64,000 nucleotides of DNA from positions 2,016,001 through 2,080,000 of the forward strand of contig OZ243961.1 of NCBI GenBank assembly GCA_965214605.1, in the 5' to 3' direction. Positions 1 to 64,000 of the stretch are shown one piece after another. The position numbers and the translations under genes were made by a program. The stretch comes from an uncultured Candidatus Binatia bacterium. GTDB taxonomy: Bacteria; Desulfobacterota; Binatia; Bin18. Under the pieces are notes generated by a model. The model did not search any database and had not been told where the DNA came from. It saw only the letters and a program-made list of their open reading frames with translations. Every line of letters starts with the position of its first letter. Position 1 is the stretch's first letter.

Positions 1-983
1 GGATAGTCCGACGACCAGGCGATATTGTCTGCGCCATAAATCTGCCGGGTGAACTCCACGTTAGAGCTCTCAAACTGGAAGGTGGCCAGCATATTGCGCC
101 GCATGTAATCGCTTGGCAACATCGACAGGCTCAGCCCCTGCAAATGTCGTAGCCGATCATAGGCGTGGTCCAACCGATACAGGAAGTGCGGAATCCACGA
201 CACGTCATTCTCGGCCGAGACGATTTTGAGACGCGGAAAACGCTCCAACACGCCACCGGCAATCATATCGGCAAAAGTGAGCTGGACCTCCTGGGGCAGC
301 TTCATATAGCCGTACAGCACGCGACGGAGATCGAACTGCACCCCACCCCGCCCAGTCAAAATGTGGAGACTTAAGGGCATCTTCAGATCCTGGGCGGCAG
401 CCCAGAACGGATCGTAGTCCGGCAGGCTATACGGCCGGTCTTCTGGCGGCGCCCCCCAAATCAGGGCACCACGCAGCCCCTTCTTGGCGATGCGTTCCAG
501 TTCGGCGACTGCGGTCGGAATATCCTCCAGCTCGACCACCCCGGCGCCCACCAAGCGCTGGGAGTTGTAGCTGCAATACTCGGCAGCCCAGTCGTTAAAG
601 GCCCGGAAACAGGCCGCCCTCAGTTCTGCATCGTCCAGGCCGAACAGCAGCATGCCCATTGAGGGATATAAGACTTCACCACTGACTCCGTCGGCGTCCT
701 GCTCTTTGAGCCGTTCGGCTGGATCCCACACACTCTTGGGAGCAACGTCAAAGCCGCGTTTAATATGCTCTGGCAACTCCTCGGCCGTCTTCCCTGATCC
801 AAAAAATCCAGCTACGGCAACCGGATTAATATTCTCACAAGCAAAAAACTCGCCCTCTTGGCCGTCATGGCCCTGAATCGTGTGCGGTGCCCGATCCCGA
901 AACTTGGCATCCATACGCTCCACCCACATGGTGACCGGCTCCACGAAATGGGAATCTGCTGAAAAAATGCGATAGTCCGTCAT
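1..983 (-). CDS. Amidohydrolase_2 family protein (runs off the window edge)
   Basis: Absent from the ORF track. Manual translation from ATG 983 (RBS AAGGAGG) gives MTDYRIFSADSHFVEP...VLYPS...FNDWAAEYC...LHILTG...AENDVSWIP...WSSDY, an open frame to base 1. Confidence 0.9.
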   Translation of the reverse strand, partial: MTDYRIFSADSHFVEPVTMWVERMDAKFRDRAPHTIQGHDGQEGEFFACENINPVAVAGFFGSGKTAEELPEHIKRGFDVAPKSVWDPAERLKEQDADGVSGEVLYPSMGMLLFGLDDAELRAACFRAFNDWAAEYCSYNSQRLVGAGVVELEDIPTAVAELERIAKKGLRGALIWGAPPEDRPYSLPDYDPFWAAAQDLKMPLSLHILTGRGGVQFDLRRVLYGYMKLPQEVQLTFADMIAGGVLERFPRLKIVSAENDVSWIPHFLYRLDHAYDRLRHLQGLSLSMLPSDYMRRNMLATFQFESSNVEFTRQIYGADNIAWSSDY

Positions 984-1066
984 ACCCTCACCCTCCTTCG
1001 TATTGGGCAACGCCAAGGGGCGCTCGGTCGTGCGCCCCGCTCATTTAACCGTCTGATTGCTCGGCC

Positions 1067-2779
1067 CTAGGTTCCTCCGACCCCACGCAACACCCGGCCG
1101 GGATAACGACCGGTGTGCTTGCCGTCTTTGACCAACACCTGACCGTTCACAACGGTATAGTGCATGCCCTCACACTCCTGGACTAGACGCGGCCCGTTGC
1201 CTGGCAGATCGCTCACCTTGTAGGGCTCTAAGGGACGAATGGTATCCGGATCGAAGATCGTCAGATCAGCCGCCATACCGGGGCGGATCATCCCCCGGTC
1301 TTTAAGACCTAGGGTCGCGGCTGGATGGGCGGCCAAGACCTTGATCGCCTTCTCCAGACTCATCGCTTTGTTTTCCCGCACCCAGTGGCCCAACAGGTAC
1401 GACGGATAGGCCGTGTCGCAGAGGAACTGCACATGCGCACCGCCGTCCGACAGCGACACCAATGAGGGCGGATAGTTAATAATCTGGCCGACCGCTTCCT
1501 CGTCACCGTTGGCCAGGGGGGTGATAAACTGGGTGTCCAGATCTTCTTCCAGTGACAAGTCCATAAATACATCGAAGACATCTTTGCCCTGTTCGGCAGC
1601 AATGTCGGCGATGCTCTTGCCTTCGAGCGCCCGATTCTTATCCAGCTTCACCTCGTTGACATACATCAGGTCCCAGCGCTTGGAGAAGGCACGGGGGGTA
1701 GGGTCATCGATCAGATCATAGCGTAAGTCTTTACGCACGGCCGGATCACGGAAATGACGCTTACGCTCTTCAGCGGTCAGGAAGTGGACCCTCTTCCAGT
1801 TCGGCAGATCGTCAAAAATTGTCGCAATATTTCTCAACGAAAAACGGAACATAATCGGCCGACAGCTGGCCTGGGGATAGATCGGCAGCCCTTGTCTAAA
1901 GGCATGGTCAAGTTCGCCCATCAGTTCCGACCATAGTTCGGGCTGATCCCACTGGTGAATCAACCCGATCCAGGTTGTGGGCAGCTTGGTTTCCTTGGCA
2001 ATCGCCTTAAGTAAGGCCAGGTCACGGTCCCGCTCGGCTTTATCTTTTTCATAGATTAAGACCCGCGGATTGAACTCAAAAAAGCCCCGGCCAAATTCGC
2101 CAACCGCTCTGCACACCTCAAACAGTTCTGTGTCTTCGGCCACCTTGCCCGGCATGGGCTCGCCGTGGTCGCCCACCTGGACTGGAGAACGTGATACTGA
2201 CAGTCCGGCGGCACCGGCTCGCATCCCCTGGCGGACCAGCTCCTTCATCTGTTCTACTTCGTCTCTAGTGGCTGCTCGCTCAATCGCGTCGGTGCCCATC
2301 ACGTACATGCGCAGCGGCGAGTGGCCCATTAAGGCCAAGACGTTCAGGGCCGGAGCCATGTGCTCGACAGCGTTCAGATATTCGGGAAACGATGTCCAGT
2401 TCCACGGCACGCCTTTCTGTAGGGTCTCGAAGTCTAGGCCTTCCACCCGCGAAAAGATGTGCATCAGCGGAGCGCGGTGTTCGGGCTTACACGGAGCAAA
2501 GGCCAAACCGCAGTTGCCCATGACCAGGCTGGTGACACCATGCCAGCACGACGAGGTCAACAAGGGGTCCCAGAAGACTTGGGCGTCGTAGTGGGTATGG
2601 ACGTCGACAAAGCCCGGGGTGACGGTCAGACCGTCGGCGTTAATCGTCTGCTTGGCCTCGCCGTCCACTTCTCCAACGGCAATAATATGGCCGCCCCTCA
2701 CCCCGATATTACCACCATAGCTATCAGTCCCAGACCCGTCATAGATTCGGCCGTTTTTGATCAGCAGGTCATAACTCAT
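1067..2779 (-). CDS. N-acyl-D-amino-acid deacylase family amidohydrolase
   Basis: Start trimmed to MSYDLLIKNGRIYDGSG (RBS AAGGAGG). Motifs PGFVDVHTHYD, HGVTSLVMGNCG, SDGGAH. Confidence 0.9.
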   Translation of the reverse strand: MSYDLLIKNGRIYDGSGTDSYGGNIGVRGGHIIAVGEVDGEAKQTINADGLTVTPGFVDVHTHYDAQVFWDPLLTSSCWHGVTSLVMGNCGLAFAPCKPEHRAPLMHIFSRVEGLDFETLQKGVPWNWTSFPEYLNAVEHMAPALNVLALMGHSPLRMYVMGTDAIERAATRDEVEQMKELVRQGMRAGAAGLSVSRSPVQVGDHGEPMPGKVAEDTELFEVCRAVGEFGRGFFEFNPRVLIYEKDKAERDRDLALLKAIAKETKLPTTWIGLIHQWDQPELWSELMGELDHAFRQGLPIYPQASCRPIMFRFSLRNIATIFDDLPNWKRVHFLTAEERKRHFRDPAVRKDLRYDLIDDPTPRAFSKRWDLMYVNEVKLDKNRALEGKSIADIAAEQGKDVFDVFMDLSLEEDLDTQFITPLANGDEEAVGQIINYPPSLVSLSDGGAHVQFLCDTAYPSYLLGHWVRENKAMSLEKAIKVLAAHPAATLGLKDRGMIRPGMAADLTIFDPDTIRPLEPYKVSDLPGNGPRLVQECEGMHYTVVNGQVLVKDGKHTGRYPGRVLRGVGGT

Positions 2780-3168
2780 ACAATCCCTCCTTATCGCACT
2801 TGGCGCAAAACGTGACACGTCAGCGCATGGACAGGTGGGGGTGGGACGGGGCAGGAGTAGGAAGTCATATTTTACGCTGCAGGTATGCTCCCACAACGCT
2901 TCTATAGCCCGCTTTAGCAACGCTGAACAGAGGCAAAATAAATTTTTTGGGGGAGCCGAGACACAGCAACGGCAGGGTGACACATGTTGGGGAACAGGAC
3001 TTAGGGGAGATGCGGCCGGGGACGCCGCTAGTCCATCCGTGTCGGCTCTACCAGTCCGCCTCTCTTCACTATCGTTCAGCTGATCGCCAAAGGGGAGACA
3101 AGAGCTCCTTTTTGAGGAGACAGGCTGAGAGGGACAGATACAAGCCCGAAGCATTTGAAGGAGGAGGC

Positions 3169-3726
3169 GTGAAGCAAGGAGGTGTCCATTTCTACAATGA
3201 AGGCAGCTGACCGGAAGGTGACCTCTTTCTCCCGACGGACCTCTGAAGTCAAGGGAAACGACCGGTGCTGTGCCACAGGTCTAGCGGGCTGCCTGACCTG
3301 GTGCTGCCGGACTAGACCAGGGTATTTGCCGTGGCCGGCTCTGTTGTTCTGGGGTTTGACTACCGAGGGTTTGGCGGTAGTGAGGAGACTAAACGGCGAC
3401 TGCTTCCCCAGGAACAGATCGACGATATCCCCAGTGGGATCACCTCTCTGCAAGCTCAGGACAAGGGCGCCCCTGAGCGGATCGGCGTGCGAGGCGTGAG
3501 TTTTGGGGAGACAGATGTGGTCGGAGTAGCTCCGCGGGCCAAGGTTGCGGTTGGCCAAGCCGGCCTCGGGGATGGGGAGCGGCTTATTGGTGATGTTCGC
3601 TCCTACGGTGAACAGCTTGAGCTCACTCAGGCCCTAGGAGAAATTGAGGGCTACCGGAAATTGCCCGAACGGGATGGGAAGCCTAAGAAACTGTGTGTCA
3701 CTCACTATGAGTTGGATAAAGAGTGA
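3169..3726 (+). pseudogene. Decayed alpha/beta hydrolase
   Basis: GTG after GGAGG; frame reads KQGGVHFYNEGS*PEGDLFLP...*...GFDYRGFGGSE...ERIGVRGVSFG with several in-frame stops. Confidence 0.7.
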
Positions 3727-3869
3727 GGGGATCCGAGGCCTCCTCTCGAAAAGCACTCGAGTGCGATGATCAGTTTTTGAAGTGGATGGAGGAAATCGAG
3801 CGCTTTGCTGCCCGCCTGTACCGGGTCGAGTTGGCTTCCACTACGTAGCCACCACTCCAGATAATACCC

Positions 3870-4740
3870 TCGTAGAGTCCCCCCCCCCTAGGACGCGGCG
3901 ATTTGCGGGTCAGTGTCGCCAGCTTAGACTGCAGCGAGTAAGCCGCTTGGGCACGGCGACCGATAAGAGCGAGCAGGAATCGAGCGCCGTAGTCCGCCGA
4001 GTGACACGGTCGGGGCCCGCGGAACCGAAGCCATTATCAACACAGCCAAGACGTTTGCTGTGATGGAGTCGTTAGTGCGGGACAAAACTGCTGGCGTCCG
4101 ACCATCCCGGTCTGGAGAGAGGGGTGGAGCAGAGCCCGTGGCGGCTCAGGATGGGCGATGTTGACATCTCCTTCCTGCTACAGTGTCTCGCCTGGGCAGT
4201 ACCGCTTTGCCCACGATGTCCTCGTCCCTGCCCTCGCCACTAGGTGCGAGCAAGGGCGAGCTGCGCTTCATTGGTATCATCAAAGCTTTTAGCCATGATT
4301 CCGGCCATGACATGTGGCAACAGGCCGTGCAGACAGACTACTGAGCTGTGGTCATGGGTGGGGCCGCCCTCTGAAATCAGTCCGCCCGCAGCCGCGTGTT
4401 TCCCGGCACTCAGACCCGGAACATCAAGGGCGGGCGTGTTTGCCATACGCACGCGCTCAGCCAATCGCTCCGGCTCAAAGCCCTACTGGCCGCCTAGGTG
4501 AGTGAGATATCGTCCCGCTCGACTTCCTCACTAGGAGCGAGAGGACATCAGTCTCCCTGAGGCGGTCTCTCGCTCCTGCCGCCATGACCTAGTATCGACT
4601 TGGAGTTGACCGGAATCGGCAAGCTTGAGCAGCTCAACGCTAATGTGGTTGCGCTGCTCAAACCGCTTGGGGAGGAGGATGTAAGGCCGATTACAGAGCT
4701 GTTTGACCGGGTGAACTCGGTCTCTAGGAATGAAGCCTGA
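3870..4740 (+). pseudogene. Decayed aldo/keto reductase
   Basis: Fragments across frames: LGRGDLRVSVA..SRLGTATDKSEQESSAVVRR; SHDSGHDMWQQAVQTDY; NQSARSRVFP; LTGIGKLEQLNANVVALLKPL..ITELFDRVNSVS. Confidence 0.65.
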
Positions 4741-4851
4741 GGAGGGAGTTCGTGAAACTCTTGCATTTGAGACGCAAAGCGGCATATCGTGAAATATGTG
4801 GATGGAGTCTGAGAGGCGTGTGAAGAGACTTTAACCATCAAGGAGGGTCAT

Positions 4852-6582
4852 ATGCCACAGTTTGACACGGTTATTAAGGACGGAACGATTGTCGATGGTA
4901 CCCTGGTACCGCCATACCGTGGGGACCTTGGTATCAAGGAGGGGAAGATTGCCAAAATCGGCAAGATTAACAGCAACGAGGCAACCCGAGTCCTCGATGC
5001 CTCGGGAATGATTGTTGCCCCGGGCGCGGTTGACCTGCACGCCCACTACGACGCACCGCTGCACTGGGATCCCTATTGCACGATCGGCAGCTGGCATGGC
5101 GTGACCTCGGTCACCAACGGCAATTGTGGCTTTGGCTTTGCGCCGGTCCATCATAAGGACGCCGACCGTTCAATGTACTCAATGGAACGCAACGAGGCCA
5201 TCCCGTTTGATGCGATGAAGGCGACCATGCCCTTTTCTTGGGAGACCTTCCCCGAATGGATGGATCACATTGAGAGCCTGCCCAAGGGCATCAATATGAT
5301 CCAACTCGTGCCGGTCACACCACTTGTGAGTTATGTGATGGGTGGCTGGGATCAGGCCAAGAGCCGCCAGCCGAACGAGACGGAAATGCAGGAAATCATC
5401 CGCATCCTTGATGAGGCGATGGCGGTCGGGGCAAACGGCTGGGCCGCGCAGCGTTTGACCGGCTACGGCGCCTCGGTCCAGCGGGATTATGATGGCACTC
5501 TGATGGTCTCGGACATGATGTCGGACGAGTTCTATCTCCAGTTGGCTAGGGCAATGAGCAAGTACGACCGAGGAACCATTCAGTATGCGCAGAACTCAGG
5601 CGCTATCGACGAAGGGGTCGAGGGCAACCGCCGAGATATGAGCTTCGGTGGACAGCTGGCTGAGTTGGCCAACAACCCGCTGATTTTTAACGCCGTGCTG
5701 GTGACGGACGAGAAGCCCGAGGTGTTCCGCACTATGCTGAGTGTGGTGGACCAATACAACAAGAAGGGCGTACCGCTGGTGGCCCACGGCTTGACCAAAC
5801 GGCTCGATTTCCGCTTTTCATTCTCGGACGAATGGAATCTGTTCGACAATGTGGATGCCTGGCGGGAAGCGACTCTGGGCACCGAGGAGGAGCGCAAGAC
5901 CAAACTTGCCAACCCCGAGCTGCGTAAGGCCATGAAGGCTGAGTATGACCGGACCAAACAGCCCAAAGCCCTAGGCGACATCGCCACCTTTATCTGTCGC
6001 AAGGTGACCAGCGACGAAATGAGCAAAAAGTACCGGGACCGTATGGTCGGCGACATCGCTCGGGAGGAGAATAAACATGTCGTCGATGCACTGCTCGATA
6101 TCTCGGCCGCCGATAACTGGAAGACCGAATGGCTCACTCCAATGCGCAACCAGAATCCTGAGTACTGCAAAGAACTCTTGAGCCACTGCACGGTTGCCGG
6201 TTTTTCCGACGGCGGTGCGCACACTAAGTTCCAGACCCTGGGGGCGTATGTCACCGATCTGCTGACCTGGATGGTACGGGATACCGAAACCATCACGCTG
6301 GAGCAGGCCCATTATCATCTGAGCTATCTGCCGGCCTGGACGGCGGGCTTTAAGGATCGCGGCTGCCTGCGGGAAGGCATGGCGGCCGACATTTTAGTCT
6401 ACGACCTTGAGAAACTTGCGGTCAAGCCAACCGAGATCCTGCACGACGTGCCGCCCAACAACTGGCGGCGGGTCCAGGGTGCGGAGGGCTACCGCTGGAT
6501 CATGGTTAATGGCGATGTGACCTTCGAGAACGGCCAGAGCACTGGAGCGCTGTCGGGTAAGCTGGTCCGCTGCAATCAGTAA
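4852..6582 (+). CDS. N-acyl-D-amino-acid deacylase family amidohydrolase
   Basis: PGAVDLHAHYD, HGVTSVTNGNCG, SDGGAH; RBS AAGGAGG. Confidence 0.9.
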   Translation: MPQFDTVIKDGTIVDGTLVPPYRGDLGIKEGKIAKIGKINSNEATRVLDASGMIVAPGAVDLHAHYDAPLHWDPYCTIGSWHGVTSVTNGNCGFGFAPVHHKDADRSMYSMERNEAIPFDAMKATMPFSWETFPEWMDHIESLPKGINMIQLVPVTPLVSYVMGGWDQAKSRQPNETEMQEIIRILDEAMAVGANGWAAQRLTGYGASVQRDYDGTLMVSDMMSDEFYLQLARAMSKYDRGTIQYAQNSGAIDEGVEGNRRDMSFGGQLAELANNPLIFNAVLVTDEKPEVFRTMLSVVDQYNKKGVPLVAHGLTKRLDFRFSFSDEWNLFDNVDAWREATLGTEEERKTKLANPELRKAMKAEYDRTKQPKALGDIATFICRKVTSDEMSKKYRDRMVGDIAREENKHVVDALLDISAADNWKTEWLTPMRNQNPEYCKELLSHCTVAGFSDGGAHTKFQTLGAYVTDLLTWMVRDTETITLEQAHYHLSYLPAWTAGFKDRGCLREGMAADILVYDLEKLAVKPTEILHDVPPNNWRRVQGAEGYRWIMVNGDVTFENGQSTGALSGKLVRCNQ

Positions 6583-6649
6583 TCGTTCGGACAGGCTGGG
6601 CTATGCCCGGTCTGTTACACAAACGGGACGAACGCCACGGGTTGGAAGA

Positions 6650-6677
6650 AGCCGGGTGAGCAGGCGCTCACCCGGCT
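6650..6677. terminator. Perfect 12-bp hairpin between convergent genes (probable terminator)
   Basis: AGCCGGGTGAGC-AGGC-GCTCACCCGGCT; only a weak U-tract (TCTT) on the minus strand. Confidence 0.5.
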
Positions 6678-7167
6678 CGACGCTTGTCAGCAGGCCAAAG
6701 CCCCCAGGAGCGTTCCATGAATGCGCGCTCATTGTATTGTGCTGTGGACGAGGTGTTAGGGCACTCGGCCTGCAAAACGCTCCGCTTTGCTTCTCCACCC
6801 TCTCTGTGTTGCCGGCCGTCGCACTTGTTGTCGTGGACGTCACGGAAGGCATTTCGGCTTCGAGAACGGTCTGAACTTTCCGGACCATCTGCTAAGTCGG
6901 CGGCGAGCCCGCTCAGCGACGGCCTGTTCACCAGCAGCTTCATCACGCTCCTGCTGAGCACTCTGGTCTCCCTCAAGAAGTCTCTCAGGATTCGAGGCGG
7001 CCGCAAGGCGTTGGAGCCGTCTGCTAGCGTCGCTCAGCAAGCTGTGCGACCCGCGCTCGTCAAGCCCGCCATTCGCACCGGACGGCAACCAACCGCCTGC
7101 AAAACGCAGCATATCACGCCTCTGCCATGCACGCCGAGTGTGGTCAAGCGGCCGAGAGGTTGAGCAC

Positions 7168-7743
7168 CTACGGAGCTGAAGGGCGGTCAAGTGACCGTTT
7201 CAACCAGTCCCGGACCGTCCCCAGCCAGGGCGGATCAGGTCGAGCGGGAATAGGCGCTATGGTGGGGAGCGGGCTTTCCTTCCACCACTCCAAGCGCGTC
7301 GTCTGGAGCTGAGCAAGCCGGGCAATTGCCGGAACGAGTTGTGTCAGAATGGACCGCTCGTCCGCTCCACCTTCAAGGAGCAGGTCCATCTGTACCATGT
7401 AGCTCTCCGAGCCGGCCATCTGGCTCGGCCCGCTGACCAGGTCTGTGATCTCGGGTATGGCTGCCTTCAGGGTCTCGCCGGCAACCGCCGACAAGGCTTC
7501 CCTGACGGCAGTTCGGGACGCGGCGTCGGGCGTGTCCACAAGAAAGCTGAGAGAGAGATAGCTCAGCGTGGCGGTGTGATCTTTCGGCTGAGCAATCCGA
7601 CACAGTCCAACCAGCGACTCTTTCCCCGGCCGTTCAAGCCCGAAGTCAAAGAAAGCCAATGTCCGTTCACCGGCATACAGGTCAATAATCTCCTGCCCAA
7701 TGTCAATCAGTTCCTGCGCGTCCTGTCTGTTTCTGGCCGCCAT
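7168..7743 (-). CDS. Hypothetical protein
   Basis: About 190-aa ORF with protein-like composition, co-oriented with the upstream genes; start uncertain. Confidence 0.65.
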   Translation of the reverse strand: MAARNRQDAQELIDIGQEIIDLYAGERTLAFFDFGLERPGKESLVGLCRIAQPKDHTATLSYLSLSFLVDTPDAASRTAVREALSAVAGETLKAAIPEITDLVSGPSQMAGSESYMVQMDLLLEGGADERSILTQLVPAIARLAQLQTTRLEWWKESPLPTIAPIPARPDPPWLGTVRDWLKRSLDRPSAP

Positions 7744-7878
7744 CTGTTTCTTTCCGTCCATCCCACTGTGTTCCGAACCCAAGTCACAAATCAAGCGGTC
7801 AGGTCTTGCAGAGGGACTGATCAGCGGCCGAAGGCTCTCGACCGAGGCACAGCCCTCATCACTACGGCCAAACCAGTC

Positions 7879-8307
7879 TCAGGACTGCTTCAGGCCCAGG
7901 TCGCCAGCAATGTCAAAGTGAATCTTGCGGACCTTGAACCGCCACGTCTCTCCCTGCTTGACCAACAGGTCTTCGTAACGACCAGCCAGCGAGGTCATGA
8001 TGCCCTGATCGCCTTCGCGTAGCACGACGATGTAGCTATCAGCCTTGGCCTCTGTGCCGTTGACCTGGATCATGCTGTTCATGGTGCAGTGTTTGCGGGC
8101 CGGTCCTTCACCCTGCAGGGGGACTGCTTTGGCAATGAAATCCCGAATCGCTGCCCGACCCTGGACTTTTCCCCGAGGTCCAGCATCAAAAAGGGCGTCC
8201 TCGCTAAACAGCCCTGCCCATTTGTCAAACTCACCATCGTCTACATAAAAGCAGTAGGCGGACAAAACATCCCGAATCGCTTCTTTTTCTTCCACGACTG
8301 ACGCCAT
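7879..8307 (-). CDS. SnoaL-like / NTF2 family protein
   Basis: EKEAIRDVLSAYCFYVDDGEFDKWAGLFSEDA...GRYEDLLVK..WRFKVR; RBS GGAGG. Confidence 0.9.
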   Translation of the reverse strand: MASVVEEKEAIRDVLSAYCFYVDDGEFDKWAGLFSEDALFDAGPRGKVQGRAAIRDFIAKAVPLQGEGPARKHCTMNSMIQVNGTEAKADSYIVVLREGDQGIMTSLAGRYEDLLVKQGETWRFKVRKIHFDIAGDLGLKQS

Positions 8308-8376
8308 AATGGAATCCTCCCTGTGGTTCACGGCCAGGGACGAAACACGTTCGCCTCTAGCCATGTTCCTCTTAGA

Positions 8377-9504
8377 TTAGTCAAGCCTGTACATGTCAGC
8401 CGCGTTCTTCACCACCAGCTTATACACATCGGCCTCTGGCAGCCCGGCAAAATCCCTGCTAATCGCTTCTTGCGAATACGGAAATGTCCCCTCAGTATGG
8501 GGATAGTCTGAGCCCCACATAAGCCGATCCATTGGGATCAGCCCCTCGCGCGCTAGAATAATTCCGGATCGGTCTTCCTCAAACGTGGCCCAAAACTGTC
8601 GGTTAAAATAAAAACTCGGCGGCTCTTCTAACTGCGGCTCCATCCAGCGGCGATGATCCGCCCACCAGTGATCCATGAAGCCTAACACTGACGGGATCCA
8701 GCCAATACCCGACTCAGCAATGATAAAGCGCATCTTGGGATACTTCTGCGCCACGCCGCTCCAAATCAATTCGGCCATGCCCAGCTCGCCGGTTACGATC
8801 TTGGCGTGCACAACCCCGACACCAATCCCCAGTTTCACAAAGTTGTCATACACAGGCTCGCCGGTCGTCCCAATATGGATCGAGACCGGATACCCAATCT
8901 CCTCAAGTGCGGCCCACAGCGGCTCGTATTCCGGCCGTGAGTAGGGCCGACCAACCATGGTTGTAGGGATGGAGATCGTCTTGATGCCTGGCAGCTTGGC
9001 CGATCGATAGGCTTCCTCCACCGCCCACTCCACCGGCCCTCGCATCGGTACCATCGATCCACCTAAGAAGCGGTCCGGCGCAACCGCACAGAACTCGCTC
9101 ACCCAGTCGTTATATACGCGGATGCTCTCTCGTTGATATTCCGCGTCCGGGGCTGCCCAAAACTGTAGGCCAAACGCACCCGGGTACATCACCTCAGCCC
9201 GGATGTTATCCAGCTCCAGATCGGTTAGACGCGCCTGGGGGTCCCAAGCGCCGGGCCGCGTATCGGCGTGCCGATGGCCACCCAGCATCTTAATTTCTCC
9301 GGCAATCTTGTCCTCCATCGAGGCGCCCTCAAGACCGACCGGAAATGGCGTTACTCCGTCGATAATGTAGAAATCTGCGTCCTCTCGGGCCTCGACACGA
9401 GGCGCCCGGTCGCGGAAACGCTTATCCATGCGAGTCGTCCACAGATCGGCCGGCTCCACAACATGCCCGTCGGCCGAGACGTAACCCCCTTCAAAGTTTG
9501 CCAT
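8377..9504 (-). CDS. Amidohydrolase_2 family protein
   Basis: Start MANFEGGYVSADGHVVEP (RBS AAGGAGG); AESGIGWIP; MWGSDYPHTEGTFP. Confidence 0.9.
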   Translation of the reverse strand: MANFEGGYVSADGHVVEPADLWTTRMDKRFRDRAPRVEAREDADFYIIDGVTPFPVGLEGASMEDKIAGEIKMLGGHRHADTRPGAWDPQARLTDLELDNIRAEVMYPGAFGLQFWAAPDAEYQRESIRVYNDWVSEFCAVAPDRFLGGSMVPMRGPVEWAVEEAYRSAKLPGIKTISIPTTMVGRPYSRPEYEPLWAALEEIGYPVSIHIGTTGEPVYDNFVKLGIGVGVVHAKIVTGELGMAELIWSGVAQKYPKMRFIIAESGIGWIPSVLGFMDHWWADHRRWMEPQLEEPPSFYFNRQFWATFEEDRSGIILAREGLIPMDRLMWGSDYPHTEGTFPYSQEAISRDFAGLPEADVYKLVVKNAADMYRLD

Positions 9505-9629
9505 ACATACCCTCCTTATGGTTGGGAGAAAAATACCAGCGGCGGATAAAGTGGCCGCTGATACCAGACAACGAAAAAGTACTCCCAAGCATGAATGCTC
9601 TGGCTTCTCCTTGTCAACAGCAGCGCTCA

Positions 9630-10920
9630 GACCGTCCGAGGGCCGGAGCACCCTGCCTGGAAAGATTCTTGCCAAGGCTCTCCATGGTCAAGCAAAATCT
9701 CACCGCATCATACGTCATCCCCTCTATCTGCTCAACCAAACGCTGCCTGTCACCGGACACCAATCGTTCACCCCCTCCAACACCCCTTGACCGTCTCAAG
9801 ATCAAAGATCACCATATTTGCCTCCACGCCTGGCGCAAGGCGTCCTTATCTTTTGAGGATCCATAAAATCGGCTTGCCTGGCGGTTAAGCGTTGGACTGC
9901 TCTTTCCTAGGGATCAGGTACCCCGTTTGTGCTCCATCACAGAGAGATGGGAACACCAGAGTTACGGATCTCTTTGGTATCTCTGATAAGCGGGTAGCAC
10001 GGTACGGATTGGTGATTATTGCTTGGCCCATATCCGGGTTGGTGTTTGTGGACGTGTGCAGAGAGTCCGTCTCCAGATTCTCGACAATGACCGGGCCGAG
10101 TAAGGCCCTTATCGGCCCAACGCGACGACTTCTTCACTGTTCTTATTGATCGAAGACCTCCCTCCCCTTTGCTTTTAAATTCCTCCTGAAAGGCGGGAGG
10201 TTCATACAGGCACTCTCCTTCTCCCGGCTGAGGAGGAGCGAGCAAAGATAGACGGGGCAGGCGGGGTAGGTAGGGGTAGGGCGGCCTACGGAGGGATGGA
10301 CGTCCCCGCCTCGCCATACGGCGCGACGGTTTTGAGAACGTCATGGTAGACATAGGGGGGTCCGCTCAAGCAGGGCCGGCCAGGGGAGCGGACGTTCGAT
10401 TGCGTTCGGCCGGTGTGTCTTCTACCAGCATGCCAGCCAGGTCGGGGAGAGTTCGATGACGCCGTGGCCGACCTCTCGCAAGACATCCGCCAATGCGCCT
10501 GACTCTTCGTGAGCAGCGAGATGACTGGGCTGCCGGGACACCCCGTCGGACAAGCCCTCGTCCGCCGCGCAGTACCGCCGGAAGCCCGAGTCTGGATCCT
10601 GACTCTCCCAATCGACGAGGTCCTCATCCCTCTAGGCGGCGTCAACCGCTTCAGGCATGTTGAAGATGCCAGTGCTATGCAGCTCCCAAAAGGCGTTGAC
10701 CTCTTTGGGGCGGCTTTGAGACTTCATAAACGCCGTGGCGGGCGGCCATACGTAACTTGTTAAGCGGGAGGGCAGCCCGACACGGTCGAGTATTAAGCTC
10801 GTATGGGCCTTGATGGTCCCGTTGCAGGACAAGATTGAAGCCCACAGGCGTGTCTCCACGTGCTTCCGACCTAGAGGATGAACACAGGTGCCAAGTCGCC
10901 CGAACCACCGGTCAAAACAA
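9630..10920 (-). pseudogene. Heavily decayed N-acyl-D-amino-acid deacylase paralog
   Basis: Fragments PSHLAAHEESGALADVLREVGHGVIE; GRLAPGVEANMVIFDLETV; QRLVEQIEGM; FPGRVLRP. These match in order the intact paralog at 1067-2779 (GMIRPGMAADLTIFDPDTI..PRLVQECEGM..YPGRVLR). Confidence 0.55.
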
Positions 10921-10955
10921 TCCGCCCTCCTCTCTCCTAGAGCGGCCTCTGTGAA

Positions 10956-12152
10956 CTAACCGCTGTCGCTCACAATGCCGGCATTGACAAGCTGAACGAT
11001 TTGCTCTTCATCGTAACCAAGATTTTGTAATATCCGGCCGGTGTGTTCGCCTAGACCGGGAGCCGGCAAGGGTGATAGAGTGGCCATCGGCTCGGAACAC
11101 AGCCAGGGGACATTAATGGTTGTGTAGGTCCCGGCTACCGGGTGGTCCAACTCTTTGAGCATACCCAAGGCTTCGACCTGCGGACTATGAAACAGCGTCT
11201 CGGCCGTATTCATCCGTACGATCGTGCCGCCCATCCCCTGTACCAGTTGCTGCAGGTCATCAAAACTCCAGCTGGCCAAGAACGGTTTTAACTCGTCGGC
11301 TAACTCGGCCCGGTTATTCAAACGCTTAAACCACTCGTCGAATCTAGGGTCAGTGCCGAGCTGGGGCGTTCCAAGCGTCGTGCACAGAATCTGCCAGGAT
11401 TCATTTTGGTTGCCCCAGTCCATCAGAAAGTTGGCGTCTTTGCACTCAAAGCCATGGTCTGGAGCTTCCGTATACCCGGATATCGGCCGCGCACGCCACT
11501 CATCCGGGTTGCTTTCTGCAGCGGTCGCCCACTGCATGATAGCAACAGCAGCATCCAGCAAAGAGGTTTCAACACGTTGGCCTTCACCGCTCGACTCGCG
11601 CGAGTACAGGGCAGCCAGAATGCCTTGGCAAGCCACCCAGGCCGTGTTTGAAGAAATAATGTCAAAACCGACCCGCAGCGGCAGTTCGTCGGCCCTCCCA
11701 AGCTGACGGAATTTTCCGACAAACGTTTGCAGATCAAGTTCGGTGGCGGGTGTCTGGTTCAAAGGCCCCTGGCTGCCGTAGCCAGAGATAGAACAATAGA
11801 TCAGCCCCCGGTTGTGTTGAGACAGCTCAGCGTAGGACAGTCCCAAACGCTCGACAACCCCAGTCGTATATCCCTCGATGAACACGTCGGCGCCCCTGCT
11901 CAGACGCTGAACAATGTCCTGACCGGTCCGCTCCTTCAGGTTGATGCAGGTGCCCTTTTTGTTCCGATTGAGGCGGATGAACAGGTCGGACTCAGCGTTA
12001 GTGAAAGGCCCGATCGTCCGCAGCCAGTCACCTTCTAGGGGTTCAACCTTGATGACCTCAGCTCCCAGATCGCCCAGCATCGTGGAACACAGCGGGCCAG
12101 TAACTCCTTGGGAGATATCAACAATCGTAATGCCTTCGAGTGCCAAGGCCAT
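10956..12152 (-). CDS. Class III CoA-transferase (CaiB/BaiF), catalytic Asp apparently replaced
   Basis: LGDLGAEVIKVEPLEGD, LNRNKKG, YCSISGYG, APGLGEHT; alternative GTG start at 12182 overlaps the upstream stop. Confidence 0.9.
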   Translation of the reverse strand: MALALEGITIVDISQGVTGPLCSTMLGDLGAEVIKVEPLEGDWLRTIGPFTNAESDLFIRLNRNKKGTCINLKERTGQDIVQRLSRGADVFIEGYTTGVVERLGLSYAELSQHNRGLIYCSISGYGSQGPLNQTPATELDLQTFVGKFRQLGRADELPLRVGFDIISSNTAWVACQGILAALYSRESSGEGQRVETSLLDAAVAIMQWATAAESNPDEWRARPISGYTEAPDHGFECKDANFLMDWGNQNESWQILCTTLGTPQLGTDPRFDEWFKRLNNRAELADELKPFLASWSFDDLQQLVQGMGGTIVRMNTAETLFHSPQVEALGMLKELDHPVAGTYTTINVPWLCSEPMATLSPLPAPGLGEHTGRILQNLGYDEEQIVQLVNAGIVSDSG

Positions 12153-12178
12153 AGCCGTTCTCTCATGCTTGGATATAG

Positions 12179-13366
12179 TCACGCTGCCGACACCCGCGAG
12201 CGATCTAGTGTGACGCCCAGCTCGTGCAAAATCTCCTGCTGATGCTCACCGAGTTGGGGAGCTGGACGGGTAATTGACGTGGTATCACGACTAAACCGCC
12301 ACTGAGCCCGACTGACATTACACAGCCCCCAGGGAGTCTTGATGGTGTCGATCATGCGATTGGCCTGGGTCTGGGGATGCTCTTTCACATAGTGACTACG
12401 CGGCCTGTCGCGTCGATACTGGGCGCACGGCACGCCATGGGCTTTCAGCACTGCTTCCCACTGCCAGGCTGCCTTCTTTTTGAAGTGGGCCTCCAGCAGC
12501 GCTACCAAAGTCTCCCGGTTTTTGATGCGCTCGGCGTTGGTGACAAACCGTGGGTCACGAATCAGCTGGGACAGATTCAGGGCTTCACACAGGCGGGCCC
12601 ACATGCCGTTATGGATGACAGACACACTGATTTCTCCCAGCGCGGTTGAGAAAGCCTGGTCAGGCACGATATTGGGGCGCGAGCTGCCCATCCGCTCAGG
12701 CACCTTTCCGGTCGAGAAATACTCTGCATAACGAGTCAGGCCAGCCAGGGCCGTGGCGTGTAACTGGCTGGTTTCGATTTTCATTCCCCGACCAGTCTTG
12801 GAACGGACGTACAGCGCGGCGAGCAAGCCTATGCAGTTGAGCATGGCTGCGTTCCAATCTAAATTGGCCGTGCCACGTAGAAATTCCGGCTCACCGCCTG
12901 GTTTGCCGTTCAAGCTGGTATAACCACCAGCCGCTTGGGTCATCCATTCGTGGCTGAGCATACCTTTCCACGGCCCTCGGTTACCAAAGGCGGATGCCTG
13001 CAAATAGATGATCCGAGGGTTGATCTTACGCTGGACCTCATAACCTAGGCCCAGACGTTCCATAATGTCGCCAGAGCGGAAGTTATCCAGCGTGACGTCG
13101 GCCGTGGCAACCAGTTTACAGGCAATCTCGCGCTCGGTATCGTTCTTGAGATCTAAACACACAGCGCGTTTGGTGTGGTTATTGCCGATAAAGGTCGTCC
13201 CCATGCCCCCCATCGTCGGGCCGCTAGGTCGGCGGACAATATCTCCACGGGGGTGCTCGACCTTGATCACATCTGCGCCGAGCAAACCGAGATAGGTGGC
13301 GGCAAGCGGGCCAACCGCGGCCATCCCAAAATCCAGCACTCGTATGTCTTTGAGCGGTCCAGCCAT
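12179..13366 (-). CDS. Class III CoA-transferase (CaiB/BaiF)
   Basis: MAGPLKDIRVLDF, LGADVIKVEHPRGD, APQLGEH; RBS AAGGAGG. Confidence 0.9.
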   Translation of the reverse strand: MAGPLKDIRVLDFGMAAVGPLAATYLGLLGADVIKVEHPRGDIVRRPSGPTMGGMGTTFIGNNHTKRAVCLDLKNDTEREIACKLVATADVTLDNFRSGDIMERLGLGYEVQRKINPRIIYLQASAFGNRGPWKGMLSHEWMTQAAGGYTSLNGKPGGEPEFLRGTANLDWNAAMLNCIGLLAALYVRSKTGRGMKIETSQLHATALAGLTRYAEYFSTGKVPERMGSSRPNIVPDQAFSTALGEISVSVIHNGMWARLCEALNLSQLIRDPRFVTNAERIKNRETLVALLEAHFKKKAAWQWEAVLKAHGVPCAQYRRDRPRSHYVKEHPQTQANRMIDTIKTPWGLCNVSRAQWRFSRDTTSITRPAPQLGEHQQEILHELGVTLDRSRVSAA

Positions 13367-13419
13367 AATGCCCTCCTTCCCCGTTCGAGGCTTACTGTGC
13401 CCCGAACCCGGAGCAGAAA

Positions 13420-14170
13420 TCAAGCGTTCGAGCCCGCCTCTCGGTTGAGACAACGGGCCCCGACCTGTCGTGGCAGTCCGCCGGATATGACGAGCTCGAA
13501 CGTCAGGTCAGCAAACGAGTTCAATAGCTCAAAGTAGTCTATCCCCATCTGGGCAGTTACCTTCTGGTCAATAGTCTCTTGCGCTATCTCAATCTGCTGC
13601 TCTTAGTATGCCTTGTGTGTAATCTGGCCAGTGCTGGGCTGGGGGGGGGCGGCGGACGGACTTCTCACGCCGTATCCGTCTTGGGTCTGTCGAGCTTTGG
13701 TGGTCAAATCTGGCACGAATACAAAGTCCGTGCGTTCGTGCTTCAGTACCACCACGACCTGAGCGCCGTCTAGATCGGACAACTTTTACGCGAGGAACTC
13801 CAGCCCGACTCCCACGTCGTCCCAAGTCAGGCTGGAGTACACCCTCTCGAAAATCTGGAAACCATATGTCACAAGCAAGGACTTGACCTGTGCGATTTCA
13901 GCCGCTTCGAAAGAACCGGCAGCCGCCATATGCGGAAGGTCCTTGTGAGGCCCCCTCCCAACCTGTTTGGCCCCGGCAGGCCGGCAATACCTCCAGCCCT
14001 CGCCGACACGCCTGATAGGCAAGCCGGCTGGGGCCTCGCAGGTTGGTCCTCACGGGTTTGAGCCCATAACGCAGTCTTCCTCCAACACCCCGGACCTCTA
14101 CATTATGGACGGCCAGACAGACAATACGCTCACGTGTGGGTATCTCCTGCGACTGGACTGAATTGAGCAC
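13420..14170 (-). pseudogene. Probable decayed gene (possibly a regulator)
   Basis: Protein-like frame with scattered stops (TRERIVCLA...; AEIAQVKSLLVTYGFQIFERVY...*...EQQIEIAQETIDQKV); family not identifiable. Confidence 0.3.
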
Positions 14171-14263
14171 CAGTGGCCCGGCCCAAGTTCACACCCACGG
14201 CTGGTAAAAGCGCAGGGCTCGTTGTAAGACTAGAGACAGGACAGCATTGTTAAGGAGGGGAAT

Positions 14264-15619
14264 ATGCCACAGATATACAAAAACGCTCGGCTGATTGACG
14301 GCCTGGCGGATCAGCCCCGGGAAGGCGTGTCCATTGTCGTCGAGGGCGAACGTATCACCCAGGTCACCAGCGATGACGCCCCGGTTCCGGCCGGAGCCGA
14401 GATCGTTGATCTGACGGGCAAGACGGTCGTACCAGGTCTGATCGACACTCATGTGCACGCTACGTTGTTGGACAGCGAATCGCTGCCCCTGTTTCTGGCC
14501 GGCGGAGTAACAACCGCCCGGGATGTGGGCGGCAAATTGGAGAAGGTCAAACAGCTGCGGGAAGATCTGAACACCGGCACCAAGCTTGGGCCGCGTTTGT
14601 TCATCCTAGGTCCGTTGCTCGACGGAGTGGACCAGAGCATGGACTATAACAGTGAGCTGGGCGAAATACTTGACAGCGTCCCATCGCCGGAAGCCGTGCC
14701 GCAAAAAATCGGCGATTTGCTCAAGGCCGGTGTCGATGGGGTGAAGCTGTACTTCACTCTCCCGCCCGACACGGCTAAAGCGATTATTCGCTTTGTCGAT
14801 AAGCGCGTGCCGGTCACCGGCCACCTGGGCTATACCCACTCGCTCGATCTCATCAATGAGGGCATTGACGGCTTAGAGCACATGTGGATCTCGCCCTACA
14901 ATGAGTTTTGTGCTCTGGACATGCAGTTTGGCGCCGGTGCGTCTATGATGGAGCCCAGTTTTTGGACCCAGATTACCAAAGGCTGGGAAGAAGCCGACCT
15001 GCAGGGTGAAGGCGCTAAGACCTGGTTCGGCGCCATGGTTGATAAGCAGGTCAACATGGGGACAACTCTCGACCTGTTGTGGCTAGCAAAATTTGGTACC
15101 GAAGCCGCACTTAAAGATCCAGACCGCCGCTATATTCCCCCTATGGCCCTGAGACGCCAGCGGGCCATGGCCGCCCGTATTGGCGAGCGGCCCGATTGGG
15201 ATATTCACCCCGGCATATTTGACCCGGCAAAGTGTGCCAAAGCGCTGGAAAAACACCAGGATGCGACCCGCATCCTGCATGAATCCGGGGGACTGGTGGT
15301 TGGCGGCACCGATTGCGGCGGCCTGCCCTACCCGCCACCAGGCTTTGCCCTCCTGCGCGAGATTGAGCTTTTGGCCGAAGCGCTTGGAGCGATGGATGCG
15401 ATTAAGGCGGTGACTTCGGTCGCCGCACGTTATCTGCGCCAACAGGACAATGTTGGCAGTGTGGCCCCAGGTCGCTATGCGGATTTTTCGATTCTCGACG
15501 GCGACCCGCTCCGTGACGTGCGGGAGCTCCGCAATAAAACCGCGGTCGTGCGTGGCGGGGTGAGCTATGACCCGGTCGAGCTGCTGGAGCAGGTACCGCA
15601 CTCTGACCTCGTAAACTAG
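14264..15619 (+). CDS. Amidohydrolase_1 family protein (imidazolonepropionase-like)
   Basis: PGLIDTHVH, GVTTARDVGG, GTDCG, GSVAPGRYADF. Confidence 0.9.
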   Translation: MPQIYKNARLIDGLADQPREGVSIVVEGERITQVTSDDAPVPAGAEIVDLTGKTVVPGLIDTHVHATLLDSESLPLFLAGGVTTARDVGGKLEKVKQLREDLNTGTKLGPRLFILGPLLDGVDQSMDYNSELGEILDSVPSPEAVPQKIGDLLKAGVDGVKLYFTLPPDTAKAIIRFVDKRVPVTGHLGYTHSLDLINEGIDGLEHMWISPYNEFCALDMQFGAGASMMEPSFWTQITKGWEEADLQGEGAKTWFGAMVDKQVNMGTTLDLLWLAKFGTEAALKDPDRRYIPPMALRRQRAMAARIGERPDWDIHPGIFDPAKCAKALEKHQDATRILHESGGLVVGGTDCGGLPYPPPGFALLREIELLAEALGAMDAIKAVTSVAARYLRQQDNVGSVAPGRYADFSILDGDPLRDVRELRNKTAVVRGGVSYDPVELLEQVPHSDLVN

Positions 15620-15722
15620 AGGACAATAACACTGAACGCGGAATGATGAAGAGAGAAGACATCGGCGCGTTCGGGTCTTGCGCCGCCTTGCCATCGGTGC
15701 GGGGCGGCGCTAAGAGGAACCG

Positions 15723-17012
15723 ATGGACCAACACCGATTCAACCAACAGCTGACCAACTTTTTGACCGTCTCCCCAACCCCTTTCCACGCGGTCGAGCAG
15801 ATGGCCGTGGGCCTATCGGAGGCCGGGTTTGAGCGCTTAGCCGAGACCGACACCTGGTCGATGCGACCTGCCGGTCGCTATTTTATTACCCGTAACGACT
15901 CGGCGCTTATTGCCTGGACCGTACCGGTCGAGGAATCGCTGGCCGAGAGCGGTTTTCGGATGGTCGGAGCGCATACCGATTCGCCGTGTCTCAAGGTTAA
16001 GCCCCAGCCCGAGGTGCACCGCCATGGCTGTGTCCAGCTTGGGGTCGAAGTCTACGGCGGAGTTTTACTCAACCCGTGGTTTGATCGCGATTTGTCGCTC
16101 GCCGGCCGGGTCAGCTATCTGAATCGACGTGGCCAGGTCGCTCACCGTTTGCTCAATTTCTCGCAAGCCGTGGCAATCATTCCCAGCCTAGCCATTCATC
16201 TTGACCGCCAGGCCAACACCAGCCGCTCGATCAATGCCCAAACCTATCTCCCCCCCATACTCGGACAGACCGAGGAAAAACCGGACTTGCGAACCCTCCT
16301 CCACCGACGGCTTGAGGCCGACGGCGGCTCAGATGTCTCTCAGGTGTTGGATTATGAGTTATTTTTCTATCCTACCCAGCCCCCAGAGTTCATCGGTCTG
16401 GAACAAGAGTTTATCGCCTCGGCCCGCCTCGACAACCTGCTGAGCTGTTTCATCGGTTTGCAGGCGCTGCTCGGATCAAATACCGACCAGGCCGCCCTCC
16501 TGGTGGCCAACGATCATGAAGAGGTGGGGAGCGCCTCAACGTCCGGGGCGCGCGGACCGATGCTCAGGCAGATGCTGGAGCGCGTCCTACCCGACCCCCA
16601 GCAGCGCGGTCGGGCGCTATCACGATCTATGATGATTTCCACTGATAACGCCCACGGCGTACACCCCAATTTCTCCGACCGACATGAGGATAACCACGGT
16701 CCGCTGCTCAACCACGGCCCGGTCATCAAGCTCAACGCCAACCAACACTACGCGACCAATAGCGAGACCAGCGCCGTTTTCCGCAAACTGGCCGCAGAGG
16801 AGGACGCACCGGTGCAAGCCTTTGTGGTGCGCAGCGATATGGCCTGTGGCAGCACGATCGGACCCCTGACCGCAGCCGAGATTGGCGTACGGACATTGGA
16901 TGTGGGCGTGCCCCAGTGGGCCATGCACTCTGCCCGTGAAGTTGCGGGAACACGGGACGCCTTCAGTCTGAGCCGGATCTTGCGCCGATTTTTCAGAACG
17001 GCCGCGCTGTAG
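15723..17012 (+). CDS. apeB: M18 family aspartyl aminopeptidase
   Basis: SPTPFHAV, GAHTDSP, WFDRDL, RLDNL, DHEEVGS, DNAHGVHPN, CGSTIGP, MHSARE. Confidence 0.93.
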   Translation: MDQHRFNQQLTNFLTVSPTPFHAVEQMAVGLSEAGFERLAETDTWSMRPAGRYFITRNDSALIAWTVPVEESLAESGFRMVGAHTDSPCLKVKPQPEVHRHGCVQLGVEVYGGVLLNPWFDRDLSLAGRVSYLNRRGQVAHRLLNFSQAVAIIPSLAIHLDRQANTSRSINAQTYLPPILGQTEEKPDLRTLLHRRLEADGGSDVSQVLDYELFFYPTQPPEFIGLEQEFIASARLDNLLSCFIGLQALLGSNTDQAALLVANDHEEVGSASTSGARGPMLRQMLERVLPDPQQRGRALSRSMMISTDNAHGVHPNFSDRHEDNHGPLLNHGPVIKLNANQHYATNSETSAVFRKLAAEEDAPVQAFVVRSDMACGSTIGPLTAAEIGVRTLDVGVPQWAMHSAREVAGTRDAFSLSRILRRFFRTAAL

Positions 17013-17484
17013 AGGGGGAGCTGTGCCTTAGGGAGGCCGCTTGCGCCGACTCCTGGCAGCTGTGACATGTATATTATTGGCGTGACCTGTGCGCCGGCCG
17101 GCGCAAACCCCATCGCTCCGACTTCCTCGGTAAAAGCAGGGGACGACCTGCAAGAGAGCGGTGGTACGTCCACCCCCCTCGCAGACGACAGTCGGTTTCC
17201 GTCCGACCGGGTAGATATGTCGGGCGAGATTGAGGGCGTGCTATATTTCAACGTCAGACTGAGGGACACGGGGACAGGCGCCCACGAGGTATGGCCCGGC
17301 GTATGGCGGTTTGAAAAAAACCACTGTGTCGGTGACGCTAGGCTGGACTATGTGCCCAGGGCGTTTGATTTCCTCGTCTCCCGCCAGCCATTCTACCTGC
17401 TCTGGGAGCACCTTGGAACGTTCGGATCCAGCGTGGGGTCCGGATAAAAACGCCGCTGCCCAACACTCATAAGGAACGAAGAAC

Positions 17485-18294
17485 ATGCTGTCTCAAGCGC
17501 TCGACTTCCGGGCCGAAAGTGATACCTTTTTTGATCTCCTTGATGGCCTAGGAGATCAGGACTGGAGCCGAACAACCCAGTTCAAGGGCTGGACTATCAA
17601 CGACGTGCTGGCCCACATCCATCTTGGTAACTATCTGGCAGATCTGTCGTTGCAGGACAGCCAGGCATTCCTCGACTTTATCCAAACCTTCGGGTCGGCC
17701 AGCAAACAATCTACCAACCGTCTCCAGGCGACCCATGACTGGCTAGAGGGCCTGTGCCACCGCACCCTGCTGGAGCGCTGGCGAGCGTTCTACACCGAGA
17801 TGGCCGGTCGATTTGCCAACGTTGACCCCAAGCTGCGGGTCAAATGGGTTGGGCCCGACATGAGTGTACGCTCCAGTATTAGCGCCCGACAGATGGAAAC
17901 CTGGGCCCACGCCCAGGCTGTGTACGATGTGCTGGGCCGGGAGCGGATCGTCACCGACCGCCTCAAAAATGTTGCTGTCATGGGCGTCAACACCTTTGCC
18001 TGGACCTTTCGCAACAGAGGGTTACCCGTTCCCGCCGACCCACCCCGTGTCCGGCTCAGCGCCCCTTCGGGCGGAGTATGGGAGTGGCACTCGGCCGATG
18101 ACCGCAACACGATCCAGGGACAGGCGGTTGAGTTCTGTCAGGTTGTGACCCAGGTACGCAACATTGCCGATACGACTCTCCAAGTGCGAGGTGACACCGC
18201 AACCGCTTGGATGGCGATCGCCCAGTGTTTTGCCGGGCCGCCGGAGAACCCGCCTGCGCCGGGAAGCCGTTTTCGACAAGTGAGGCATCCTTGA
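17485..18294 (+). CDS. TIGR03084-like MDMPI-family metal-binding protein
   Basis: FKGWTINDVLAH, WVGPDMS..SARQMETWAH, IAQCFAGPP. Confidence 0.85.
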   Translation: MLSQALDFRAESDTFFDLLDGLGDQDWSRTTQFKGWTINDVLAHIHLGNYLADLSLQDSQAFLDFIQTFGSASKQSTNRLQATHDWLEGLCHRTLLERWRAFYTEMAGRFANVDPKLRVKWVGPDMSVRSSISARQMETWAHAQAVYDVLGRERIVTDRLKNVAVMGVNTFAWTFRNRGLPVPADPPRVRLSAPSGGVWEWHSADDRNTIQGQAVEFCQVVTQVRNIADTTLQVRGDTATAWMAIAQCFAGPPENPPAPGSRFRQVRHP

Positions 18295-18497
18295 AGGAGC
18301 GACGCTGGGATCAATACGTACTGCTCCTGTTTTCTTCCTCAAACCCGGAAGCTCTCAATGCCGCGTGGTGCTCCAGAGGCTGCAGTTCAGTATTCAGTTG
18401 TTTCAGCACTATATTTTGCGTTAATACGGATCTGATGGCATATGTGGTCAATTGAGTCGCTCACGCGTCCTCCACGCGGTGACGGGGAGGAGAAGAC

Positions 18498-20765
18498 TCA
18501 ATCAAGGACCATCTCCAGGTGTTGGGTCGCCTCATTCCACTCAAATAGTGTCGTTTGGCCTGGCGTCGGGAAATTCTCGACCCGGACCCGTGCACGCGCC
18601 CCCCTCACAAACTCCGCCCCGGCAGTCGCCACCTCGAACGTGCTTCGGGAAAACTCCACCCCGTTATCATAAGCCACCGCGGTATGGACCCCGTCGCCCA
18701 GCGCCGCCCAGTTCATTTGCGCAATAAACCCGTTATCCGTCGTCCCGCAGACATGGCGCGTATCGCCCCGTGGCTGCTTCGTCGCCACACGGATGGGCAC
18801 CCCACCATTGAGGGTGACCGTAATAGTCCCGGCGTTGCACTTCCAGCCCGAGATAAAGCCCAGGCCCGACAGTTTGCCTCCATTGCCGGGACTCTCTAGC
18901 AGCCCGCGCCCGCCTGGGGTGACGCGCTCGCCTGGAGTGAAGCGCACGACCAAGGTATACTGCCCGAAGTCTTGATATCCACTGACCCGGATATAATATC
19001 TCCCGGCCGATATGGACTGAACAAACCGAAAATTACGTCCGGTTCCCGCGTCGTCGTTCGAACTCAGCACTTGGCCGGTTGCGCTCCGCAACCGCCCGAC
19101 CGTGTCCGTACTCCCTGTCGTCTCAACCGTTAAGGTCCCGGCTTGGGACACGCTGATTCGGAAATAATCGACGTCTTCCACCGCCTCAAGATGGCCGGGG
19201 GTTGACGAAGTGGCCTCTATCCGAGTCGCCTCCCCAGGGCTATTCCCGTGGTCGTCTGGGGGTGGAGAGGCGAGGACGTCGTCTCCCGCTAGCCAGCGGC
19301 GGGCATGGGGAAAGAAGAGGTCAAAGCGACCATAGCTGCTGGTGATGGTAAAACACCCCTCATCTAGACGACCACCTGACAGGACACCGCGCAGATACCC
19401 ATCTGCATCAAACAGGCCGGACCCGCTACTACCCGGCTCGGCGGCGCCTCGCAACCAACGAACATCTATCACCTCAACAACTTGTTCGCCGCTATCAAAT
19501 TGCTCGTTTTCATTCTCATCAAGATAAACAACCTTGAAGCCTGTTGTGATTCCATCACTGTACTTCTTGAGGTCGCCTCCAGAATGATGCACCCCATAGA
19601 TCTTCGTGGGATGATTGAGGGCTGCAGAGCTCCAGCCGGCGTACCAGCGGCCCTTCGGGCCCCGTGGAGGGGCCCGCCGGAGTCTCAACAGGGTGGAATC
19701 CGACTTGGCCTGCGTGACCAGAAGGTCCGCACCGCCGTCTAGCTGGGTCACGGTTATCGGGGCGGCCCCGCCACAGCGGGCGCGCTCAAAGTCCCAATAG
19801 GTCACAAGCGATCGAGCGACAGCCTGTGTAGCGATACAATGATGGGCGGTGAGGAAATACGGAAGATAAGAGCCGGCGTCCCTATCAGCCATCAAGACGC
19901 CGGTACATTGAGAGCTCGTGCCATCTTCATTAGTAAAAATCATTTTGGCAGTCGCGCTGGCCTCTGTCGCCACATTGCGACAGTGAACATCGATGTGGGA
20001 GGAACAGGTAGCCCCACCAATATCTCCCAAGCTCTGAGGTGCGTGAGGTGCGTACTGTTTGTTCTGATGGGGGGCAGAGACGAAGTGAGAGACCTGCTCC
20101 ACATACAGGGAGAAGAGAGAAAGCCCTGCGGACGACGGGAGGGTGATGGCAATCCCGACAGTCTTGCCGTCTATGACGGGGGACCACAGCGGGGCGTCCT
20201 GCCCAAGAGACGCGCTGGGACCGGAAGACGCATCGACCGGGGACGTGAAATTATGCTGCGTCAAAGGACCAAATCGTTGACCGGGGTTGGCCGGACTCAA
20301 GAAGCGGAGTTCCGCGCCGGGGCCCAGGGTCGCAGAGACGGCAACCCGCAGCGCCCGGGCTCCGGGAGAGGTGATGCGGAGCCGACTGACGAGCCTCCCA
20401 TCGCCTCGCGTGACCCACGCCAGACGGGGAGCCAGGTCATCCTGATAGGCGGAGGGAATCTCCCGACCAAAACCGATTTGCAACGGGGCAGTCGCGTTAC
20501 GTTGCTCCCCTTCGACCAACTCAGCATCAGTGACGGCCGGCAGAGTAATGCTGAGCGCAGTCGGGTTGGCCGTGTCATCCTGTGTCGGTGGCTGGGCGTA
20601 AGGACCCTGAGCCGCATCCGAGGGCGGCTTTGGCGGTCTGAGTTCGCTGTCAACGGTCCATTCCTGGGGCTGGCCGACGGCCGCCAAACCGAGCACCAGA
20701 ACGCCGGCACACAGAGAGCGGCGCCAAACGCCGTCCCAGCTCTGATGGTGCAGTCTCTTTCTCAT
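18498..20765 (-). CDS. Secreted lysyl-endopeptidase-like (S1) serine protease with PPC domain and C-terminal extension
   Basis: Signal-like N-terminus; triad motifs FLTAHHC, SDSTLL, GSSGSGLF; PPC-like DDHGN...DVDYFRI...DTVGRL; start uncertain. Confidence 0.85.
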   Translation of the reverse strand: MRKRLHHQSWDGVWRRSLCAGVLVLGLAAVGQPQEWTVDSELRPPKPPSDAAQGPYAQPPTQDDTANPTALSITLPAVTDAELVEGEQRNATAPLQIGFGREIPSAYQDDLAPRLAWVTRGDGRLVSRLRITSPGARALRVAVSATLGPGAELRFLSPANPGQRFGPLTQHNFTSPVDASSGPSASLGQDAPLWSPVIDGKTVGIAITLPSSAGLSLFSLYVEQVSHFVSAPHQNKQYAPHAPQSLGDIGGATCSSHIDVHCRNVATEASATAKMIFTNEDGTSSQCTGVLMADRDAGSYLPYFLTAHHCIATQAVARSLVTYWDFERARCGGAAPITVTQLDGGADLLVTQAKSDSTLLRLRRAPPRGPKGRWYAGWSSAALNHPTKIYGVHHSGGDLKKYSDGITTGFKVVYLDENENEQFDSGEQVVEVIDVRWLRGAAEPGSSGSGLFDADGYLRGVLSGGRLDEGCFTITSSYGRFDLFFPHARRWLAGDDVLASPPPDDHGNSPGEATRIEATSSTPGHLEAVEDVDYFRISVSQAGTLTVETTGSTDTVGRLRSATGQVLSSNDDAGTGRNFRFVQSISAGRYYIRVSGYQDFGQYTLVVRFTPGERVTPGGRGLLESPGNGGKLSGLGFISGWKCNAGTITVTLNGGVPIRVATKQPRGDTRHVCGTTDNGFIAQMNWAALGDGVHTAVAYDNGVEFSRSTFEVATAGAEFVRGARARVRVENFPTPGQTTLFEWNEATQHLEMVLD

Positions 20766-20773
20766 ACGAGTCC

Positions 20774-21754
20774 TTATAAGCCGGACAGGCTCACCCCTCT
20801 TCGGGGCGTGAGCCTGTCCCGTTCTCGTGCTTCCGCCAGCGTCCGCGCCTGCGGGATACGACCGCTGTTTACAATGTACACCCCAAGACATACGCCCGCC
20901 ACGCCGACGAGTTGGACGACTCCCATGCGCTCACCGAGCAGCAGCCAACCGTAGAACACAGCGAACACGGGCGACAGAAAGGTCAGTGCCGCCACCCGGG
21001 TTGCCGAGTTGCGCTGGATAAGCCAGGCATAGGCGACGAAGCCAAAGGCGGCTGAAACAATCCCCAGATACAGGATTGACGCGACCGCGCGTCCGGAAAA
21101 AACAAATGCGGCGCCTGGCTCCCAGAGCCACGAACACAGCCCCAGCAAGGGCCACGACATCCAGGATTGCCAACAGATTAGGGCTACCGGAGAGATTCGT
21201 CCGGCTACCCGCTTGATCATCACGCCGGAAACAGCGGTTGCTATCGCGCCGCTCAGCACGATGGCATCGCCGATGAGTGTCGCCGTTATTCCGCCCCCAA
21301 GCTTGGCCAAGAATAGGATAATCAGGCCGATAAAGGCCAGCCCCAAGCCAAACAGTTTACGCAGGGTGAGGTGATCACCAGGAAGAAAATACGGTGCCAA
21401 CAGGGCCAAGAAAATCGGCTGGGCGTAGAAGAACACCGCTGCTCGGCCCGAAGTCGTCCGCGACGTGCCGACGTAGGCGGCTACATTCGTGTAAAAAAAC
21501 AACAGGCCTAGAACCACCAGAAGCGTGGCTTCGGCTCGTCCAAAGCGCAGCGGGATCCGCTTGTAGTGGGCCCAGCCGGTCAGCACCAGACTGGTCAGCA
21601 AAAAGCGCAGCGCTCCGGCGCCCAGCGGAGGCATATCCATCGTTCCGACTTTGATGGCGACAAAGGCGCCACCCCAGATCGCGCACAGTAAGATCGTGAG
21701 GGCAACGGCAAACAGCCCGAGGGGGGAGTCGGTTGCCCGGCTGTTGTGTGGCAT
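20774..21754 (-). CDS. DMT/EamA family transporter
   Basis: About 10 TM helices, IWGGAFVAIK, LLLGE duplicated EamA pattern. Confidence 0.92.
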   Translation of the reverse strand: MPHNSRATDSPLGLFAVALTILLCAIWGGAFVAIKVGTMDMPPLGAGALRFLLTSLVLTGWAHYKRIPLRFGRAEATLLVVLGLLFFYTNVAAYVGTSRTTSGRAAVFFYAQPIFLALLAPYFLPGDHLTLRKLFGLGLAFIGLIILFLAKLGGGITATLIGDAIVLSGAIATAVSGVMIKRVAGRISPVALICWQSWMSWPLLGLCSWLWEPGAAFVFSGRAVASILYLGIVSAAFGFVAYAWLIQRNSATRVAALTFLSPVFAVFYGWLLLGERMGVVQLVGVAGVCLGVYIVNSGRIPQARTLAEARERDRLTPRRGVSLSGL

Positions 21755-21789
21755 TGGGTGACTGCTGATTCTGGGCTAATCCGGCTCGT

Positions 21790-23727
21790 TCACCTTTTCC
21801 TGGCTGCGGCAGACCGGCGCCACGAGGCCCGTTCGGCCGCGGCTAGGCGTCGCGCATCGCGCGGAGTATCGGTGACCACGGTGAGGTAGAACTCACACAT
21901 CTCATCAGTCGATTGCCACCCCCAACCAATACGTTGGGGCGGAGAGTTGGGGTTGTCGGAGTTGTCGGCTGAATTGTCATACGTAAACCAGGCATCAATC
22001 CGACTGCCGGCCGGGAGGCGGAGTGGCTGGCGAAAGGTGTAAATACTCTGCCACCGAAAATCCCAGTCTGGAATGTGGAGCAGGGGAAGGGTCTGACCGT
22101 CCGGCAGCGTCGCTACGGCTTGTACGGCTTTGCCGACGTAGTGCATGTGCGGCTGGATACCGAACAGCATCATAGCAACCGGAACGTGTAGCTGGAGATG
22201 GCGTTGGTAGTCGGCCTCACCCGCGCTGATGTCCACGTCGAGCGTGCGCATGGCTAGGGTTTGCACACTTCTTTGAATCGATTTCTTGGCAAAATACAGC
22301 CCAACGGCGCTGCGGTCGGTCGTAGGTTTTCCGCTCAGATGATAATGAATTTCTATCAGGAGGTCGCCGCCACGACCGAGCGGCACCCCAACGCCTTGGG
22401 GTAAGTATCGAGCCATACTCCCCGGCGCCCAGCCACCAATAGCCTGTGTACCTCGGGGCAGACCCGCAGAGTTGTTGAACAGCGAGAAGCCCGGCTCGTC
22501 GTCCTGAGCGTCCTGAGCACGTGCCCAGCCGCTGTAATCCATGTAGGTAATATTGTGATGGACGACAGTCGGATCACCAGGCTTAAAATCAAAGGCCACC
22601 AAGTGCCTATCCTGGGCCAAGACATTCGGTACAACGAAGTAGCGATACACGTCTCGACCTGTCGCCGGAACGGGATAGGGTTCAGGAAGGGACACAACCA
22701 TGTCCGGCTCGCCAAGCGGCCAGTCTGAGGGGTGGGCGGGCAGTAGCGGAAGCGCATCTGCTGTCTGTCCGTGTGACGCTCCAGCCTCTGCCCAGGCGGA
22801 CAGCAGGTCAATTTGCCGTTGGGTCAGACGCCGTTCGTTCTGAAAATGGCCGAAGCCCGGCTCCGCATACCAGGGTGGCATGCGGCGTTCGGCAGTGACG
22901 AGGGCGATCATCCGGGCGCGTTGTTTGACCTTTTCATAGGAATCTAAGGCAAACGGACCGATCCGCCCCTGGCTATGACACTCAACACAGTTGGCGTGCA
23001 CTATCGGAGCAATATCGCGCGTGTAGGTCACCCGCGGCAGCCGCATGTCACTCCACGCTTCAAAAATACAACCCACCGCAGGAGTGGCCTCGCCCGTTGG
23101 CCTGTGGCCGGCAGCGACCTTGGTGATGGCGTCTCTCAGATCGTGCGCCGTTATCGTCTGACGGAGCTTCCCGAGTGCGGCGAAGCGGTTGTCGATACGC
23201 CCCCGGTAGACGATACGGTCTGAGGGAGCAATCACAAAGACCTCGGGAACTACCTTGGGACGGAGCGTCAGGGCCAGATCGCCCGAACCGTCAAACAGAA
23301 GGGGATAGCGGATCTCGTGCTGCTCGCGGAACTGTCTGGCCTCTTGGGGCGTGGTCCGAGGATGGGAAATAACCCCATAAAAATCGAGCTGAGCCTGGCT
23401 GGCTTGACGGAAAAGGGCGTTCAAATCCGGTGCGTACCGGGTTGAGATTGGGCATTCAATGTCGAGGAAGACAAGGACAAGCGGGCGTACGGTCTCGTCA
23501 AGGCCGAGTACATGGATCCGTCCGTCAAGGCCGAGGCTGCGTCGTCCAATCAGACCGGCCGGCCCGCCCGTGGTCGGCAGTTCGGTGTCAGCAGGGGGCA
23601 GCAGGGGGCCCTGAGTCACAGCGGTTTTACCGGCCGCGGCAGCAGGCCGCCCAGCGGCCATACTAAAAACAGCCCACACCATGAGGCACCCGCCGATGAG
23701 CAGCAACACTCCTGTTCTCTTCTTCAT
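21790..23727 (-). CDS. Redoxin + cytochrome c + copper type II ascorbate-dependent monooxygenase-like protein
   Basis: Signal peptide; ECPIS...YRGRIDN..GC; CVECH; MPPW; VVHH, IHYH, PHMH, DEMC copper-ligand pattern. Confidence 0.85.
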   Translation of the reverse strand: MKKRTGVLLLIGGCLMVWAVFSMAAGRPAAAAGKTAVTQGPLLPPADTELPTTGGPAGLIGRRSLGLDGRIHVLGLDETVRPLVLVFLDIECPISTRYAPDLNALFRQASQAQLDFYGVISHPRTTPQEARQFREQHEIRYPLLFDGSGDLALTLRPKVVPEVFVIAPSDRIVYRGRIDNRFAALGKLRQTITAHDLRDAITKVAAGHRPTGEATPAVGCIFEAWSDMRLPRVTYTRDIAPIVHANCVECHSQGRIGPFALDSYEKVKQRARMIALVTAERRMPPWYAEPGFGHFQNERRLTQRQIDLLSAWAEAGASHGQTADALPLLPAHPSDWPLGEPDMVVSLPEPYPVPATGRDVYRYFVVPNVLAQDRHLVAFDFKPGDPTVVHHNITYMDYSGWARAQDAQDDEPGFSLFNNSAGLPRGTQAIGGWAPGSMARYLPQGVGVPLGRGGDLLIEIHYHLSGKPTTDRSAVGLYFAKKSIQRSVQTLAMRTLDVDISAGEADYQRHLQLHVPVAMMLFGIQPHMHYVGKAVQAVATLPDGQTLPLLHIPDWDFRWQSIYTFRQPLRLPAGSRIDAWFTYDNSADNSDNPNSPPQRIGWGWQSTDEMCEFYLTVVTDTPRDARRLAAAERASWRRSAAARKR

Positions 23728-23769
23728 CAGTCCTTTCCTCCCGAGGTCGGGGAACCCGGCTCAGCTCCT

Positions 23770-24590
23770 GAGCCGGCGTCGGGCAAGATCTACCGCGATT
23801 TCTCCCAACGTGCGCCGACTCACCCCGACGCGACTGTGGGTGTATTCAATCAGCCGCTCGTACATTGGCAAAACCTGCGGGCGACCGCTAGGGGGGACAG
23901 TCATAGCACACCCGGCATCGTATTCCCGGTACACCGGCGGATTGACAAAGCCCTGGGCTGTCGGCCGACTTCTTCATAAACATCATCAATGGCAGGTCAT
24001 CGAGGTACCGGCCGGACGGAGTCCCGACCAGATTCGTCTCTTTGCCGTGCTGCAAAGGTCTCCATCCATTCAGCAGCCGGTTTGGTGCGGTCGCTGTTGG
24101 TCCATCTGTTGTCGACCTGGACGTAGCAGGGATAGAATTCATTGTGCATCAGGCTGGGATCATACGAGAAGCCATGCTTTCATAACAGCTCGTTGGTGAT
24201 GGGCGAGGATTCCCCCCACGGGGCCACCTGGCCGAGCAGTCGTTCGCCCGAGATATGGTCGACTAGCCTAATCCTCCTGAGCCCTGCTCTTCCTGTTGGG
24301 GCGTCATGGCAATCGGATTTTCGTGGGCGTAGCTGCGCGCGCCGGTTTCATATCTAGTCTCGACAACTCATCCGCTTCTGGATCGGGAAAGGTCTCAATC
24401 GAAGGGCCGGATGCAAACCAAGAGGTTTTGATATCGTATTCGGCAAACAGGTCCCTCAAATGCGGCCGACCTCACCGACGAATAGACCGCGGAAATGTCA
24501 TCCGGCGAGTCTTGTCCAGCGTATCAAGCCAGCCGGCCACCGCATCAAGGGCGCTCCCATAGGCAACGCCGTGCTCCTGCCCACAAGTTT
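23770..24590 (-). pseudogene. Decayed polysaccharide deacetylase (HP0310/PgdA-like)
   Basis: Fragments DAVAGWL; LFAEYDIKTSWF..SIETFP; [32 protein letters not shown]; [14 protein letters not shown]. Confidence 0.75.
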
Positions 24591-24639
24591 CAGGAGCTGC
24601 CCAATCACTAGAGCCTAGCGAGACAAGAGTCAAGCTGCG

Positions 24640-25581
24640 CTACTGCACAAACTCATTATGATGGTCCAACCACCACCGGGCAATGTCGAGCCGGCGGGTA
24701 AACCAGACCTTGCCCTTGTCCAGCGCGTATTCAAGGAACTCCCGCAAAGCGGCCGTCCGACCGGCCTGGCCGACCAGGCGCGGATGGAGACCGATCGACA
24801 TCATTTTGGGATACCCAGCCGCCCCCTCGCGCCACAGTTCATCTAGACCGTATTTGCAGGTCTCAAAGAAATCGGTCGGACCGCCGTAGCCCTGGGGCAA
24901 GACGTAGCGCGCGTCGTTATAGGTCAGCGAATACGGCACGATCAGGTGTGGCTCGCCGTTCACCTCGGTAAGGTAGGGCAGATCGTCGTTGTAGGCGTCC
25001 GAGTCGTAGACAAAACCACCCTCTTCGACCAACAGTTGGCGGGTGTTCACGCTTGGTCCGTAACGACAGTACCAGCCCTGGGGACGTTGGCCACAAGTTT
25101 GGTGAAGAGACTCGATGGCCCACTGTATGTGCTGACGTTCTTCCTCACGGTTGAGCAGCCAATGTTCGCTCCAGCGCCAGCCGTGCGAGCATGGCTCATG
25201 GCCGCTGTCTTGAATCCATTGGCCGACTTCGGGATTACGCTCTAGGGCTACCGCACAGGCGAAGAAGGTAACCGGGATCTGATATTCATCAAACAGACGT
25301 AGCAGGCGCCAAATGCCGGCCCGGCTGCCATACTCGTAGACTGACTCGGTACACAGATCACGGTATTTGGGATTCAGGGCGTAGTTAATTTCGGCCAACC
25401 CCTCGTTACGCTGATCGCCCAGCGGTTTGGCGTACTCGGAGCCCTCTTCGTAGTTGACGACTAGATTGACCGCTACATGGGCCTCATCGGGCCACACAAC
25501 TTTTGGCAATGAGCGACCATAACCGACGAAGTCGCGCCTGGGACCTGGAATATCGAGATCTTTGAGTTGTTCGGCTGCCAT
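24640..25581 (-). CDS. PuuE-like allantoinase / polysaccharide deacetylase family protein
   Basis: RRDFVGYG, VVNYEEGSE, YEYGSRAGIWR, HGWRW, YDSDAYNDDLPY, MMSIGLHPR. Confidence 0.9.
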   Translation of the reverse strand: MAAEQLKDLDIPGPRRDFVGYGRSLPKVVWPDEAHVAVNLVVNYEEGSEYAKPLGDQRNEGLAEINYALNPKYRDLCTESVYEYGSRAGIWRLLRLFDEYQIPVTFFACAVALERNPEVGQWIQDSGHEPCSHGWRWSEHWLLNREEERQHIQWAIESLHQTCGQRPQGWYCRYGPSVNTRQLLVEEGGFVYDSDAYNDDLPYLTEVNGEPHLIVPYSLTYNDARYVLPQGYGGPTDFFETCKYGLDELWREGAAGYPKMMSIGLHPRLVGQAGRTAALREFLEYALDKGKVWFTRRLDIARWWLDHHNEFVQ

Positions 25582-25661
25582 AGTTTCTCCTCCTGTACGT
25601 ACGCTAGCTTGACGTTTCCGGCCTGACAAGCCTAAAAGCGTCTGATACGGGAGGCCGAACT

Positions 25662-27011
25662 ATGGCTCACCTTATCTGCTTGAGAATAGCCCTGTGTCTG
25701 ATCACCATCGGTCTCCTGTCCCCGCCCTTGTCGGAGGCAGGACAGGAGCCAACGTCGACCGGATCTCGAAGTTGGCGAACACTGGCCGAACTGACTGAGC
25801 AGGAGCGGTTTGAGTTCGACCCACGGACCCACCTCCCACGCGACTCCCAATATCCCTATATTCCGGCCGAGCGTTACCCGTTTGAGCCGCCCTACACGGC
25901 AGAGGAGATGGGCTTTCGGGCTATGGAGTTCAGCCACTCGCCGCGCTGGTCGTGCAATCTGATTGACGTCAGCGGCAAGCTCACCAGCGAGGGCTATTTA
26001 TTCACCTCCAAACTCTACAGCCCGATCTTCTACGTTCCCAACGCCAAAGGGCTGACCGGCTTTGCCGGAGAGTTGTATGGCACCCTGCCGGGCCAACCCA
26101 CCCGCCAGATTACCGGCCAAGACATCTTTCCGCCCGAGACCTACGGCAATCAGATGATCCTGATCCAGTACCGGACCGACCTAGAGCATCCCACCCGCTG
26201 GGATCTGTTTGTGTACACCGACGGACTGCGTCGCGTCCGCCGCCAGCCCTCTCCGCGACGGGGAGATAAACTTGCCCAAGGGTCGGAAGGATTTGACGAC
26301 GTTTTTGGACGTGACCCATGGGAGTTTGACTGGGAAGTGCTGGGAACGGACGTCCTATACGAAACTATCCGTTTTCCCTCGACCCGTCCAACCATCACCC
26401 TGGCTCGTCCCGACGGCACCTTCTACACGGTTGAAACCAAAGACTTTCTGACCATGGGCAAGCACTATCCGTTTTATACCGCTGAGAACGGAGTTCGGTG
26501 CTGGGTCGTCAAAGCCCAGGTCAAAGAAGAGTGGTTGCCTAACTATTACGCGCCGACGATTGTGTACTGGCTCGATCAGCACTATTTTTATCCGCTGCGT
26601 ATTGAGCAGTACGGCCGCGACGGCAATCTGGCTTTTATTGAAACCCGCTTTGCCGAGCATCTCAACCCGGCCATGGGTGACCAGGGCTATGGCATGCACT
26701 TTAACTACTACTGGGATGTGAGCCTCGACTACATGGGTTACAGCATTCATGACGCCCACGTCATCCGCGAGTGGTCGGAACAGGATCAGAAGGTCTTTTT
26801 TAGTCCTGCCGTTCTGCCCCGGAAGTGGCATTTTGCGCCGCTCAAAAGCCAGGTCGAGGTCACCTCACCTGAACAGTTTTTTCTGCGTCCTCACCTTGAG
26901 CGCGATAAATTTCCCCAGCACCGGAAGATCGAACTGCCGGCCGCCCTCGAAGAGAGGATCAAGGCCCAGGAGGCGGCCGGCTATCTGGTCTTTAGCGATG
27001 AAGACGGCTAG
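25662..27011 (+). CDS. DUF1329-like (LolA-fold) periplasmic protein
   Basis: Signal peptide; LFVYTDGLRRVRRQP..RGD; FDDVFGRDPWEFDW; WVVKA. Confidence 0.75.
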   Translation: MAHLICLRIALCLITIGLLSPPLSEAGQEPTSTGSRSWRTLAELTEQERFEFDPRTHLPRDSQYPYIPAERYPFEPPYTAEEMGFRAMEFSHSPRWSCNLIDVSGKLTSEGYLFTSKLYSPIFYVPNAKGLTGFAGELYGTLPGQPTRQITGQDIFPPETYGNQMILIQYRTDLEHPTRWDLFVYTDGLRRVRRQPSPRRGDKLAQGSEGFDDVFGRDPWEFDWEVLGTDVLYETIRFPSTRPTITLARPDGTFYTVETKDFLTMGKHYPFYTAENGVRCWVVKAQVKEEWLPNYYAPTIVYWLDQHYFYPLRIEQYGRDGNLAFIETRFAEHLNPAMGDQGYGMHFNYYWDVSLDYMGYSIHDAHVIREWSEQDQKVFFSPAVLPRKWHFAPLKSQVEVTSPEQFFLRPHLERDKFPQHRKIELPAALEERIKAQEAAGYLVFSDEDG

Positions 27012-27112
27012 GCTGAGGGGAAGAGGAAAAGCAAAGGTCACAACTGAAACCAGCGTCCACCAATAGCCAGAGGGTGGCCTGGCGAAGCAGAGAGCCCAGC
27101 ACGGCTGACCCT

Positions 27113-28081
27113 TCAGGCCATACCGTCCTCACCCACAAAAATCTGAGCCGGACCTCTGGGCACAATACCGGTCGGGTTGACCCGGCTGATACCGTAATAA
27201 CCGTGTTTGATGTGATAAAAATCCACCGTCTCGGCAATGCCCGGCACTTGGTATAACCGTGTGAGGTAGGCCGATAGGTTCGGATAGTCACAGATCCGAC
27301 GTAGGTTACATCTGAACAACCCGTGATAGGCAATATCAAAACGAATCAGCGTCACAAAAGCTCGCCAGTCGCTCTCGGTGATCCGTTCACCGAGCAAATA
27401 CGAACGGCCATCAAGCCGCTGCTCCAATTCGTCTAAGCAGCTAAACACGTCAGTCACCGCCTCATCGTAAGCGGCTTGAGCCGTCGCAAAGCCGGTCCGG
27501 TATACCCCGTTATTGAGAGCCTCGTACATGCGCTCGTTCAGCCGATCAATCTCCGACCGCAGTGCCACTGGGTAGAAGTTGACCGAAGCGTCGCCATACG
27601 CGTCAAAGGCGCTGTTCAGCATGCGGATGATATCGGCCGACTCATTGTTCACCATGGTATGCTGAACCTTGTCCCATAGTACCGGAACGGTTGTTCGGCC
27701 GGTGAAATGCGGATCAGCCCGAGTGTAGAGCTCATGGATATAGCGGATATTGTACAGTGGGTCAGGAATAGAACCGGGGTGCTCGCCAAACTCCCAGCCC
27801 TCTTTACCCATGGCCGGGAAGGAGATCGATACCGAAATAACGTCTTCGAGTTTCTTGAGCTTGTGGTAGGCCAGGGTTCGACACGCCCAGGGACACACCA
27901 GGGCAACGTACAAATGGTAACGCCCCGGCTCGGCCTTGAATCCGCCCACGCCGGTCGGGCCGGGCGAGCCGTCCGGCGTAACCCAGTTGCGAAAGGGGGA
28001 GTCCTGACGGACAAATCGGCCCTGGGAGTCGGTCGACTTTGACGCTTGCGAATCGTTTATCCATTTTCCGTCAATAAGCAT
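27113..28081 (-). CDS. yqjG: Glutathionyl-hydroquinone reductase (GST Xi class)
   Basis: RYHLYVALVCPWACR, TVPVLWD, NNESADIIRM, NNGVYRTGFA, NPTGIVP. Confidence 0.92.
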   Translation of the reverse strand: MLIDGKWINDSQASKSTDSQGRFVRQDSPFRNWVTPDGSPGPTGVGGFKAEPGRYHLYVALVCPWACRTLAYHKLKKLEDVISVSISFPAMGKEGWEFGEHPGSIPDPLYNIRYIHELYTRADPHFTGRTTVPVLWDKVQHTMVNNESADIIRMLNSAFDAYGDASVNFYPVALRSEIDRLNERMYEALNNGVYRTGFATAQAAYDEAVTDVFSCLDELEQRLDGRSYLLGERITESDWRAFVTLIRFDIAYHGLFRCNLRRICDYPNLSAYLTRLYQVPGIAETVDFYHIKHGYYGISRVNPTGIVPRGPAQIFVGEDGMA

Positions 28082-28120
28082 GCTCGCCTCCTGTCGCTGC
28101 GCTGCGACCCTGGCATTCCT

Positions 28121-28897
28121 CTACAACTCCATAGGCAACACCAGATACTCGTCATAAATAAAGTCGCGGTGCTCGACCAGAGCCGGATCAAGGACGCGGT
28201 TAATATCCGGATCAAGCGCCTCAAAGGCTTTGCGCAGCCCCTCTACCATCGGACATTTGTCCGGCGGCAGGGGCGCGACCAAAGTGGCAAAGGTCGCCCA
28301 GTATATGTCCAGTGCAGTCAGCCTATCGCCGAGCAGAAACCGCCTGCCGGCGGCTTTCTGAGCCTGGACCCGCTCGGACAAGAGGCCTAACACTTCGATT
28401 GTCCGTTTACGGACCTGGGGACCGATGCCGGGCCGATACCCATACTTTGAGCCGAGATACTGGGCGGCTCCAGCGTCCATCGGAAACATGACGTTTGGAT
28501 CAAGCGCCCGATCGACCATGACCAACCGAATGCTCCAGCCAAATCCCAGTTCGCCGCAGATCTCGTGGGCTAGCCCAAACATCAGCGCCCGCTGGGCTGG
28601 GTCTTCGGGAATCAGCTGCGGCTCGGGAGCCAGACGTTCGGCCAGCAACAGAATCTCGGCCCACCCCGAGCGGGCGGGTTCGTTTTCATACACAATCGCC
28701 GGCCCGCTATCGACCCCGGTCCATTCGACCAGAGCCGTGTTGTCGCCACCCGGAACATAGCGCGTTCCCACACAGGGAATCTGCTTGATATAAAAGAAAC
28801 CCTTGGCTGCTTCCCCCCACGGGCTAGGAGCTCCACCGACAAACGCACCACGCAGCCCAGGACTATTCTTCGCCGTCTCGACGTCAACAAATTCCAT
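28121..28897 (-). CDS. Glutathione S-transferase-like protein
   Basis: PSPWGEAAK N-terminus; FLLGDRLTALDIYWATF C-terminal GST N-cap motif. Confidence 0.75.
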   Translation of the reverse strand: MEFVDVETAKNSPGLRGAFVGGAPSPWGEAAKGFFYIKQIPCVGTRYVPGGDNTALVEWTGVDSGPAIVYENEPARSGWAEILLLAERLAPEPQLIPEDPAQRALMFGLAHEICGELGFGWSIRLVMVDRALDPNVMFPMDAGAAQYLGSKYGYRPGIGPQVRKRTIEVLGLLSERVQAQKAAGRRFLLGDRLTALDIYWATFATLVAPLPPDKCPMVEGLRKAFEALDPDINRVLDPALVEHRDFIYDEYLVLPMEL

Positions 28898-28935
28898 ACA
28901 CTTGTCCTCCTCTGTTTTGAGAGCCTGACAATGTT

Positions 28936-30155
28936 TTACATCGCTTGCCTTTTCACCTCAGCCCCATCACGTTGAACTAGAGGGTGCTCATGGCTCTGAA
29001 AGATCTTAAAAATCTGAAACGTATCGGAGCTGCCCAGCTGATAATCAATCAATGCCTGGGCTGTGGTTTGGGGAAACCACTCGGTATTGCCGCGTGGATT
29101 ATGGGTCCGGATGACGGCAGACGAGCAGAAAGGGACGCGTTTGCGGTTGCCCTCATGGAGGTCCGGACATCCAGATAGAGCATCCGGTGACTGTACCGGG
29201 AGATTCTTTGGCCTCATCTCCAGCATATCGGCCTGATGGAGTTTCCACGGGTCGGTCGGATACCACTTGCCACGTCTGGCCAGATTGGCTCGGTCACCTT
29301 GATCAGCCCCGGGGTTTGCACGACCTGCTTGATCAGCTCTTGCCGATTGCAGTCGTACCGATAGCTCGGAGACCCCCAATCGATCTTCGGTCAGCACGAC
29401 TCCGCTACCGGGCAAGACAGAGGGATTATACATAATCTTGGGAGGATGGGCTTTCGGGTCATACGTCCACTGATCGTTGGGCAGCCGGTTATCGCCGCCG
29501 GTCATCGTTGTAGAGCATGCTCAGGACCTGCTTGCCCTCTGAGTCTGAAGGAGCAACCATCACCGTATACGGCTTTGCAGATACCCTGCTTCTGCCACGG
29601 GGCGACATTTTCGTCTGACACAGGGCGCTGCATGCCGTGCTTATAAAGCAAACAGAAAACGCTGTCCATGCTCCACCCTTCCATTGCTATTTGTGCAGTC
29701 TGTTCGAGGCTCACATCAGAGCCGTTCCGCCCTAGTCTCAAGAACGGTGGTTCCAAACCATCTTGAGACTGCCCTTGGGGTCTTGGACCTCAAAAACCGG
29801 GCAGGGCCGACCGGCCACATCATTGTTGACGTCACTCCGGCGGCGTGTTGGAGTTGATAAACGCCTGGCGTAACAGGCTATCGGTCGTTTTTTGGATCGC
29901 GACCGAAAAATCACCCCCCTCGACACAGCACGGATTCTCCGACGGCAGGATATCCTTAACCGCCGCCTAGGCAGTCACGCGTCGAGCGTCATGCCTGGGC
30001 GCGAGCCCCTCGACCTCGGGAAAGCCGTCCCGAGACGGAAAAACCCCGGCCAAGGTCTCAGCCCGGTCGTGGACGTTAGCTTCTCGAGCCGTCAGCACGT
30101 CAATCCCAAGGGTGAAGACGAAAATTCGACGGACGATAGATGATATTTTCAACAT
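28936..30155 (-). pseudogene. Decayed DUF1329-family gene, last gene of the transport operon
   Basis: ATG 30155 directly after the DUF1302-like gene; fragments VAGRPCPVFEVQDPKGSLKMVWNHR and NDQWTYDPK, typical of DUF1329; many stops and frameshifts. Confidence 0.6.
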
Positions 30156-30170
30156 GCGGACAGAGGCTCC

Positions 30171-32555
30171 TTAGAGGGCAAAGGACCGTTGAAGTTCCAG
30201 AAAAATCCGGTCGTTTCTTCCCGTAAAATATTTCTTTCGCAGCCGTCCGGCCGGGGCGGCATACTGACCGAAGAATCCAGAGCGGGGCCCGATAAGAAAG
30301 TCTAGGCCGAACGTTACCGACAGAAAATCGTTGATCTGGTACTCGATCTGAGGACGAATTAAGAGTTCGCCAAGATTGATCCCATACAGGGCGATCAATT
30401 GGGGAAAGAGGGTTTCGTTGATGAAGTCGGCGCGCAGGAATACCGAAACAATATTATTGATCGCTTTATCCGGAATATCCTTGGATTTATTGAAGATTAC
30501 ATTTTGAAAAAACTGGAAGTTGGCCATCAAGTTGTCGTTGACTGTCCAGTCTAAGCCCAGCACGTAGGACAAGTACTCCCGCTGACGGATGCCGTCCGGC
30601 TCGTTGGGGTCCGTTGATACAAAATGTTGTCCCAGCGTCACCCCGCCCTCACCCCGAATGACGAACACGTCAAAGGCATAGTTAAACGTCCCACCCAGCA
30701 GATGAAAACGCGTGTGACGCGGCTCAATCAAAAATTGATTACCGCCAAGCGTGCGCCGAAAGGCGACTGGAAAATCGCTCCAGGCATAAAAATAGTTCAG
30801 CGACAGGTCCATATTGCGCAAAAAGCGGGTGACTCGAAAGCCGACCTCGGAATCGCTCAGCCGACCGTCCCTGGGTTCTTTCGTCTTGGCCACCCGAACC
30901 GACGGAAAGGGTGGAAAGGGGGGCTGAATTGCGAGGGCAGGCAGTACAACATTCCGAAACTGCCATTCACTGCCCGGATCTGCGACTCGATTTTCCTCAA
31001 AGTCGAGAAACCACACGCCCTCAAACACCCAATCCTCGAAGGTGTAGTCAAGCCGCGTCCCCCACAGCGGAATACGCGCGTCGATAAAGTCATCAAGGAT
31101 AAACTCCCGAAAATCCTGCGGATTAATAACATCAAGAATCCGCAGACCAAGCGACTCTCCCCACACCACCTGCTGGCGGCCAAAACGAAAATCAAAATCT
31201 TTATACACGACTTCAAGATACAGTTCGCGCAGCTCGGCCTGAAAAAAGTCGCCGCTCGTCCAGCGGTCAATCGGCCCAGCATCAAAGTCATGAATATTGT
31301 CTTCCAGATGATTGGCTGGATCCATTAACACCCGGCCGATTGTGGTTAGGGTAGCCCAGTCGGCCAGCTCGATATCAATGTCGGCTTCCAGCCAATTCTG
31401 GACCTTGGAGAACTGGTGGGGCGAGTGCAGTCGAAAGGCTGTCTCATTCTTGATGAAGGCCACCCCCTCAATCCGCTCCCGCAGCTCATGCAGGCGACCC
31501 GGCGTGCTCTTTGTGGCAGACGGGGGGGGAGCGGGAGGAGCAGACCGCGCAGGCCGTCGGCGGACCGATGTTGTTTCCTGCGGAGGGGCTGCTGGGACGG
31601 CAGGAGCTGATGCCGCCGCTGGAGGGGAAGTTTGCTCGACTGCGGCACGGACGGTTGGGGCGGTCGGAGGCGGGCGTTGAAACAGCACCTGGGTCTGAGA
31701 CTCCTCGGGCATGGCCAGGGGGAAGACCAAGGTGAGCCGATTTTCCTGCTGCTGCACCTCAAAAGGCGGGATATGACTACTGGCGAGGTCAACCACAAAC
31801 CGCAGACGGGACGGATGGGAACCCGAACGAACCGCGCGGATGAGTCCATCGTTTGTCGTGTAGCGTGCCGACGGCCCGACCGTGACCGGGCCGGTCACAT
31901 CCAGCACCACCCGGGACGGGGCGGACAGAGCAAAAGAGCGCCAGCTGTCCGGGGATTGCGGAAAGAGAAAGCGAAGCGTCTTTTGATCGCCCTCAACACC
32001 GAGTTGGAGTTCTTGCAGGTGCAGCCCTGAGGGAGAAGCGGCCACTCCGCTAGACGGACCGTTGCTCGGCGGGAAGAGCCGCTGGGTATAATCGCGGTCG
32101 CTCTCAGAGGTTTGCAGCACCGCGCTCAAACGTGCACCGTCGTGCTCAATGACATAGACGGGCACCCTCTCGGTCTTGAAGTCAAGCACAAAACGCAGGC
32201 GTTGGGGATGCGCGCCCTGGCGGATGCGCCACAGAGTCTCGTCCTGTGTTGCGTAGCTGGCCGACCGAGCCTCTGTGGCCGGGCCGGTGACGTCGATGAC
32301 TAAACGCGCTGGGTCGGACAGGGCAAAGGACTTTACCGCCGTTGGGGTGGTCGAGAACTGCCAGCGCACGCTCTTCTGGCCGGCGGCGACGTCGAGCCGG
32401 AGTTCTTGGAGCTGGAGATCAGTCACAGTAGACGCCCAGACCTGAGACGTTTGAGAGCCGAGTCCGGCGATAACCCCAACCGACAACAGGGCGACAAGCG
32501 CCACCCGACAGGGTTTCCCAGGCTGGTCCCTCAGGTGATGTGGGCCGGATTTCAC
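30171..32555 (-). CDS. 2x AMIN domain + DUF1302-like outer-membrane beta-barrel protein
   Basis: Two copies of FALSxPxRxVxDV...RLRFVxD; Pro/Ala linker; LRELYL..FRFGRQQVVWGE..DVINPQD; ends in beta-signal-like ELQRSFAL. Confidence 0.8.
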   Translation of the reverse strand: MKSGPHHLRDQPGKPCRVALVALLSVGVIAGLGSQTSQVWASTVTDLQLQELRLDVAAGQKSVRWQFSTTPTAVKSFALSDPARLVIDVTGPATEARSASYATQDETLWRIRQGAHPQRLRFVLDFKTERVPVYVIEHDGARLSAVLQTSESDRDYTQRLFPPSNGPSSGVAASPSGLHLQELQLGVEGDQKTLRFLFPQSPDSWRSFALSAPSRVVLDVTGPVTVGPSARYTTNDGLIRAVRSGSHPSRLRFVVDLASSHIPPFEVQQQENRLTLVFPLAMPEESQTQVLFQRPPPTAPTVRAAVEQTSPPAAASAPAVPAAPPQETTSVRRRPARSAPPAPPPSATKSTPGRLHELRERIEGVAFIKNETAFRLHSPHQFSKVQNWLEADIDIELADWATLTTIGRVLMDPANHLEDNIHDFDAGPIDRWTSGDFFQAELRELYLEVVYKDFDFRFGRQQVVWGESLGLRILDVINPQDFREFILDDFIDARIPLWGTRLDYTFEDWVFEGVWFLDFEENRVADPGSEWQFRNVVLPALAIQPPFPPFPSVRVAKTKEPRDGRLSDSEVGFRVTRFLRNMDLSLNYFYAWSDFPVAFRRTLGGNQFLIEPRHTRFHLLGGTFNYAFDVFVIRGEGGVTLGQHFVSTDPNEPDGIRQREYLSYVLGLDWTVNDNLMANFQFFQNVIFNKSKDIPDKAINNIVSVFLRADFINETLFPQLIALYGINLGELLIRPQIEYQINDFLSVTFGLDFLIGPRSGFFGQYAAPAGRLRKKYFTGRNDRIFLELQRSFAL

Positions 32556-32585
32556 TGTGTATCGTCCGCCATGCGTGGGCGAGTC

Positions 32586-33383
32586 TTACGGCGCCCCTTT
32601 ACGCAAAGACCGCTCGGTGAACAGACTGTCTCTCAGGTTCTGATTAAACTGCACATTCGTGATATCCAGCTCGGTCTTGTGACCGGTGAGTTGATTTTCG
32701 ACAACCGTCTTCCTCCAGTTCCAGATGCCGTCGATCTGCACCCAATCTGAGTACATGATCTTGAGCAGCCTGCCTTTGCGGTCGTAGTATTCAGTCTTCG
32801 GCGTCGTCCACGTCTCGGCATTCACCCAAGTCAGTTTCTTGCTGTATATGTAGTTCGGCTTTTTGGCCACTGCCTCGACAACATACATCTTAGTGCCATT
32901 GTCGTTTTCGACTCGGACCAGCGTGTGGGTATCTTCCTCGACCTCCCGATCACCCATATCATCGTAGATCATGTCGCTGCCCATAAAGGAGTTCTCCTTG
33001 TCACCCGACGCAATTCGACGGACCTTGCGCAGGGCCGGCAGGTAGATCCACTGGTCGTCATCAGCCTCGGCATCTTCCTGGGACCAGTTCAAAAACGTCG
33101 TGTCTTTCACATCCGGCGGCGAGTCAAAATAGATAAACGACTTGCTCGACAGCCCATCCCGTCCTTCATAATCTTTCCAATACCGCAGGGTGTGACGCCT
33201 GCGTTGTTTGCCGGCCTTGTTGGTCAGCGTCCAGGTCGCCTCAGAGATCTGATCGTCGCCGTCTTCGCGCTCATCGACATTGATAGCAATCTGAAGGCCG
33301 CTCGGCTCGCCTGGAATCTCTTCCGCCCAAGCCGGCGCGTGGGCCAGCAACAGGGCTCCCGTCACGATCAGCACAGTGCGCAT
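32586..33383 (-). CDS. Outer membrane lipoprotein-sorting (LolA-like) protein
   Basis: DDDQWIYLPALRKVRRIAS..FMGSD; YYDRKGRLLK; FTERSL. Confidence 0.9.
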   Translation of the reverse strand: MRTVLIVTGALLLAHAPAWAEEIPGEPSGLQIAINVDEREDGDDQISEATWTLTNKAGKQRRRHTLRYWKDYEGRDGLSSKSFIYFDSPPDVKDTTFLNWSQEDAEADDDQWIYLPALRKVRRIASGDKENSFMGSDMIYDDMGDREVEEDTHTLVRVENDNGTKMYVVEAVAKKPNYIYSKKLTWVNAETWTTPKTEYYDRKGRLLKIMYSDWVQIDGIWNWRKTVVENQLTGHKTELDITNVQFNQNLRDSLFTERSLRKGAP

Positions 33384-33405
33384 TGTTCTTCTCCTTATCT
33401 CCGTT

Positions 33406-35913
33406 TTATGTCCTGTGTTCAGGACGAGTTGTCAGAGTCGAGGTTGCTGCTGGGCCATACACGAAGCGAGGCTTAACAGTATTCAAGAGTGCCGGCAGAA
33501 CGGTCATTGACACCAGCAGACACGCGCTCATATTCAGCACCAGCATTGCCCCGAGATAAAAGTTGGGCAGAAAGTTGGAACTCAGAAACACGGCAAAGCC
33601 GCCAATTACCACTACCGCGTTAAAAAAGATCGCCTTGCCCGAGGTCGCCATCGTCGCCACGGTGAGCGCGGCTGGCTGCCTCAGCCCGCTGCGAACCTTG
33701 AGGCGATATTTACTCAGGAAGTGGATCGTGTAGTCGATGCCAATGCCGATCACCATTGAAGAGGTCAGAGCCTTGCCCACTTCAAGGTCGAGATTAAACA
33801 GACCCATCACGCCAAAGCTGAAGATAATGACAATACCGATCGGGATGACGTTGACCAGACCCGCGGCCAGGGAGCGGAACATGAGCGCGGTCAACAGAAA
33901 GACCGCGACGAGCGAGGTCAGGAGGCTCGACACCTGGCCACTGATCACCAGTTCACTCAGATGGTACGTAAAATACGCCCCACCGGCAAAGCCTATCCGG
34001 AAGCCGCTGTCTGTGTCCCAGCCGGTATGAATGGGATCCAGATCGAGCAGCCAGCGGCCAACCCGTAGCGACAGCGGCTCATCGCTGACGGCGTTCTCCT
34101 GCTCTGCCCGTCCAAACTCGGCCAGGGCGTAGTCCTGAATCTGTCGTACGACCCGAACGATTTCATGAGTGCTGTCCTCACGCAGGTAAAACGCCACATT
34201 GGCGTGCTGATAGTCATAGTCCACCACCTCCTCGAAGTCGTCCGGCTCGCCAGAGAACGAGTACAACAGCAGATATTGGGCAACCAGATCACGGCTCGTC
34301 GGGATAACCTCCATATCGGACCGGTCTTCGTTCATCACCCGATTCATGCGTTTGATAAATTCGGCGATTGACACCGAGCCGCCCACAACCGGATCTTGCT
34401 CAATCTGTGCCTGCATCCGGTCTATCTGCCGTAACAGGCCGGGATCTTTCAGTCGGTCCGCCTCCTCCCCCTCGATCGCAATATACAGCGGGACAGTGCC
34501 CTGAAACTTCCTGCGTAGCACCCCTTCCGCAGTGCGGACCGAGCTGCCGTCCGGGAAAATACGAATGGCTGAAGTATTGACCACCAGACGCTGTGTACCG
34601 ACCAGACAGACGAGGACAGCGACCAGCGTCGGCCCCCACACCAGGCCGGGACGGCGGGCCACGCCCCGGCCCAGCGAGGCTAGGGTCCGGGCCGCCCAAC
34701 CGGTAGCCGCCAAGTCACCGCTGCGACGCATTTGGCGGACCAGACCGCGACTGACCTTGAGGGGCAGCATGGCCAGCACGGCCGGCAGCAAGGTCAGCGA
34801 TAAGGCCATCGCCACCAGCACCCCAACCGCCGCAAACAGACCAAAGTCGCGCTGCGGCGGCATCGGCGCGGTCAAAAACGACAAGAAACCGGCGGCGGTG
34901 GTCAGCGAGGTGAGTACAACCGGCAACCACATCTCGTTCATGGTCGCCATCACAGCTTCCGGGCCGTTTTTGTCTGGATGCTCAAGAATTTCGTCATAGT
35001 AGCGGCTCAGAATGTGAATCCCGTCCGCTACTCCGACCGCCATTACTACCACCGGCATCATGGTTGAGATGAAATAGAGCGGAACGCCGAGCCCGCCCAT
35101 CAGGCCCAGGGTCCAGGTCACGGCCCCAACCACAACGGCAAAAGGCAGCAGCACCCCGCGCACACTCCGATACGTCAAATACAGCACCACCACCACAACC
35201 CCTAAGACGAGCGGCAGGAACCTGGCCATATCCTGGCGGCCGTAGCGACCAACTGTGACCTCCATCGCCCCCCGACCGGCCACATACAGTCGCTCGGGCG
35301 TCCCGGCGTCTCTTTTGGCCTGGACCATTGCCTCAATCGCATCATACGCCTTCGCTCGCTCCGCCAGGCCGTCAGTGTTACCCACCGCGGACTCCAGCTT
35401 GGCCATAATCAGCAGTCCGGTCCCGTCCCGCGACACCAGCCAATCGACATACATCTCGTTCCGAAACAGATTCCCTTTGAGCGCGTCCAAAGCTTCCGCT
35501 GTACGCGGCACGTCTTCCATGAACGGATCGACCACCAAACCGTCGACCGTGCCGGTGATGTTATCCATCGTCGCCACGCTTGACACGTCTTCGTCACGGA
35601 TGGCCTTGATACCGGGCAGCAGAGCGATTTTTTCGGACAGATCTTTAACGATCTCCAGCGTGCGCGGGTTAAAGACGCCGTTTTCGTCAGGATTGTCGTT
35701 GAGCACCCCAATCACAATATTATCCCGCATACCAAAGCGCTCTTCGACCTGTTCTTTATACACATTAACCGGGTCATCAGCCGGTACCATCGCATCCAGA
35801 TCACTCTCAAAGCGAAGGTTGCGTATCTGCATACAGGCAAGCCCGGATACGCCCAGGAGAAAGGCGATGACCAGCCAGCGGAAACGGATGACAGCCCGAA
35901 AGAAGAACTCCAT
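33406..35913 (-). CDS. RND/MMPL family transporter
   Basis: Two TM repeats with GVADGIH and GIGIDYTIH; large periplasmic loops. Confidence 0.92.
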   Translation of the reverse strand: MEFFFRAVIRFRWLVIAFLLGVSGLACMQIRNLRFESDLDAMVPADDPVNVYKEQVEERFGMRDNIVIGVLNDNPDENGVFNPRTLEIVKDLSEKIALLPGIKAIRDEDVSSVATMDNITGTVDGLVVDPFMEDVPRTAEALDALKGNLFRNEMYVDWLVSRDGTGLLIMAKLESAVGNTDGLAERAKAYDAIEAMVQAKRDAGTPERLYVAGRGAMEVTVGRYGRQDMARFLPLVLGVVVVVLYLTYRSVRGVLLPFAVVVGAVTWTLGLMGGLGVPLYFISTMMPVVVMAVGVADGIHILSRYYDEILEHPDKNGPEAVMATMNEMWLPVVLTSLTTAAGFLSFLTAPMPPQRDFGLFAAVGVLVAMALSLTLLPAVLAMLPLKVSRGLVRQMRRSGDLAATGWAARTLASLGRGVARRPGLVWGPTLVAVLVCLVGTQRLVVNTSAIRIFPDGSSVRTAEGVLRRKFQGTVPLYIAIEGEEADRLKDPGLLRQIDRMQAQIEQDPVVGGSVSIAEFIKRMNRVMNEDRSDMEVIPTSRDLVAQYLLLYSFSGEPDDFEEVVDYDYQHANVAFYLREDSTHEIVRVVRQIQDYALAEFGRAEQENAVSDEPLSLRVGRWLLDLDPIHTGWDTDSGFRIGFAGGAYFTYHLSELVISGQVSSLLTSLVAVFLLTALMFRSLAAGLVNVIPIGIVIIFSFGVMGLFNLDLEVGKALTSSMVIGIGIDYTIHFLSKYRLKVRSGLRQPAALTVATMATSGKAIFFNAVVVIGGFAVFLSSNFLPNFYLGAMLVLNMSACLLVSMTVLPALLNTVKPRFVYGPAATSTLTTRPEHRT

Positions 35914-35924
35914 AACGAGGCGCC

Positions 35925-38417
35925 TCAGGAACCAAGCATCCTTGCTTTCCCGTAGACAAAGCGGGGCTTACAGATATTCAGGATCGCCGGCAGGATGGTC
36001 ATCGACACGAGCAAACAGGCGCTCATGTTGAGCACCAGCATTGATCCCAGGTAAAAATTGGGCGTAAAATTCGAGGTTAGAAACACGGCGAAGCCGCCGA
36101 TGACCACCACCGCGTTAAAAAAGATGGCTTTGCCCGAGGTCGCCATGGTGGTTGCCGTTATCTGCTCTGAATCGCGTAATCCAGTCTGAACTTTGAGCCT
36201 GTACTTGTTGAGAAAGTGGATCGTATAGTCGATGCCAATGCCGATGACCATAGAGGCGGTCATGGAGTTGCCAATCTCTAGCTTGATGCCCAACAGTCCC
36301 ATCACGCCAAAGCTAAAGACAATAACCAGACTGATCGGAATGATATTAATCAGCCCGGCGACAAATGAGCGGAACATGAACGCGGTGAGCAGAAACACGC
36401 CGACCAGAGAGGTCGCCAGGCTCGACAGCTGACCGGCCACCACCAGCTCATTAAATCGGACGGTCAGATAGGCGGCCCCGGCAAAGCCAAGCCGAAAGCC
36501 GCTGTTGGTTTCCCAACCGGTGATAGTCGGCTCGATATTGCCCAACCAACGCCCAAAACGCAGAAACAGCATATCGCGCCAGCCAGCGTCGGCACCGTTG
36601 GCCTGCTCACTGCGGCCAAATTCCCGGACGGCAAAGTCCTGCAGTCGGTCAACCACCCGTAAAATATCCCGCGTCCCATCAGAACGCAGATAAAAGGCCA
36701 CGTTCGCGTGCTGATAGTCGTAATCGACGACCTCATCAAAATCGTCCGGATCGCCGGAAAAGGAGTACAACAACAGATACTGGGCAATCAGATCGCGCGA
36801 AGTCGGCACGATCTCCATCTCCGGACGGTCTTCGTTCATGACCCGGTTCATACGTTTAATGAACTCGGCCAGGGACAGCGAACCGCCAACTACCGGATCT
36901 TTTTCGCCTTCGGCCTGCATTTGGTCGAGTTGGCGAAGCAAGTGCGGATCTTTCAGCACCTCGGGCTCATGGCCCTCAATCGCAACATAAATCGGCAGCG
37001 TGCCCTGAAAGCGCTCGCGCAAAACCTCGTCGGCGATCCGAACCGGACTCTGGGGATGAAAGACCTGGATCCAGGAGCTGTCGACCACAATTTGACGGAT
37101 GCCCATCACACATAGACTCGTCACCACAACCGCCAGAACGCACACTAAGAGTGGTTGGCGGGCAACGCCGCGGCCCAACCTCGACAGTGTCCGGGCCGCC
37201 CAGCCGGTGGCCGCCAGATCGCCGCCGCGCTCTATTTGACTGCGCAGGCCAGCGCTGACTTTGGGCGGCAGCATACTCAGCACGGCTGGAAAAAAGGTCA
37301 GGGAAAACACCATAGCGGCCAACACACCAATGGCTGTAAACAGCCCAAAGTAACGAATCGGCACCATGGCTGCGGTCAGAAACGACAAGAACCCAACCGC
37401 AGTAGTCAGCGAGGTAAAGACCACGGGCTGCCACATTTCGCTCATCGCAACCACAACCGCTTGGGGAGAAGATACCTCGGGATGTTCCAGGACCTCGTCG
37501 TAATAGCGACTCAGAATATGAATGCCAGCAGCGACGCCAATCGCCATCAATACAACCGGCATCATGGTCGAGATGAAGTACATCGGGATGCCAAGTGAGG
37601 CCATGATGCCCAGTGTCCAGATGATCGACACCACCACGACCGCTAGCGGCAGCAGGACGCCGCGCAGACTGCGATAAGTGAGATACAGGGTTCCTACTAC
37701 AATCAGCAAAACCAGGGGCATGAACCGCCCCATGTCTTCGCGCGCCTGCTCAGAGAAGGTCACCTCCATGGCTCCGCGTCCGGCCACGTAGAATTGCTCG
37801 GGCGTCCCTGCCTCTTCTTTGGCCTGAATCATCTCACGGATGCTGCGGTAGAGGACTGACCGCCGGCGTACCCCCTCCAGGGTGCCCGCCGACGACTCCA
37901 TCTTGGCCATAATGAGCAGACCGGTACTGTCCCGCGACACGATCCAGTCGAGATACATGGTGTTGCCAAACAGGCTGTCTTTGAGAGCCCGCAACTCGAT
38001 CGCAGTCCGGGGCACTGCTTCCATAAATGGATCAACCGCCATACCGTCTGTGGTACCGACGATGTTATCCATGGTCGCCACACTCGCCACGTCTTCGTCA
38101 CGTACGGCTTTGATGCCGGGCAGCAGGGCGATTTTTTCAGAGAACTCTTTGACAATGGCCAGGGTGCGCGGATTGAAGACACCATTTTCGGTCGGGTTGT
38201 CGTTCAGCACCCCGACAATGATCAAATCCCGAATGCCAAAACGGTTTTCGACCATATCGTTATAGTGTTGAACTGGATCATCGGGCGGAACCATCGCTTC
38301 GGCGTCACTCTCAAAGCGGAGCTGGCGTATCTGGACGAAGGCCAGCGCGGTGCAGGCCGCAATCAGCACGATGACTAGCCAACGAAAACGGATAATCCCT
38401 CGAAAAACAGCGTCCAC
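35925..38417 (-). CDS. RND/MMPL family transporter (tandem paralog)
   Basis: Co-linear with 33406-35913; GVAAGIH and GIGIDYTIH; GTG start with RBS GAGGAG. Confidence 0.92.
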   Translation of the reverse strand: MDAVFRGIIRFRWLVIVLIAACTALAFVQIRQLRFESDAEAMVPPDDPVQHYNDMVENRFGIRDLIIVGVLNDNPTENGVFNPRTLAIVKEFSEKIALLPGIKAVRDEDVASVATMDNIVGTTDGMAVDPFMEAVPRTAIELRALKDSLFGNTMYLDWIVSRDSTGLLIMAKMESSAGTLEGVRRRSVLYRSIREMIQAKEEAGTPEQFYVAGRGAMEVTFSEQAREDMGRFMPLVLLIVVGTLYLTYRSLRGVLLPLAVVVVSIIWTLGIMASLGIPMYFISTMMPVVLMAIGVAAGIHILSRYYDEVLEHPEVSSPQAVVVAMSEMWQPVVFTSLTTAVGFLSFLTAAMVPIRYFGLFTAIGVLAAMVFSLTFFPAVLSMLPPKVSAGLRSQIERGGDLAATGWAARTLSRLGRGVARQPLLVCVLAVVVTSLCVMGIRQIVVDSSWIQVFHPQSPVRIADEVLRERFQGTLPIYVAIEGHEPEVLKDPHLLRQLDQMQAEGEKDPVVGGSLSLAEFIKRMNRVMNEDRPEMEIVPTSRDLIAQYLLLYSFSGDPDDFDEVVDYDYQHANVAFYLRSDGTRDILRVVDRLQDFAVREFGRSEQANGADAGWRDMLFLRFGRWLGNIEPTITGWETNSGFRLGFAGAAYLTVRFNELVVAGQLSSLATSLVGVFLLTAFMFRSFVAGLINIIPISLVIVFSFGVMGLLGIKLEIGNSMTASMVIGIGIDYTIHFLNKYRLKVQTGLRDSEQITATTMATSGKAIFFNAVVVIGGFAVFLTSNFTPNFYLGSMLVLNMSACLLVSMTILPAILNICKPRFVYGKARMLGS

Positions 38418-38436
38418 CGTAAGATGACTCCTCTGG

Positions 38437-39099
38437 CTAAGCGTGCTGAGCTGTCTTGGACTGTTTCTTTTTCGTGATGGGGGCCGGTAGGTGATCGGTC
38501 CGCAACAGACTCAGCACGAGGTCGGCTAACTGAGCCAAGACTTCCGGGCCGGAAAAACCCGGCGTAATCCGCTCCATCAACTGATTGGCACGCAGGGCAT
38601 GGATGATGATTCCGACGATCACAAACGACGTAGCAGCGAGTGGCAGGGGTTTAAAGATGCCGCTTTCAACCCCCTCGGTGGTAATCGTTTGCATCGCCAG
38701 ATGGGCGCGCGAAAACCAACGCTCGGCCAGGGTGTGGACGGCCGGGCTGTGGTCGTCTATTGCCCGCTGCACCATGCGAAAACCCTGCGGATTGATCCGG
38801 TATTGTTCCAAAAAGACCTGGACGATAGCCCGAATCTTTTGCTCGGGGGTGCCCGCACCGGCCGCCACCGCCTCAAGCCGGGTCACCACCGTAGCGGCCT
38901 CTTTTTCGAGCAGGGACAGGTAGAGAGCTTCTTTACTCTGGTAGTAGTGGTAAATAAGGGCCTTGGTCGCCCCGGTCCGCTCGGCAATTTCGCGTATTGG
39001 TGTGCCGTCAAAGCCGCGCTCAGCGAATAAGGTTTCGGCGACTTGGTCGATCTTGGTCCGATAATCGGGCGAGTCAACGGTTTTGACCGGACGTGCCAT
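38437..39099 (-). CDS. TetR/AcrR family transcriptional regulator
   Basis: FAERGFDGTPIREIAERTGATKALIYHYYQSKEALY. Confidence 0.93.
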   Translation of the reverse strand: MARPVKTVDSPDYRTKIDQVAETLFAERGFDGTPIREIAERTGATKALIYHYYQSKEALYLSLLEKEAATVVTRLEAVAAGAGTPEQKIRAIVQVFLEQYRINPQGFRMVQRAIDDHSPAVHTLAERWFSRAHLAMQTITTEGVESGIFKPLPLAATSFVIVGIIIHALRANQLMERITPGFSGPEVLAQLADLVLSLLRTDHLPAPITKKKQSKTAQHA

Positions 39100-39112
39100 A
39101 ACAGAGACATAA

Positions 39113-39137
39113 TTAACCGGTCGTTCAGTTAAGTCAA
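39113..39137 (-). promoter_or_regulatory. Putative TetR operator overlapping a sigma70-like promoter
   Basis: Imperfect palindrome TTAACCGGTCGTTCAGTTAA (14/20) 13 bp upstream of the tetR ATG, abutting TTGACT (-35-like) on the minus strand. Confidence 0.5.
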
Positions 39138-39190
39138 GGGAGGTGTAGCAAAATTTTCGCTTTTGACCTTTGCTTTCTCCCTTCACGAGG

Positions 39191-40714
39191 TCAGGGTGTC
39201 CAGCTCGGCTGTCCGGACAGGGAAATATCAAAGACCGGCACGCCGATCAGATACAACAGAATGGGCAGGACCAGGATGCCGATCAGGTTCAGCCCCAGAC
39301 CAACGCGGAACATTTGCGGGAGGCTGACCCGCTGACTGGCAAACACAATCGCGTTGGGCGCCGTCGCGGTTGGCAGCATAAAGGCAAACGAGGCCGCAAA
39401 GGTGGCCGGGATCATGAGCAGCAGTGGATCGATGTTCATGCCGGTCGCAGTCGCGGCCAAGATCGGCATCATCAGGGTGGTGGTAGCCGTATTGCTGGTC
39501 ACCTCGGTCAGACCGACCAGCAGAGAACACACGGCAAAAATCGCTCCAAATGGGGACAGCTCTTGCAGAAAGCTCAGTTGGTTGCCAACCCACAGGGCTA
39601 GACCAGACGACCCCACCCCTCGGGCCAGTGCTAAGCTTCCACCGAGCAGGACCAAAATCCCCCACGGCATGCGATCAAACACGCTCCGGTCGAGCAGGCA
39701 GCGGCCATTGCCCTGGCCGGCCGGCATCACAAACAGCAGGGTGGCCATGAACATTGCTACAGTAGAATCTTTGATATTGTCCGGAACCGGAAACAGCTGG
39801 TTCCAACCCGGAATGGTCAGCGGCCCCAGCGGCAAATCTTCACGCAACATCCACAGCAGCGCGGTGAGGGAAAAGAGGATCAGGACCCGCCGTTCGGGGC
39901 GGCTCATCGGTCCGACGGCGCGGAGCTGTTCGATCAGGAAGCCTCGGTCTGCCTGCCAGCCGCTCGTCGGGACGCGGAAAACGATATAGACCAGATAGAA
40001 CCAGGCACACACTAGCATGACCGCAGCGGTCGGCAGGCCGAACAGCATCCAGTATAGGAAGCCGATGCTGGGCGCGGCTGGAAACAAGCTTTCAAAGGCG
40101 CCCAGAAACACCGCGTTGGGTGGCGTGCCGACCGGGGTACCGACACCGCCTATCGAAGCGCTATAAGCTAGGCCCAGGATCAGAGCCGTTCCAAAACCCC
40201 TGGTCGTGTCATAGCCCTGAGCATCGACATGGTTGAGAATAGCCAAGGCGATCGGCAACATGACTACGGTCGCAGCGGTGTTCGACATCCACATCGACAA
40301 CAAGGCAGTGGTGCCGAAGAAGCCCAGGATCAGCAAACGTGGTGAGCCGCCGATACGCGACAAAATCCACAGCGCGACCCGCCGATGCAGGCCCCACTGC
40401 TCCGTCGCCAGCGCCAGAAAAAACGCGCCAAAAAAAAGAAAAACAATCTGGCCAGCATAGGCCCTGGACACCTCACTGGCAGGCAGGATATCGAGGACGG
40501 GAAACAAGAAGAGGGGCACGAAGGCAGTGACGGTCAAGTCGACCGCTTCGCTAATCCACCACACCGCCATCAGCGCCGCAACAGCTGCCGTCCGCCAGGC
40601 TGCGGGATTCATCCCGTCGGGCGGTGGCAGCAGGAGCAGCACGACGCACAGCCCTATCCCCCCCAGCAGGCCCAGCCGGCGACGTCTTAGCTTGGAAGAT
40701 TCGGCATCCGTCAT
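39191..40714 (-). CDS. DASS/SLC13 sodium:dicarboxylate(sulfate) symporter
   Basis: LSMWMSNTAAT, GGVGTPVGTPPN, TEVTSNTAT, AFMLPTATAPNAIVF. Confidence 0.93.
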   Translation of the reverse strand: MTDAESSKLRRRRLGLLGGIGLCVVLLLLPPPDGMNPAAWRTAAVAALMAVWWISEAVDLTVTAFVPLFLFPVLDILPASEVSRAYAGQIVFLFFGAFFLALATEQWGLHRRVALWILSRIGGSPRLLILGFFGTTALLSMWMSNTAATVVMLPIALAILNHVDAQGYDTTRGFGTALILGLAYSASIGGVGTPVGTPPNAVFLGAFESLFPAAPSIGFLYWMLFGLPTAAVMLVCAWFYLVYIVFRVPTSGWQADRGFLIEQLRAVGPMSRPERRVLILFSLTALLWMLREDLPLGPLTIPGWNQLFPVPDNIKDSTVAMFMATLLFVMPAGQGNGRCLLDRSVFDRMPWGILVLLGGSLALARGVGSSGLALWVGNQLSFLQELSPFGAIFAVCSLLVGLTEVTSNTATTTLMMPILAATATGMNIDPLLLMIPATFAASFAFMLPTATAPNAIVFASQRVSLPQMFRVGLGLNLIGILVLPILLYLIGVPVFDISLSGQPSWTP

Positions 40715-40901
40715 AGTCACACTCCCGCCTCCTCACGGGAGAGAAACGCGGGCTGGTCATCCATTGCGAGGATGTTCCTCGCTCTCCTTGCACCGAAGGA
40801 AAGTAGTCTAGCAGCCCTGCCCCGGCTGGAAACAGGGGGGACGTCGGCAAAAATATACGCTATGCTATACAGCGCTGAACAGCACAGAGGAGGAATAGAC
40901 G

Positions 40902-41786
40902 ATGCGATGTGGCTTACATCTGGCTGGTGGAGCGTCTGTCAGTGATCGGGCAGTGCTGCGTGAGGTGGCGATTGCGGCCGAAGAGGAGGGCTACGATTGT
41001 ATTCTGATCGGCGATCATATCGTACTGCCAAAAACAATTACCACACCCTGGCCGTATGAAGAATATAACGACGGCAAGCCCAACTACGACATTTACACCC
41101 AGATGGAGTGGCTCGACCCGTTTGATACGGTCGCCTTTATGGCTGGCGTCACGGAGAAAGTGCGGCTGGGTTTGGGGGTGTTGATTGTGCCCTACCGCCA
41201 TCCGTTCGATGTGGCTCGGCGGGTGGCAACCATTGACATCCTAAGTGGTGGTCGCTTTGTACTCGGAACCGGAGTTGGCTGGCTGGCAGAGGAGTTCAAA
41301 CTGCTGGGGGTCCCGTTTGAGCGGCGGGGAAAACGAACGCGCGAATATATTGGGGTGATGAAGGCGTTGTGGACCGAGGATAAGCCGCGCTTCTCGGGAG
41401 AGTTCGTGCAGTTGAACGAGGACGTCAACGTGTTACCACGTCCCCTGCAGAAACCTCATCCCCCGATTTGGGTCGGAGGAGAGTCGGTGTACGCCCTGAA
41501 ACGAGTGGTCGCGTTTGGCGATGGTTGGCATATTGCGCTCCTCACATTTGAACAGATTACGAGCATGCTCGAGCAGCTCAAACGTCTGACCGAGCAAGCC
41601 GGCAGAGACTATGCGTCTCTGGAACTCACCGCACTGAGCGATCCAACTCGCACGACCCAAGGCACGATAGAGCGCTATCGTGCCTTGGGCGTGAAGACCT
41701 TGTTCACGATACCGCTGAGTCGAGACTCAGACGGCATTGTCAACGAAGTCCGAGAGTTTGCTAAAAAGGTGCGGGACGTAGGTTGA
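40902..41786 (+). CDS. LLM class F420-dependent oxidoreductase
   Basis: GDHIVLP, RLGLGVLIVPYRHP, GVGWLAEEF, PLQKPHPPIWVGG. Confidence 0.9.
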   Translation: MRCGLHLAGGASVSDRAVLREVAIAAEEEGYDCILIGDHIVLPKTITTPWPYEEYNDGKPNYDIYTQMEWLDPFDTVAFMAGVTEKVRLGLGVLIVPYRHPFDVARRVATIDILSGGRFVLGTGVGWLAEEFKLLGVPFERRGKRTREYIGVMKALWTEDKPRFSGEFVQLNEDVNVLPRPLQKPHPPIWVGGESVYALKRVVAFGDGWHIALLTFEQITSMLEQLKRLTEQAGRDYASLELTALSDPTRTTQGTIERYRALGVKTLFTIPLSRDSDGIVNEVREFAKKVRDVG

Positions 41787-42378
41787 TGCGCCTGGTCTCC
41801 TCCAGCGCTGCTGCAGTCTTGATTCCAGACCGGGGTCTGGTCTTCACGTAAGGAGAGGATGAACCATCATCGAAGGGAAGCAGGCCTGAGATAAGCCCTC
41901 GCAGGACTGAGCGTTAATCCACTTGCCACGGCCACGAGGTGAGACTGGACTCACCAGTAGTGGGAGCGCGATTCACCATCTCCTCAATGCTTGGGACACC
42001 TCCAAGGAAGGTGACAAGGGAGATCTTCCAGTTCTTGGAGTTCGTCTTCCAGCCCGCCTAGGAATCCGCCCTCCCCGCCCCCCTCCCTCTACTCGGGATC
42101 TCCCCCGTCCAAATTTTCAGCATGTGGAAAACGGGCCGGGGGCATTTCCTAAGCTTCAAACTCGGCTAGGGAACGTTCCAACACCCCCCGGACCTTAATA
42201 CGGATCAAGAGCCTAGACATCCGCCTGAGCGCTTTCTTGGCCCCGGAGTACAATGACAATGACCATCTAGACGCTTATACGTCTTCCCCTTGCCCCAGAG
42301 AAGACGCCGGAAAGCAACCGCAGAGGGCTGCTGCCGGCTCCACTATCGCCTGATGGTCGTCATCTGCCCCGTTCATCG

Positions 42379-43260
42379 CTACACACTCGCCGACGGAACG
42401 ACGAGCTTCTCGGCCAACCTTTCAATCTCAGCTCGAATTTTGCTCGGATCGTCGGCAAAGCCACCTACAATTACCTGATCGACACCAAGATCGCTGTAGC
42501 GCTTGATCTGATCTATCTCCACCGGTGAGCCGAGTCCCGGAGAAACGGCAAAGCTCAGTTTGTCAGGATCACGACCAGCGGCTTTGGCGTACTCTTTCAT
42601 GCGCGGGATCTTTTCCTGAGCGTCCTCAGGGGTCACATTTACCCCAAACCACCCATCCCCGACCTCACCGACCCGCTTGAGAGCTGGGGTACTCTCTCCG
42701 CCAAAAATAATCGGTGGGTGGGGTTTTTGGATCGGCTTGGGCAACATGACCGACTTGGGAAAGCTACAGAACTCCCCCCTAAACTCGGGCTCATCCTCAG
42801 TCCACAGCAACTTCATGGCCTGCAGATACTCGCGGGTCCGCTGGGCACGGCGTGGCCACGGCACCCCAACCGCGTCAAATTCCTCGGCCAGCCAGCCAAT
42901 GCCAACGCCAAAATCAAACCGTCCACCCGACAGTTTGTCGAGGCTGGCGACTTCCTTGGCCGTGACAACTGGGTTGCGCTCCGGTACCAGACAAATCCCG
43001 GTCCCCAGACGAATGTCCTTGGTTGTAGCGGCGGCAAAAGTCAGGGTCGTAAACGGATCAAGAATATCGACCTGGGTCGACATTGGGAGCCGTCCATCCT
43101 GGGAATAGGGATACCTGGAGGCGTACTGGTTGAGCAGCACCACATGCTCAGGTGCCCATAATGAGTAGAACCCGGCCTGGTCAGCCGTCTGAGCGGTGAC
43201 CGTGACATTCTCAGGCTCAGCCGCGATACCAATCCCGATTGCAAAATAGCCAATCTTCAT
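42379..43260 (-). CDS. LLM class F420-dependent oxidoreductase
   Basis: WAPEHVV, RLGTGICLVPERNP, GIGWLAEEF, PIQKPHPPIIFGG. Confidence 0.9.
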   Translation of the reverse strand: MKIGYFAIGIGIAAEPENVTVTAQTADQAGFYSLWAPEHVVLLNQYASRYPYSQDGRLPMSTQVDILDPFTTLTFAAATTKDIRLGTGICLVPERNPVVTAKEVASLDKLSGGRFDFGVGIGWLAEEFDAVGVPWPRRAQRTREYLQAMKLLWTEDEPEFRGEFCSFPKSVMLPKPIQKPHPPIIFGGESTPALKRVGEVGDGWFGVNVTPEDAQEKIPRMKEYAKAAGRDPDKLSFAVSPGLGSPVEIDQIKRYSDLGVDQVIVGGFADDPSKIRAEIERLAEKLVVPSASV

Positions 43261-43282
43261 TGCTTTCCCCTTTCTTTACGTC

Positions 43283-43681
43283 CTACGTATGCTCAAGCTT
43301 GGCCCGTGCCTCACGCCCCTTGTCTGGAGTCGGATCTTTGACCACCCCGTAAATCTGGCGACCCTCATGATCTTCCGGTAGATGCTCGGTAATCGGCACG
43401 CCTTCGGGGGTCACAAACAGCAAACAGTGACAGTACTTCCACTGTTTCATCTCGTCGCAGGCGCACACCCATTCACGGCTCCGCTCGACCTCGGTCTTTT
43501 TATCCGGATAAAAATTGCACGGGCACAGCGGCCGGCCAACCTGGTCGATATTGCTGGCCAATCCCATAATAACCGACTCGGTAACCTCCTTATCTGGATG
43601 GGCAGAGGTGCCTGTTTTTTGGAGATACTTCTCAACGTAAATCCGCATCCTTCTGATGCTTTTTTCCGACGGCTGTTCCAT
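43283..43681 (-). CDS. ftrC: Ferredoxin:thioredoxin reductase catalytic (beta) subunit
   Basis: VIMGLA..GRPLCPC...WVCAC...YCHCLLF motif triad. Confidence 0.88.
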   Translation of the reverse strand: MEQPSEKSIRRMRIYVEKYLQKTGTSAHPDKEVTESVIMGLASNIDQVGRPLCPCNFYPDKKTEVERSREWVCACDEMKQWKYCHCLLFVTPEGVPITEHLPEDHEGRQIYGVVKDPTPDKGREARAKLEHT

Positions 43682-43832
43682 CGCGGTGCTCCCTTTCATG
43701 GGTTGGCTGCACAGTCTAGTATGGTCTTGTGGTCTTAAAAAGCTGTCGCTGATCTCGTCCATGGAATCGGTCCATCAATGATAGCTTCTATGCCACCCTC
43801 GGCAAAAGATAAAGGGCTTGAGAGTTATCAGC

Positions 43833-44810
43833 ATGTCAGAATCGAAGATTTACGTCACTCGAACCATTCCAGACCAGGCGCTGTCTGTACTCAGGCCGCG
43901 TGGACAGGTGCGGCTGTGGGAGGCGGATGAGACGGTGCCTCGGGACACCCTGCTGCAAGAGGTCCGGGACACGACCGCCCTGCTCAGCATGGTGACCGAG
44001 CGGATTGATGACGAGTTGATCGACCACGCCCCCCAGCTTACCATCGTCGCCAATATGGCGGTTGGTTACGATAATGTGGACGTCCCGGCTTTAAGCCGTC
44101 GTGGCGTACTGCTGACCAATACGCCGGGCGTCCTGACAGAGACAACTGCCGATCTCAGCTTTGGACTGATTTTAGGCATTGCACGCCGTATTGCCGAGGC
44201 CGACCAGTTTGTGCGAGATGGGGGCTGGCGATCGTGGGGACCCCTCTTTTTTGTAGGCCATGACGTTCACCATGCCACCCTAGGAATTATTGGTCTGGGC
44301 CGTATTGGCACCCAGGTTGCCCAGCGGGCTAAGGGTTTTGATATGCGGGTGGTCTACACAAATCGGGGCCGCAACCGAGAGGCAGAAGAGCGCTTAGGCT
44401 GCGTCCGGGTTGATTTGTCGACCCTCTTACGTGAATCAGACTTTGTGAGCATCCACGCTCCGCTTAGTCCACGCACTCGCCACCTGCTGTCAGGTCCAGA
44501 GTTTCGGCTGATGAAGAAGACCGCCTTTCTGATCAATGTGGCACGAGGACCCCTAGTCGATCAGCCTGCTCTGTATGAGGCGCTGCGGGATGGAGAGATC
44601 GCCGGCGCCGCCCTCGACGTAACCGACCCGGAACCGATTGCCACAGACGATCCGCTCTTGTCGCTCAAAAACTGCTTGATCGTTCCCCATATTGGCAGCG
44701 CGAGTCTTGACACCCGGATCCGCATGGCAACTCTGGCGGCCGAGAATATTGCGGCCTTTTTGGCCGGCGGACCACCGCCCACACCGGTTAATCCTGAGGT
44801 ATTAGCTTGA
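43833..44810 (+). CDS. D-glycerate dehydrogenase / glyoxylate reductase
   Basis: AVGYDNVD, NTPGVLTETTAD, GIIGLGRIG, INVARG, LDVTDPEP, PHIGSAS. Confidence 0.92.
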   Translation: MSESKIYVTRTIPDQALSVLRPRGQVRLWEADETVPRDTLLQEVRDTTALLSMVTERIDDELIDHAPQLTIVANMAVGYDNVDVPALSRRGVLLTNTPGVLTETTADLSFGLILGIARRIAEADQFVRDGGWRSWGPLFFVGHDVHHATLGIIGLGRIGTQVAQRAKGFDMRVVYTNRGRNREAEERLGCVRVDLSTLLRESDFVSIHAPLSPRTRHLLSGPEFRLMKKTAFLINVARGPLVDQPALYEALRDGEIAGAALDVTDPEPIATDDPLLSLKNCLIVPHIGSASLDTRIRMATLAAENIAAFLAGGPPPTPVNPEVLA

Positions 44811-44859
44811 CGAGGGCCGACGCACGCGTCAGCCCTATCAAGAAAGAAATGGTAGTCGC

Positions 44860-45408
44860 TTACAGAGCCGCGGCGCGTGCGTCTTCTTTCAGCAGCTGGG
44901 CAACGATCGTATCCACGATCGCGTCGGCCCGACCCCAGACTTCTTCTTTTGTCAATGGCACAATTGGATGTGGAACCGTCACGACTTCATAGGTCGGAAT
45001 GCCTAGGTTTGTACACTGGACCCGGGCGGCAGCCACAAATTCAGTGGTGGAAATATTGACGGTCGGAATCCCCTGCTCTTCAAAATAGGCGACGTCGTGC
45101 GAACTGCACGAAATGCATGAGCCTCAAGAGCTGACCGCTTCGATGAGCCCATGGCAACGAGACACAATATCCTGGCGAGCCTCGGGATTCACCACCCGGG
45201 TGGGAGCCGGTTTGGCATGCCGGACCACCTCAGCCACCCCATAGCGGTCCTTGAGGAGCGTCTCAACACGGTCCAGAAAGATGTTGCTATTGGGGAAGCC
45301 AATGTCTACTAACGCCAGCGTTGTGCCCTGCAAGCTAGAGAGACGCGGGGCAAGTGTTTTCTCGACCTTGCCGCTATAGCCAATCGGATCAAGCATTTCG
45401 TCTGCCAT
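44860..45408 (-). CDS. UGSC-family selenoprotein (Sec at codon 95), 182 aa
   Basis: Frame continues past TGA 45126-45124: ...LIEAVSS-U-GSCISCSSHDVAYFEEQGIPTV...VPHPI...ARAAAL*; RBS AAGGAGG. Confidence 0.88.
45088..45123 (-). promoter_or_regulatory. Bacterial SECIS-like hairpin
   Basis: UGA-GGCUCAUGCAUU-UCGUGC-AGUUC-GCACGA-CGUCGCC; perfect 6-bp upper stem, GU in the apical loop, loop begins 18 nt after the UGA. Confidence 0.75.
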
Positions 45409-45437
45409 GTCCTTCCTCCTTAATGACAATGAAAGAG

Positions 45438-46523
45438 CTAGATGACTATTTTTTTGGTCACCGGCGTACTGCCCAAGTCGTCGGCAACCCAACCCGGAAT
45501 AGTGACGGAGAAACGGCCCGCCGTACCGCCCGCGACGACCACTAAAATTGAGTCCAGCGAGCGGAATTTACGGACATGATCATCGACCACAAAGCCCTTG
45601 TTCTCGGCCGCCTGCAATAGACTCACCCCAAACCCCTCACCACCTTTATCACCCGGTTTGAGATCTGCTACAGCCCTCTTGACATTATCGTACAGAAACT
45701 GCCGAACGTCTTTGCGTGACCAGCCTTCGGCCGCAATGGTCTGGGCATGCTCCGGACTCAAGACCAGAATTGTATCGCCGAACAGCGGATAGTTTTTGTG
45801 ATTCCACAGCCCACCCCCCATTGTCAGGCCGATTGAGTACATCAGCTGTTCGGCACTCCGGCTCTGAAAGTCACTGATCTGTTGCGGCCCACCACCGGCA
45901 AACAGGGTGATGGCAGAATCATCCTGGTGCAAACCTCGCTCGGTATGAAACGGCGGCCAGGGACACTCTTCCTCATTCTCGCCAATAATCGCGCTGTACT
46001 GACCGGGCTGACCCATGGTAGCTTTAGTGAGTTCATGGGGGCGTGCCCCACCAATGTTCATAATGGTCAGCCGCAGAGCACGTCCAATTGTAGCATTCGG
46101 TCGAAAACCATGCCCCAGCGCGTTATGCCCACAGTTGAGGCCGATGCGCGGCCGAACCGGACCGTTAATAATCGCCCACGGTGCTGCGGAAAAAAGTGTG
46201 ACATTCATGCCGTGGGCACACAGCCGTTCGTCACACAGAGCCTCGACTCCGGCCAACACCACCGGAAAATACGGAGGCGCACAGCCAGCCATCACCGCAT
46301 TGACCGCAACCCGCTCGACAGTAGCCTCGCCATAACACGGCCCCAGCGTACCGATGAGTTCCTCTCTGGCCCGGCCCGGCGCGCCAGCTAACATACGTTC
46401 CACCCGTTCACGGGTCGGCGGCACGGCCGGTAGTCCATCCGTTACCCCCCGTTCGAATAACTGCTCAATGGGATCATCGGGGAGAGCCGATGCCGTTGGT
46501 GTTTCAGTCGGAGCTGTTGCCAT
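45438..46523 (-). CDS. Conserved UGSC-associated hypothetical protein
   Basis: GVTDGLPAVPPTRERVERML, AVNAVMAGC, NATIGRALRL, ENEEECPW, VVAGG; family recalled as adjacent or fused to UGSC. Confidence 0.8.
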   Translation of the reverse strand: MATAPTETPTASALPDDPIEQLFERGVTDGLPAVPPTRERVERMLAGAPGRAREELIGTLGPCYGEATVERVAVNAVMAGCAPPYFPVVLAGVEALCDERLCAHGMNVTLFSAAPWAIINGPVRPRIGLNCGHNALGHGFRPNATIGRALRLTIMNIGGARPHELTKATMGQPGQYSAIIGENEEECPWPPFHTERGLHQDDSAITLFAGGGPQQISDFQSRSAEQLMYSIGLTMGGGLWNHKNYPLFGDTILVLSPEHAQTIAAEGWSRKDVRQFLYDNVKRAVADLKPGDKGGEGFGVSLLQAAENKGFVVDDHVRKFRSLDSILVVVAGGTAGRFSVTIPGWVADDLGSTPVTKKIVI

Positions 46524-46720
46524 ACCACCCCCTCCATTGGCGCTTTACTCTAAAAGTATCAACAGGGGATTGCAAGACGGAGAACCAGCGGGTGATGATG
46601 GGTTGGCTGGGATTATCTATACCTTCACTTGACGAATAAGGAATCGATGAAAACCACGGCCGTCCGAAGGCCGGTCCCCAAGAGAACCGAGAACTCGCCG
46701 CCTTGACGACCGGGTCCGCA

Positions 46721-46805
46721 CAGCGGAATTACCGCGTTTTCAACGATCTCACAATAGATCACTTGAGCGGTATCAACCTCAATTTCCGGTGAGAACAATG
46801 CCAGG
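46721..46805 (+). pseudogene. N-terminal fragment of an AAA/ABC-type ATPase
   Basis: RNYRVFNDLTIDHLSGINL/ISGENNA (frameshifted, broken Walker A). Confidence 0.4.
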
Positions 46806-46946
46806 CTAGGCGGCAGGGTTGCTCTCGTCCCATCTGGGCCGGGGGGTGCTGCCGTGCCCCAGCGCCTTGCGCCCGGCGGGCCGGGCCCGCGACGGCGCGG
46901 GTGCTAGCTGGCTTTCGCCGCCAGGGCGCAGATCAAGGCCGGGGTT

Positions 46947-47437
46947 ATGGTGAGGGGGGTCCGCTGGGAGCAGGCCGATGCGGTGGCCGCGGTTGCGGCT
47001 AACGGGAGGAAATGGCTGGCGGGGCTGCGGGCTGCGGCGCTGATTGCGGTGAGGTCAGATACGCTGTTGCGGGTGTCAGAGGTGGAAGCCCTGGACGTAG
47101 CGGACGTGGATATGGAAGCGCGGACGGTGACGATCCGGCGCGGGAAGACGGATCAGGAGGACCGGGCGGGATGTACCTGGCGACGCTGGGCCGTGTACAG
47201 GCCTGGCTGGACGCGACGGGTAGGAGGGCCGGGGCGCTGTTGCGGGCGGTGACGACAAGCGGGCCGGGGCGGAGGCGGCGGGGCCGGGCGGGATCTGCGC
47301 CGGCGGATTACGGCCCGGGTGCCGGCAGGCGGAAGTGGGCGGCGCTGGCGTCTGCCGGCACCTCGGTGGCGGCGAGGCCGACGGCAGGCCGCTGGTCCGC
47401 CCCGCAGATGCCCAGGCTGGACGCCCGCCATCAGTGA
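46947..47437 (+). pseudogene. Tyrosine recombinase remnant (left island border)
   Basis: LRAAALIAVRSDTLLRVSEVEALDVADVD..TVTIRRGKTDQE (box I Arg and Lys motif), then frameshifts. Confidence 0.75.
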
Positions 47438-47467
47438 GCCAAGCGGAGGGCGGCGGGATCTGCGGTC

Positions 47468-48640
47468 TCAGGAATAGCTGGAGCGAACGCTTGTCAGGGA
47501 GGCAAGCGTCTCAACAACGAGGGTCGCCGCGCGCTCGATTTCTGCGTCGGTCGTGAAGCGGCCGAAGCTGAAGCGAGTGGAAGCCTCGATTGCTGCTGCC
47601 CCGAGACCGAGGGCGCGGAGGACATGGGACGGCTCAGGGATGCCCGAGGTGCAGGCCGCGCCGGTAGACGCGGCGAGGCGGGGTTGGAGAGAGCCGAGCA
47701 GGTCCTGGGCACTGAACCCGGCAAAGCGCAGATTGGCATTGCCGGGGTGGCGGTGGCCCCTGGGAGGCCCGTTGACGGCGACGGAAAATCGACTGCTGTG
47801 CAGCAGCCGTATGAAGGCATCGCGCTGCCGTGCCAGCCGTTTGCGCTCTGCGGCGCCTTCCGGCGTGCGAATGATCTCGGTCGCGGCCGCCATGCCGACA
47901 CAAAGCGCTAACGGGACGGTGCCGGAACGCAGTCCATTCTGCTGCCCACCGCCGTAGATCAAGGGTTCGATGCGCTCTTGCACGTCACGGCGAATGTAGA
48001 GTGCGCCGATCCCCTGCGGCCCATACACCTTGTGACCGGACAGACAGATCAGGTCGGCATGGACAGCAAGCTCGCTCACGTCTATGGCGCACGGTGCCTG
48101 GGCTGCGTCACAATGGAACACGGCACCGTGCGGAGCGAGCAGTGCGGCAATACGGGGAATGTCTTGAATGGTGCCGACCTCGTTGTTAACGGCCATGACT
48201 GACACGACAAGCACTGTATCGTCGAGTCGTTCTGCAAGCGCATCCAAGTTGATAAAACCTTGGCCGTCCACCGGGATGCGCTCTACTCTGAAGCCTTCGC
48301 GCTCTGCGAGCGACCGGGCGGCAGTCAGAACGCATTTGTGCTCGATAGCGCTGACCAGAATGCGCCGTCGCCCTGTGGGTGCCCGTCGCGCCAGGCCGAG
48401 CAGTGCCAGGTTATTCGCTTCGGTAGCGCCGGAGGTAAAAATCATCTCGTCGGTGTCGGCACCAATCAGCGCCGCCACGCATGACGCCGCCTCACGGACC
48501 GCCTCAGCCGCACGCCAGCCTATGATGTGATCGCTCGAATGGGGGTTGCCGAACGCTTCGCGCCAGTATGGCGCCATCTTTTCCACAACACGCGGATCGA
48601 CGGGCGTCGTCGCCTGGTAGTCGGAGTAGATGGTGTTCAT
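47468..48640 (-). CDS. sspA: Cysteine desulfurase (SspA/DndA-type)
   Basis: DYQATTP, FTSGATEANN, AVNNEVGT, SGHKVYGPQG, STGAACTSG; divergent from sspB. Confidence 0.88.
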   Translation of the reverse strand: MNTIYSDYQATTPVDPRVVEKMAPYWREAFGNPHSSDHIIGWRAAEAVREAASCVAALIGADTDEMIFTSGATEANNLALLGLARRAPTGRRRILVSAIEHKCVLTAARSLAEREGFRVERIPVDGQGFINLDALAERLDDTVLVVSVMAVNNEVGTIQDIPRIAALLAPHGAVFHCDAAQAPCAIDVSELAVHADLICLSGHKVYGPQGIGALYIRRDVQERIEPLIYGGGQQNGLRSGTVPLALCVGMAAATEIIRTPEGAAERKRLARQRDAFIRLLHSSRFSVAVNGPPRGHRHPGNANLRFAGFSAQDLLGSLQPRLAASTGAACTSGIPEPSHVLRALGLGAAAIEASTRFSFGRFTTDAEIERAATLVVETLASLTSVRSSYS

Positions 48641-48731
48641 AATAGTCCTTTCGGCCCGAACTCGTACCTAGTAGACAGTACCCCACTCTCTTGGATATTG
48701 TCCATGGAACCGTTCCTTCGGATAAAAAGCC

Positions 48732-49685
48732 ATGTCCCGAGGCCCCTTATACCAAAACGCCTATCGCCCGCAGCTGTCGGGACATGAGACGTTTCCGCTC
48801 CGCTATGGCTGGCTGAAAAAGGCTTTTGAGGCGGTTCAGGCGAGCAAAGACCAGGGGCACAACAAGTCTATTTTCTCGGGCGAAGACGCCATCGCCCGGT
48901 TCGGCCTCGGCAAGAACATGGTTTCCTCCATGCGTCATTGGGCCGCGGCGGCGGGTGTCATTGAGGACAGTAGGGTGGACCGTCCCACCACTCTTGGACG
49001 GTCCCTGTTTGGTGCAGACGGACTCGACCCCTATATGGAAGACCCAGCTACGTCGTGGCTGGTCCATTGGCAGCTGTGCGGCCGTCCGAACAAGACTACC
49101 TACTTTTGGGCCTTCAGCCATTACCCAGCCCTGTCCTTCGAGCGCGAAACTTTGGTCAAAGCCCTTAACAAGCTCGCCAAGGAGCGCGATTGGAGTCGGG
49201 CGGCCGAGGCCACCATCAGAAGAGACGTCATCTGTTTCGTGCGTACTTATGTTGCGCAGCGTTCATCAAGACAAGCCAGCCAGGAAGACGCCCTAGAGTC
49301 CCCTTTGACCGAGCTTGGTCTGATTAAACGGGTGGGCAGGAGCGAGAGGTTCAGATTTGTCCGAGGGCAGAAGCCGTCTCTCGGTCCCGGCGTGTTCTGC
49401 TATGCGGTGACGGACTTCTGGGCTCGGTTTTCCAAAACCGCCGAGACGCTCTCCTTCGAGACCCTGGCTCACGAGCCCGGGTCGCCCGGTCGGGTCTTTC
49501 TGCTGGACGAAAACGATGTGGTAGATATGCTTGCAGGCCTGGAAGAGGTGAGTGAAGGTATCTACACATGGTCGGAGACGGCTGGTCTGAGACAGCTCAT
49601 CCGCAAGTGCGCATTGTCCGTCGAGGGTGCGCTTGACTTCATCAAGCTGGACTACGCTGCAAATGGCACGAGGAACGCCGCGTAA
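48732..49685 (+). CDS. sspB: DUF4007 family protein, SspB nickase
   Basis: SGHETFPLRYGWLKK, GLGKNMVSSMRHW, DPYMED...WLVHW, ETAGLRQL. Confidence 0.9.
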   Translation: MSRGPLYQNAYRPQLSGHETFPLRYGWLKKAFEAVQASKDQGHNKSIFSGEDAIARFGLGKNMVSSMRHWAAAAGVIEDSRVDRPTTLGRSLFGADGLDPYMEDPATSWLVHWQLCGRPNKTTYFWAFSHYPALSFERETLVKALNKLAKERDWSRAAEATIRRDVICFVRTYVAQRSSRQASQEDALESPLTELGLIKRVGRSERFRFVRGQKPSLGPGVFCYAVTDFWARFSKTAETLSFETLAHEPGSPGRVFLLDENDVVDMLAGLEEVSEGIYTWSETAGLRQLIRKCALSVEGALDFIKLDYAANGTRNAA

Positions 49686-52600
49686 TGGCCTTGGTTGATC
49701 GTGTCCATATCGCCCGACGCTTCCAGCGTGCGATCCGTATCGACACAGACCTTGCCGACTCAGCAGCTCTGCAGGGGTTCATCTGCCCGCCATCCTCCGC
49801 CAATATCCTCAAGACCATGGCGCGCCACGTTGCCGAGAATGGTCAAGGTGCCTTTACCTGGACTGGCCCTTATGGCAGCGGCAAATCAAGCTTGGCCGTG
49901 GCTTTCAGTGCCCTCCTCAACGGGGACGACGCTCTGAGGGACTATGCGGCCTCGGTTCTCGGCGAAAGGACGGCTGCTGCTGTCTGGGACGCGCTGCCGA
50001 CCCGCAACAAGGGCTGGCGCGTTCTGCCCGTTGTCGGTCGGCGCGACCGCCCAGCCCAGGTGCTTGGCGAAGCCATAGCGGCAGCCGGACTTTTGGCCGG
50101 TAAGGCTCCCCCCCCCCCCCCCAATTCTGGGAGCGAACAGCACACGCTGGAATGCCTCCAAAATCTCGCAGCACGGTATCCACGTGCCAGCGGTGGATTG
50201 TTGGTATTCATCGACGAGATGGGCAAGTTTCTGGAGGCAGCCGCTTACGACGGGACCGATATCTACTTCTTTCAGCAGCTTGCCGAGCTAGCTTCGCGCA
50301 GCAACAAGCGGCTCATCGTCGTCGGTATTCTCCATCAGGCGTTTGAAGAGTACGCCCATCGCTTGGCGCACGAGATGCGTGACGAGTGGGCGAAGATTCA
50401 GGGCCGGTTTGTGGACCTCGCTGTCAACATTAGCGGGGACGAACAGATTGCTCTTCTGAGCCGTGCTATCAAGAGCGACCGTGGGCCGGAGAAGCCGAGC
50501 CCCCTGGCCGAAGGCGTAGCCGCGCTGCGCAGACAGACGTCTCCACCCCTGGCGCAAATACTGGAAGACTGTTGGCCACTTCATCCCATAGTGGCCTGTC
50601 TGCTGGGCCCTCTGTCGCGGCGCCGATTTGGCCAGAACCAACGCAGCATCTTCGGGTTTCTCAATTCCACCGAACCGCAGGGCTTTCGAGACTTTCTGCG
50701 CTCCGCAGGTGACAGCGATCTCTATGCCCCCGACCGCCTGTGGGACTATTTGCGCATCAATCTGGAATCTTCCATCCTGTCCTCACCCGACGGCCACCGC
50801 TGGGCCTTGGCAGCGGATGTCCTGGAACGGTGTGAAGCCGTGGGTGGTGAGGAATTGCATCTGAGGCTGCTCAAGGCCATCGCGTTGGTGGATTTGCTGA
50901 AAGACCGCTCCGGCTTAGTCGCAAACCTTGATCTCCTGAAACATGCGTTGCCCGACTGTGGCTCGGAAGAGATCGGACAGGCCCTGGCAAAGCTGCAAGA
51001 CCAGGCGCTGATTATCTTTCGCAAGTTTAACAACGCCTATGCCGTCTTTGAGGGCAGTGACTTCGACATTGAGCACGCGGTAGAGCAGGCTTTGACGACC
51101 ATCAGCGAGGTAGACTTTGCCAGGCTCAACGCCCTTGCCGATCTGCAACCCATTGTGGCCAAGCGCCATTACCATGCCACAGGCACGCTACGGTGGTTTG
51201 ACGTAGCTCTTCTGCCATTAGTCGCAGTCGAACAGGCTGCGGCCAACTACACTCCTCAGCACGGCGCCGTCGGGGTCTTCTTCCTCGCGATTCCGACCCA
51301 GGGCGAAGGAGACCAGAAGATTGAACATATATGCCGCCGTGCGCTAGAGGGGTCTCAGGACTGGGACATTGTGGTTGGCTTGCCGCAGGACGCTTGGGAC
51401 ATCACGTCTCTTGCGCGGGAGCTGCTGGCCCTGGAGCAGGTCAGCGACGAGACACCTGAATTGCAAGGCGACCAAGTTGCGCGGCGCGAGGTTGAAGCCC
51501 GCATCGTGTTGCTCCAAGGGCGGCTGGAAAGCGAACTGACCCGCGCGTCCAACAACGCGCTCTGGTATCGGAGACACCACCGTGCCGAGCCGCTTACACG
51601 GGCTGAGCTTAACAGCCTGGCATCTGAATTGGCAGACGCGCGCTTTAAGAAATCGCCGCGCTTACATAACGAGCTTTTGAACCGCAGCAAACCGTCGAGG
51701 AATGGGGCGGCCGCGCGGAATACGTTGCTGCGGAGAATGGTCCTCAACGAAGGCGAAGCGCGCCTTGGTATTGAGGGCTTTCCCGCTGAGGGCGGGCTGT
51801 TCGCATCGCTGCTAGAGGCGACCGGGCTGTACCGAAGAACGGTTCAGGGCTGGACCTTTGTCGCGCCCACGGCCAATGACGAAGATACGCGCAACCTTGG
51901 GCCGGCTTGGCAAGCGGCAACGAAGCTTCTGGAAAACAATGCGGACCGCACGGTATCAGCCGCCGAGGTATACGATACCTGGCGTCGGGCGCCGTTCGGT
52001 ATCAAAGACGGGCTGTTACCGGTACTGATGGTAGCATTCATCCTGTCGCACCGTCGCGATCTGGCCTTCTATCGTCAGGGCATCTTTCAGGCGCGTATGT
52101 CTGATCTGGACATGGATTACCTCGTCAAAGACCCGGCCGACATTCAGCTACGCTGGATGGACCTTTCGGATGCGTCGCGTCGGCTTCTTTCCGACATGGC
52201 AGCCATCGTTCGCGAGCTGGACGAGGAAAATGCGTTGACTAACCTGGAGCCCATTGATGTGGCCAGAGGGTTGGTGGCGATCTATGACCGGCTGCCACCG
52301 TGGGTGTCCCGCACGCAGCAGCTTTCCGCTAATGCGAAACAGGTCCGGCAGTTATTCAAGCAGGCCAACGACCCGAACAAGCTGATTTTTGACGACATCC
52401 CCAACCTGCTGGGCGGCGGGACCGCTATCCACGAAGGCGACGCCCTGTGTCGAATCGTAGAGCAGGTGCGCGAGGGACTGAGAGAACTGCGCGACGCCTA
52501 CCCCTCAAGGCTATACCGTCTGCGGGAAACGCTGCTGGCCGAGCTGGAAGTACCAAATGCCTCGCCCCCAATGCTGGCTGAACTACACGACCGTGCTGAG

Positions 52601-53083
52601 AACGTCCGTCAACTAGGCGGCGATCACCGCTTGGAAGCCTTCATCGTCCGACTTGGGCAGTTTCAGGGCAGCAATGAAGAGATGGAGAGCCTAGCCAGTA
52701 TGGCGACCAATAAGCCGGCCCGAAACTGGGTGGACGCTGATATTGACCGGGCAGCGGTTGAGTTGGCGCAAATGGCGCAGCAATTCATTCGCGCGGAAGT
52801 CTTCGCCCATGTCAAGGGACGGCCGGACAAACGACACGCCATGGCCGTAGTGGTGAGTATGGACGGCCGACCGACACCGGTCCATGACGAGTTTGACATC
52901 ACCGACCTGGAACGGGGAAAGGTAGACACACTGATCGACCAGGTAGATGCCGCTCTCAATCACAGCGGCGAAAAACGGCGGAACATCATCCTGGCCGCTC
53001 TGGCCGAGCTGAGCGCCCGGTATCTCAGGGCTGCAGCGGATACCCCGGCCAAGAGCCTGGGCAAGAAGTGGGAGGCGTCGTGA
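49685..53083 (+). CDS. sspC: SspC-type large ATPase
   Basis: RFQRAIRIDTD, Walker A GPYGSGKS, Walker B FIDEMGKFLE, EWAKIQGRF, WPLHP, FGQNQRSIF; lies between DUF4007 and PAPS reductase genes. Confidence 0.88.
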   Translation: MALVDRVHIARRFQRAIRIDTDLADSAALQGFICPPSSANILKTMARHVAENGQGAFTWTGPYGSGKSSLAVAFSALLNGDDALRDYAASVLGERTAAAVWDALPTRNKGWRVLPVVGRRDRPAQVLGEAIAAAGLLAGKAPPPPPNSGSEQHTLECLQNLAARYPRASGGLLVFIDEMGKFLEAAAYDGTDIYFFQQLAELASRSNKRLIVVGILHQAFEEYAHRLAHEMRDEWAKIQGRFVDLAVNISGDEQIALLSRAIKSDRGPEKPSPLAEGVAALRRQTSPPLAQILEDCWPLHPIVACLLGPLSRRRFGQNQRSIFGFLNSTEPQGFRDFLRSAGDSDLYAPDRLWDYLRINLESSILSSPDGHRWALAADVLERCEAVGGEELHLRLLKAIALVDLLKDRSGLVANLDLLKHALPDCGSEEIGQALAKLQDQALIIFRKFNNAYAVFEGSDFDIEHAVEQALTTISEVDFARLNALADLQPIVAKRHYHATGTLRWFDVALLPLVAVEQAAANYTPQHGAVGVFFLAIPTQGEGDQKIEHICRRALEGSQDWDIVVGLPQDAWDITSLARELLALEQVSDETPELQGDQVARREVEARIVLLQGRLESELTRASNNALWYRRHHRAEPLTRAELNSLASELADARFKKSPRLHNELLNRSKPSRNGAAARNTLLRRMVLNEGEARLGIEGFPAEGGLFASLLEATGLYRRTVQGWTFVAPTANDEDTRNLGPAWQAATKLLENNADRTVSAAEVYDTWRRAPFGIKDGLLPVLMVAFILSHRRDLAFYRQGIFQARMSDLDMDYLVKDPADIQLRWMDLSDASRRLLSDMAAIVRELDEENALTNLEPIDVARGLVAIYDRLPPWVSRTQQLSANAKQVRQLFKQANDPNKLIFDDIPNLLGGGTAIHEGDALCRIVEQVREGLRELRDAYPSRLYRLRETLLAELEVPNASPPMLAELHDRAENVRQLGGDHRLEAFIVRLGQFQGSNEEMESLASMATNKPARNWVDADIDRAAVELAQMAQQFIRAEVFAHVKGRPDKRHAMAVVVSMDGRPTPVHDEFDITDLERGKVDTLIDQVDAALNHSGEKRRNIILAALAELSARYLRAAADTPAKSLGKKWEAS
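50108..50122 (+). repeat. C15 homopolymer inside sspC (in frame, Pro5)
   Basis: GCT-C15-AAT. Confidence 0.9.
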
Positions 53084-53094
53084 GGAGGGCGGAG

Positions 53095-53922
53095 ATGGAA
53101 CGGCATGTGCTCGGACTGTCCGGCGGGCGCGACAGCGCAGCGCTCGCGGTCTACATGCGGGAGAATCATCCTGAGCTGGCTATTGACTACTTTTTTACCG
53201 ATACTGGCAAGGAGCTGCCGGAGGTATACGAGTTCCTGGTCAAGCTCGAAGGCTTCCTGGGCAAACCCATCCTACGCTTGAACCCGGATCGGGATTTCGA
53301 CTTCTGGCTCAAGCAGTACAACAACTTTCTGCCCTCACCGCAGACACGCTGGTGTACGCGCCAACTCAAACTTCGGCCGTTCGAGCAGTGGATTCGGCCC
53401 TTCTTGGACGACGGAGATCGCGTCTACAGCTATGTGGCTATCCGCGCGGACGAGGAATACCGCGAGGGCTATGCCTCAAAGCACGCTCACCTTACGGTGC
53501 GGCTACCCTTCAAGGAGGCTGGTATCGACAAATCGGGTGTCCTGGAGATTTTGGAGGGTACGGGCCTCGGCTTGCCCGAGTACTACGAATGGCGGACCCG
53601 TAGCGGCTGCACGTTTTGCTTCTTCCAACAAAAGATTGAGTGGGTGCGGCTGAGAGAGCGCCATCCGGACTACTTTGAGGAAGCCAAGGCGTATGAGAAA
53701 GACGCGGTCGAGCACGGCTCGCCTTTCACCTGGAGCCAAGGTGAATCGTTGGAGGAGCTTTCCAAACCCGAGCGTATGAGGCAGATCAGAGCGGACCACG
53801 AACGGCGGGTTGCTCGTATGCGGTCCAAGGTTCGGCCTAATCCGCTCAGGCCGGATAGTGAGCCTTTGGATATTGATGATCTTTACGGTCAGGCAAAGGT
53901 TTGTCTTGCATGCCACAAATGA
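53095..53922 (+). CDS. sspD: PAPS-reductase family protein SspD
   Basis: PP-loop LSGGRDS, DTGKE, RWCT, RSGCTFCFFQ, terminal CLACHK; alternative GTG at 53080 overlaps the sspC stop. Confidence 0.9.
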   Translation: MERHVLGLSGGRDSAALAVYMRENHPELAIDYFFTDTGKELPEVYEFLVKLEGFLGKPILRLNPDRDFDFWLKQYNNFLPSPQTRWCTRQLKLRPFEQWIRPFLDDGDRVYSYVAIRADEEYREGYASKHAHLTVRLPFKEAGIDKSGVLEILEGTGLGLPEYYEWRTRSGCTFCFFQQKIEWVRLRERHPDYFEEAKAYEKDAVEHGSPFTWSQGESLEELSKPERMRQIRADHERRVARMRSKVRPNPLRPDSEPLDIDDLYGQAKVCLACHK

Positions 53923-56051
53923 CAAGATTGACCCCATCTTCAGCAACCGAAAAATCCTCGAACGCTGCACAATTGGCTCCCTGGGGCCGCTCCCCAACGC
54001 CTCTCCTGCCGTGTTGGTATCGTGAGATGCTCTCCGAGTTCCGGCTCCCTAAAGCAGTGAGGAGGGCCAATTCAGCGGTTGCGACAGTCGGCGAGCTCAA
54101 TACGTTCTGGAAGGAAGCACGGTCACCGCTTGACCATAAGGGCCTCCTTTCTCTGGTGGAGCTTGTTGGCCGCCATCGTCCTCCGCAGGACTATGTCGTC
54201 ATTCCTGCAGAGATTGATCACCGTGAGATCGCCCAGTATCCGCTGCGGACACGAACGGCCAATATCCTCCGCCGAGAGGGCTTGCTTGAGGGGCATAGCG
54301 TCCTCTCGGTGGGTGAATTGCTGTCACTTAGGGGCTTCGGTATTCTCTCTCTCCTGGATATCATGTGCGTTGCTGAACTCGCGCTGACAGGACGAGTCTC
54401 ACCGTTTGCCGCCCCTAGAGCTGAGAGCATCGACGGTGAAGAACCAAGCCCGCAGTTTGCCACCCCTAGAGCTGAGAGCATCGACGGCGAAGAACCAAAG
54501 CCGGAGACGAGTGCTTGGAGCAGTGCAGTCGAATTATTTAAGCCGCTGCTCGCCGCTGCCCGCGAGTTCTACGGAGCTGGAACCGTGGGCGATGCATTGC
54601 GCTTGGACCTCTCTGGGCTCGCCGCAACGATCGGAGTTGCGCCGGCTCTCGAGTCCCTCCCAATCCAGGATCTGACAACTCGCCGCATATCCAACACTGT
54701 GACCGAACGGCTTGCATCGCTGCTGGCATCAATGTCGGCAACGCGGAAGCTGATTCTCGAACAGCGAATCTTCGTGCCCAGTCCCCGTACGCTCCAGGAG
54801 CTGGCAGAACAGATCGGAGTCACAAGAGAACGTGTAAGGCAGCTCGAGGTACGAGTGTTGGACACCGTCGAGGACGCTGTTGGATCCGAGATCAGCATTC
54901 TCGCAACCCTCCTTATCGAGCAGCTAGATCCTCTCATCACATCTGCCGAATTCGAACGTTTGGTCGCCGATGTGTTCGCCGATGGCTCGCCGATGGAACC
55001 AGCGAGCCATCTAGCCTGTCGGATGCTCAAATCCCGGCTCAATTACTCGTGTGCCGCTGGTATCTGTTTCAACGAGGCTGCAACTGCCGTCGTTGCGGCA
55101 CTACGGGAGAGGGCTGGCGAGGTTGCCGACGATGTGGGCCTGATTGACGAGGAAGCCTTGTGTGATCCTTTCCTAGAAGAGTGGAACGGCTACATTTCGC
55201 AACTTATTGAGCTATGTGAGCTTCATAGGATCGGGGGTCGTCTCGCGCTAAGAGACACCAGTAAAGCACGAGTCAAAGCTGCGCTTCTCAATATTGGACA
55301 AGCAGCTACAAAAGAGGAGATAGCGGCAGTCTGCGGGCTTGATCCTCCCCGGGTCGGCGGCCACCTTTCCGTGATCCCTACAGTGGTCAGGGTGGACAAG
55401 ACCCGTTGGGGGCTCGCCGAATGGACCGACGACGCATACCAAGGCATCCCGGCCGAGATCATTCAGCGGATCAACGAAGACGGAGGGACCACCCCTCTTC
55501 AGAGGCTCCTTGATGAGCTGCCGAGACTATTCCAAGTGAAGGAATCCAGCGTCCGAGCTTATGTCGGTGCGCCACAGTTCACACTCTCCGACGGTTACGT
55601 CAGTTTAGCCAACGAGTCGTCAATCACCCTCCGCGATCTCGACGATGTCATCGATGGTCGTGACGCGTCCGGTAACCCATATTGGACGTTTCTCGTTGAG
55701 AACCGTTACCTTGATGGACATAGTCTTGTGGGCTTCCCGCCGGAGCTGGCCCGGGAACTTGGCTGTGAGCCCAACGATAAGACACAGGCACTCGTGACCT
55801 ATCCGGAAGGCAGCAGCGCACTGTCTGTTGTCTGGCGGCTCGCTTCGCTTACGGGTGCCAGCCTGGGACATCTCGCTGATCCGCTCCGACGACTCGGGGT
55901 GAGCGGTGGAGATCGCGTTTGCCTGGTCATCAAAGGTCCTGGTGTCATCGACCTGCGCCGGGAGAGCATAACGGTGTCGGTGGAGGAAAGCTCCGACACG
56001 GCGGCGGATTCTTTGCTTGCACGCATGAAGAACCGCCGGAGGGTGATATAA
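53919..56051 (+). CDS. Multidomain protein: RNAP alphaCTD-like HhH + sigma70 region-4-like HTH + further putative HTHs
   Basis: LRTRTANILRREG..ELLSLRGFGILSLLDI; ILEQRIF..RTLQELAEQIGVTRERVRQLE; ATG overlaps the sspD stop (ATGA). Confidence 0.75.
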   Translation: MTRLTPSSATEKSSNAAQLAPWGRSPTPLLPCWYREMLSEFRLPKAVRRANSAVATVGELNTFWKEARSPLDHKGLLSLVELVGRHRPPQDYVVIPAEIDHREIAQYPLRTRTANILRREGLLEGHSVLSVGELLSLRGFGILSLLDIMCVAELALTGRVSPFAAPRAESIDGEEPSPQFATPRAESIDGEEPKPETSAWSSAVELFKPLLAAAREFYGAGTVGDALRLDLSGLAATIGVAPALESLPIQDLTTRRISNTVTERLASLLASMSATRKLILEQRIFVPSPRTLQELAEQIGVTRERVRQLEVRVLDTVEDAVGSEISILATLLIEQLDPLITSAEFERLVADVFADGSPMEPASHLACRMLKSRLNYSCAAGICFNEAATAVVAALRERAGEVADDVGLIDEEALCDPFLEEWNGYISQLIELCELHRIGGRLALRDTSKARVKAALLNIGQAATKEEIAAVCGLDPPRVGGHLSVIPTVVRVDKTRWGLAEWTDDAYQGIPAEIIQRINEDGGTTPLQRLLDELPRLFQVKESSVRAYVGAPQFTLSDGYVSLANESSITLRDLDDVIDGRDASGNPYWTFLVENRYLDGHSLVGFPPELARELGCEPNDKTQALVTYPEGSSALSVVWRLASLTGASLGHLADPLRRLGVSGGDRVCLVIKGPGVIDLRRESITVSVEESSDTAADSLLARMKNRRRVI
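54404..54498 (+). repeat. 51-bp in-frame tandem duplication
   Basis: GTTTGCC[G/A]CCCCTAGAGCTGAGAGCATCGACGG[T/C]GAAGAACCAA at 54404 and 54455; encodes FAAPRAESIDGEEP / FATPRAESIDGEEP. Confidence 0.9.
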
Positions 56052-56052
56052 C

Positions 56053-58302
56053 GTGCTCGCCGACGAACCTACACTTCGCCCAGGGCTTTATCGGTTACCT
56101 GACCATCCAGTCGGACCGAGCGTTTTCATCCCTGCGTTTCGATCCGCCACATCCATCCGGGGTGCGTTTGGCTGGTTCACGTCCGGCTGGATAGCAAGAC
56201 TAGCTCCTGGGCTTGCCGAGTACCTCAATCGCCACGATACAACGCCAATTGACTTCACCGTTGCACCGGCTCTCTTCGCCGCAGAGCGAGCAGTCATCGA
56301 ACAGGCTTATAGCATGTCGGAAGAAGAGGCAGCACGACGGGTCGCTGACGTGTTCGTTGACGGCCGAGTTAAGGCCTCAGCACTTGGTCGCCACGCTTTG
56401 GATTGCCTGGCCTGGATGGTTGCCACTAGACGGCTGCATCTTCGCATCGCCGTCCCAAAGGCAGCAGCAAACTACCATCCCAAGATTTGGCTATTTGACG
56501 ATGGCACCCACCAAGTCCTTGCTCGCGGCTCCGGCAATGCTACCGGGCGTGGGGTCGCCTCCGGTGTCGAACACCTCGATGTTGATGTCACATGGTTCGA
56601 CTACAGTCGCGCTCGTGTTCGAGACGGCGTTGAAATCCTCAACGATTGGGCACAAGGACGTAGCGACGGAATTGAGCGCGTAGTCGAACTCCCTGAAGCC
56701 CTGGAACAGAACATCGTTTACACCGCTCCAGAGATCGCACCGAGTCAAGCCGATTACATCAGGGCAGCGAGCGAGGACGGGAACCCGGCGTGGGCGGTCG
56801 ATCGGACCGAATCGTTACGGAAACGGTTTGCGCCAATGCGCTCTGCAGAACTCCCTCGCCTAACGATTCCCAGGGGATTAGAGTGGCAACAGGGTCCCTA
56901 CGCCCATCAAAACGAGGCGGTTACGGCCTGGGAATCAGATCCAAATCCCGAACAGGGTACGATCTCCATGGCAACTGGAGCAGGCAAGACGCTCACGGCA
57001 CTGATATGCGCTACTCGTGTACAAGATCGCCTCTCTGATAAGCCCCTACTCATTATTATCTCGGCACCATCCATCCCGCTCGTCGTTCAGTGGCGAGAGG
57101 AGGTTAAGAGATTCGGAATTCATGCCACTGTCCCGAGCCTCGAACCTAACACCGACTTCGCTATAACCAACCTGTTTCGAGGTCTCGTCTCAGGCGGAAC
57201 CCATATAGCAATCGTAACCAATAACCTCCTCTGCTCGCCGGCATTTCAATCCACCGTGGCGCTCAAGATCAGACGCGCCAACTCTTCGGTCCAGACAATG
57301 TTCATCGCTGACGAGGCCCACACACTCGGCGCAGACGGATTCATCTCGAACAAGCCGGACTTCTTCGAGCGACGACTTGCCCTTTCAGCTACCCCCGAAC
57401 GTCAGCACGATCCTGACGGTACCGAAGAGATATTCGATTTCTTCGGGCCACCAGTCTACGAGTTTGGACTCGAACGAGCCATTGGATTCTGCCTAGCTCC
57501 ATATAACTACTACGTCCACGCCGCCACTCTCGATGGCGACGAGCTGGACGAGTTCGAGGCCCTCACTGGCCGGATTGGAGCAGCTTTTGGTCGAGACCTC
57601 GACGATGACGACGATACCCTAACTAGCTTGCTGATCGCGAGGAGAAGGATCATCGAAACTGCCCAAGCCAAGCTGTTACTCCTCCGGACAGTGCTCGAAC
57701 AACGCGGCCCACGTTCGCTGGAACAGACGCTGATCTACGCCTCCGCCAAGAATCCTGAGCAATTCGATAACATTGCCGCGACGCTTACCGATCTCGACAT
57801 TAGGTGGGCTCCCGTCACCCAAGATACAACTGCCAACCGACCATTACTCGCTCAGACCCTTGAGACATTTAGTGAGGGTGGCTACCAGGTCCTGTTAGCC
57901 AAGAAAGTCCTTGATGAGGGCATCGATATCCCTAGCATCAGGGAAGCATTCATTGTTGCTTCATCCACAGTTAAACGAGAATGGGTCCAGCGACGAGGCC
58001 GCGTGCTCCGACGCCATCCCGAAAAGCCCTGGGCGATCATTCACGACTTCCTCGCGCTACCACCGACACAAATGCTCCAACCTGAGGAAGAGACAAACAT
58101 GAAGAAGATCATCCGGGTCGAGTTGGACCGCGCCTACTCCTTCGCTGCACATGCGAGGAACGCTGTTGGTGATGAAGGAGTGCTCTCCGATCTCCAGAGG
58201 ATTAGAACCGCCTACTGGCCCGAGGAAGAACGTTCGCCGATCCTGCGGCAAGCCGGTGACAGCATCATCGCTGCTGCAACGCCACGAGGAAAACCATGGT
58301 AA
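56053..58302 (+). CDS. PLD-nuclease + SF2 (DEAH) helicase, PbeA-like
   Basis: GWFTS; YHPKIWLFDD..GSGNAT (HxK motif); MATGAGKT; DEAH; LSATPER; DEGIDIP; QRRGRVLR. Confidence 0.85.
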   Translation: MLADEPTLRPGLYRLPDHPVGPSVFIPAFRSATSIRGAFGWFTSGWIARLAPGLAEYLNRHDTTPIDFTVAPALFAAERAVIEQAYSMSEEEAARRVADVFVDGRVKASALGRHALDCLAWMVATRRLHLRIAVPKAAANYHPKIWLFDDGTHQVLARGSGNATGRGVASGVEHLDVDVTWFDYSRARVRDGVEILNDWAQGRSDGIERVVELPEALEQNIVYTAPEIAPSQADYIRAASEDGNPAWAVDRTESLRKRFAPMRSAELPRLTIPRGLEWQQGPYAHQNEAVTAWESDPNPEQGTISMATGAGKTLTALICATRVQDRLSDKPLLIIISAPSIPLVVQWREEVKRFGIHATVPSLEPNTDFAITNLFRGLVSGGTHIAIVTNNLLCSPAFQSTVALKIRRANSSVQTMFIADEAHTLGADGFISNKPDFFERRLALSATPERQHDPDGTEEIFDFFGPPVYEFGLERAIGFCLAPYNYYVHAATLDGDELDEFEALTGRIGAAFGRDLDDDDDTLTSLLIARRRIIETAQAKLLLLRTVLEQRGPRSLEQTLIYASAKNPEQFDNIAATLTDLDIRWAPVTQDTTANRPLLAQTLETFSEGGYQVLLAKKVLDEGIDIPSIREAFIVASSTVKREWVQRRGRVLRRHPEKPWAIIHDFLALPPTQMLQPEEETNMKKIIRVELDRAYSFAAHARNAVGDEGVLSDLQRIRTAYWPEEERSPILRQAGDSIIAAATPRGKPW

Positions 58303-58517
58303 ACAATTACGATCGTATCTACGCCGAAATTGAGAAGGAAGCACTGCGTTCTTCTCAGGAGCAGAACATTGACTCGGATGTGCTTGTTCGCTTAGTCATG
58401 GAAATCGTGAACCTTGAGGACCAGCACCACACCAAGAATGTTTCGCGCATCAAACAACGCATCGAACAGATGATCCTCACCACAGCGAGGGACCAAATGA
58501 TGCGCGAGGGATTGTAG
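58296..58517 (+). CDS. Small helical protein, PbeB-like position
   Basis: 73 aa, overlaps the helicase stop, RBS GAGG; LVMEIVNLEDQH..RIKQRIEQMI. Confidence 0.75.
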   Translation: MVNNYDRIYAEIEKEALRSSQEQNIDSDVLVRLVMEIVNLEDQHHTKNVSRIKQRIEQMILTTARDQMMREGL

Positions 58518-58519
58518 CG

Positions 58520-60754
58520 ATGTTGAGATTCTGTCGAATTGAGATCAACAACTTCGTCTGCTTCAAAGACATCGTGATCGAACCCTCCATCGATCCAGAG
58601 AGACGACTCACTGTACTAAGAGCGGAAAACGGTTCGGGAAAAACTACTCTTCTCCGCGCGCTCCGATGGGGTATGTATGGCGAAAAGGGCCTACCCGGAG
58701 ATTCGACTCGGTTCTCACTCCACCCTTCCTGGTGGCACCCCAACGGCGACGGTATCAAGACAGAGGTTAAGATTGAGTTCGAGACCGACGGCTCCACCCG
58801 GTACTCCACAGAGGGCAGCCCCATCACCACCGTCTATCATCTCGTACGGTCTGTCACTACGATTGGCAGGCCGACAGCCAAGGATGATGAACCCGACTTC
58901 CGCCGTCTCAACGAACATACACAACTAATGGTCAAGGAGAGTGGTGGGACATGGACTCGACATACTGTGGGAGTTGACATCGTCGTCGAACAGCTTCTCC
59001 CGTGGAATCTCCGCGATTTCTTCGTGATGGATGCTGACGAAGCGACTGACTTCGTCGGCGGCGGCGAGAACAAGGTCATGAACCGTCAGGACGTTATCGA
59101 CAAGACAACCGCAGCCGTGCACAGCCTTCTAGGTCTCGATGTCTTCAAGAAGGCATCGGAGCGGGTGACGGCTCTCGCCCGATCATTCGGTTCGCAGGCC
59201 ACAAAAGCTATTGGCGACACAGACCTTGACGCGCTCTGGGCGGAGCTTGAGCAGCTCAGGGCGGAGGAGGCTGACCTCACGAAGAAGATCGTGGAACAGC
59301 AAACCCAGAAGAGAGAGCTAGAAGACCAGCTGCGACGGCGGCAGGACGCCCTCGAAACCGAACTCAAAGGCATTGGTGCCGCCGAGGAGCTGAGGAGCCG
59401 CCTCACAGCGAACCGAGATCGGTCTGCGCAAGCCACTAAGGCACGGAAAGCTACGCTCAGCCACCTGGCCGGCACCCTCGAATCGACCGATCTTCTCGCC
59501 TCGCTCGCGCGTAGCGAGCTCGCCACGGCCTACCGCCTCCTGCGGCCGCTCTATGAACAAGGCCACATTCCCCTCACACATCTCAACTTCGTACGAGACC
59601 TCCTCGAATCCGGCACTTGCGTTTGCGGTCAAGACCTCTCCAACGATGACGTGCCTCGCCGACATGTGGAAGAGCGGATTGCTGAATCCGCAACACAGGA
59701 GGACCGCGCCAACTACCTCGGTCAGCTCCACGATGCGGCGAAGTCTCTTAGGGACCAAGCGGTGGCCCCACAATGGGAAACGCGGAGCCGACGACTCGCG
59801 GCGGACCTCGCTGAGATCGATAAGGAGATCGCCAATCTCGCGCTTGAAAAGCGAGATATCGACAACAAACTCGACGCCCTTGATGCAGATAAAATAGAGA
59901 TCATCCGCGACGAAATCGAGGCGCTAAAGACCCAAGTGGGGAGCCTGCAAAGCACCATCGCCATCAACCAGAGTCGGCATCCAGCCCTCCTCAGCACCAT
60001 CGATTCCCACCAGAAGCAGATCGACCAGCGGCACCGTAACGAACGAGCTGCTGCTGACAAACGGGCGGCGGAGGGCATGGCGCATCTCGTCGTCACAATC
60101 CTTGAACAGGCCTACGGTACTATCCAGGCAGAACAGGTCGGCGATCTCTCTCAGCGAATGAATCGCCTCTTCACTCAGATGGCAGCAAACGTCTCGGACG
60201 AAGACTACGAAGAGATACCACGCGACAAGGCGACGCTCAAAATGATCGCCGAAGTCGGCCTTCGGCCTGTCGACGACAAGTCCGACAACTACGAGATCTA
60301 CGCGTTCAACCGCCGAGGCCGTTCCATGCCTCCAACCGAGATCAATGGTGCTTCCCGCCGAGTGCTCGCATTGTCATTCGTGCTCGCGCTGTGCGCTGAG
60401 TCTCGGACTCATGCCCCCTTGATTGCAGACTCGCTACTCAACTTCATGTCAGGCACGGTACGACGCAACACGCTCCGTATCACCGCAGAGAATTCCAACC
60501 AACCGATCCTTCTGCTGACCGGAGCTGACCTCCAAGCGCCGTCAGAAGCTGAGCTTGTGTCTCGGTACGCCGGCGCTACCTACACTCTCACCGGCCAGTG
60601 GGATGCAATCGCTGCTGGTTCAGGAGGAGACGTCGTGCACTGGACCGAACAACGTCCGGTGTCACTCGTTTGCCCATGCGGACCCCGTCAATATTGCGAT
60701 ATCTGCGAACGGACCGGACAAGCTGAGTTACCGGGATGGAGCAGGAGGACCTAG
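58520..60754 (+). CDS. SMC/Rad50-like ABC ATPase (DndD/PbeC-like, CxC hook)
   Basis: IEINNF, Walker A AENGSGKTT, FFVMDAD, coiled coils around CVCG, signature NGASRR, Walker B LIADS, C-terminal CPC..CDIC. Confidence 0.85.
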   Translation: MLRFCRIEINNFVCFKDIVIEPSIDPERRLTVLRAENGSGKTTLLRALRWGMYGEKGLPGDSTRFSLHPSWWHPNGDGIKTEVKIEFETDGSTRYSTEGSPITTVYHLVRSVTTIGRPTAKDDEPDFRRLNEHTQLMVKESGGTWTRHTVGVDIVVEQLLPWNLRDFFVMDADEATDFVGGGENKVMNRQDVIDKTTAAVHSLLGLDVFKKASERVTALARSFGSQATKAIGDTDLDALWAELEQLRAEEADLTKKIVEQQTQKRELEDQLRRRQDALETELKGIGAAEELRSRLTANRDRSAQATKARKATLSHLAGTLESTDLLASLARSELATAYRLLRPLYEQGHIPLTHLNFVRDLLESGTCVCGQDLSNDDVPRRHVEERIAESATQEDRANYLGQLHDAAKSLRDQAVAPQWETRSRRLAADLAEIDKEIANLALEKRDIDNKLDALDADKIEIIRDEIEALKTQVGSLQSTIAINQSRHPALLSTIDSHQKQIDQRHRNERAAADKRAAEGMAHLVVTILEQAYGTIQAEQVGDLSQRMNRLFTQMAANVSDEDYEEIPRDKATLKMIAEVGLRPVDDKSDNYEIYAFNRRGRSMPPTEINGASRRVLALSFVLALCAESRTHAPLIADSLLNFMSGTVRRNTLRITAENSNQPILLLTGADLQAPSEAELVSRYAGATYTLTGQWDAIAAGSGGDVVHWTEQRPVSLVCPCGPRQYCDICERTGQAELPGWSRRT

Positions 60755-60766
60755 AGGCAAGAGTCC

Positions 60767-61252
60767 ATGAACTACTTCACCACTTTATTGTCTTCTCAAA
60801 CCCACACCCTTCGCTTTCCGAGCCAGGATAAGGACGCCATCGAACGGTACGTGCTCCAGCATCAGAAAGGGACTGTTAGCCAGGAGCACGCTCCCTTCCG
60901 GCGCCAGGTGGACTTCTGGGCTTTCGCTATTGCCACCGCTCTCGCGCGTAGAGTACCGCCGCTCAAAAAACCCTCTAGTCGCTGGGGACGGAAGTTCGCC
61001 GACACCAGATCCGTACAGATGCCGGATGGGCTGTGCGAAATGCTCGCCGTCATCGCTCTGACCACGCTGGGCCACGATCATGAAGGTATAGACGACCCCT
61101 CGCAGATCATTGAGCTGGGCAACCGGCTCGCAGGGGCTGGATGTCCAGCACTCCTCAAGCAGCTTAGCAACCCGGATCTGCGTACCACCGTTCTCGACAA
61201 AGCCCTGGAGTTCGCAAGGCTTCTACAATCCGAAGCAAACACCGCGGCCTAA
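60767..61252 (+). CDS. Hypothetical protein, PbeD-like position
   Basis: 161 aa, 12 bp after the ATPase; PFRRQVDFWAFA, NRLAGAG. Confidence 0.75.
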   Translation: MNYFTTLLSSQTHTLRFPSQDKDAIERYVLQHQKGTVSQEHAPFRRQVDFWAFAIATALARRVPPLKKPSSRWGRKFADTRSVQMPDGLCEMLAVIALTTLGHDHEGIDDPSQIIELGNRLAGAGCPALLKQLSNPDLRTTVLDKALEFARLLQSEANTAA

Positions 61253-61499
61253 CAACAGCGTCAGTGAGCCGCCTGATCCAAGTCCGCCGGCGGGCATGGC
61301 GTAAATGCCTGTTTTTCGGTGAGGGGCTCAGTATGGACCAGCGCGATTACGGCCGCCTACGGCCCTGTAGAGCAGGCGGTTTTCGTCGGCATAGTCGAAA
61401 ACGGCCGGTTGAGACCCGTTCTGGGCCAGGCTGCCCCCCTTCCGCCTCCCTCCAGGACCAGCGTTCCTCTTCGCGCTGACTGCACCCGGCCGCGCCCGG

Positions 61500-62295
61500 C
61501 TGTCCACTGCGTTCTGACTTCGCATTGGCTCCACGATCTCTCTGCTGACCGCGACGCGGCGCTCTATCCGAGAGCGCCAGTTGGGATTTCACGAAATTCA
61601 AGCGAACCATCCGACACTCGATAGAACACGGCAGAGAGAACCCCAACAACAAAACACGTTCGCTCCCGAAAACTCCTCATACCTTCTTCCAGCTATGATC
61701 CGGCATTGTAGATGAAAACAGGGCTGCCGCTGCTTCCCGGCAACACCGCTGCGTCGATGAGGAAGACCGGCTTGCCGTCATAGGCAACTCCCAGTGGTGT
61801 CGCCGTTATCCCCCTTCTGACAATCGGGAGATTATTGGCGCGATCAAACACATCATTGTCCTCTCTGGCATTCAGTCTCGCCAGAGCGTCACTGTCAGGA
61901 AGAATGGTTGCTGAGAGGCACGAAAAGAAGGGGAGCGTGCCATTCTCCGAGCCCCGCGAAGATCGGGTTCAGCGGAAGCAGCGCGATATCTACATTTTTG
62001 TCAGGATGCCCCGTCCACCATTGCCACTCCATCGTGCCTACGCTCACCCGCATGGGGCTTCCCAACTCTGGCGCGTGACCATCTTTTGGGGCGCTTCTCG
62101 TCCTGTGGAAGTCCCCGTGGGTTGCGTTCGCTATGACGTGCTTATTCGTGACCAAGAACATACCGGTCAGTTCATCCGTTGTCTTTCGAGCTCTTCCACG
62201 TATGCTCTCAAGATGAACCCTGTCCTGATAGACGGCGCGGTCTGAATACGAACCGTCACGAAGACAAGCTGATCTGCTCCCGTTTCTCCTCTCAT
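61500..62295 (-). pseudogene. Decayed trypsin-like serine protease
   Basis: FLVTNKHV; HPDKNVDIAL; NNLPIVRRGITATP..GKPVFLIDAAVLPGSSGSPVF; stops and frameshifts. Confidence 0.75.
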
Positions 62296-62398
62296 GAACT
62301 CTCTATGCTGGCGAGAGGGACGAGAGCGAATAAGCATAGATCATCCATCGGGCAACCTCTTTGCCGAGCTTTACCCCGCCCAGCCGGGGGCCGGGCGG

Positions 62399-62746
62399 CT
62401 AGGCGGTGCGCCGCAGCAACTCGGCCAACACCAGGCCCTGGCGTTCCAGCGCCTGGCCTTGTTGGGTCAAGGCTTGGGTCATGGCCGCGCCCTGGCGTTC
62501 CAGCGCCTGGCCTTGTTGGGTCAAGGCTTGGGTCATGGCCGCGCCCTGGCGTTCCAGCGCCTGAGCGATGACGCGGGTACTCTCCTGCATGTTCTTGGCC
62601 ATCACGTCAATTTCCTTGTCGCGGCGCGCCCCGGCTTCCTTCATCCGCACCAAGCCCACAACAATCGCAATCATCCCCACAATTCCGACGACAAGCTGCA
62701 ACGTCATGACCACCAAGCGTCCCCACTCGAAGAAACTCGATTCCAT
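62399..62746 (-). CDS. Small single-TM protein with repeat-built coiled coil
   Basis: RBS AAGGAGG; TM LVVMTLQLVVGIVGMIAIVVGLV; repeats of QALERQGAAMTQALTQQG. Confidence 0.7.
   Translation of the reverse strand: MESSFFEWGRLVVMTLQLVVGIVGMIAIVVGLVRMKEAGARRDKEIDVMAKNMQESTRVIAQALERQGAAMTQALTQQGQALERQGAAMTQALTQQGQALERQGLVLAELLRRTA
62435..62563. repeat. Perfect 54-bp tandem repeat (about 2.4 copies)
   Basis: Unit GCCCTGGCGTTCCAGCGCCTGGCCTTGTTGGGTCAAGGCTTGGGTCATGGCCGC at 62435 and 62489, partial at 62543. Confidence 0.92.
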
Positions 62747-62859
62747 ACCGTCCTCCTTCCGGACACGATGTGCTCCCCAGCTCAGCACGGAGACTCCGAA
62801 GTCAAGGGCAGCGGTGTTGCGAGCGCCGCGGAGTTGCCGCTTGACTGCCGAAGGCCAAT

Positions 62860-63098
62860 CCTAGCGGCCAGACGGTCGCTAGGGTCAGCCCGCGGGGCTC
62901 GCACCAGTCGGCGAAGCGGTACGCGGCCGTGGCGTAGGCCAGGCGCGTATTCGTGTTCTGGATCGCGCCGCCAAAGAACTCCCAAAACCGCTCCTGCTCC
63001 GCGGCCGTCTCCGCAAAGAGCGCGGGCGTCCGCCGGGCGGCGATGCGGGCCCGGATGGCCCTGCGCGGCGGGAGCGGCGCGCCGGCCTGGACTGCCAT
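62860..63098 (-). pseudogene. N-terminal fragment of a Xer-like tyrosine recombinase
   Basis: RFWEFFGGAIQNTNTRLAYATAAYRFADWCE SAM-like N-domain; catalytic domain absent. Confidence 0.7.
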
Positions 63099-63116
63099 AC
63101 GTTCCCCCTACCTCTT

Positions 63117-63144
63117 ATCTCACATAACTGTTTTTATGGGGGAG
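63117..63144. other. dif-like 11-6-11 recombination site
   Basis: ATCTCACATAA-CTGTTT-TTATGGGGGAG (CATAA-N6-TTATG) 18 bp upstream of the recombinase ATG. Confidence 0.6.
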
Positions 63145-63177
63145 GAGAAGGGGCCGCCGCGTTACTAAGCACCCGTT

Positions 63178-63203
63178 GCGGGTTCGAGTCCCACCGCCCC
63201 CGC
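63178..63203 (+). other. tRNA 3'-end fragment (att-like remnant)
   Basis: GCGGGTTCGAGTCCCACCGCCCCCGC: T-loop TTCGAGT plus acceptor-like strand; no 5' half, so not a full tRNA. Confidence 0.5.
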
Positions 63204-63241
63204 TGGTCTGTCTAGTAAGGTATGTAATCCCCCCCCCCCCC

Positions 63242-63795
63242 GAGGATGAGCCGGTTGGTCCACGGTCCCTTGTGCTCATAGGCTAAGAGCTTGTCGGCGA
63301 TGTCGAGTTCAAGATCGCCGAAGAGGTCGAGTGTCGTTCCTCGCGTCCTATGTTCTTTCAGTGCCTCAGGATTGCCTGGGTCGAATGCCGCTCATGCATG
63401 AAGAGCGGTAAAGTTGGCACGCTGATCTGATAGCGCTCAGCCTTGCCAGACCAATTCAGGAATGATTGGGTGAGGCTCTTGAGTCGAGCCGCGCACTGTG
63501 AGAGGGAGGTGAAGCGCTCGTCCGTTCCCCGCCAAACTTGCGGCTCGGCGAAGACAGACGCATCTCCTTTCTCTGCCGCCTCTGTGACCAAGTTCAAAAG
63601 CCACTCAGCAAAGGCGCGTTCGTCGCATTCATCCCACGAAAGCTCCGGAGCGAGGCTAGAATCGTAACGGAATGTCTTCGGCGGCTTCCGATGGGAGAAC
63701 TGAGCTTCTCCGCCAACGTCGGGCCGCTGTACGGCCTCATCCGCATGCTGATAGGCCGAAGCGCCTTTGCCGCTTCTGACCGCCTTCTGTGCCAA
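63242..63795 (-). pseudogene. Truncated type III R-M Mod-like DNA methyltransferase N-terminus
   Basis: FRYDSSLAPELSWD, LNWSGKAE, PTLPLFMHER, then frameshift to AYEHKGPWTNRLILG, cut at a C13 run. Confidence 0.7.
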
Positions 63796-64000
63796 AGTTT
63801 TCTCTTCCTCACGCTGAACATGTCGGCCCGTACCGTTTCATCCACGATTTACGGCTGATGAGGGCCCAAAGAGGAGACCGCACAGCATAGAAAATTCTCC
63901 GCCGAAAAGTCGTCTTGTCCATCTCCGGATAGAAGTCGGCGATGGTAATAAGTGTTGCCTCCCGAATCTTCCACTCTTTGGGACAGAGCTGTAGCAGTTG

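What the first reader, a model, noticed from the sequence alone, without database searches (positions are those of the whole stretch)
47468..61252. SspABCD phosphorothioation coupled to a non-canonical five-gene effector (HTH protein + PbeABCD-like)
Seen: a divergent cysteine desulfurase, then eight same-strand genes with overlaps or gaps of at most 12 bp: DUF4007, ATPase, PAPS reductase, alphaCTD/sigma-r4 protein, PLD-helicase, 73-aa protein, CxC SMC-like ATPase, 161-aa protein. Established: SspABCD makes single-strand PT marks and pairs with SspE (DUF262/DUF1524) or SspFGH, whereas PbeABCD (PLD-helicase, small, ATPase, small) was described with DndCDEA in haloarchaea. No SspE-like or DndC/DndE gene is visible in this window. 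Inference: a hybrid Ssp-Pbe antiviral system with an extra DNA-binding component. All nine ORFs are intact amid decayed flanks, implying selection or recent arrival.
Basis: partly seen in the sequence, partly recalled or inferred. Interest (0 to 1): 0.9.

Follow-up and report, generated by a model that had tools for sequence, protein, structure and literature searches.

The report
Ssp phosphorothioation operon with Pbe-type restriction arm
A DNA sulfur-marking gene set (SspABCD) is fused in one operon to a Pbe-type nuclease-helicase/ATPase module plus a large, unnamed multi-domain DNA-binding protein, and the same gene order recurs in unrelated bacteria, so it looks like an undescribed variant of a known antiviral system.

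Summary
Window 47468-61252 carries full-length SspA, B, C and D, then a 716-aa protein (P5) with no defence-family match, then PbeA (PLD nuclease plus SF2 helicase), a 73-aa protein, PbeC (CxC ABC ATPase) and a 161-aa protein whose model matches DndE best.

The eight same-strand genes overlap or lie at most 12 nt apart.

The order recurs. All nine genes are colinear in two metagenome contigs and one Acidimicrobiia genome, and partly in four more contigs, although SspC is only about 27% identical.

P5 has an alpha-CTD-like part, sigma region 4, winged helices and a B3-like DNA-binding barrel, and no enzymatic domain was found. P5 relatives also sit before PbeA next to Dnd genes, next to a third sulfur module, or with no modification genes. 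P5 therefore belongs to the Pbe arm, not to Ssp.

A complete SspFGH lies about 1 Mb away, and the window's SspD is the genome's only one. This writer probably serves two restriction arms.

Function is inferred throughout. I found no printed description of this pairing, so I file it as a new variant of a known kind.

The parts
46947..47252 (+). Remnant of a tyrosine recombinase (integrase) gene next to the 3' end of sspA, lying in a 65% GC stretch
   Evidence: Pfam Phage_integrase 9.8e-7, matching only profile positions 20-66 of 172. GC is 0.653 in 46001-48000. Sequence read.
47468..48640 (-). sspA: cysteine desulfurase, transcribed divergently from the other eight genes
   Evidence: PADLOC SspA 4e-128 and DndA 1.6e-125. 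Pfam Aminotran_5 1.7e-76. In L065, L066 and L098 the homolog is on the same strand as sspBCD.
48641..48731 (.). 91-nt divergent intergenic region between sspA and sspB; likely promoter region
   Evidence: Coordinates. One promoter-like match at 48672-48701, but the number of matches in the region does not exceed the shuffles, so this is position-based inference only.
48732..49685 (+). sspB: DUF4007 DNA-binding component of the PT writer
   Evidence: PADLOC SspB 5.4e-107. Pfam DUF4007 9.4e-88.
49685..53083 (+). sspC: BrxC-like P-loop ATPase, 1132 aa
   Evidence: PADLOC SspC E=0, 2-1044 of 1045 positions. Walker A GPYGSGKS at aa 61.
53068..53922 (+). sspD: PAPS-reductase-like sulfur-transfer enzyme; the only SspD in the genome
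   Evidence: PADLOC SspD 3.3e-138, 1-277 of 277 positions. PP-loop SGGRDS at aa 18. In the own-genome search the only other hit is 2.8e-6.
53901..56051 (+). P5: 716-aa multi-domain DNA-binding protein in which no enzymatic domain was found; conserved fifth gene of the restriction arm
   Evidence: No PADLOC hit. 145 homolog clusters. AF2 model with pLDDT 80. Sits between SspD and PbeA in 5 other loci (L064, L065, L066, L070, L098).
54195..54389 (+). P5 aa 99-163: helix-hairpin-helix part resembling the RNA polymerase alpha C-terminal domain
   Evidence: Pfam RNA_pol_A_CTD hits 4 of 23 family members, best 2.3e-4, but not the window protein itself. Atlas look-alike clusters carry PF03118 in 14-81% of members. 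Helices at 107-163 in the model.
54678..54884 (+). P5 aa 260-328: sigma-70 region 4 helix-turn-helix
   Evidence: Pfam Sigma70_r4 in 23 of 23 members. Family profile versus PDB: SigB/RpoD/SigA region 4, about 1e-10. VIA Z 8.7, rmsd 3.2, 69 aligned, 29% identity to 8hkc_E.
55665..55976 (+). P5 aa 589-692: B3-like pseudobarrel DNA-binding domain
   Evidence: VIA Z 8.9, rmsd 2.9, 97 aligned to 6c5d_B (LlaJI.R1 N-terminal domain); Z 8.8 to VAL1 and VRN1 B3 domains. Foldseek also lists EcoRII-N 3hqf and BfiI 2c1l/3zi5 at weak E-values.
55992..56048 (+). P5 aa 698-716: conserved basic C-terminal helix (LLxRMKxRRRV) after a disordered linker
   Evidence: A regex hit in the last 25 residues of 76 of 120 family members. 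The tail is absent in L068 (no Pbe downstream) and different in L070 and L072 (distant PbeA).
56053..58302 (+). pbeA: PLD/HKD nuclease fused to an SF2 helicase
   Evidence: PADLOC PbeA 1.3e-151. NCBIfam TIGR04095 6.3e-94, below its cut-off. Pfam ResIII, DEAD and Helicase_C. The HxK...D...GSxN motif at aa 142-162 has H, K, G, S and N invariant in 6 of 6 aligned sequences.
58296..58517 (+). 73-aa protein in the position and of the size of PbeB
   Evidence: No family hit. Homologs 45-50% identical sit in the same slot in L064, L065, L066 and L098. PbeB is 66 aa in the described system (PMC6459918, passage read).
58520..60754 (+). [quoted passage not shown]
   Evidence: PADLOC PbeC 4e-44 and DndD 2.4e-19. 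Walker A is conserved in 8 of 8 aligned loci. The C367-x-C369 pair is conserved in 7 of 8, with a CCSLC variant in L072. A C-terminal CxC...CxxC is present in 6 of 8.
60767..61252 (+). 161-aa protein: PbeD, a DndE-fold partner of PbeC
   Evidence: No sequence-family hit. AF2 model pLDDT 75.6. Best of 48,161 PDB representatives is DndE 7x4e_A (Z 8.1, rmsd 4.0, 112 of 114 residues); DndE 5wtu_A scores Z 6.3. An F-plasmid relaxosome chain (9f0x_E) also scores Z 6.3 at rank 2, and rank 4 scores Z 4.3.

Best explanation
This is one composite phosphorothioate (PT) restriction-modification-like defence operon. SspA, B, C and D write PT marks on the host's own DNA. The five genes that follow (P5, PbeA, a PbeB-like small protein, PbeC, PbeD) form the restriction arm that acts on unmarked incoming DNA. 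Within that arm I infer the following roles. PbeC (CxC ABC ATPase) and PbeD (DndE fold) scan or clamp DNA. PbeA (HKD nuclease plus SF2 helicase) translocates and cuts, or blocks replication. The small protein regulates. P5, in which no catalytic domain was found and which has four kinds of DNA-binding domain, is the target-recognition or adaptor subunit that brings the arm to DNA. The same writer probably also protects the genome from the unlinked SspFGH module. What is shown here: gene identities, intact motifs, tight junctions and recurrent gene order. What is inferred: PT writing, dependence of the arm on PT, and the role of P5.
For: All four Ssp proteins and PbeA/PbeC match PADLOC models at full length, and the catalytic motifs are intact. 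PbeD has a DndE-like fold. The eight genes overlap or are at most 12 nt apart. In 9 close P5 loci from elsewhere, SspD lies directly upstream in 7; of the other two, one contig is too short (L069) and one has another sulfur module (L067). PbeA lies directly downstream in 7; of the other two, one contig ends inside P5 (L071) and one has other genes (L068). All nine genes are colinear in L065, L066 and L098, although SspC is only 27% and SspB 36-39% identical to the window. The P5/PbeA junction is a 4-nt overlap up to about 30 nt in all 8 loci that hold both with P5 upstream. P5 identity to the window tracks PbeA identity (54/69, 42/65, 43/65, 41/64, 35/36, 27/33), while SspD stays at 47-50%. 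P5's B3-like domain is the fold that the restriction proteins LlaJI.R1, EcoRII and BfiI use to bind DNA. Published work (passages read): DndCDEA-PbeABCD protects against a virus, PT-modified virus escapes, and pbeB, pbeC and pbeD are required while pbeA is partly required (PMC6459918). One SspBCD can serve two restriction modules at once, and SspFGH without PT damages the host (PMC8092258). This genome has a full SspFGH but only one SspD.
Against: There is no experiment and no RNA data: no RNA run was listed. The modules are separable. P5-Pbe occurs with Dnd genes (L072, L101), with a different sulfur module (L067) and with no sulfur genes within 9.7 kb (L103). Ssp plus P5 occurs with a DndB-like protein and an SNF2 helicase instead of Pbe (L068). 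In L099, SspD is followed directly by PbeA, with the P5-like gene convergent. Seven of 12 distant P5 relatives have none of the other eight genes nearby. P5 was not found in 400 other genomes of the host's phylum. Rakesh et al. (PMC10853773, section 16 read) argue that CxC systems need not be restriction partners of PT modules at all. P5's role rests on fold resemblance at middling Z (8-9), which the tool warns can be a common arrangement.
Confidence: 0.5

Rival explanations
1. Two independent systems happen to sit side by side in a defence island. SspABCD pairs in trans with the genome's canonical SspFGH. P5-PbeABCD is a self-contained CxC-type system that does not read PT.
For: A full SspFGH lies at G000:C1:3059314-3068080 with no SspBCD beside it, and the window's SspD is the genome's only one. 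SspFGH without PT is toxic (PMC8092258, passages). P5-Pbe occurs without any sulfur genes in L103. 320 of 553 PbeAC lack dndCD within 10 kb (PMC6459918, passage). Rakesh et al. question Pbe as a PT-dependent restriction arm (PMC10853773, section 16). The surroundings look like a mobile element or defence island: an integrase remnant, and downstream ArdC-like, resolvase, DndB-like and E2-E1-JAB genes.
Against: The genes overlap with no intergenic space for separate control. The order SspD-P5-PbeA is kept in 5 other loci whose Ssp proteins have diverged to 27-50% identity, one of them a genome of another class. Chance adjacency would not be kept that long.
Confidence: 0.2
2. P5 is a transcription regulator, not a subunit. 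It would be a sigma- or activator-like protein that switches the downstream restriction genes on, comparable to DndB or BrxR-type regulators (these comparisons are recalled, not tested here).
For: Sigma region 4 is present in 23 of 23 family members, sigma region 3 weakly in 7 of 23, and alpha-CTD in 4 of 23. Region 4 is closest to that of housekeeping sigma factors, about 1e-10. The gene sits at the boundary between the modification and restriction modules in every close locus.
Against: No Sigma70_r2 hit at E<=0.05 in any of 23 members, so it is not a working sigma factor. It is 716 aa with a B3-like domain typical of restriction proteins. It lies in mid-operon with overlapping or 1-nt junctions on both sides, which suggests production together with PbeA rather than autoregulation. 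Its conserved C-terminal tail varies with the type of PbeA.
Confidence: 0.2
3. P5 is a decoy sensor. Its copies of sigma region 4 and alpha-CTD imitate the parts of RNA polymerase that phage take-over proteins bind or modify, and engagement by such a protein releases the PbeA nuclease.
For: P5 combines the two RNA polymerase modules without sigma region 2 or the alpha N-terminal domain. Its region 4 is closest to primary sigma factors. One of the structural matches is sigma-A region 4 bound by phage G1 ORF67 (4g6d). NCBIfam lists a sigma-like protein, MzaA, in another anti-phage system, with a weak hit of 1.6e-4.
Against: There is no direct evidence. The other domains (winged helices, B3-like) point to plain DNA binding. 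That phages target these RNA polymerase parts is recalled knowledge and was not tested here.
Confidence: 0.08

Closest known systems
DndCDEA-PbeABCD of Haloterrigena jeotgali A29 (PMC6459918); the same thing as the CxC ABC ATPase-centred systems of Rakesh, Aravind and Krishnan (PMC10853773)
   Same: It has an HKD-SF2 helicase, a small protein (73 aa here, 66 aa there), a CxC ABC ATPase and a DndE-fold protein (161 aa here, 152 aa there), in the same order and next to a PT-writing module (passages).
   Different: The writer here is SspABCD (AAA+ SspC and DUF4007 SspB), not DndCDEA. A fifth conserved gene, P5, precedes pbeA. The papers I read describe four genes plus, in some cases, methylases and MTaX1, and no sigma-r4/B3 protein.
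SspABCD-SspE (abstract of PMC9646914; passages of PMC8092258)
   Same: The four writer genes are the same families, at full length.
   Different: There is no DUF262/DUF1524 SspE next to it. The genome's five DUF262 genes lie elsewhere and match other PADLOC families better.
SspABCD-SspFGH (PMC8092258)
   Same: The writer genes are the same families. The genome does hold a full SspFGH (SspF 5.7e-221, SspG 8.4e-194, SspH E=0).
   Different: SspFGH lies about 1 Mb away, with a 98.6% identical copy on contig C4, and is not in the operon. The genes downstream of sspD give no SspF/G/H hit.
Restriction proteins with B3-like DNA-recognition domains (LlaJI.R1, EcoRII N-terminal domain, BfiI C-terminal domain)
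   Same: P5 aa 589-692 has this fold (Z 8.9 to 6c5d_B). By its PDB title, the BfiI C-terminal domain is that enzyme's DNA-recognition domain (3zi5). That BfiI's nuclease is PLD-type, like that of PbeA, is recalled, not tested here.
   Different: In P5 the domain sits on a separate protein in which no nuclease domain was found, together with sigma-r4, alpha-CTD-like and winged-helix domains. Sequence identity is only 6-12%.
Sigma-70 family factors, and MzaA of the MZA anti-phage system (NCBIfam NF041931)
   Same: A region 4 helix-turn-helix, 29% identical to sigma-32 region 4 in the structural alignment.
   Different: No region 2 hit. The MzaA hit is weak (1.6e-4, against a cut-off of 800 bits) and covers region 4 only.

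Membership tests
SspABCD PT-modification module | Cysteine desulfurase SspA | tested here: met
   PADLOC SspA 4e-128, 1-372 of 374 positions.
SspABCD PT-modification module | DUF4007 protein SspB | tested here: met
   PADLOC SspB 5.4e-107; Pfam DUF4007 9.4e-88.
SspABCD PT-modification module | Large P-loop ATPase SspC with Walker A | tested here: met
   PADLOC SspC E=0, full length; GPYGSGKS at aa 61.
SspABCD PT-modification module | PAPS-reductase-like SspD with PP-loop | tested here: met
   PADLOC SspD 3.3e-138, 277 of 277 positions; SGGRDS at aa 18.
SspABCD PT-modification module | Single-strand PT marks in genomic DNA | not testable with these tools
   Needs LC-MS/MS or iodine-cleavage mapping.
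PbeABCD / CxC ABC ATPase-centred system | PbeA: HKD nuclease fused to an SF2 helicase | tested here: met
   PADLOC PbeA 1.3e-151; HxK...D...GSxN at aa 142-162; GAGKT and DEAH.
PbeABCD / CxC ABC ATPase-centred system | PbeB: small, fast-evolving protein between pbeA and pbeC | tested here: inconclusive
   A 73-aa ORF in the right slot is conserved at 45-50% identity in 4 loci, but the PADLOC PbeB model gives no hit at E<=0.001.
PbeABCD / CxC ABC ATPase-centred system | PbeC: ABC ATPase with a CxC motif in the coiled-coil | tested here: met
   PADLOC PbeC 4e-44. Walker A is conserved in 8 of 8 loci; CxC in 7 of 8, with a CCSLC variant in L072.
PbeABCD / CxC ABC ATPase-centred system | PbeD: cognate of DndE | tested here: met
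   Fold level only: DndE 7x4e_A is the top hit of 48,161 chains (Z 8.1, 112 of 114 aligned) and 5wtu_A scores Z 6.3. There is no sequence-level match.
PbeABCD / CxC ABC ATPase-centred system | Four-gene cassette next to dndCDEA, as first described | tested here: not met
   Five genes, next to sspABCD. No DndC in the genome.
SspFGH restriction module | SspF, SspG and SspH encoded beside sspBCD | tested here: not met
   No SspF/G/H hit among the nine proteins. A full SspFGH is present elsewhere, at G000:C1:3059314-3068080.
SspE | DUF262 plus DUF1524 protein beside sspBCD | tested here: not met
   None in the cassette. The five DUF262 genes elsewhere match SspE models only over short N-terminal stretches and match Orf5, HEC-05/06, PDC-M55C or NsnA better.
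Sigma-70 family sigma factor (for P5) | Region 2 together with region 4 | tested here: not met
   Region 4 in 23 of 23 members; no Sigma70_r2 at E<=0.05 in any of the 23.
B3 / EcoRII-N / BfiI-C pseudobarrel DNA-binding domain (for the P5 C-terminus) | Seven-stranded pseudobarrel fold | tested here: inconclusive
   VIA Z 8.0-8.9 with 96-102 residues aligned, against several B3 domains and LlaJI.R1. Foldseek E-values are only 6e-3 or weaker. The tool warns that Z near 8 is middling.

The most novel reading that the evidence does not exclude
P5 is an RNA-polymerase look-alike used as bait. It carries free-standing copies of sigma region 4 and the alpha C-terminal domain, the parts that phage take-over proteins grab. 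When a phage protein engages them, P5 licenses the PbeA nuclease-helicase on DNA that lacks the Ssp sulfur mark. The system would then combine an epigenetic self-mark with decoy sensing of infection.
Probability: 0.08. Interest if true: 0.9.

Novelty: new variant of a known kind. Interest (0 to 1): 0.62.

Why it matters
Published surveys left most PT genes without partners. 2,211 of 2,678 sspBCD clusters have neither SspE nor SspFGH (PMC8092258), and 320 of 553 pbeAC pairs have no dndCD nearby (PMC6459918). A recurrent Ssp-P5-Pbe operon joins part of those two orphan sets and gives a concrete cassette to test.

It raises a testable question: how does a Pbe arm, known so far with double-strand Dnd marks, read the single-strand marks of Ssp? 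It also raises the question of whether one writer can serve a cis arm (P5-Pbe) and a trans arm (SspFGH).

P5 is a sizeable family without a name: 145 clusters, and several Atlas clusters of 61-125 members. It sits at the junction of modification and restriction modules of several kinds. It could therefore be a general adaptor in these systems.

Tried and rejected
Of its 59 loci only L004 and L005 (Corynebacterium MAGs) showed a P5 alignment of 120 aa or more, and none showed any of the other eight proteins.
2. The viral-contig scan with A2 matched 141 stretches, and none was confirmed.
3. The plasmid tblastn with P5 gave 7 records at 24-32% identity, none covering 80% of the query. The neighbourhood of the best one (M. 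madagascariense plasmid) has no Ssp or Pbe genes. These are remote relatives only.
4. Complex prediction of PbeA (A4) with P5 aa 587-716 gave no answer: score 0.00 in both runs against a mark of 0.32. This is no evidence for or against binding.
5. The look-up of sequencing runs listed no RNA holder, so nothing can be said on expression.
6. Comparison with the one other genome of the same family (G110) found upstream genes scattered over that genome at 66-76% identity, and nothing for 61.3-64 kb. The island borders could not be set.
7. The promoter and terminator scan gave counts no higher than the shuffles. No tRNA and no Rfam match was found.
8. Sequence-level links of the 161-aa protein to DndE failed: the PDB profile search gave 0 hits at E<=10, and Pfam gave nothing meaningful. 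Only the fold search linked them.
9. Foldseek on both models gave no match at E<=0.001.
10. Literature. None of the terms 'SspABCD-PbeABCD', 'SspBCD-PbeABCD', 'Ssp-Pbe' or 'sspABCD-pbe' occurs in any paper. The 10 papers that hold both 'PbeABCD' and 'SspABCD' were seen as listing and abstract starts. I read passages of PMC10853773, PMC12707154, PMC12914056 and PMC12839542, and none describes the pairing. Krishnan et al. 2020 (PMC7544218), which first described the CxC systems, is not held. The supplementary tables of PMC8092258, PMC6459918 and PMC10853773 are closed. Any of these may list such loci.

Full report
**What is there.**

One search lists nine long ORFs at exactly the coordinates given. 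One lies on the minus strand (47468-48640). Eight follow on the plus strand from 48732 to 61252.

PADLOC names six of them:
- SspA, 4e-128
- SspB, 5.4e-107
- SspC, E=0, covering 2-1044 of 1045 profile positions
- SspD, 3.3e-138, covering 277 of 277 positions
- PbeA, 1.3e-151
- PbeC, 4e-44

Pfam and NCBIfam agree: Aminotran_5, DUF4007, PAPS_reduct, ResIII/DEAD/Helicase_C and AAA_23. TIGR04095, the 'DNA phosphorothioation system restriction enzyme', matches PbeA at 6.3e-94 but below its cut-off.

Three ORFs have no defence-family hit:
- the 716-aa protein between sspD and pbeA, which I call P5
- a 73-aa protein between pbeA and pbeC
- a 161-aa protein after pbeC

The catalytic motifs are intact:
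- PbeA has the PLD motif H142-x-K144...D149...G159-S160-x-N162, plus GAGKT and DEAH.
- PbeC has Walker A and C367-x-C369.
- SspC has Walker A.
- SspD has the PP-loop.

The eight plus-strand genes overlap or are at most 12 nt apart.

**The two small genes.**

The 161-aa protein and five positional homologs were aligned (A3) and folded (pLDDT 75.6, pTM 0.73).
- Against 48,161 PDB representatives, the best match is DndE of Natronorubrum bangense (7x4e_A: Z 8.1, rmsd 4.0, 112 of 114 residues).
- E. coli DndE (5wtu_A) scores Z 6.3.
- An F-plasmid relaxosome chain also scores Z 6.3, and rank 4 drops to Z 4.3.
- No sequence search linked the protein to DndE.

This fits the published statement that PbeD is a divergent DndE cognate (PMC10853773, section 16, read).

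The 73-aa protein has the place and size of PbeB (66 aa in PMC6459918, passage). It is conserved at 45-50% identity in four other loci. The PADLOC PbeB model does not hit it, so membership is inconclusive.

**P5.**

P5 belongs to a real family.
- One search found 145 clusters with E<=0.001 among 8,000 scored candidates, most about 700 aa long and mostly from metagenome assemblies.
- Two cluster mates carry names, one from a Gemmatimonadota MAG and one from Candidatus Poriferisodalis.
- The protein atlas lists look-alike clusters of 61-125 members carrying Sigma70_r4, and in 14-81% of members RNA_pol_A_CTD, in Actinomycetota, Planctomycetota and Pseudomonadota.

The AF2 model (pLDDT 80, pTM 0.42) shows separate domains joined by disordered linkers. 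VIA alignment gives:
- sigma region 4 at aa 260-328 (Z 8.7, 69 aligned, 29% identity to sigma-32)
- a B3-like pseudobarrel at aa 589-692 (Z 8.9, rmsd 2.9, 97 aligned to the N-terminal domain of LlaJI.R1; Z 8.8 to plant B3 domains)
- a winged helix at aa 509-570

Foldseek also lists the EcoRII N-terminal and BfiI C-terminal domains, but none of its matches reaches E<=0.001.

On the 23 aligned members, Pfam finds Sigma70_r4 in 23, Sigma70_r3 in 7 and RNA_pol_A_CTD in 4. It finds no region 2 and no enzymatic domain. The family profile matches region 4 of housekeeping sigma factors at about 1e-10.

P5 is therefore a multi-domain DNA-binding protein and not a sigma factor.

**Is the arrangement conserved?**

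A scan of metagenome contigs with a C-terminal P5 alignment (A2) returned 9 loci. A search of 401 genomes of the class that holds locus L059 (an Ilumatobacteraceae MAG) returned 10 places in 8 genomes. I compared all of them with the nine window proteins by tblastn.

There are nine close P5 loci: L064-L071 and L098.
- SspD lies directly upstream in 7. L069 is too short upstream, and L067 has another module.
- PbeA lies directly downstream in 7. L071 ends inside P5, and L068 has other genes.
- L065, L066 and L098 carry all nine genes in the window's order, with nearly the same gene sizes.
- Even so, SspC is only 26-28% and SspB 36-39% identical to the window's proteins.
- L064 starts inside sspD and then has the remaining five genes.

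There are twelve distant P5 relatives: L072, L099-L107, L004 and L005.
- Four have PbeA and PbeC beside them (L072, L099, L101, L103).
- Two have Ssp genes (L099, L100).
- Two have Dnd genes (L072, L101).
- Seven have none of the eight.

P5 was not found in 400 other genomes of the host's own phylum. The linkage is therefore rare but recurrent, and it crosses large taxonomic distances.

**Which module does P5 belong to?**

Several loci separate the parts.
- L072 is P5-like, PbeA, a 63-aa gene, PbeC, a 178-aa gene, then DndB, DndC and DndD.
- L067 is a PAPS-reductase-like protein, a DndA/SspA-like desulfurase, PDC-M33A and PDC-M33B, then P5 and PbeA.
- L103 is an integrase, an HNH protein, P5-like, PbeA, PbeC and a 156-aa gene. 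It has no desulfurase or PAPS-reductase hit in the 9.7 kb upstream.
- L068 is SspABCD and P5, then a DndB-like protein and an SNF2 helicase instead of Pbe.
- In L099, SspC and SspD run straight into PbeA, PbeC and a 160-aa gene, with a P5-like gene convergent.

Identity to the window also separates them. P5 tracks PbeA (54/69, 42/65, 43/65, 41/64, 35/36, 27/33), while SspD stays at 47-50%. This is a small and related sample, so it is a hint only.

P5's basic C-terminal helix (LLxRMKxRRRV) is present in 76 of 120 family members. It is missing in L068, the locus without Pbe, and different in L070 and L072, where PbeA is distant.

I conclude that P5 is an accessory gene of one branch of Pbe/CxC systems, and that this five-gene arm is combined with different sulfur-writing modules. 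That matches the 'mix and match' picture of PMC10853773. However, the parts of that paper I read list only the HKD-helicase, the small protein, the CxC ATPase, DndE, methylases and MTaX1 as components.

**The rest of the genome.**

- The genome has no DndC.
- Its five DUF262 genes lie far away and match Orf5, HEC-05/06, PDC-M55C or NsnA better than SspE.
- Unexpectedly, it has a complete SspFGH at G000:C1:3059314-3068080, about 1 Mb from the window (SspF 5.7e-221, SspG 8.4e-194, SspH E=0).
- No SspB, C or D lies within the 20 kb fetched upstream or the 10 kb fetched downstream of it.
- A 98.6% identical copy lies on the 14.6-kb contig C4.
- The window's SspD is the only one in the genome.

SspFGH harms cells that lack PT, and one SspBCD can serve two restriction modules (PMC8092258, passages). 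The window's writer therefore most likely also protects against this SspFGH.

**Surroundings.**

- Upstream of sspA lies a fragment of a tyrosine recombinase gene in a 65% GC stretch.
- Further upstream are ordinary metabolic genes.
- The ORFs at 61.3-64 kb have no family hits.
- Beyond the window come an ArdC-like gene, a ParA-like gene, a Schlafen/AlbA_2 gene, a resolvase, a DndB-like gene and an E2-E1-JAB fusion gene.

This looks like a mobile element or defence island. The cassette's GC (56-60%) does not differ from the rest of the window.

**How it most likely works.**

Established for relatives:
- SspABCD writes single-strand PT at CCA sites (abstract of PMC9646914).
- DndCDEA-PbeABCD stops virus DNA replication. 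PT-marked virus escapes, and pbeB, pbeC and pbeD are essential while pbeA is partly needed (PMC6459918).

Inferred here:
- The Ssp marks are the self-label for the P5-Pbe arm.
- PbeC and PbeD scan DNA, PbeA is the motor and nuclease, and the small protein regulates.
- P5 supplies sequence or mark recognition through its B3-like, winged-helix and sigma-r4 domains. It possibly docks through its C-terminal helix.

I put 0.5 on this whole picture. The rivals:
- two independent neighbours, with SspFGH as the true partner (0.2)
- P5 as a transcription regulator (0.2)
- P5 as a decoy of RNA polymerase parts (0.08)

**Novelty.**

All parts except P5 belong to known families. The Ssp-Pbe pairing and the fifth gene are not in anything I could read. 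The searches were made; I read passages of six papers and one full section. Krishnan et al. 2020 and all supplementary tables were out of reach and may list such loci. I file it as a new variant of a known kind, of moderate to good interest.

Noticed in passing
G000:C1:3059314-3068080 (L113 1315-10081) and contig C4 (L114 4758-13500): A complete SspFGH module (620, 508 and 1794 aa; PADLOC 5.7e-221, 8.4e-194, E=0) lies about 1 Mb from the ssp operon, with no SspBCD beside it. A 98.6% identical copy makes up most of the 14.6-kb contig C4; this could be a strain variant, a repeat or an assembly duplicate.
   Followed up: partly
window 46947-47252: A short ORF matches only positions 20-66 of the 172-position Phage_integrase profile. 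It lies in a 65% GC stretch directly beside the 3' end of sspA. In the three other full loci sspA points the same way as sspBCD, so here sspA may have been inverted by a recombination event.
   Followed up: partly
L086 (G000:C1:2077000-2096999), i.e. from just inside the window's end to 17 kb beyond it: Mobile-element and defence genes follow the cassette: ArdC-like anti-restriction protein (3832-4854), ParA-like ATPase, Schlafen/AlbA_2 protein, serine resolvase (10270-10986), a DndB-like protein that lacks the first ~50 profile positions (11471-12310; PADLOC DndB 4e-81), and a 769-aa E2-E1-JAB fusion (14271-16580).
   Followed up: partly
L067 584-8221: A third kind of sulfur module precedes P5-PbeA: an HNH/type IV restriction-like protein, a 517-aa PAPS-reductase-like protein, a DndA/SspA-like desulfurase, then PADLOC candidate-system proteins PDC-M33A and PDC-M33B and a 302-aa protein. 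PDC-M33 may be a PT-type modification system.
   Followed up: no
L068 7802-14505: SspABCD and P5 are followed not by Pbe but by a 161-aa protein, a 473-aa DndB-like protein and an SNF2 helicase resembling ZorD/DpdE. This may be another restriction arm for Ssp. P5 here lacks the conserved C-terminal tail.
   Followed up: partly
L068 8462-8800 and L070 4282-4581: In these two loci the P5 ORF is longer (1070 and 880 aa). It begins with an extra copy of the C-terminal B3-like domain (34-37% identical to window P5 aa 587-699).
   Followed up: no
L098 16696-18732: In the Acidimicrobiia genome, a 678-aa ORF directly after PbeD matches SspB (37%) and then the middle of SspC (26%). This suggests a second, fused or truncated SspB-SspC gene.
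   Followed up: no
G000:C1 at about 0.91, 2.39, 3.13, 3.23 and 4.26 Mb (L073-L077): Five DUF262 (GmrSD_N) genes are scattered in the genome, with best PADLOC matches to Orf5, HEC-05, PDC-M55C and NsnA. This is a defence-rich genome.
   Followed up: partly
Plasmid records H1-H7 (e.g. NZ_AP022611.1 10665-12428): Remote P5 relatives (24-32% identity over the winged-helix and B3-like part) sit on Mycobacterium, Mycolicibacterium, Microbacterium and Nonomuraea replicons. One is annotated 'sigma factor-like helix-turn-helix DNA-binding protein'. The one neighbourhood examined has a MazF toxin and a thermonuclease, but no Ssp or Pbe genes.
   Followed up: partly
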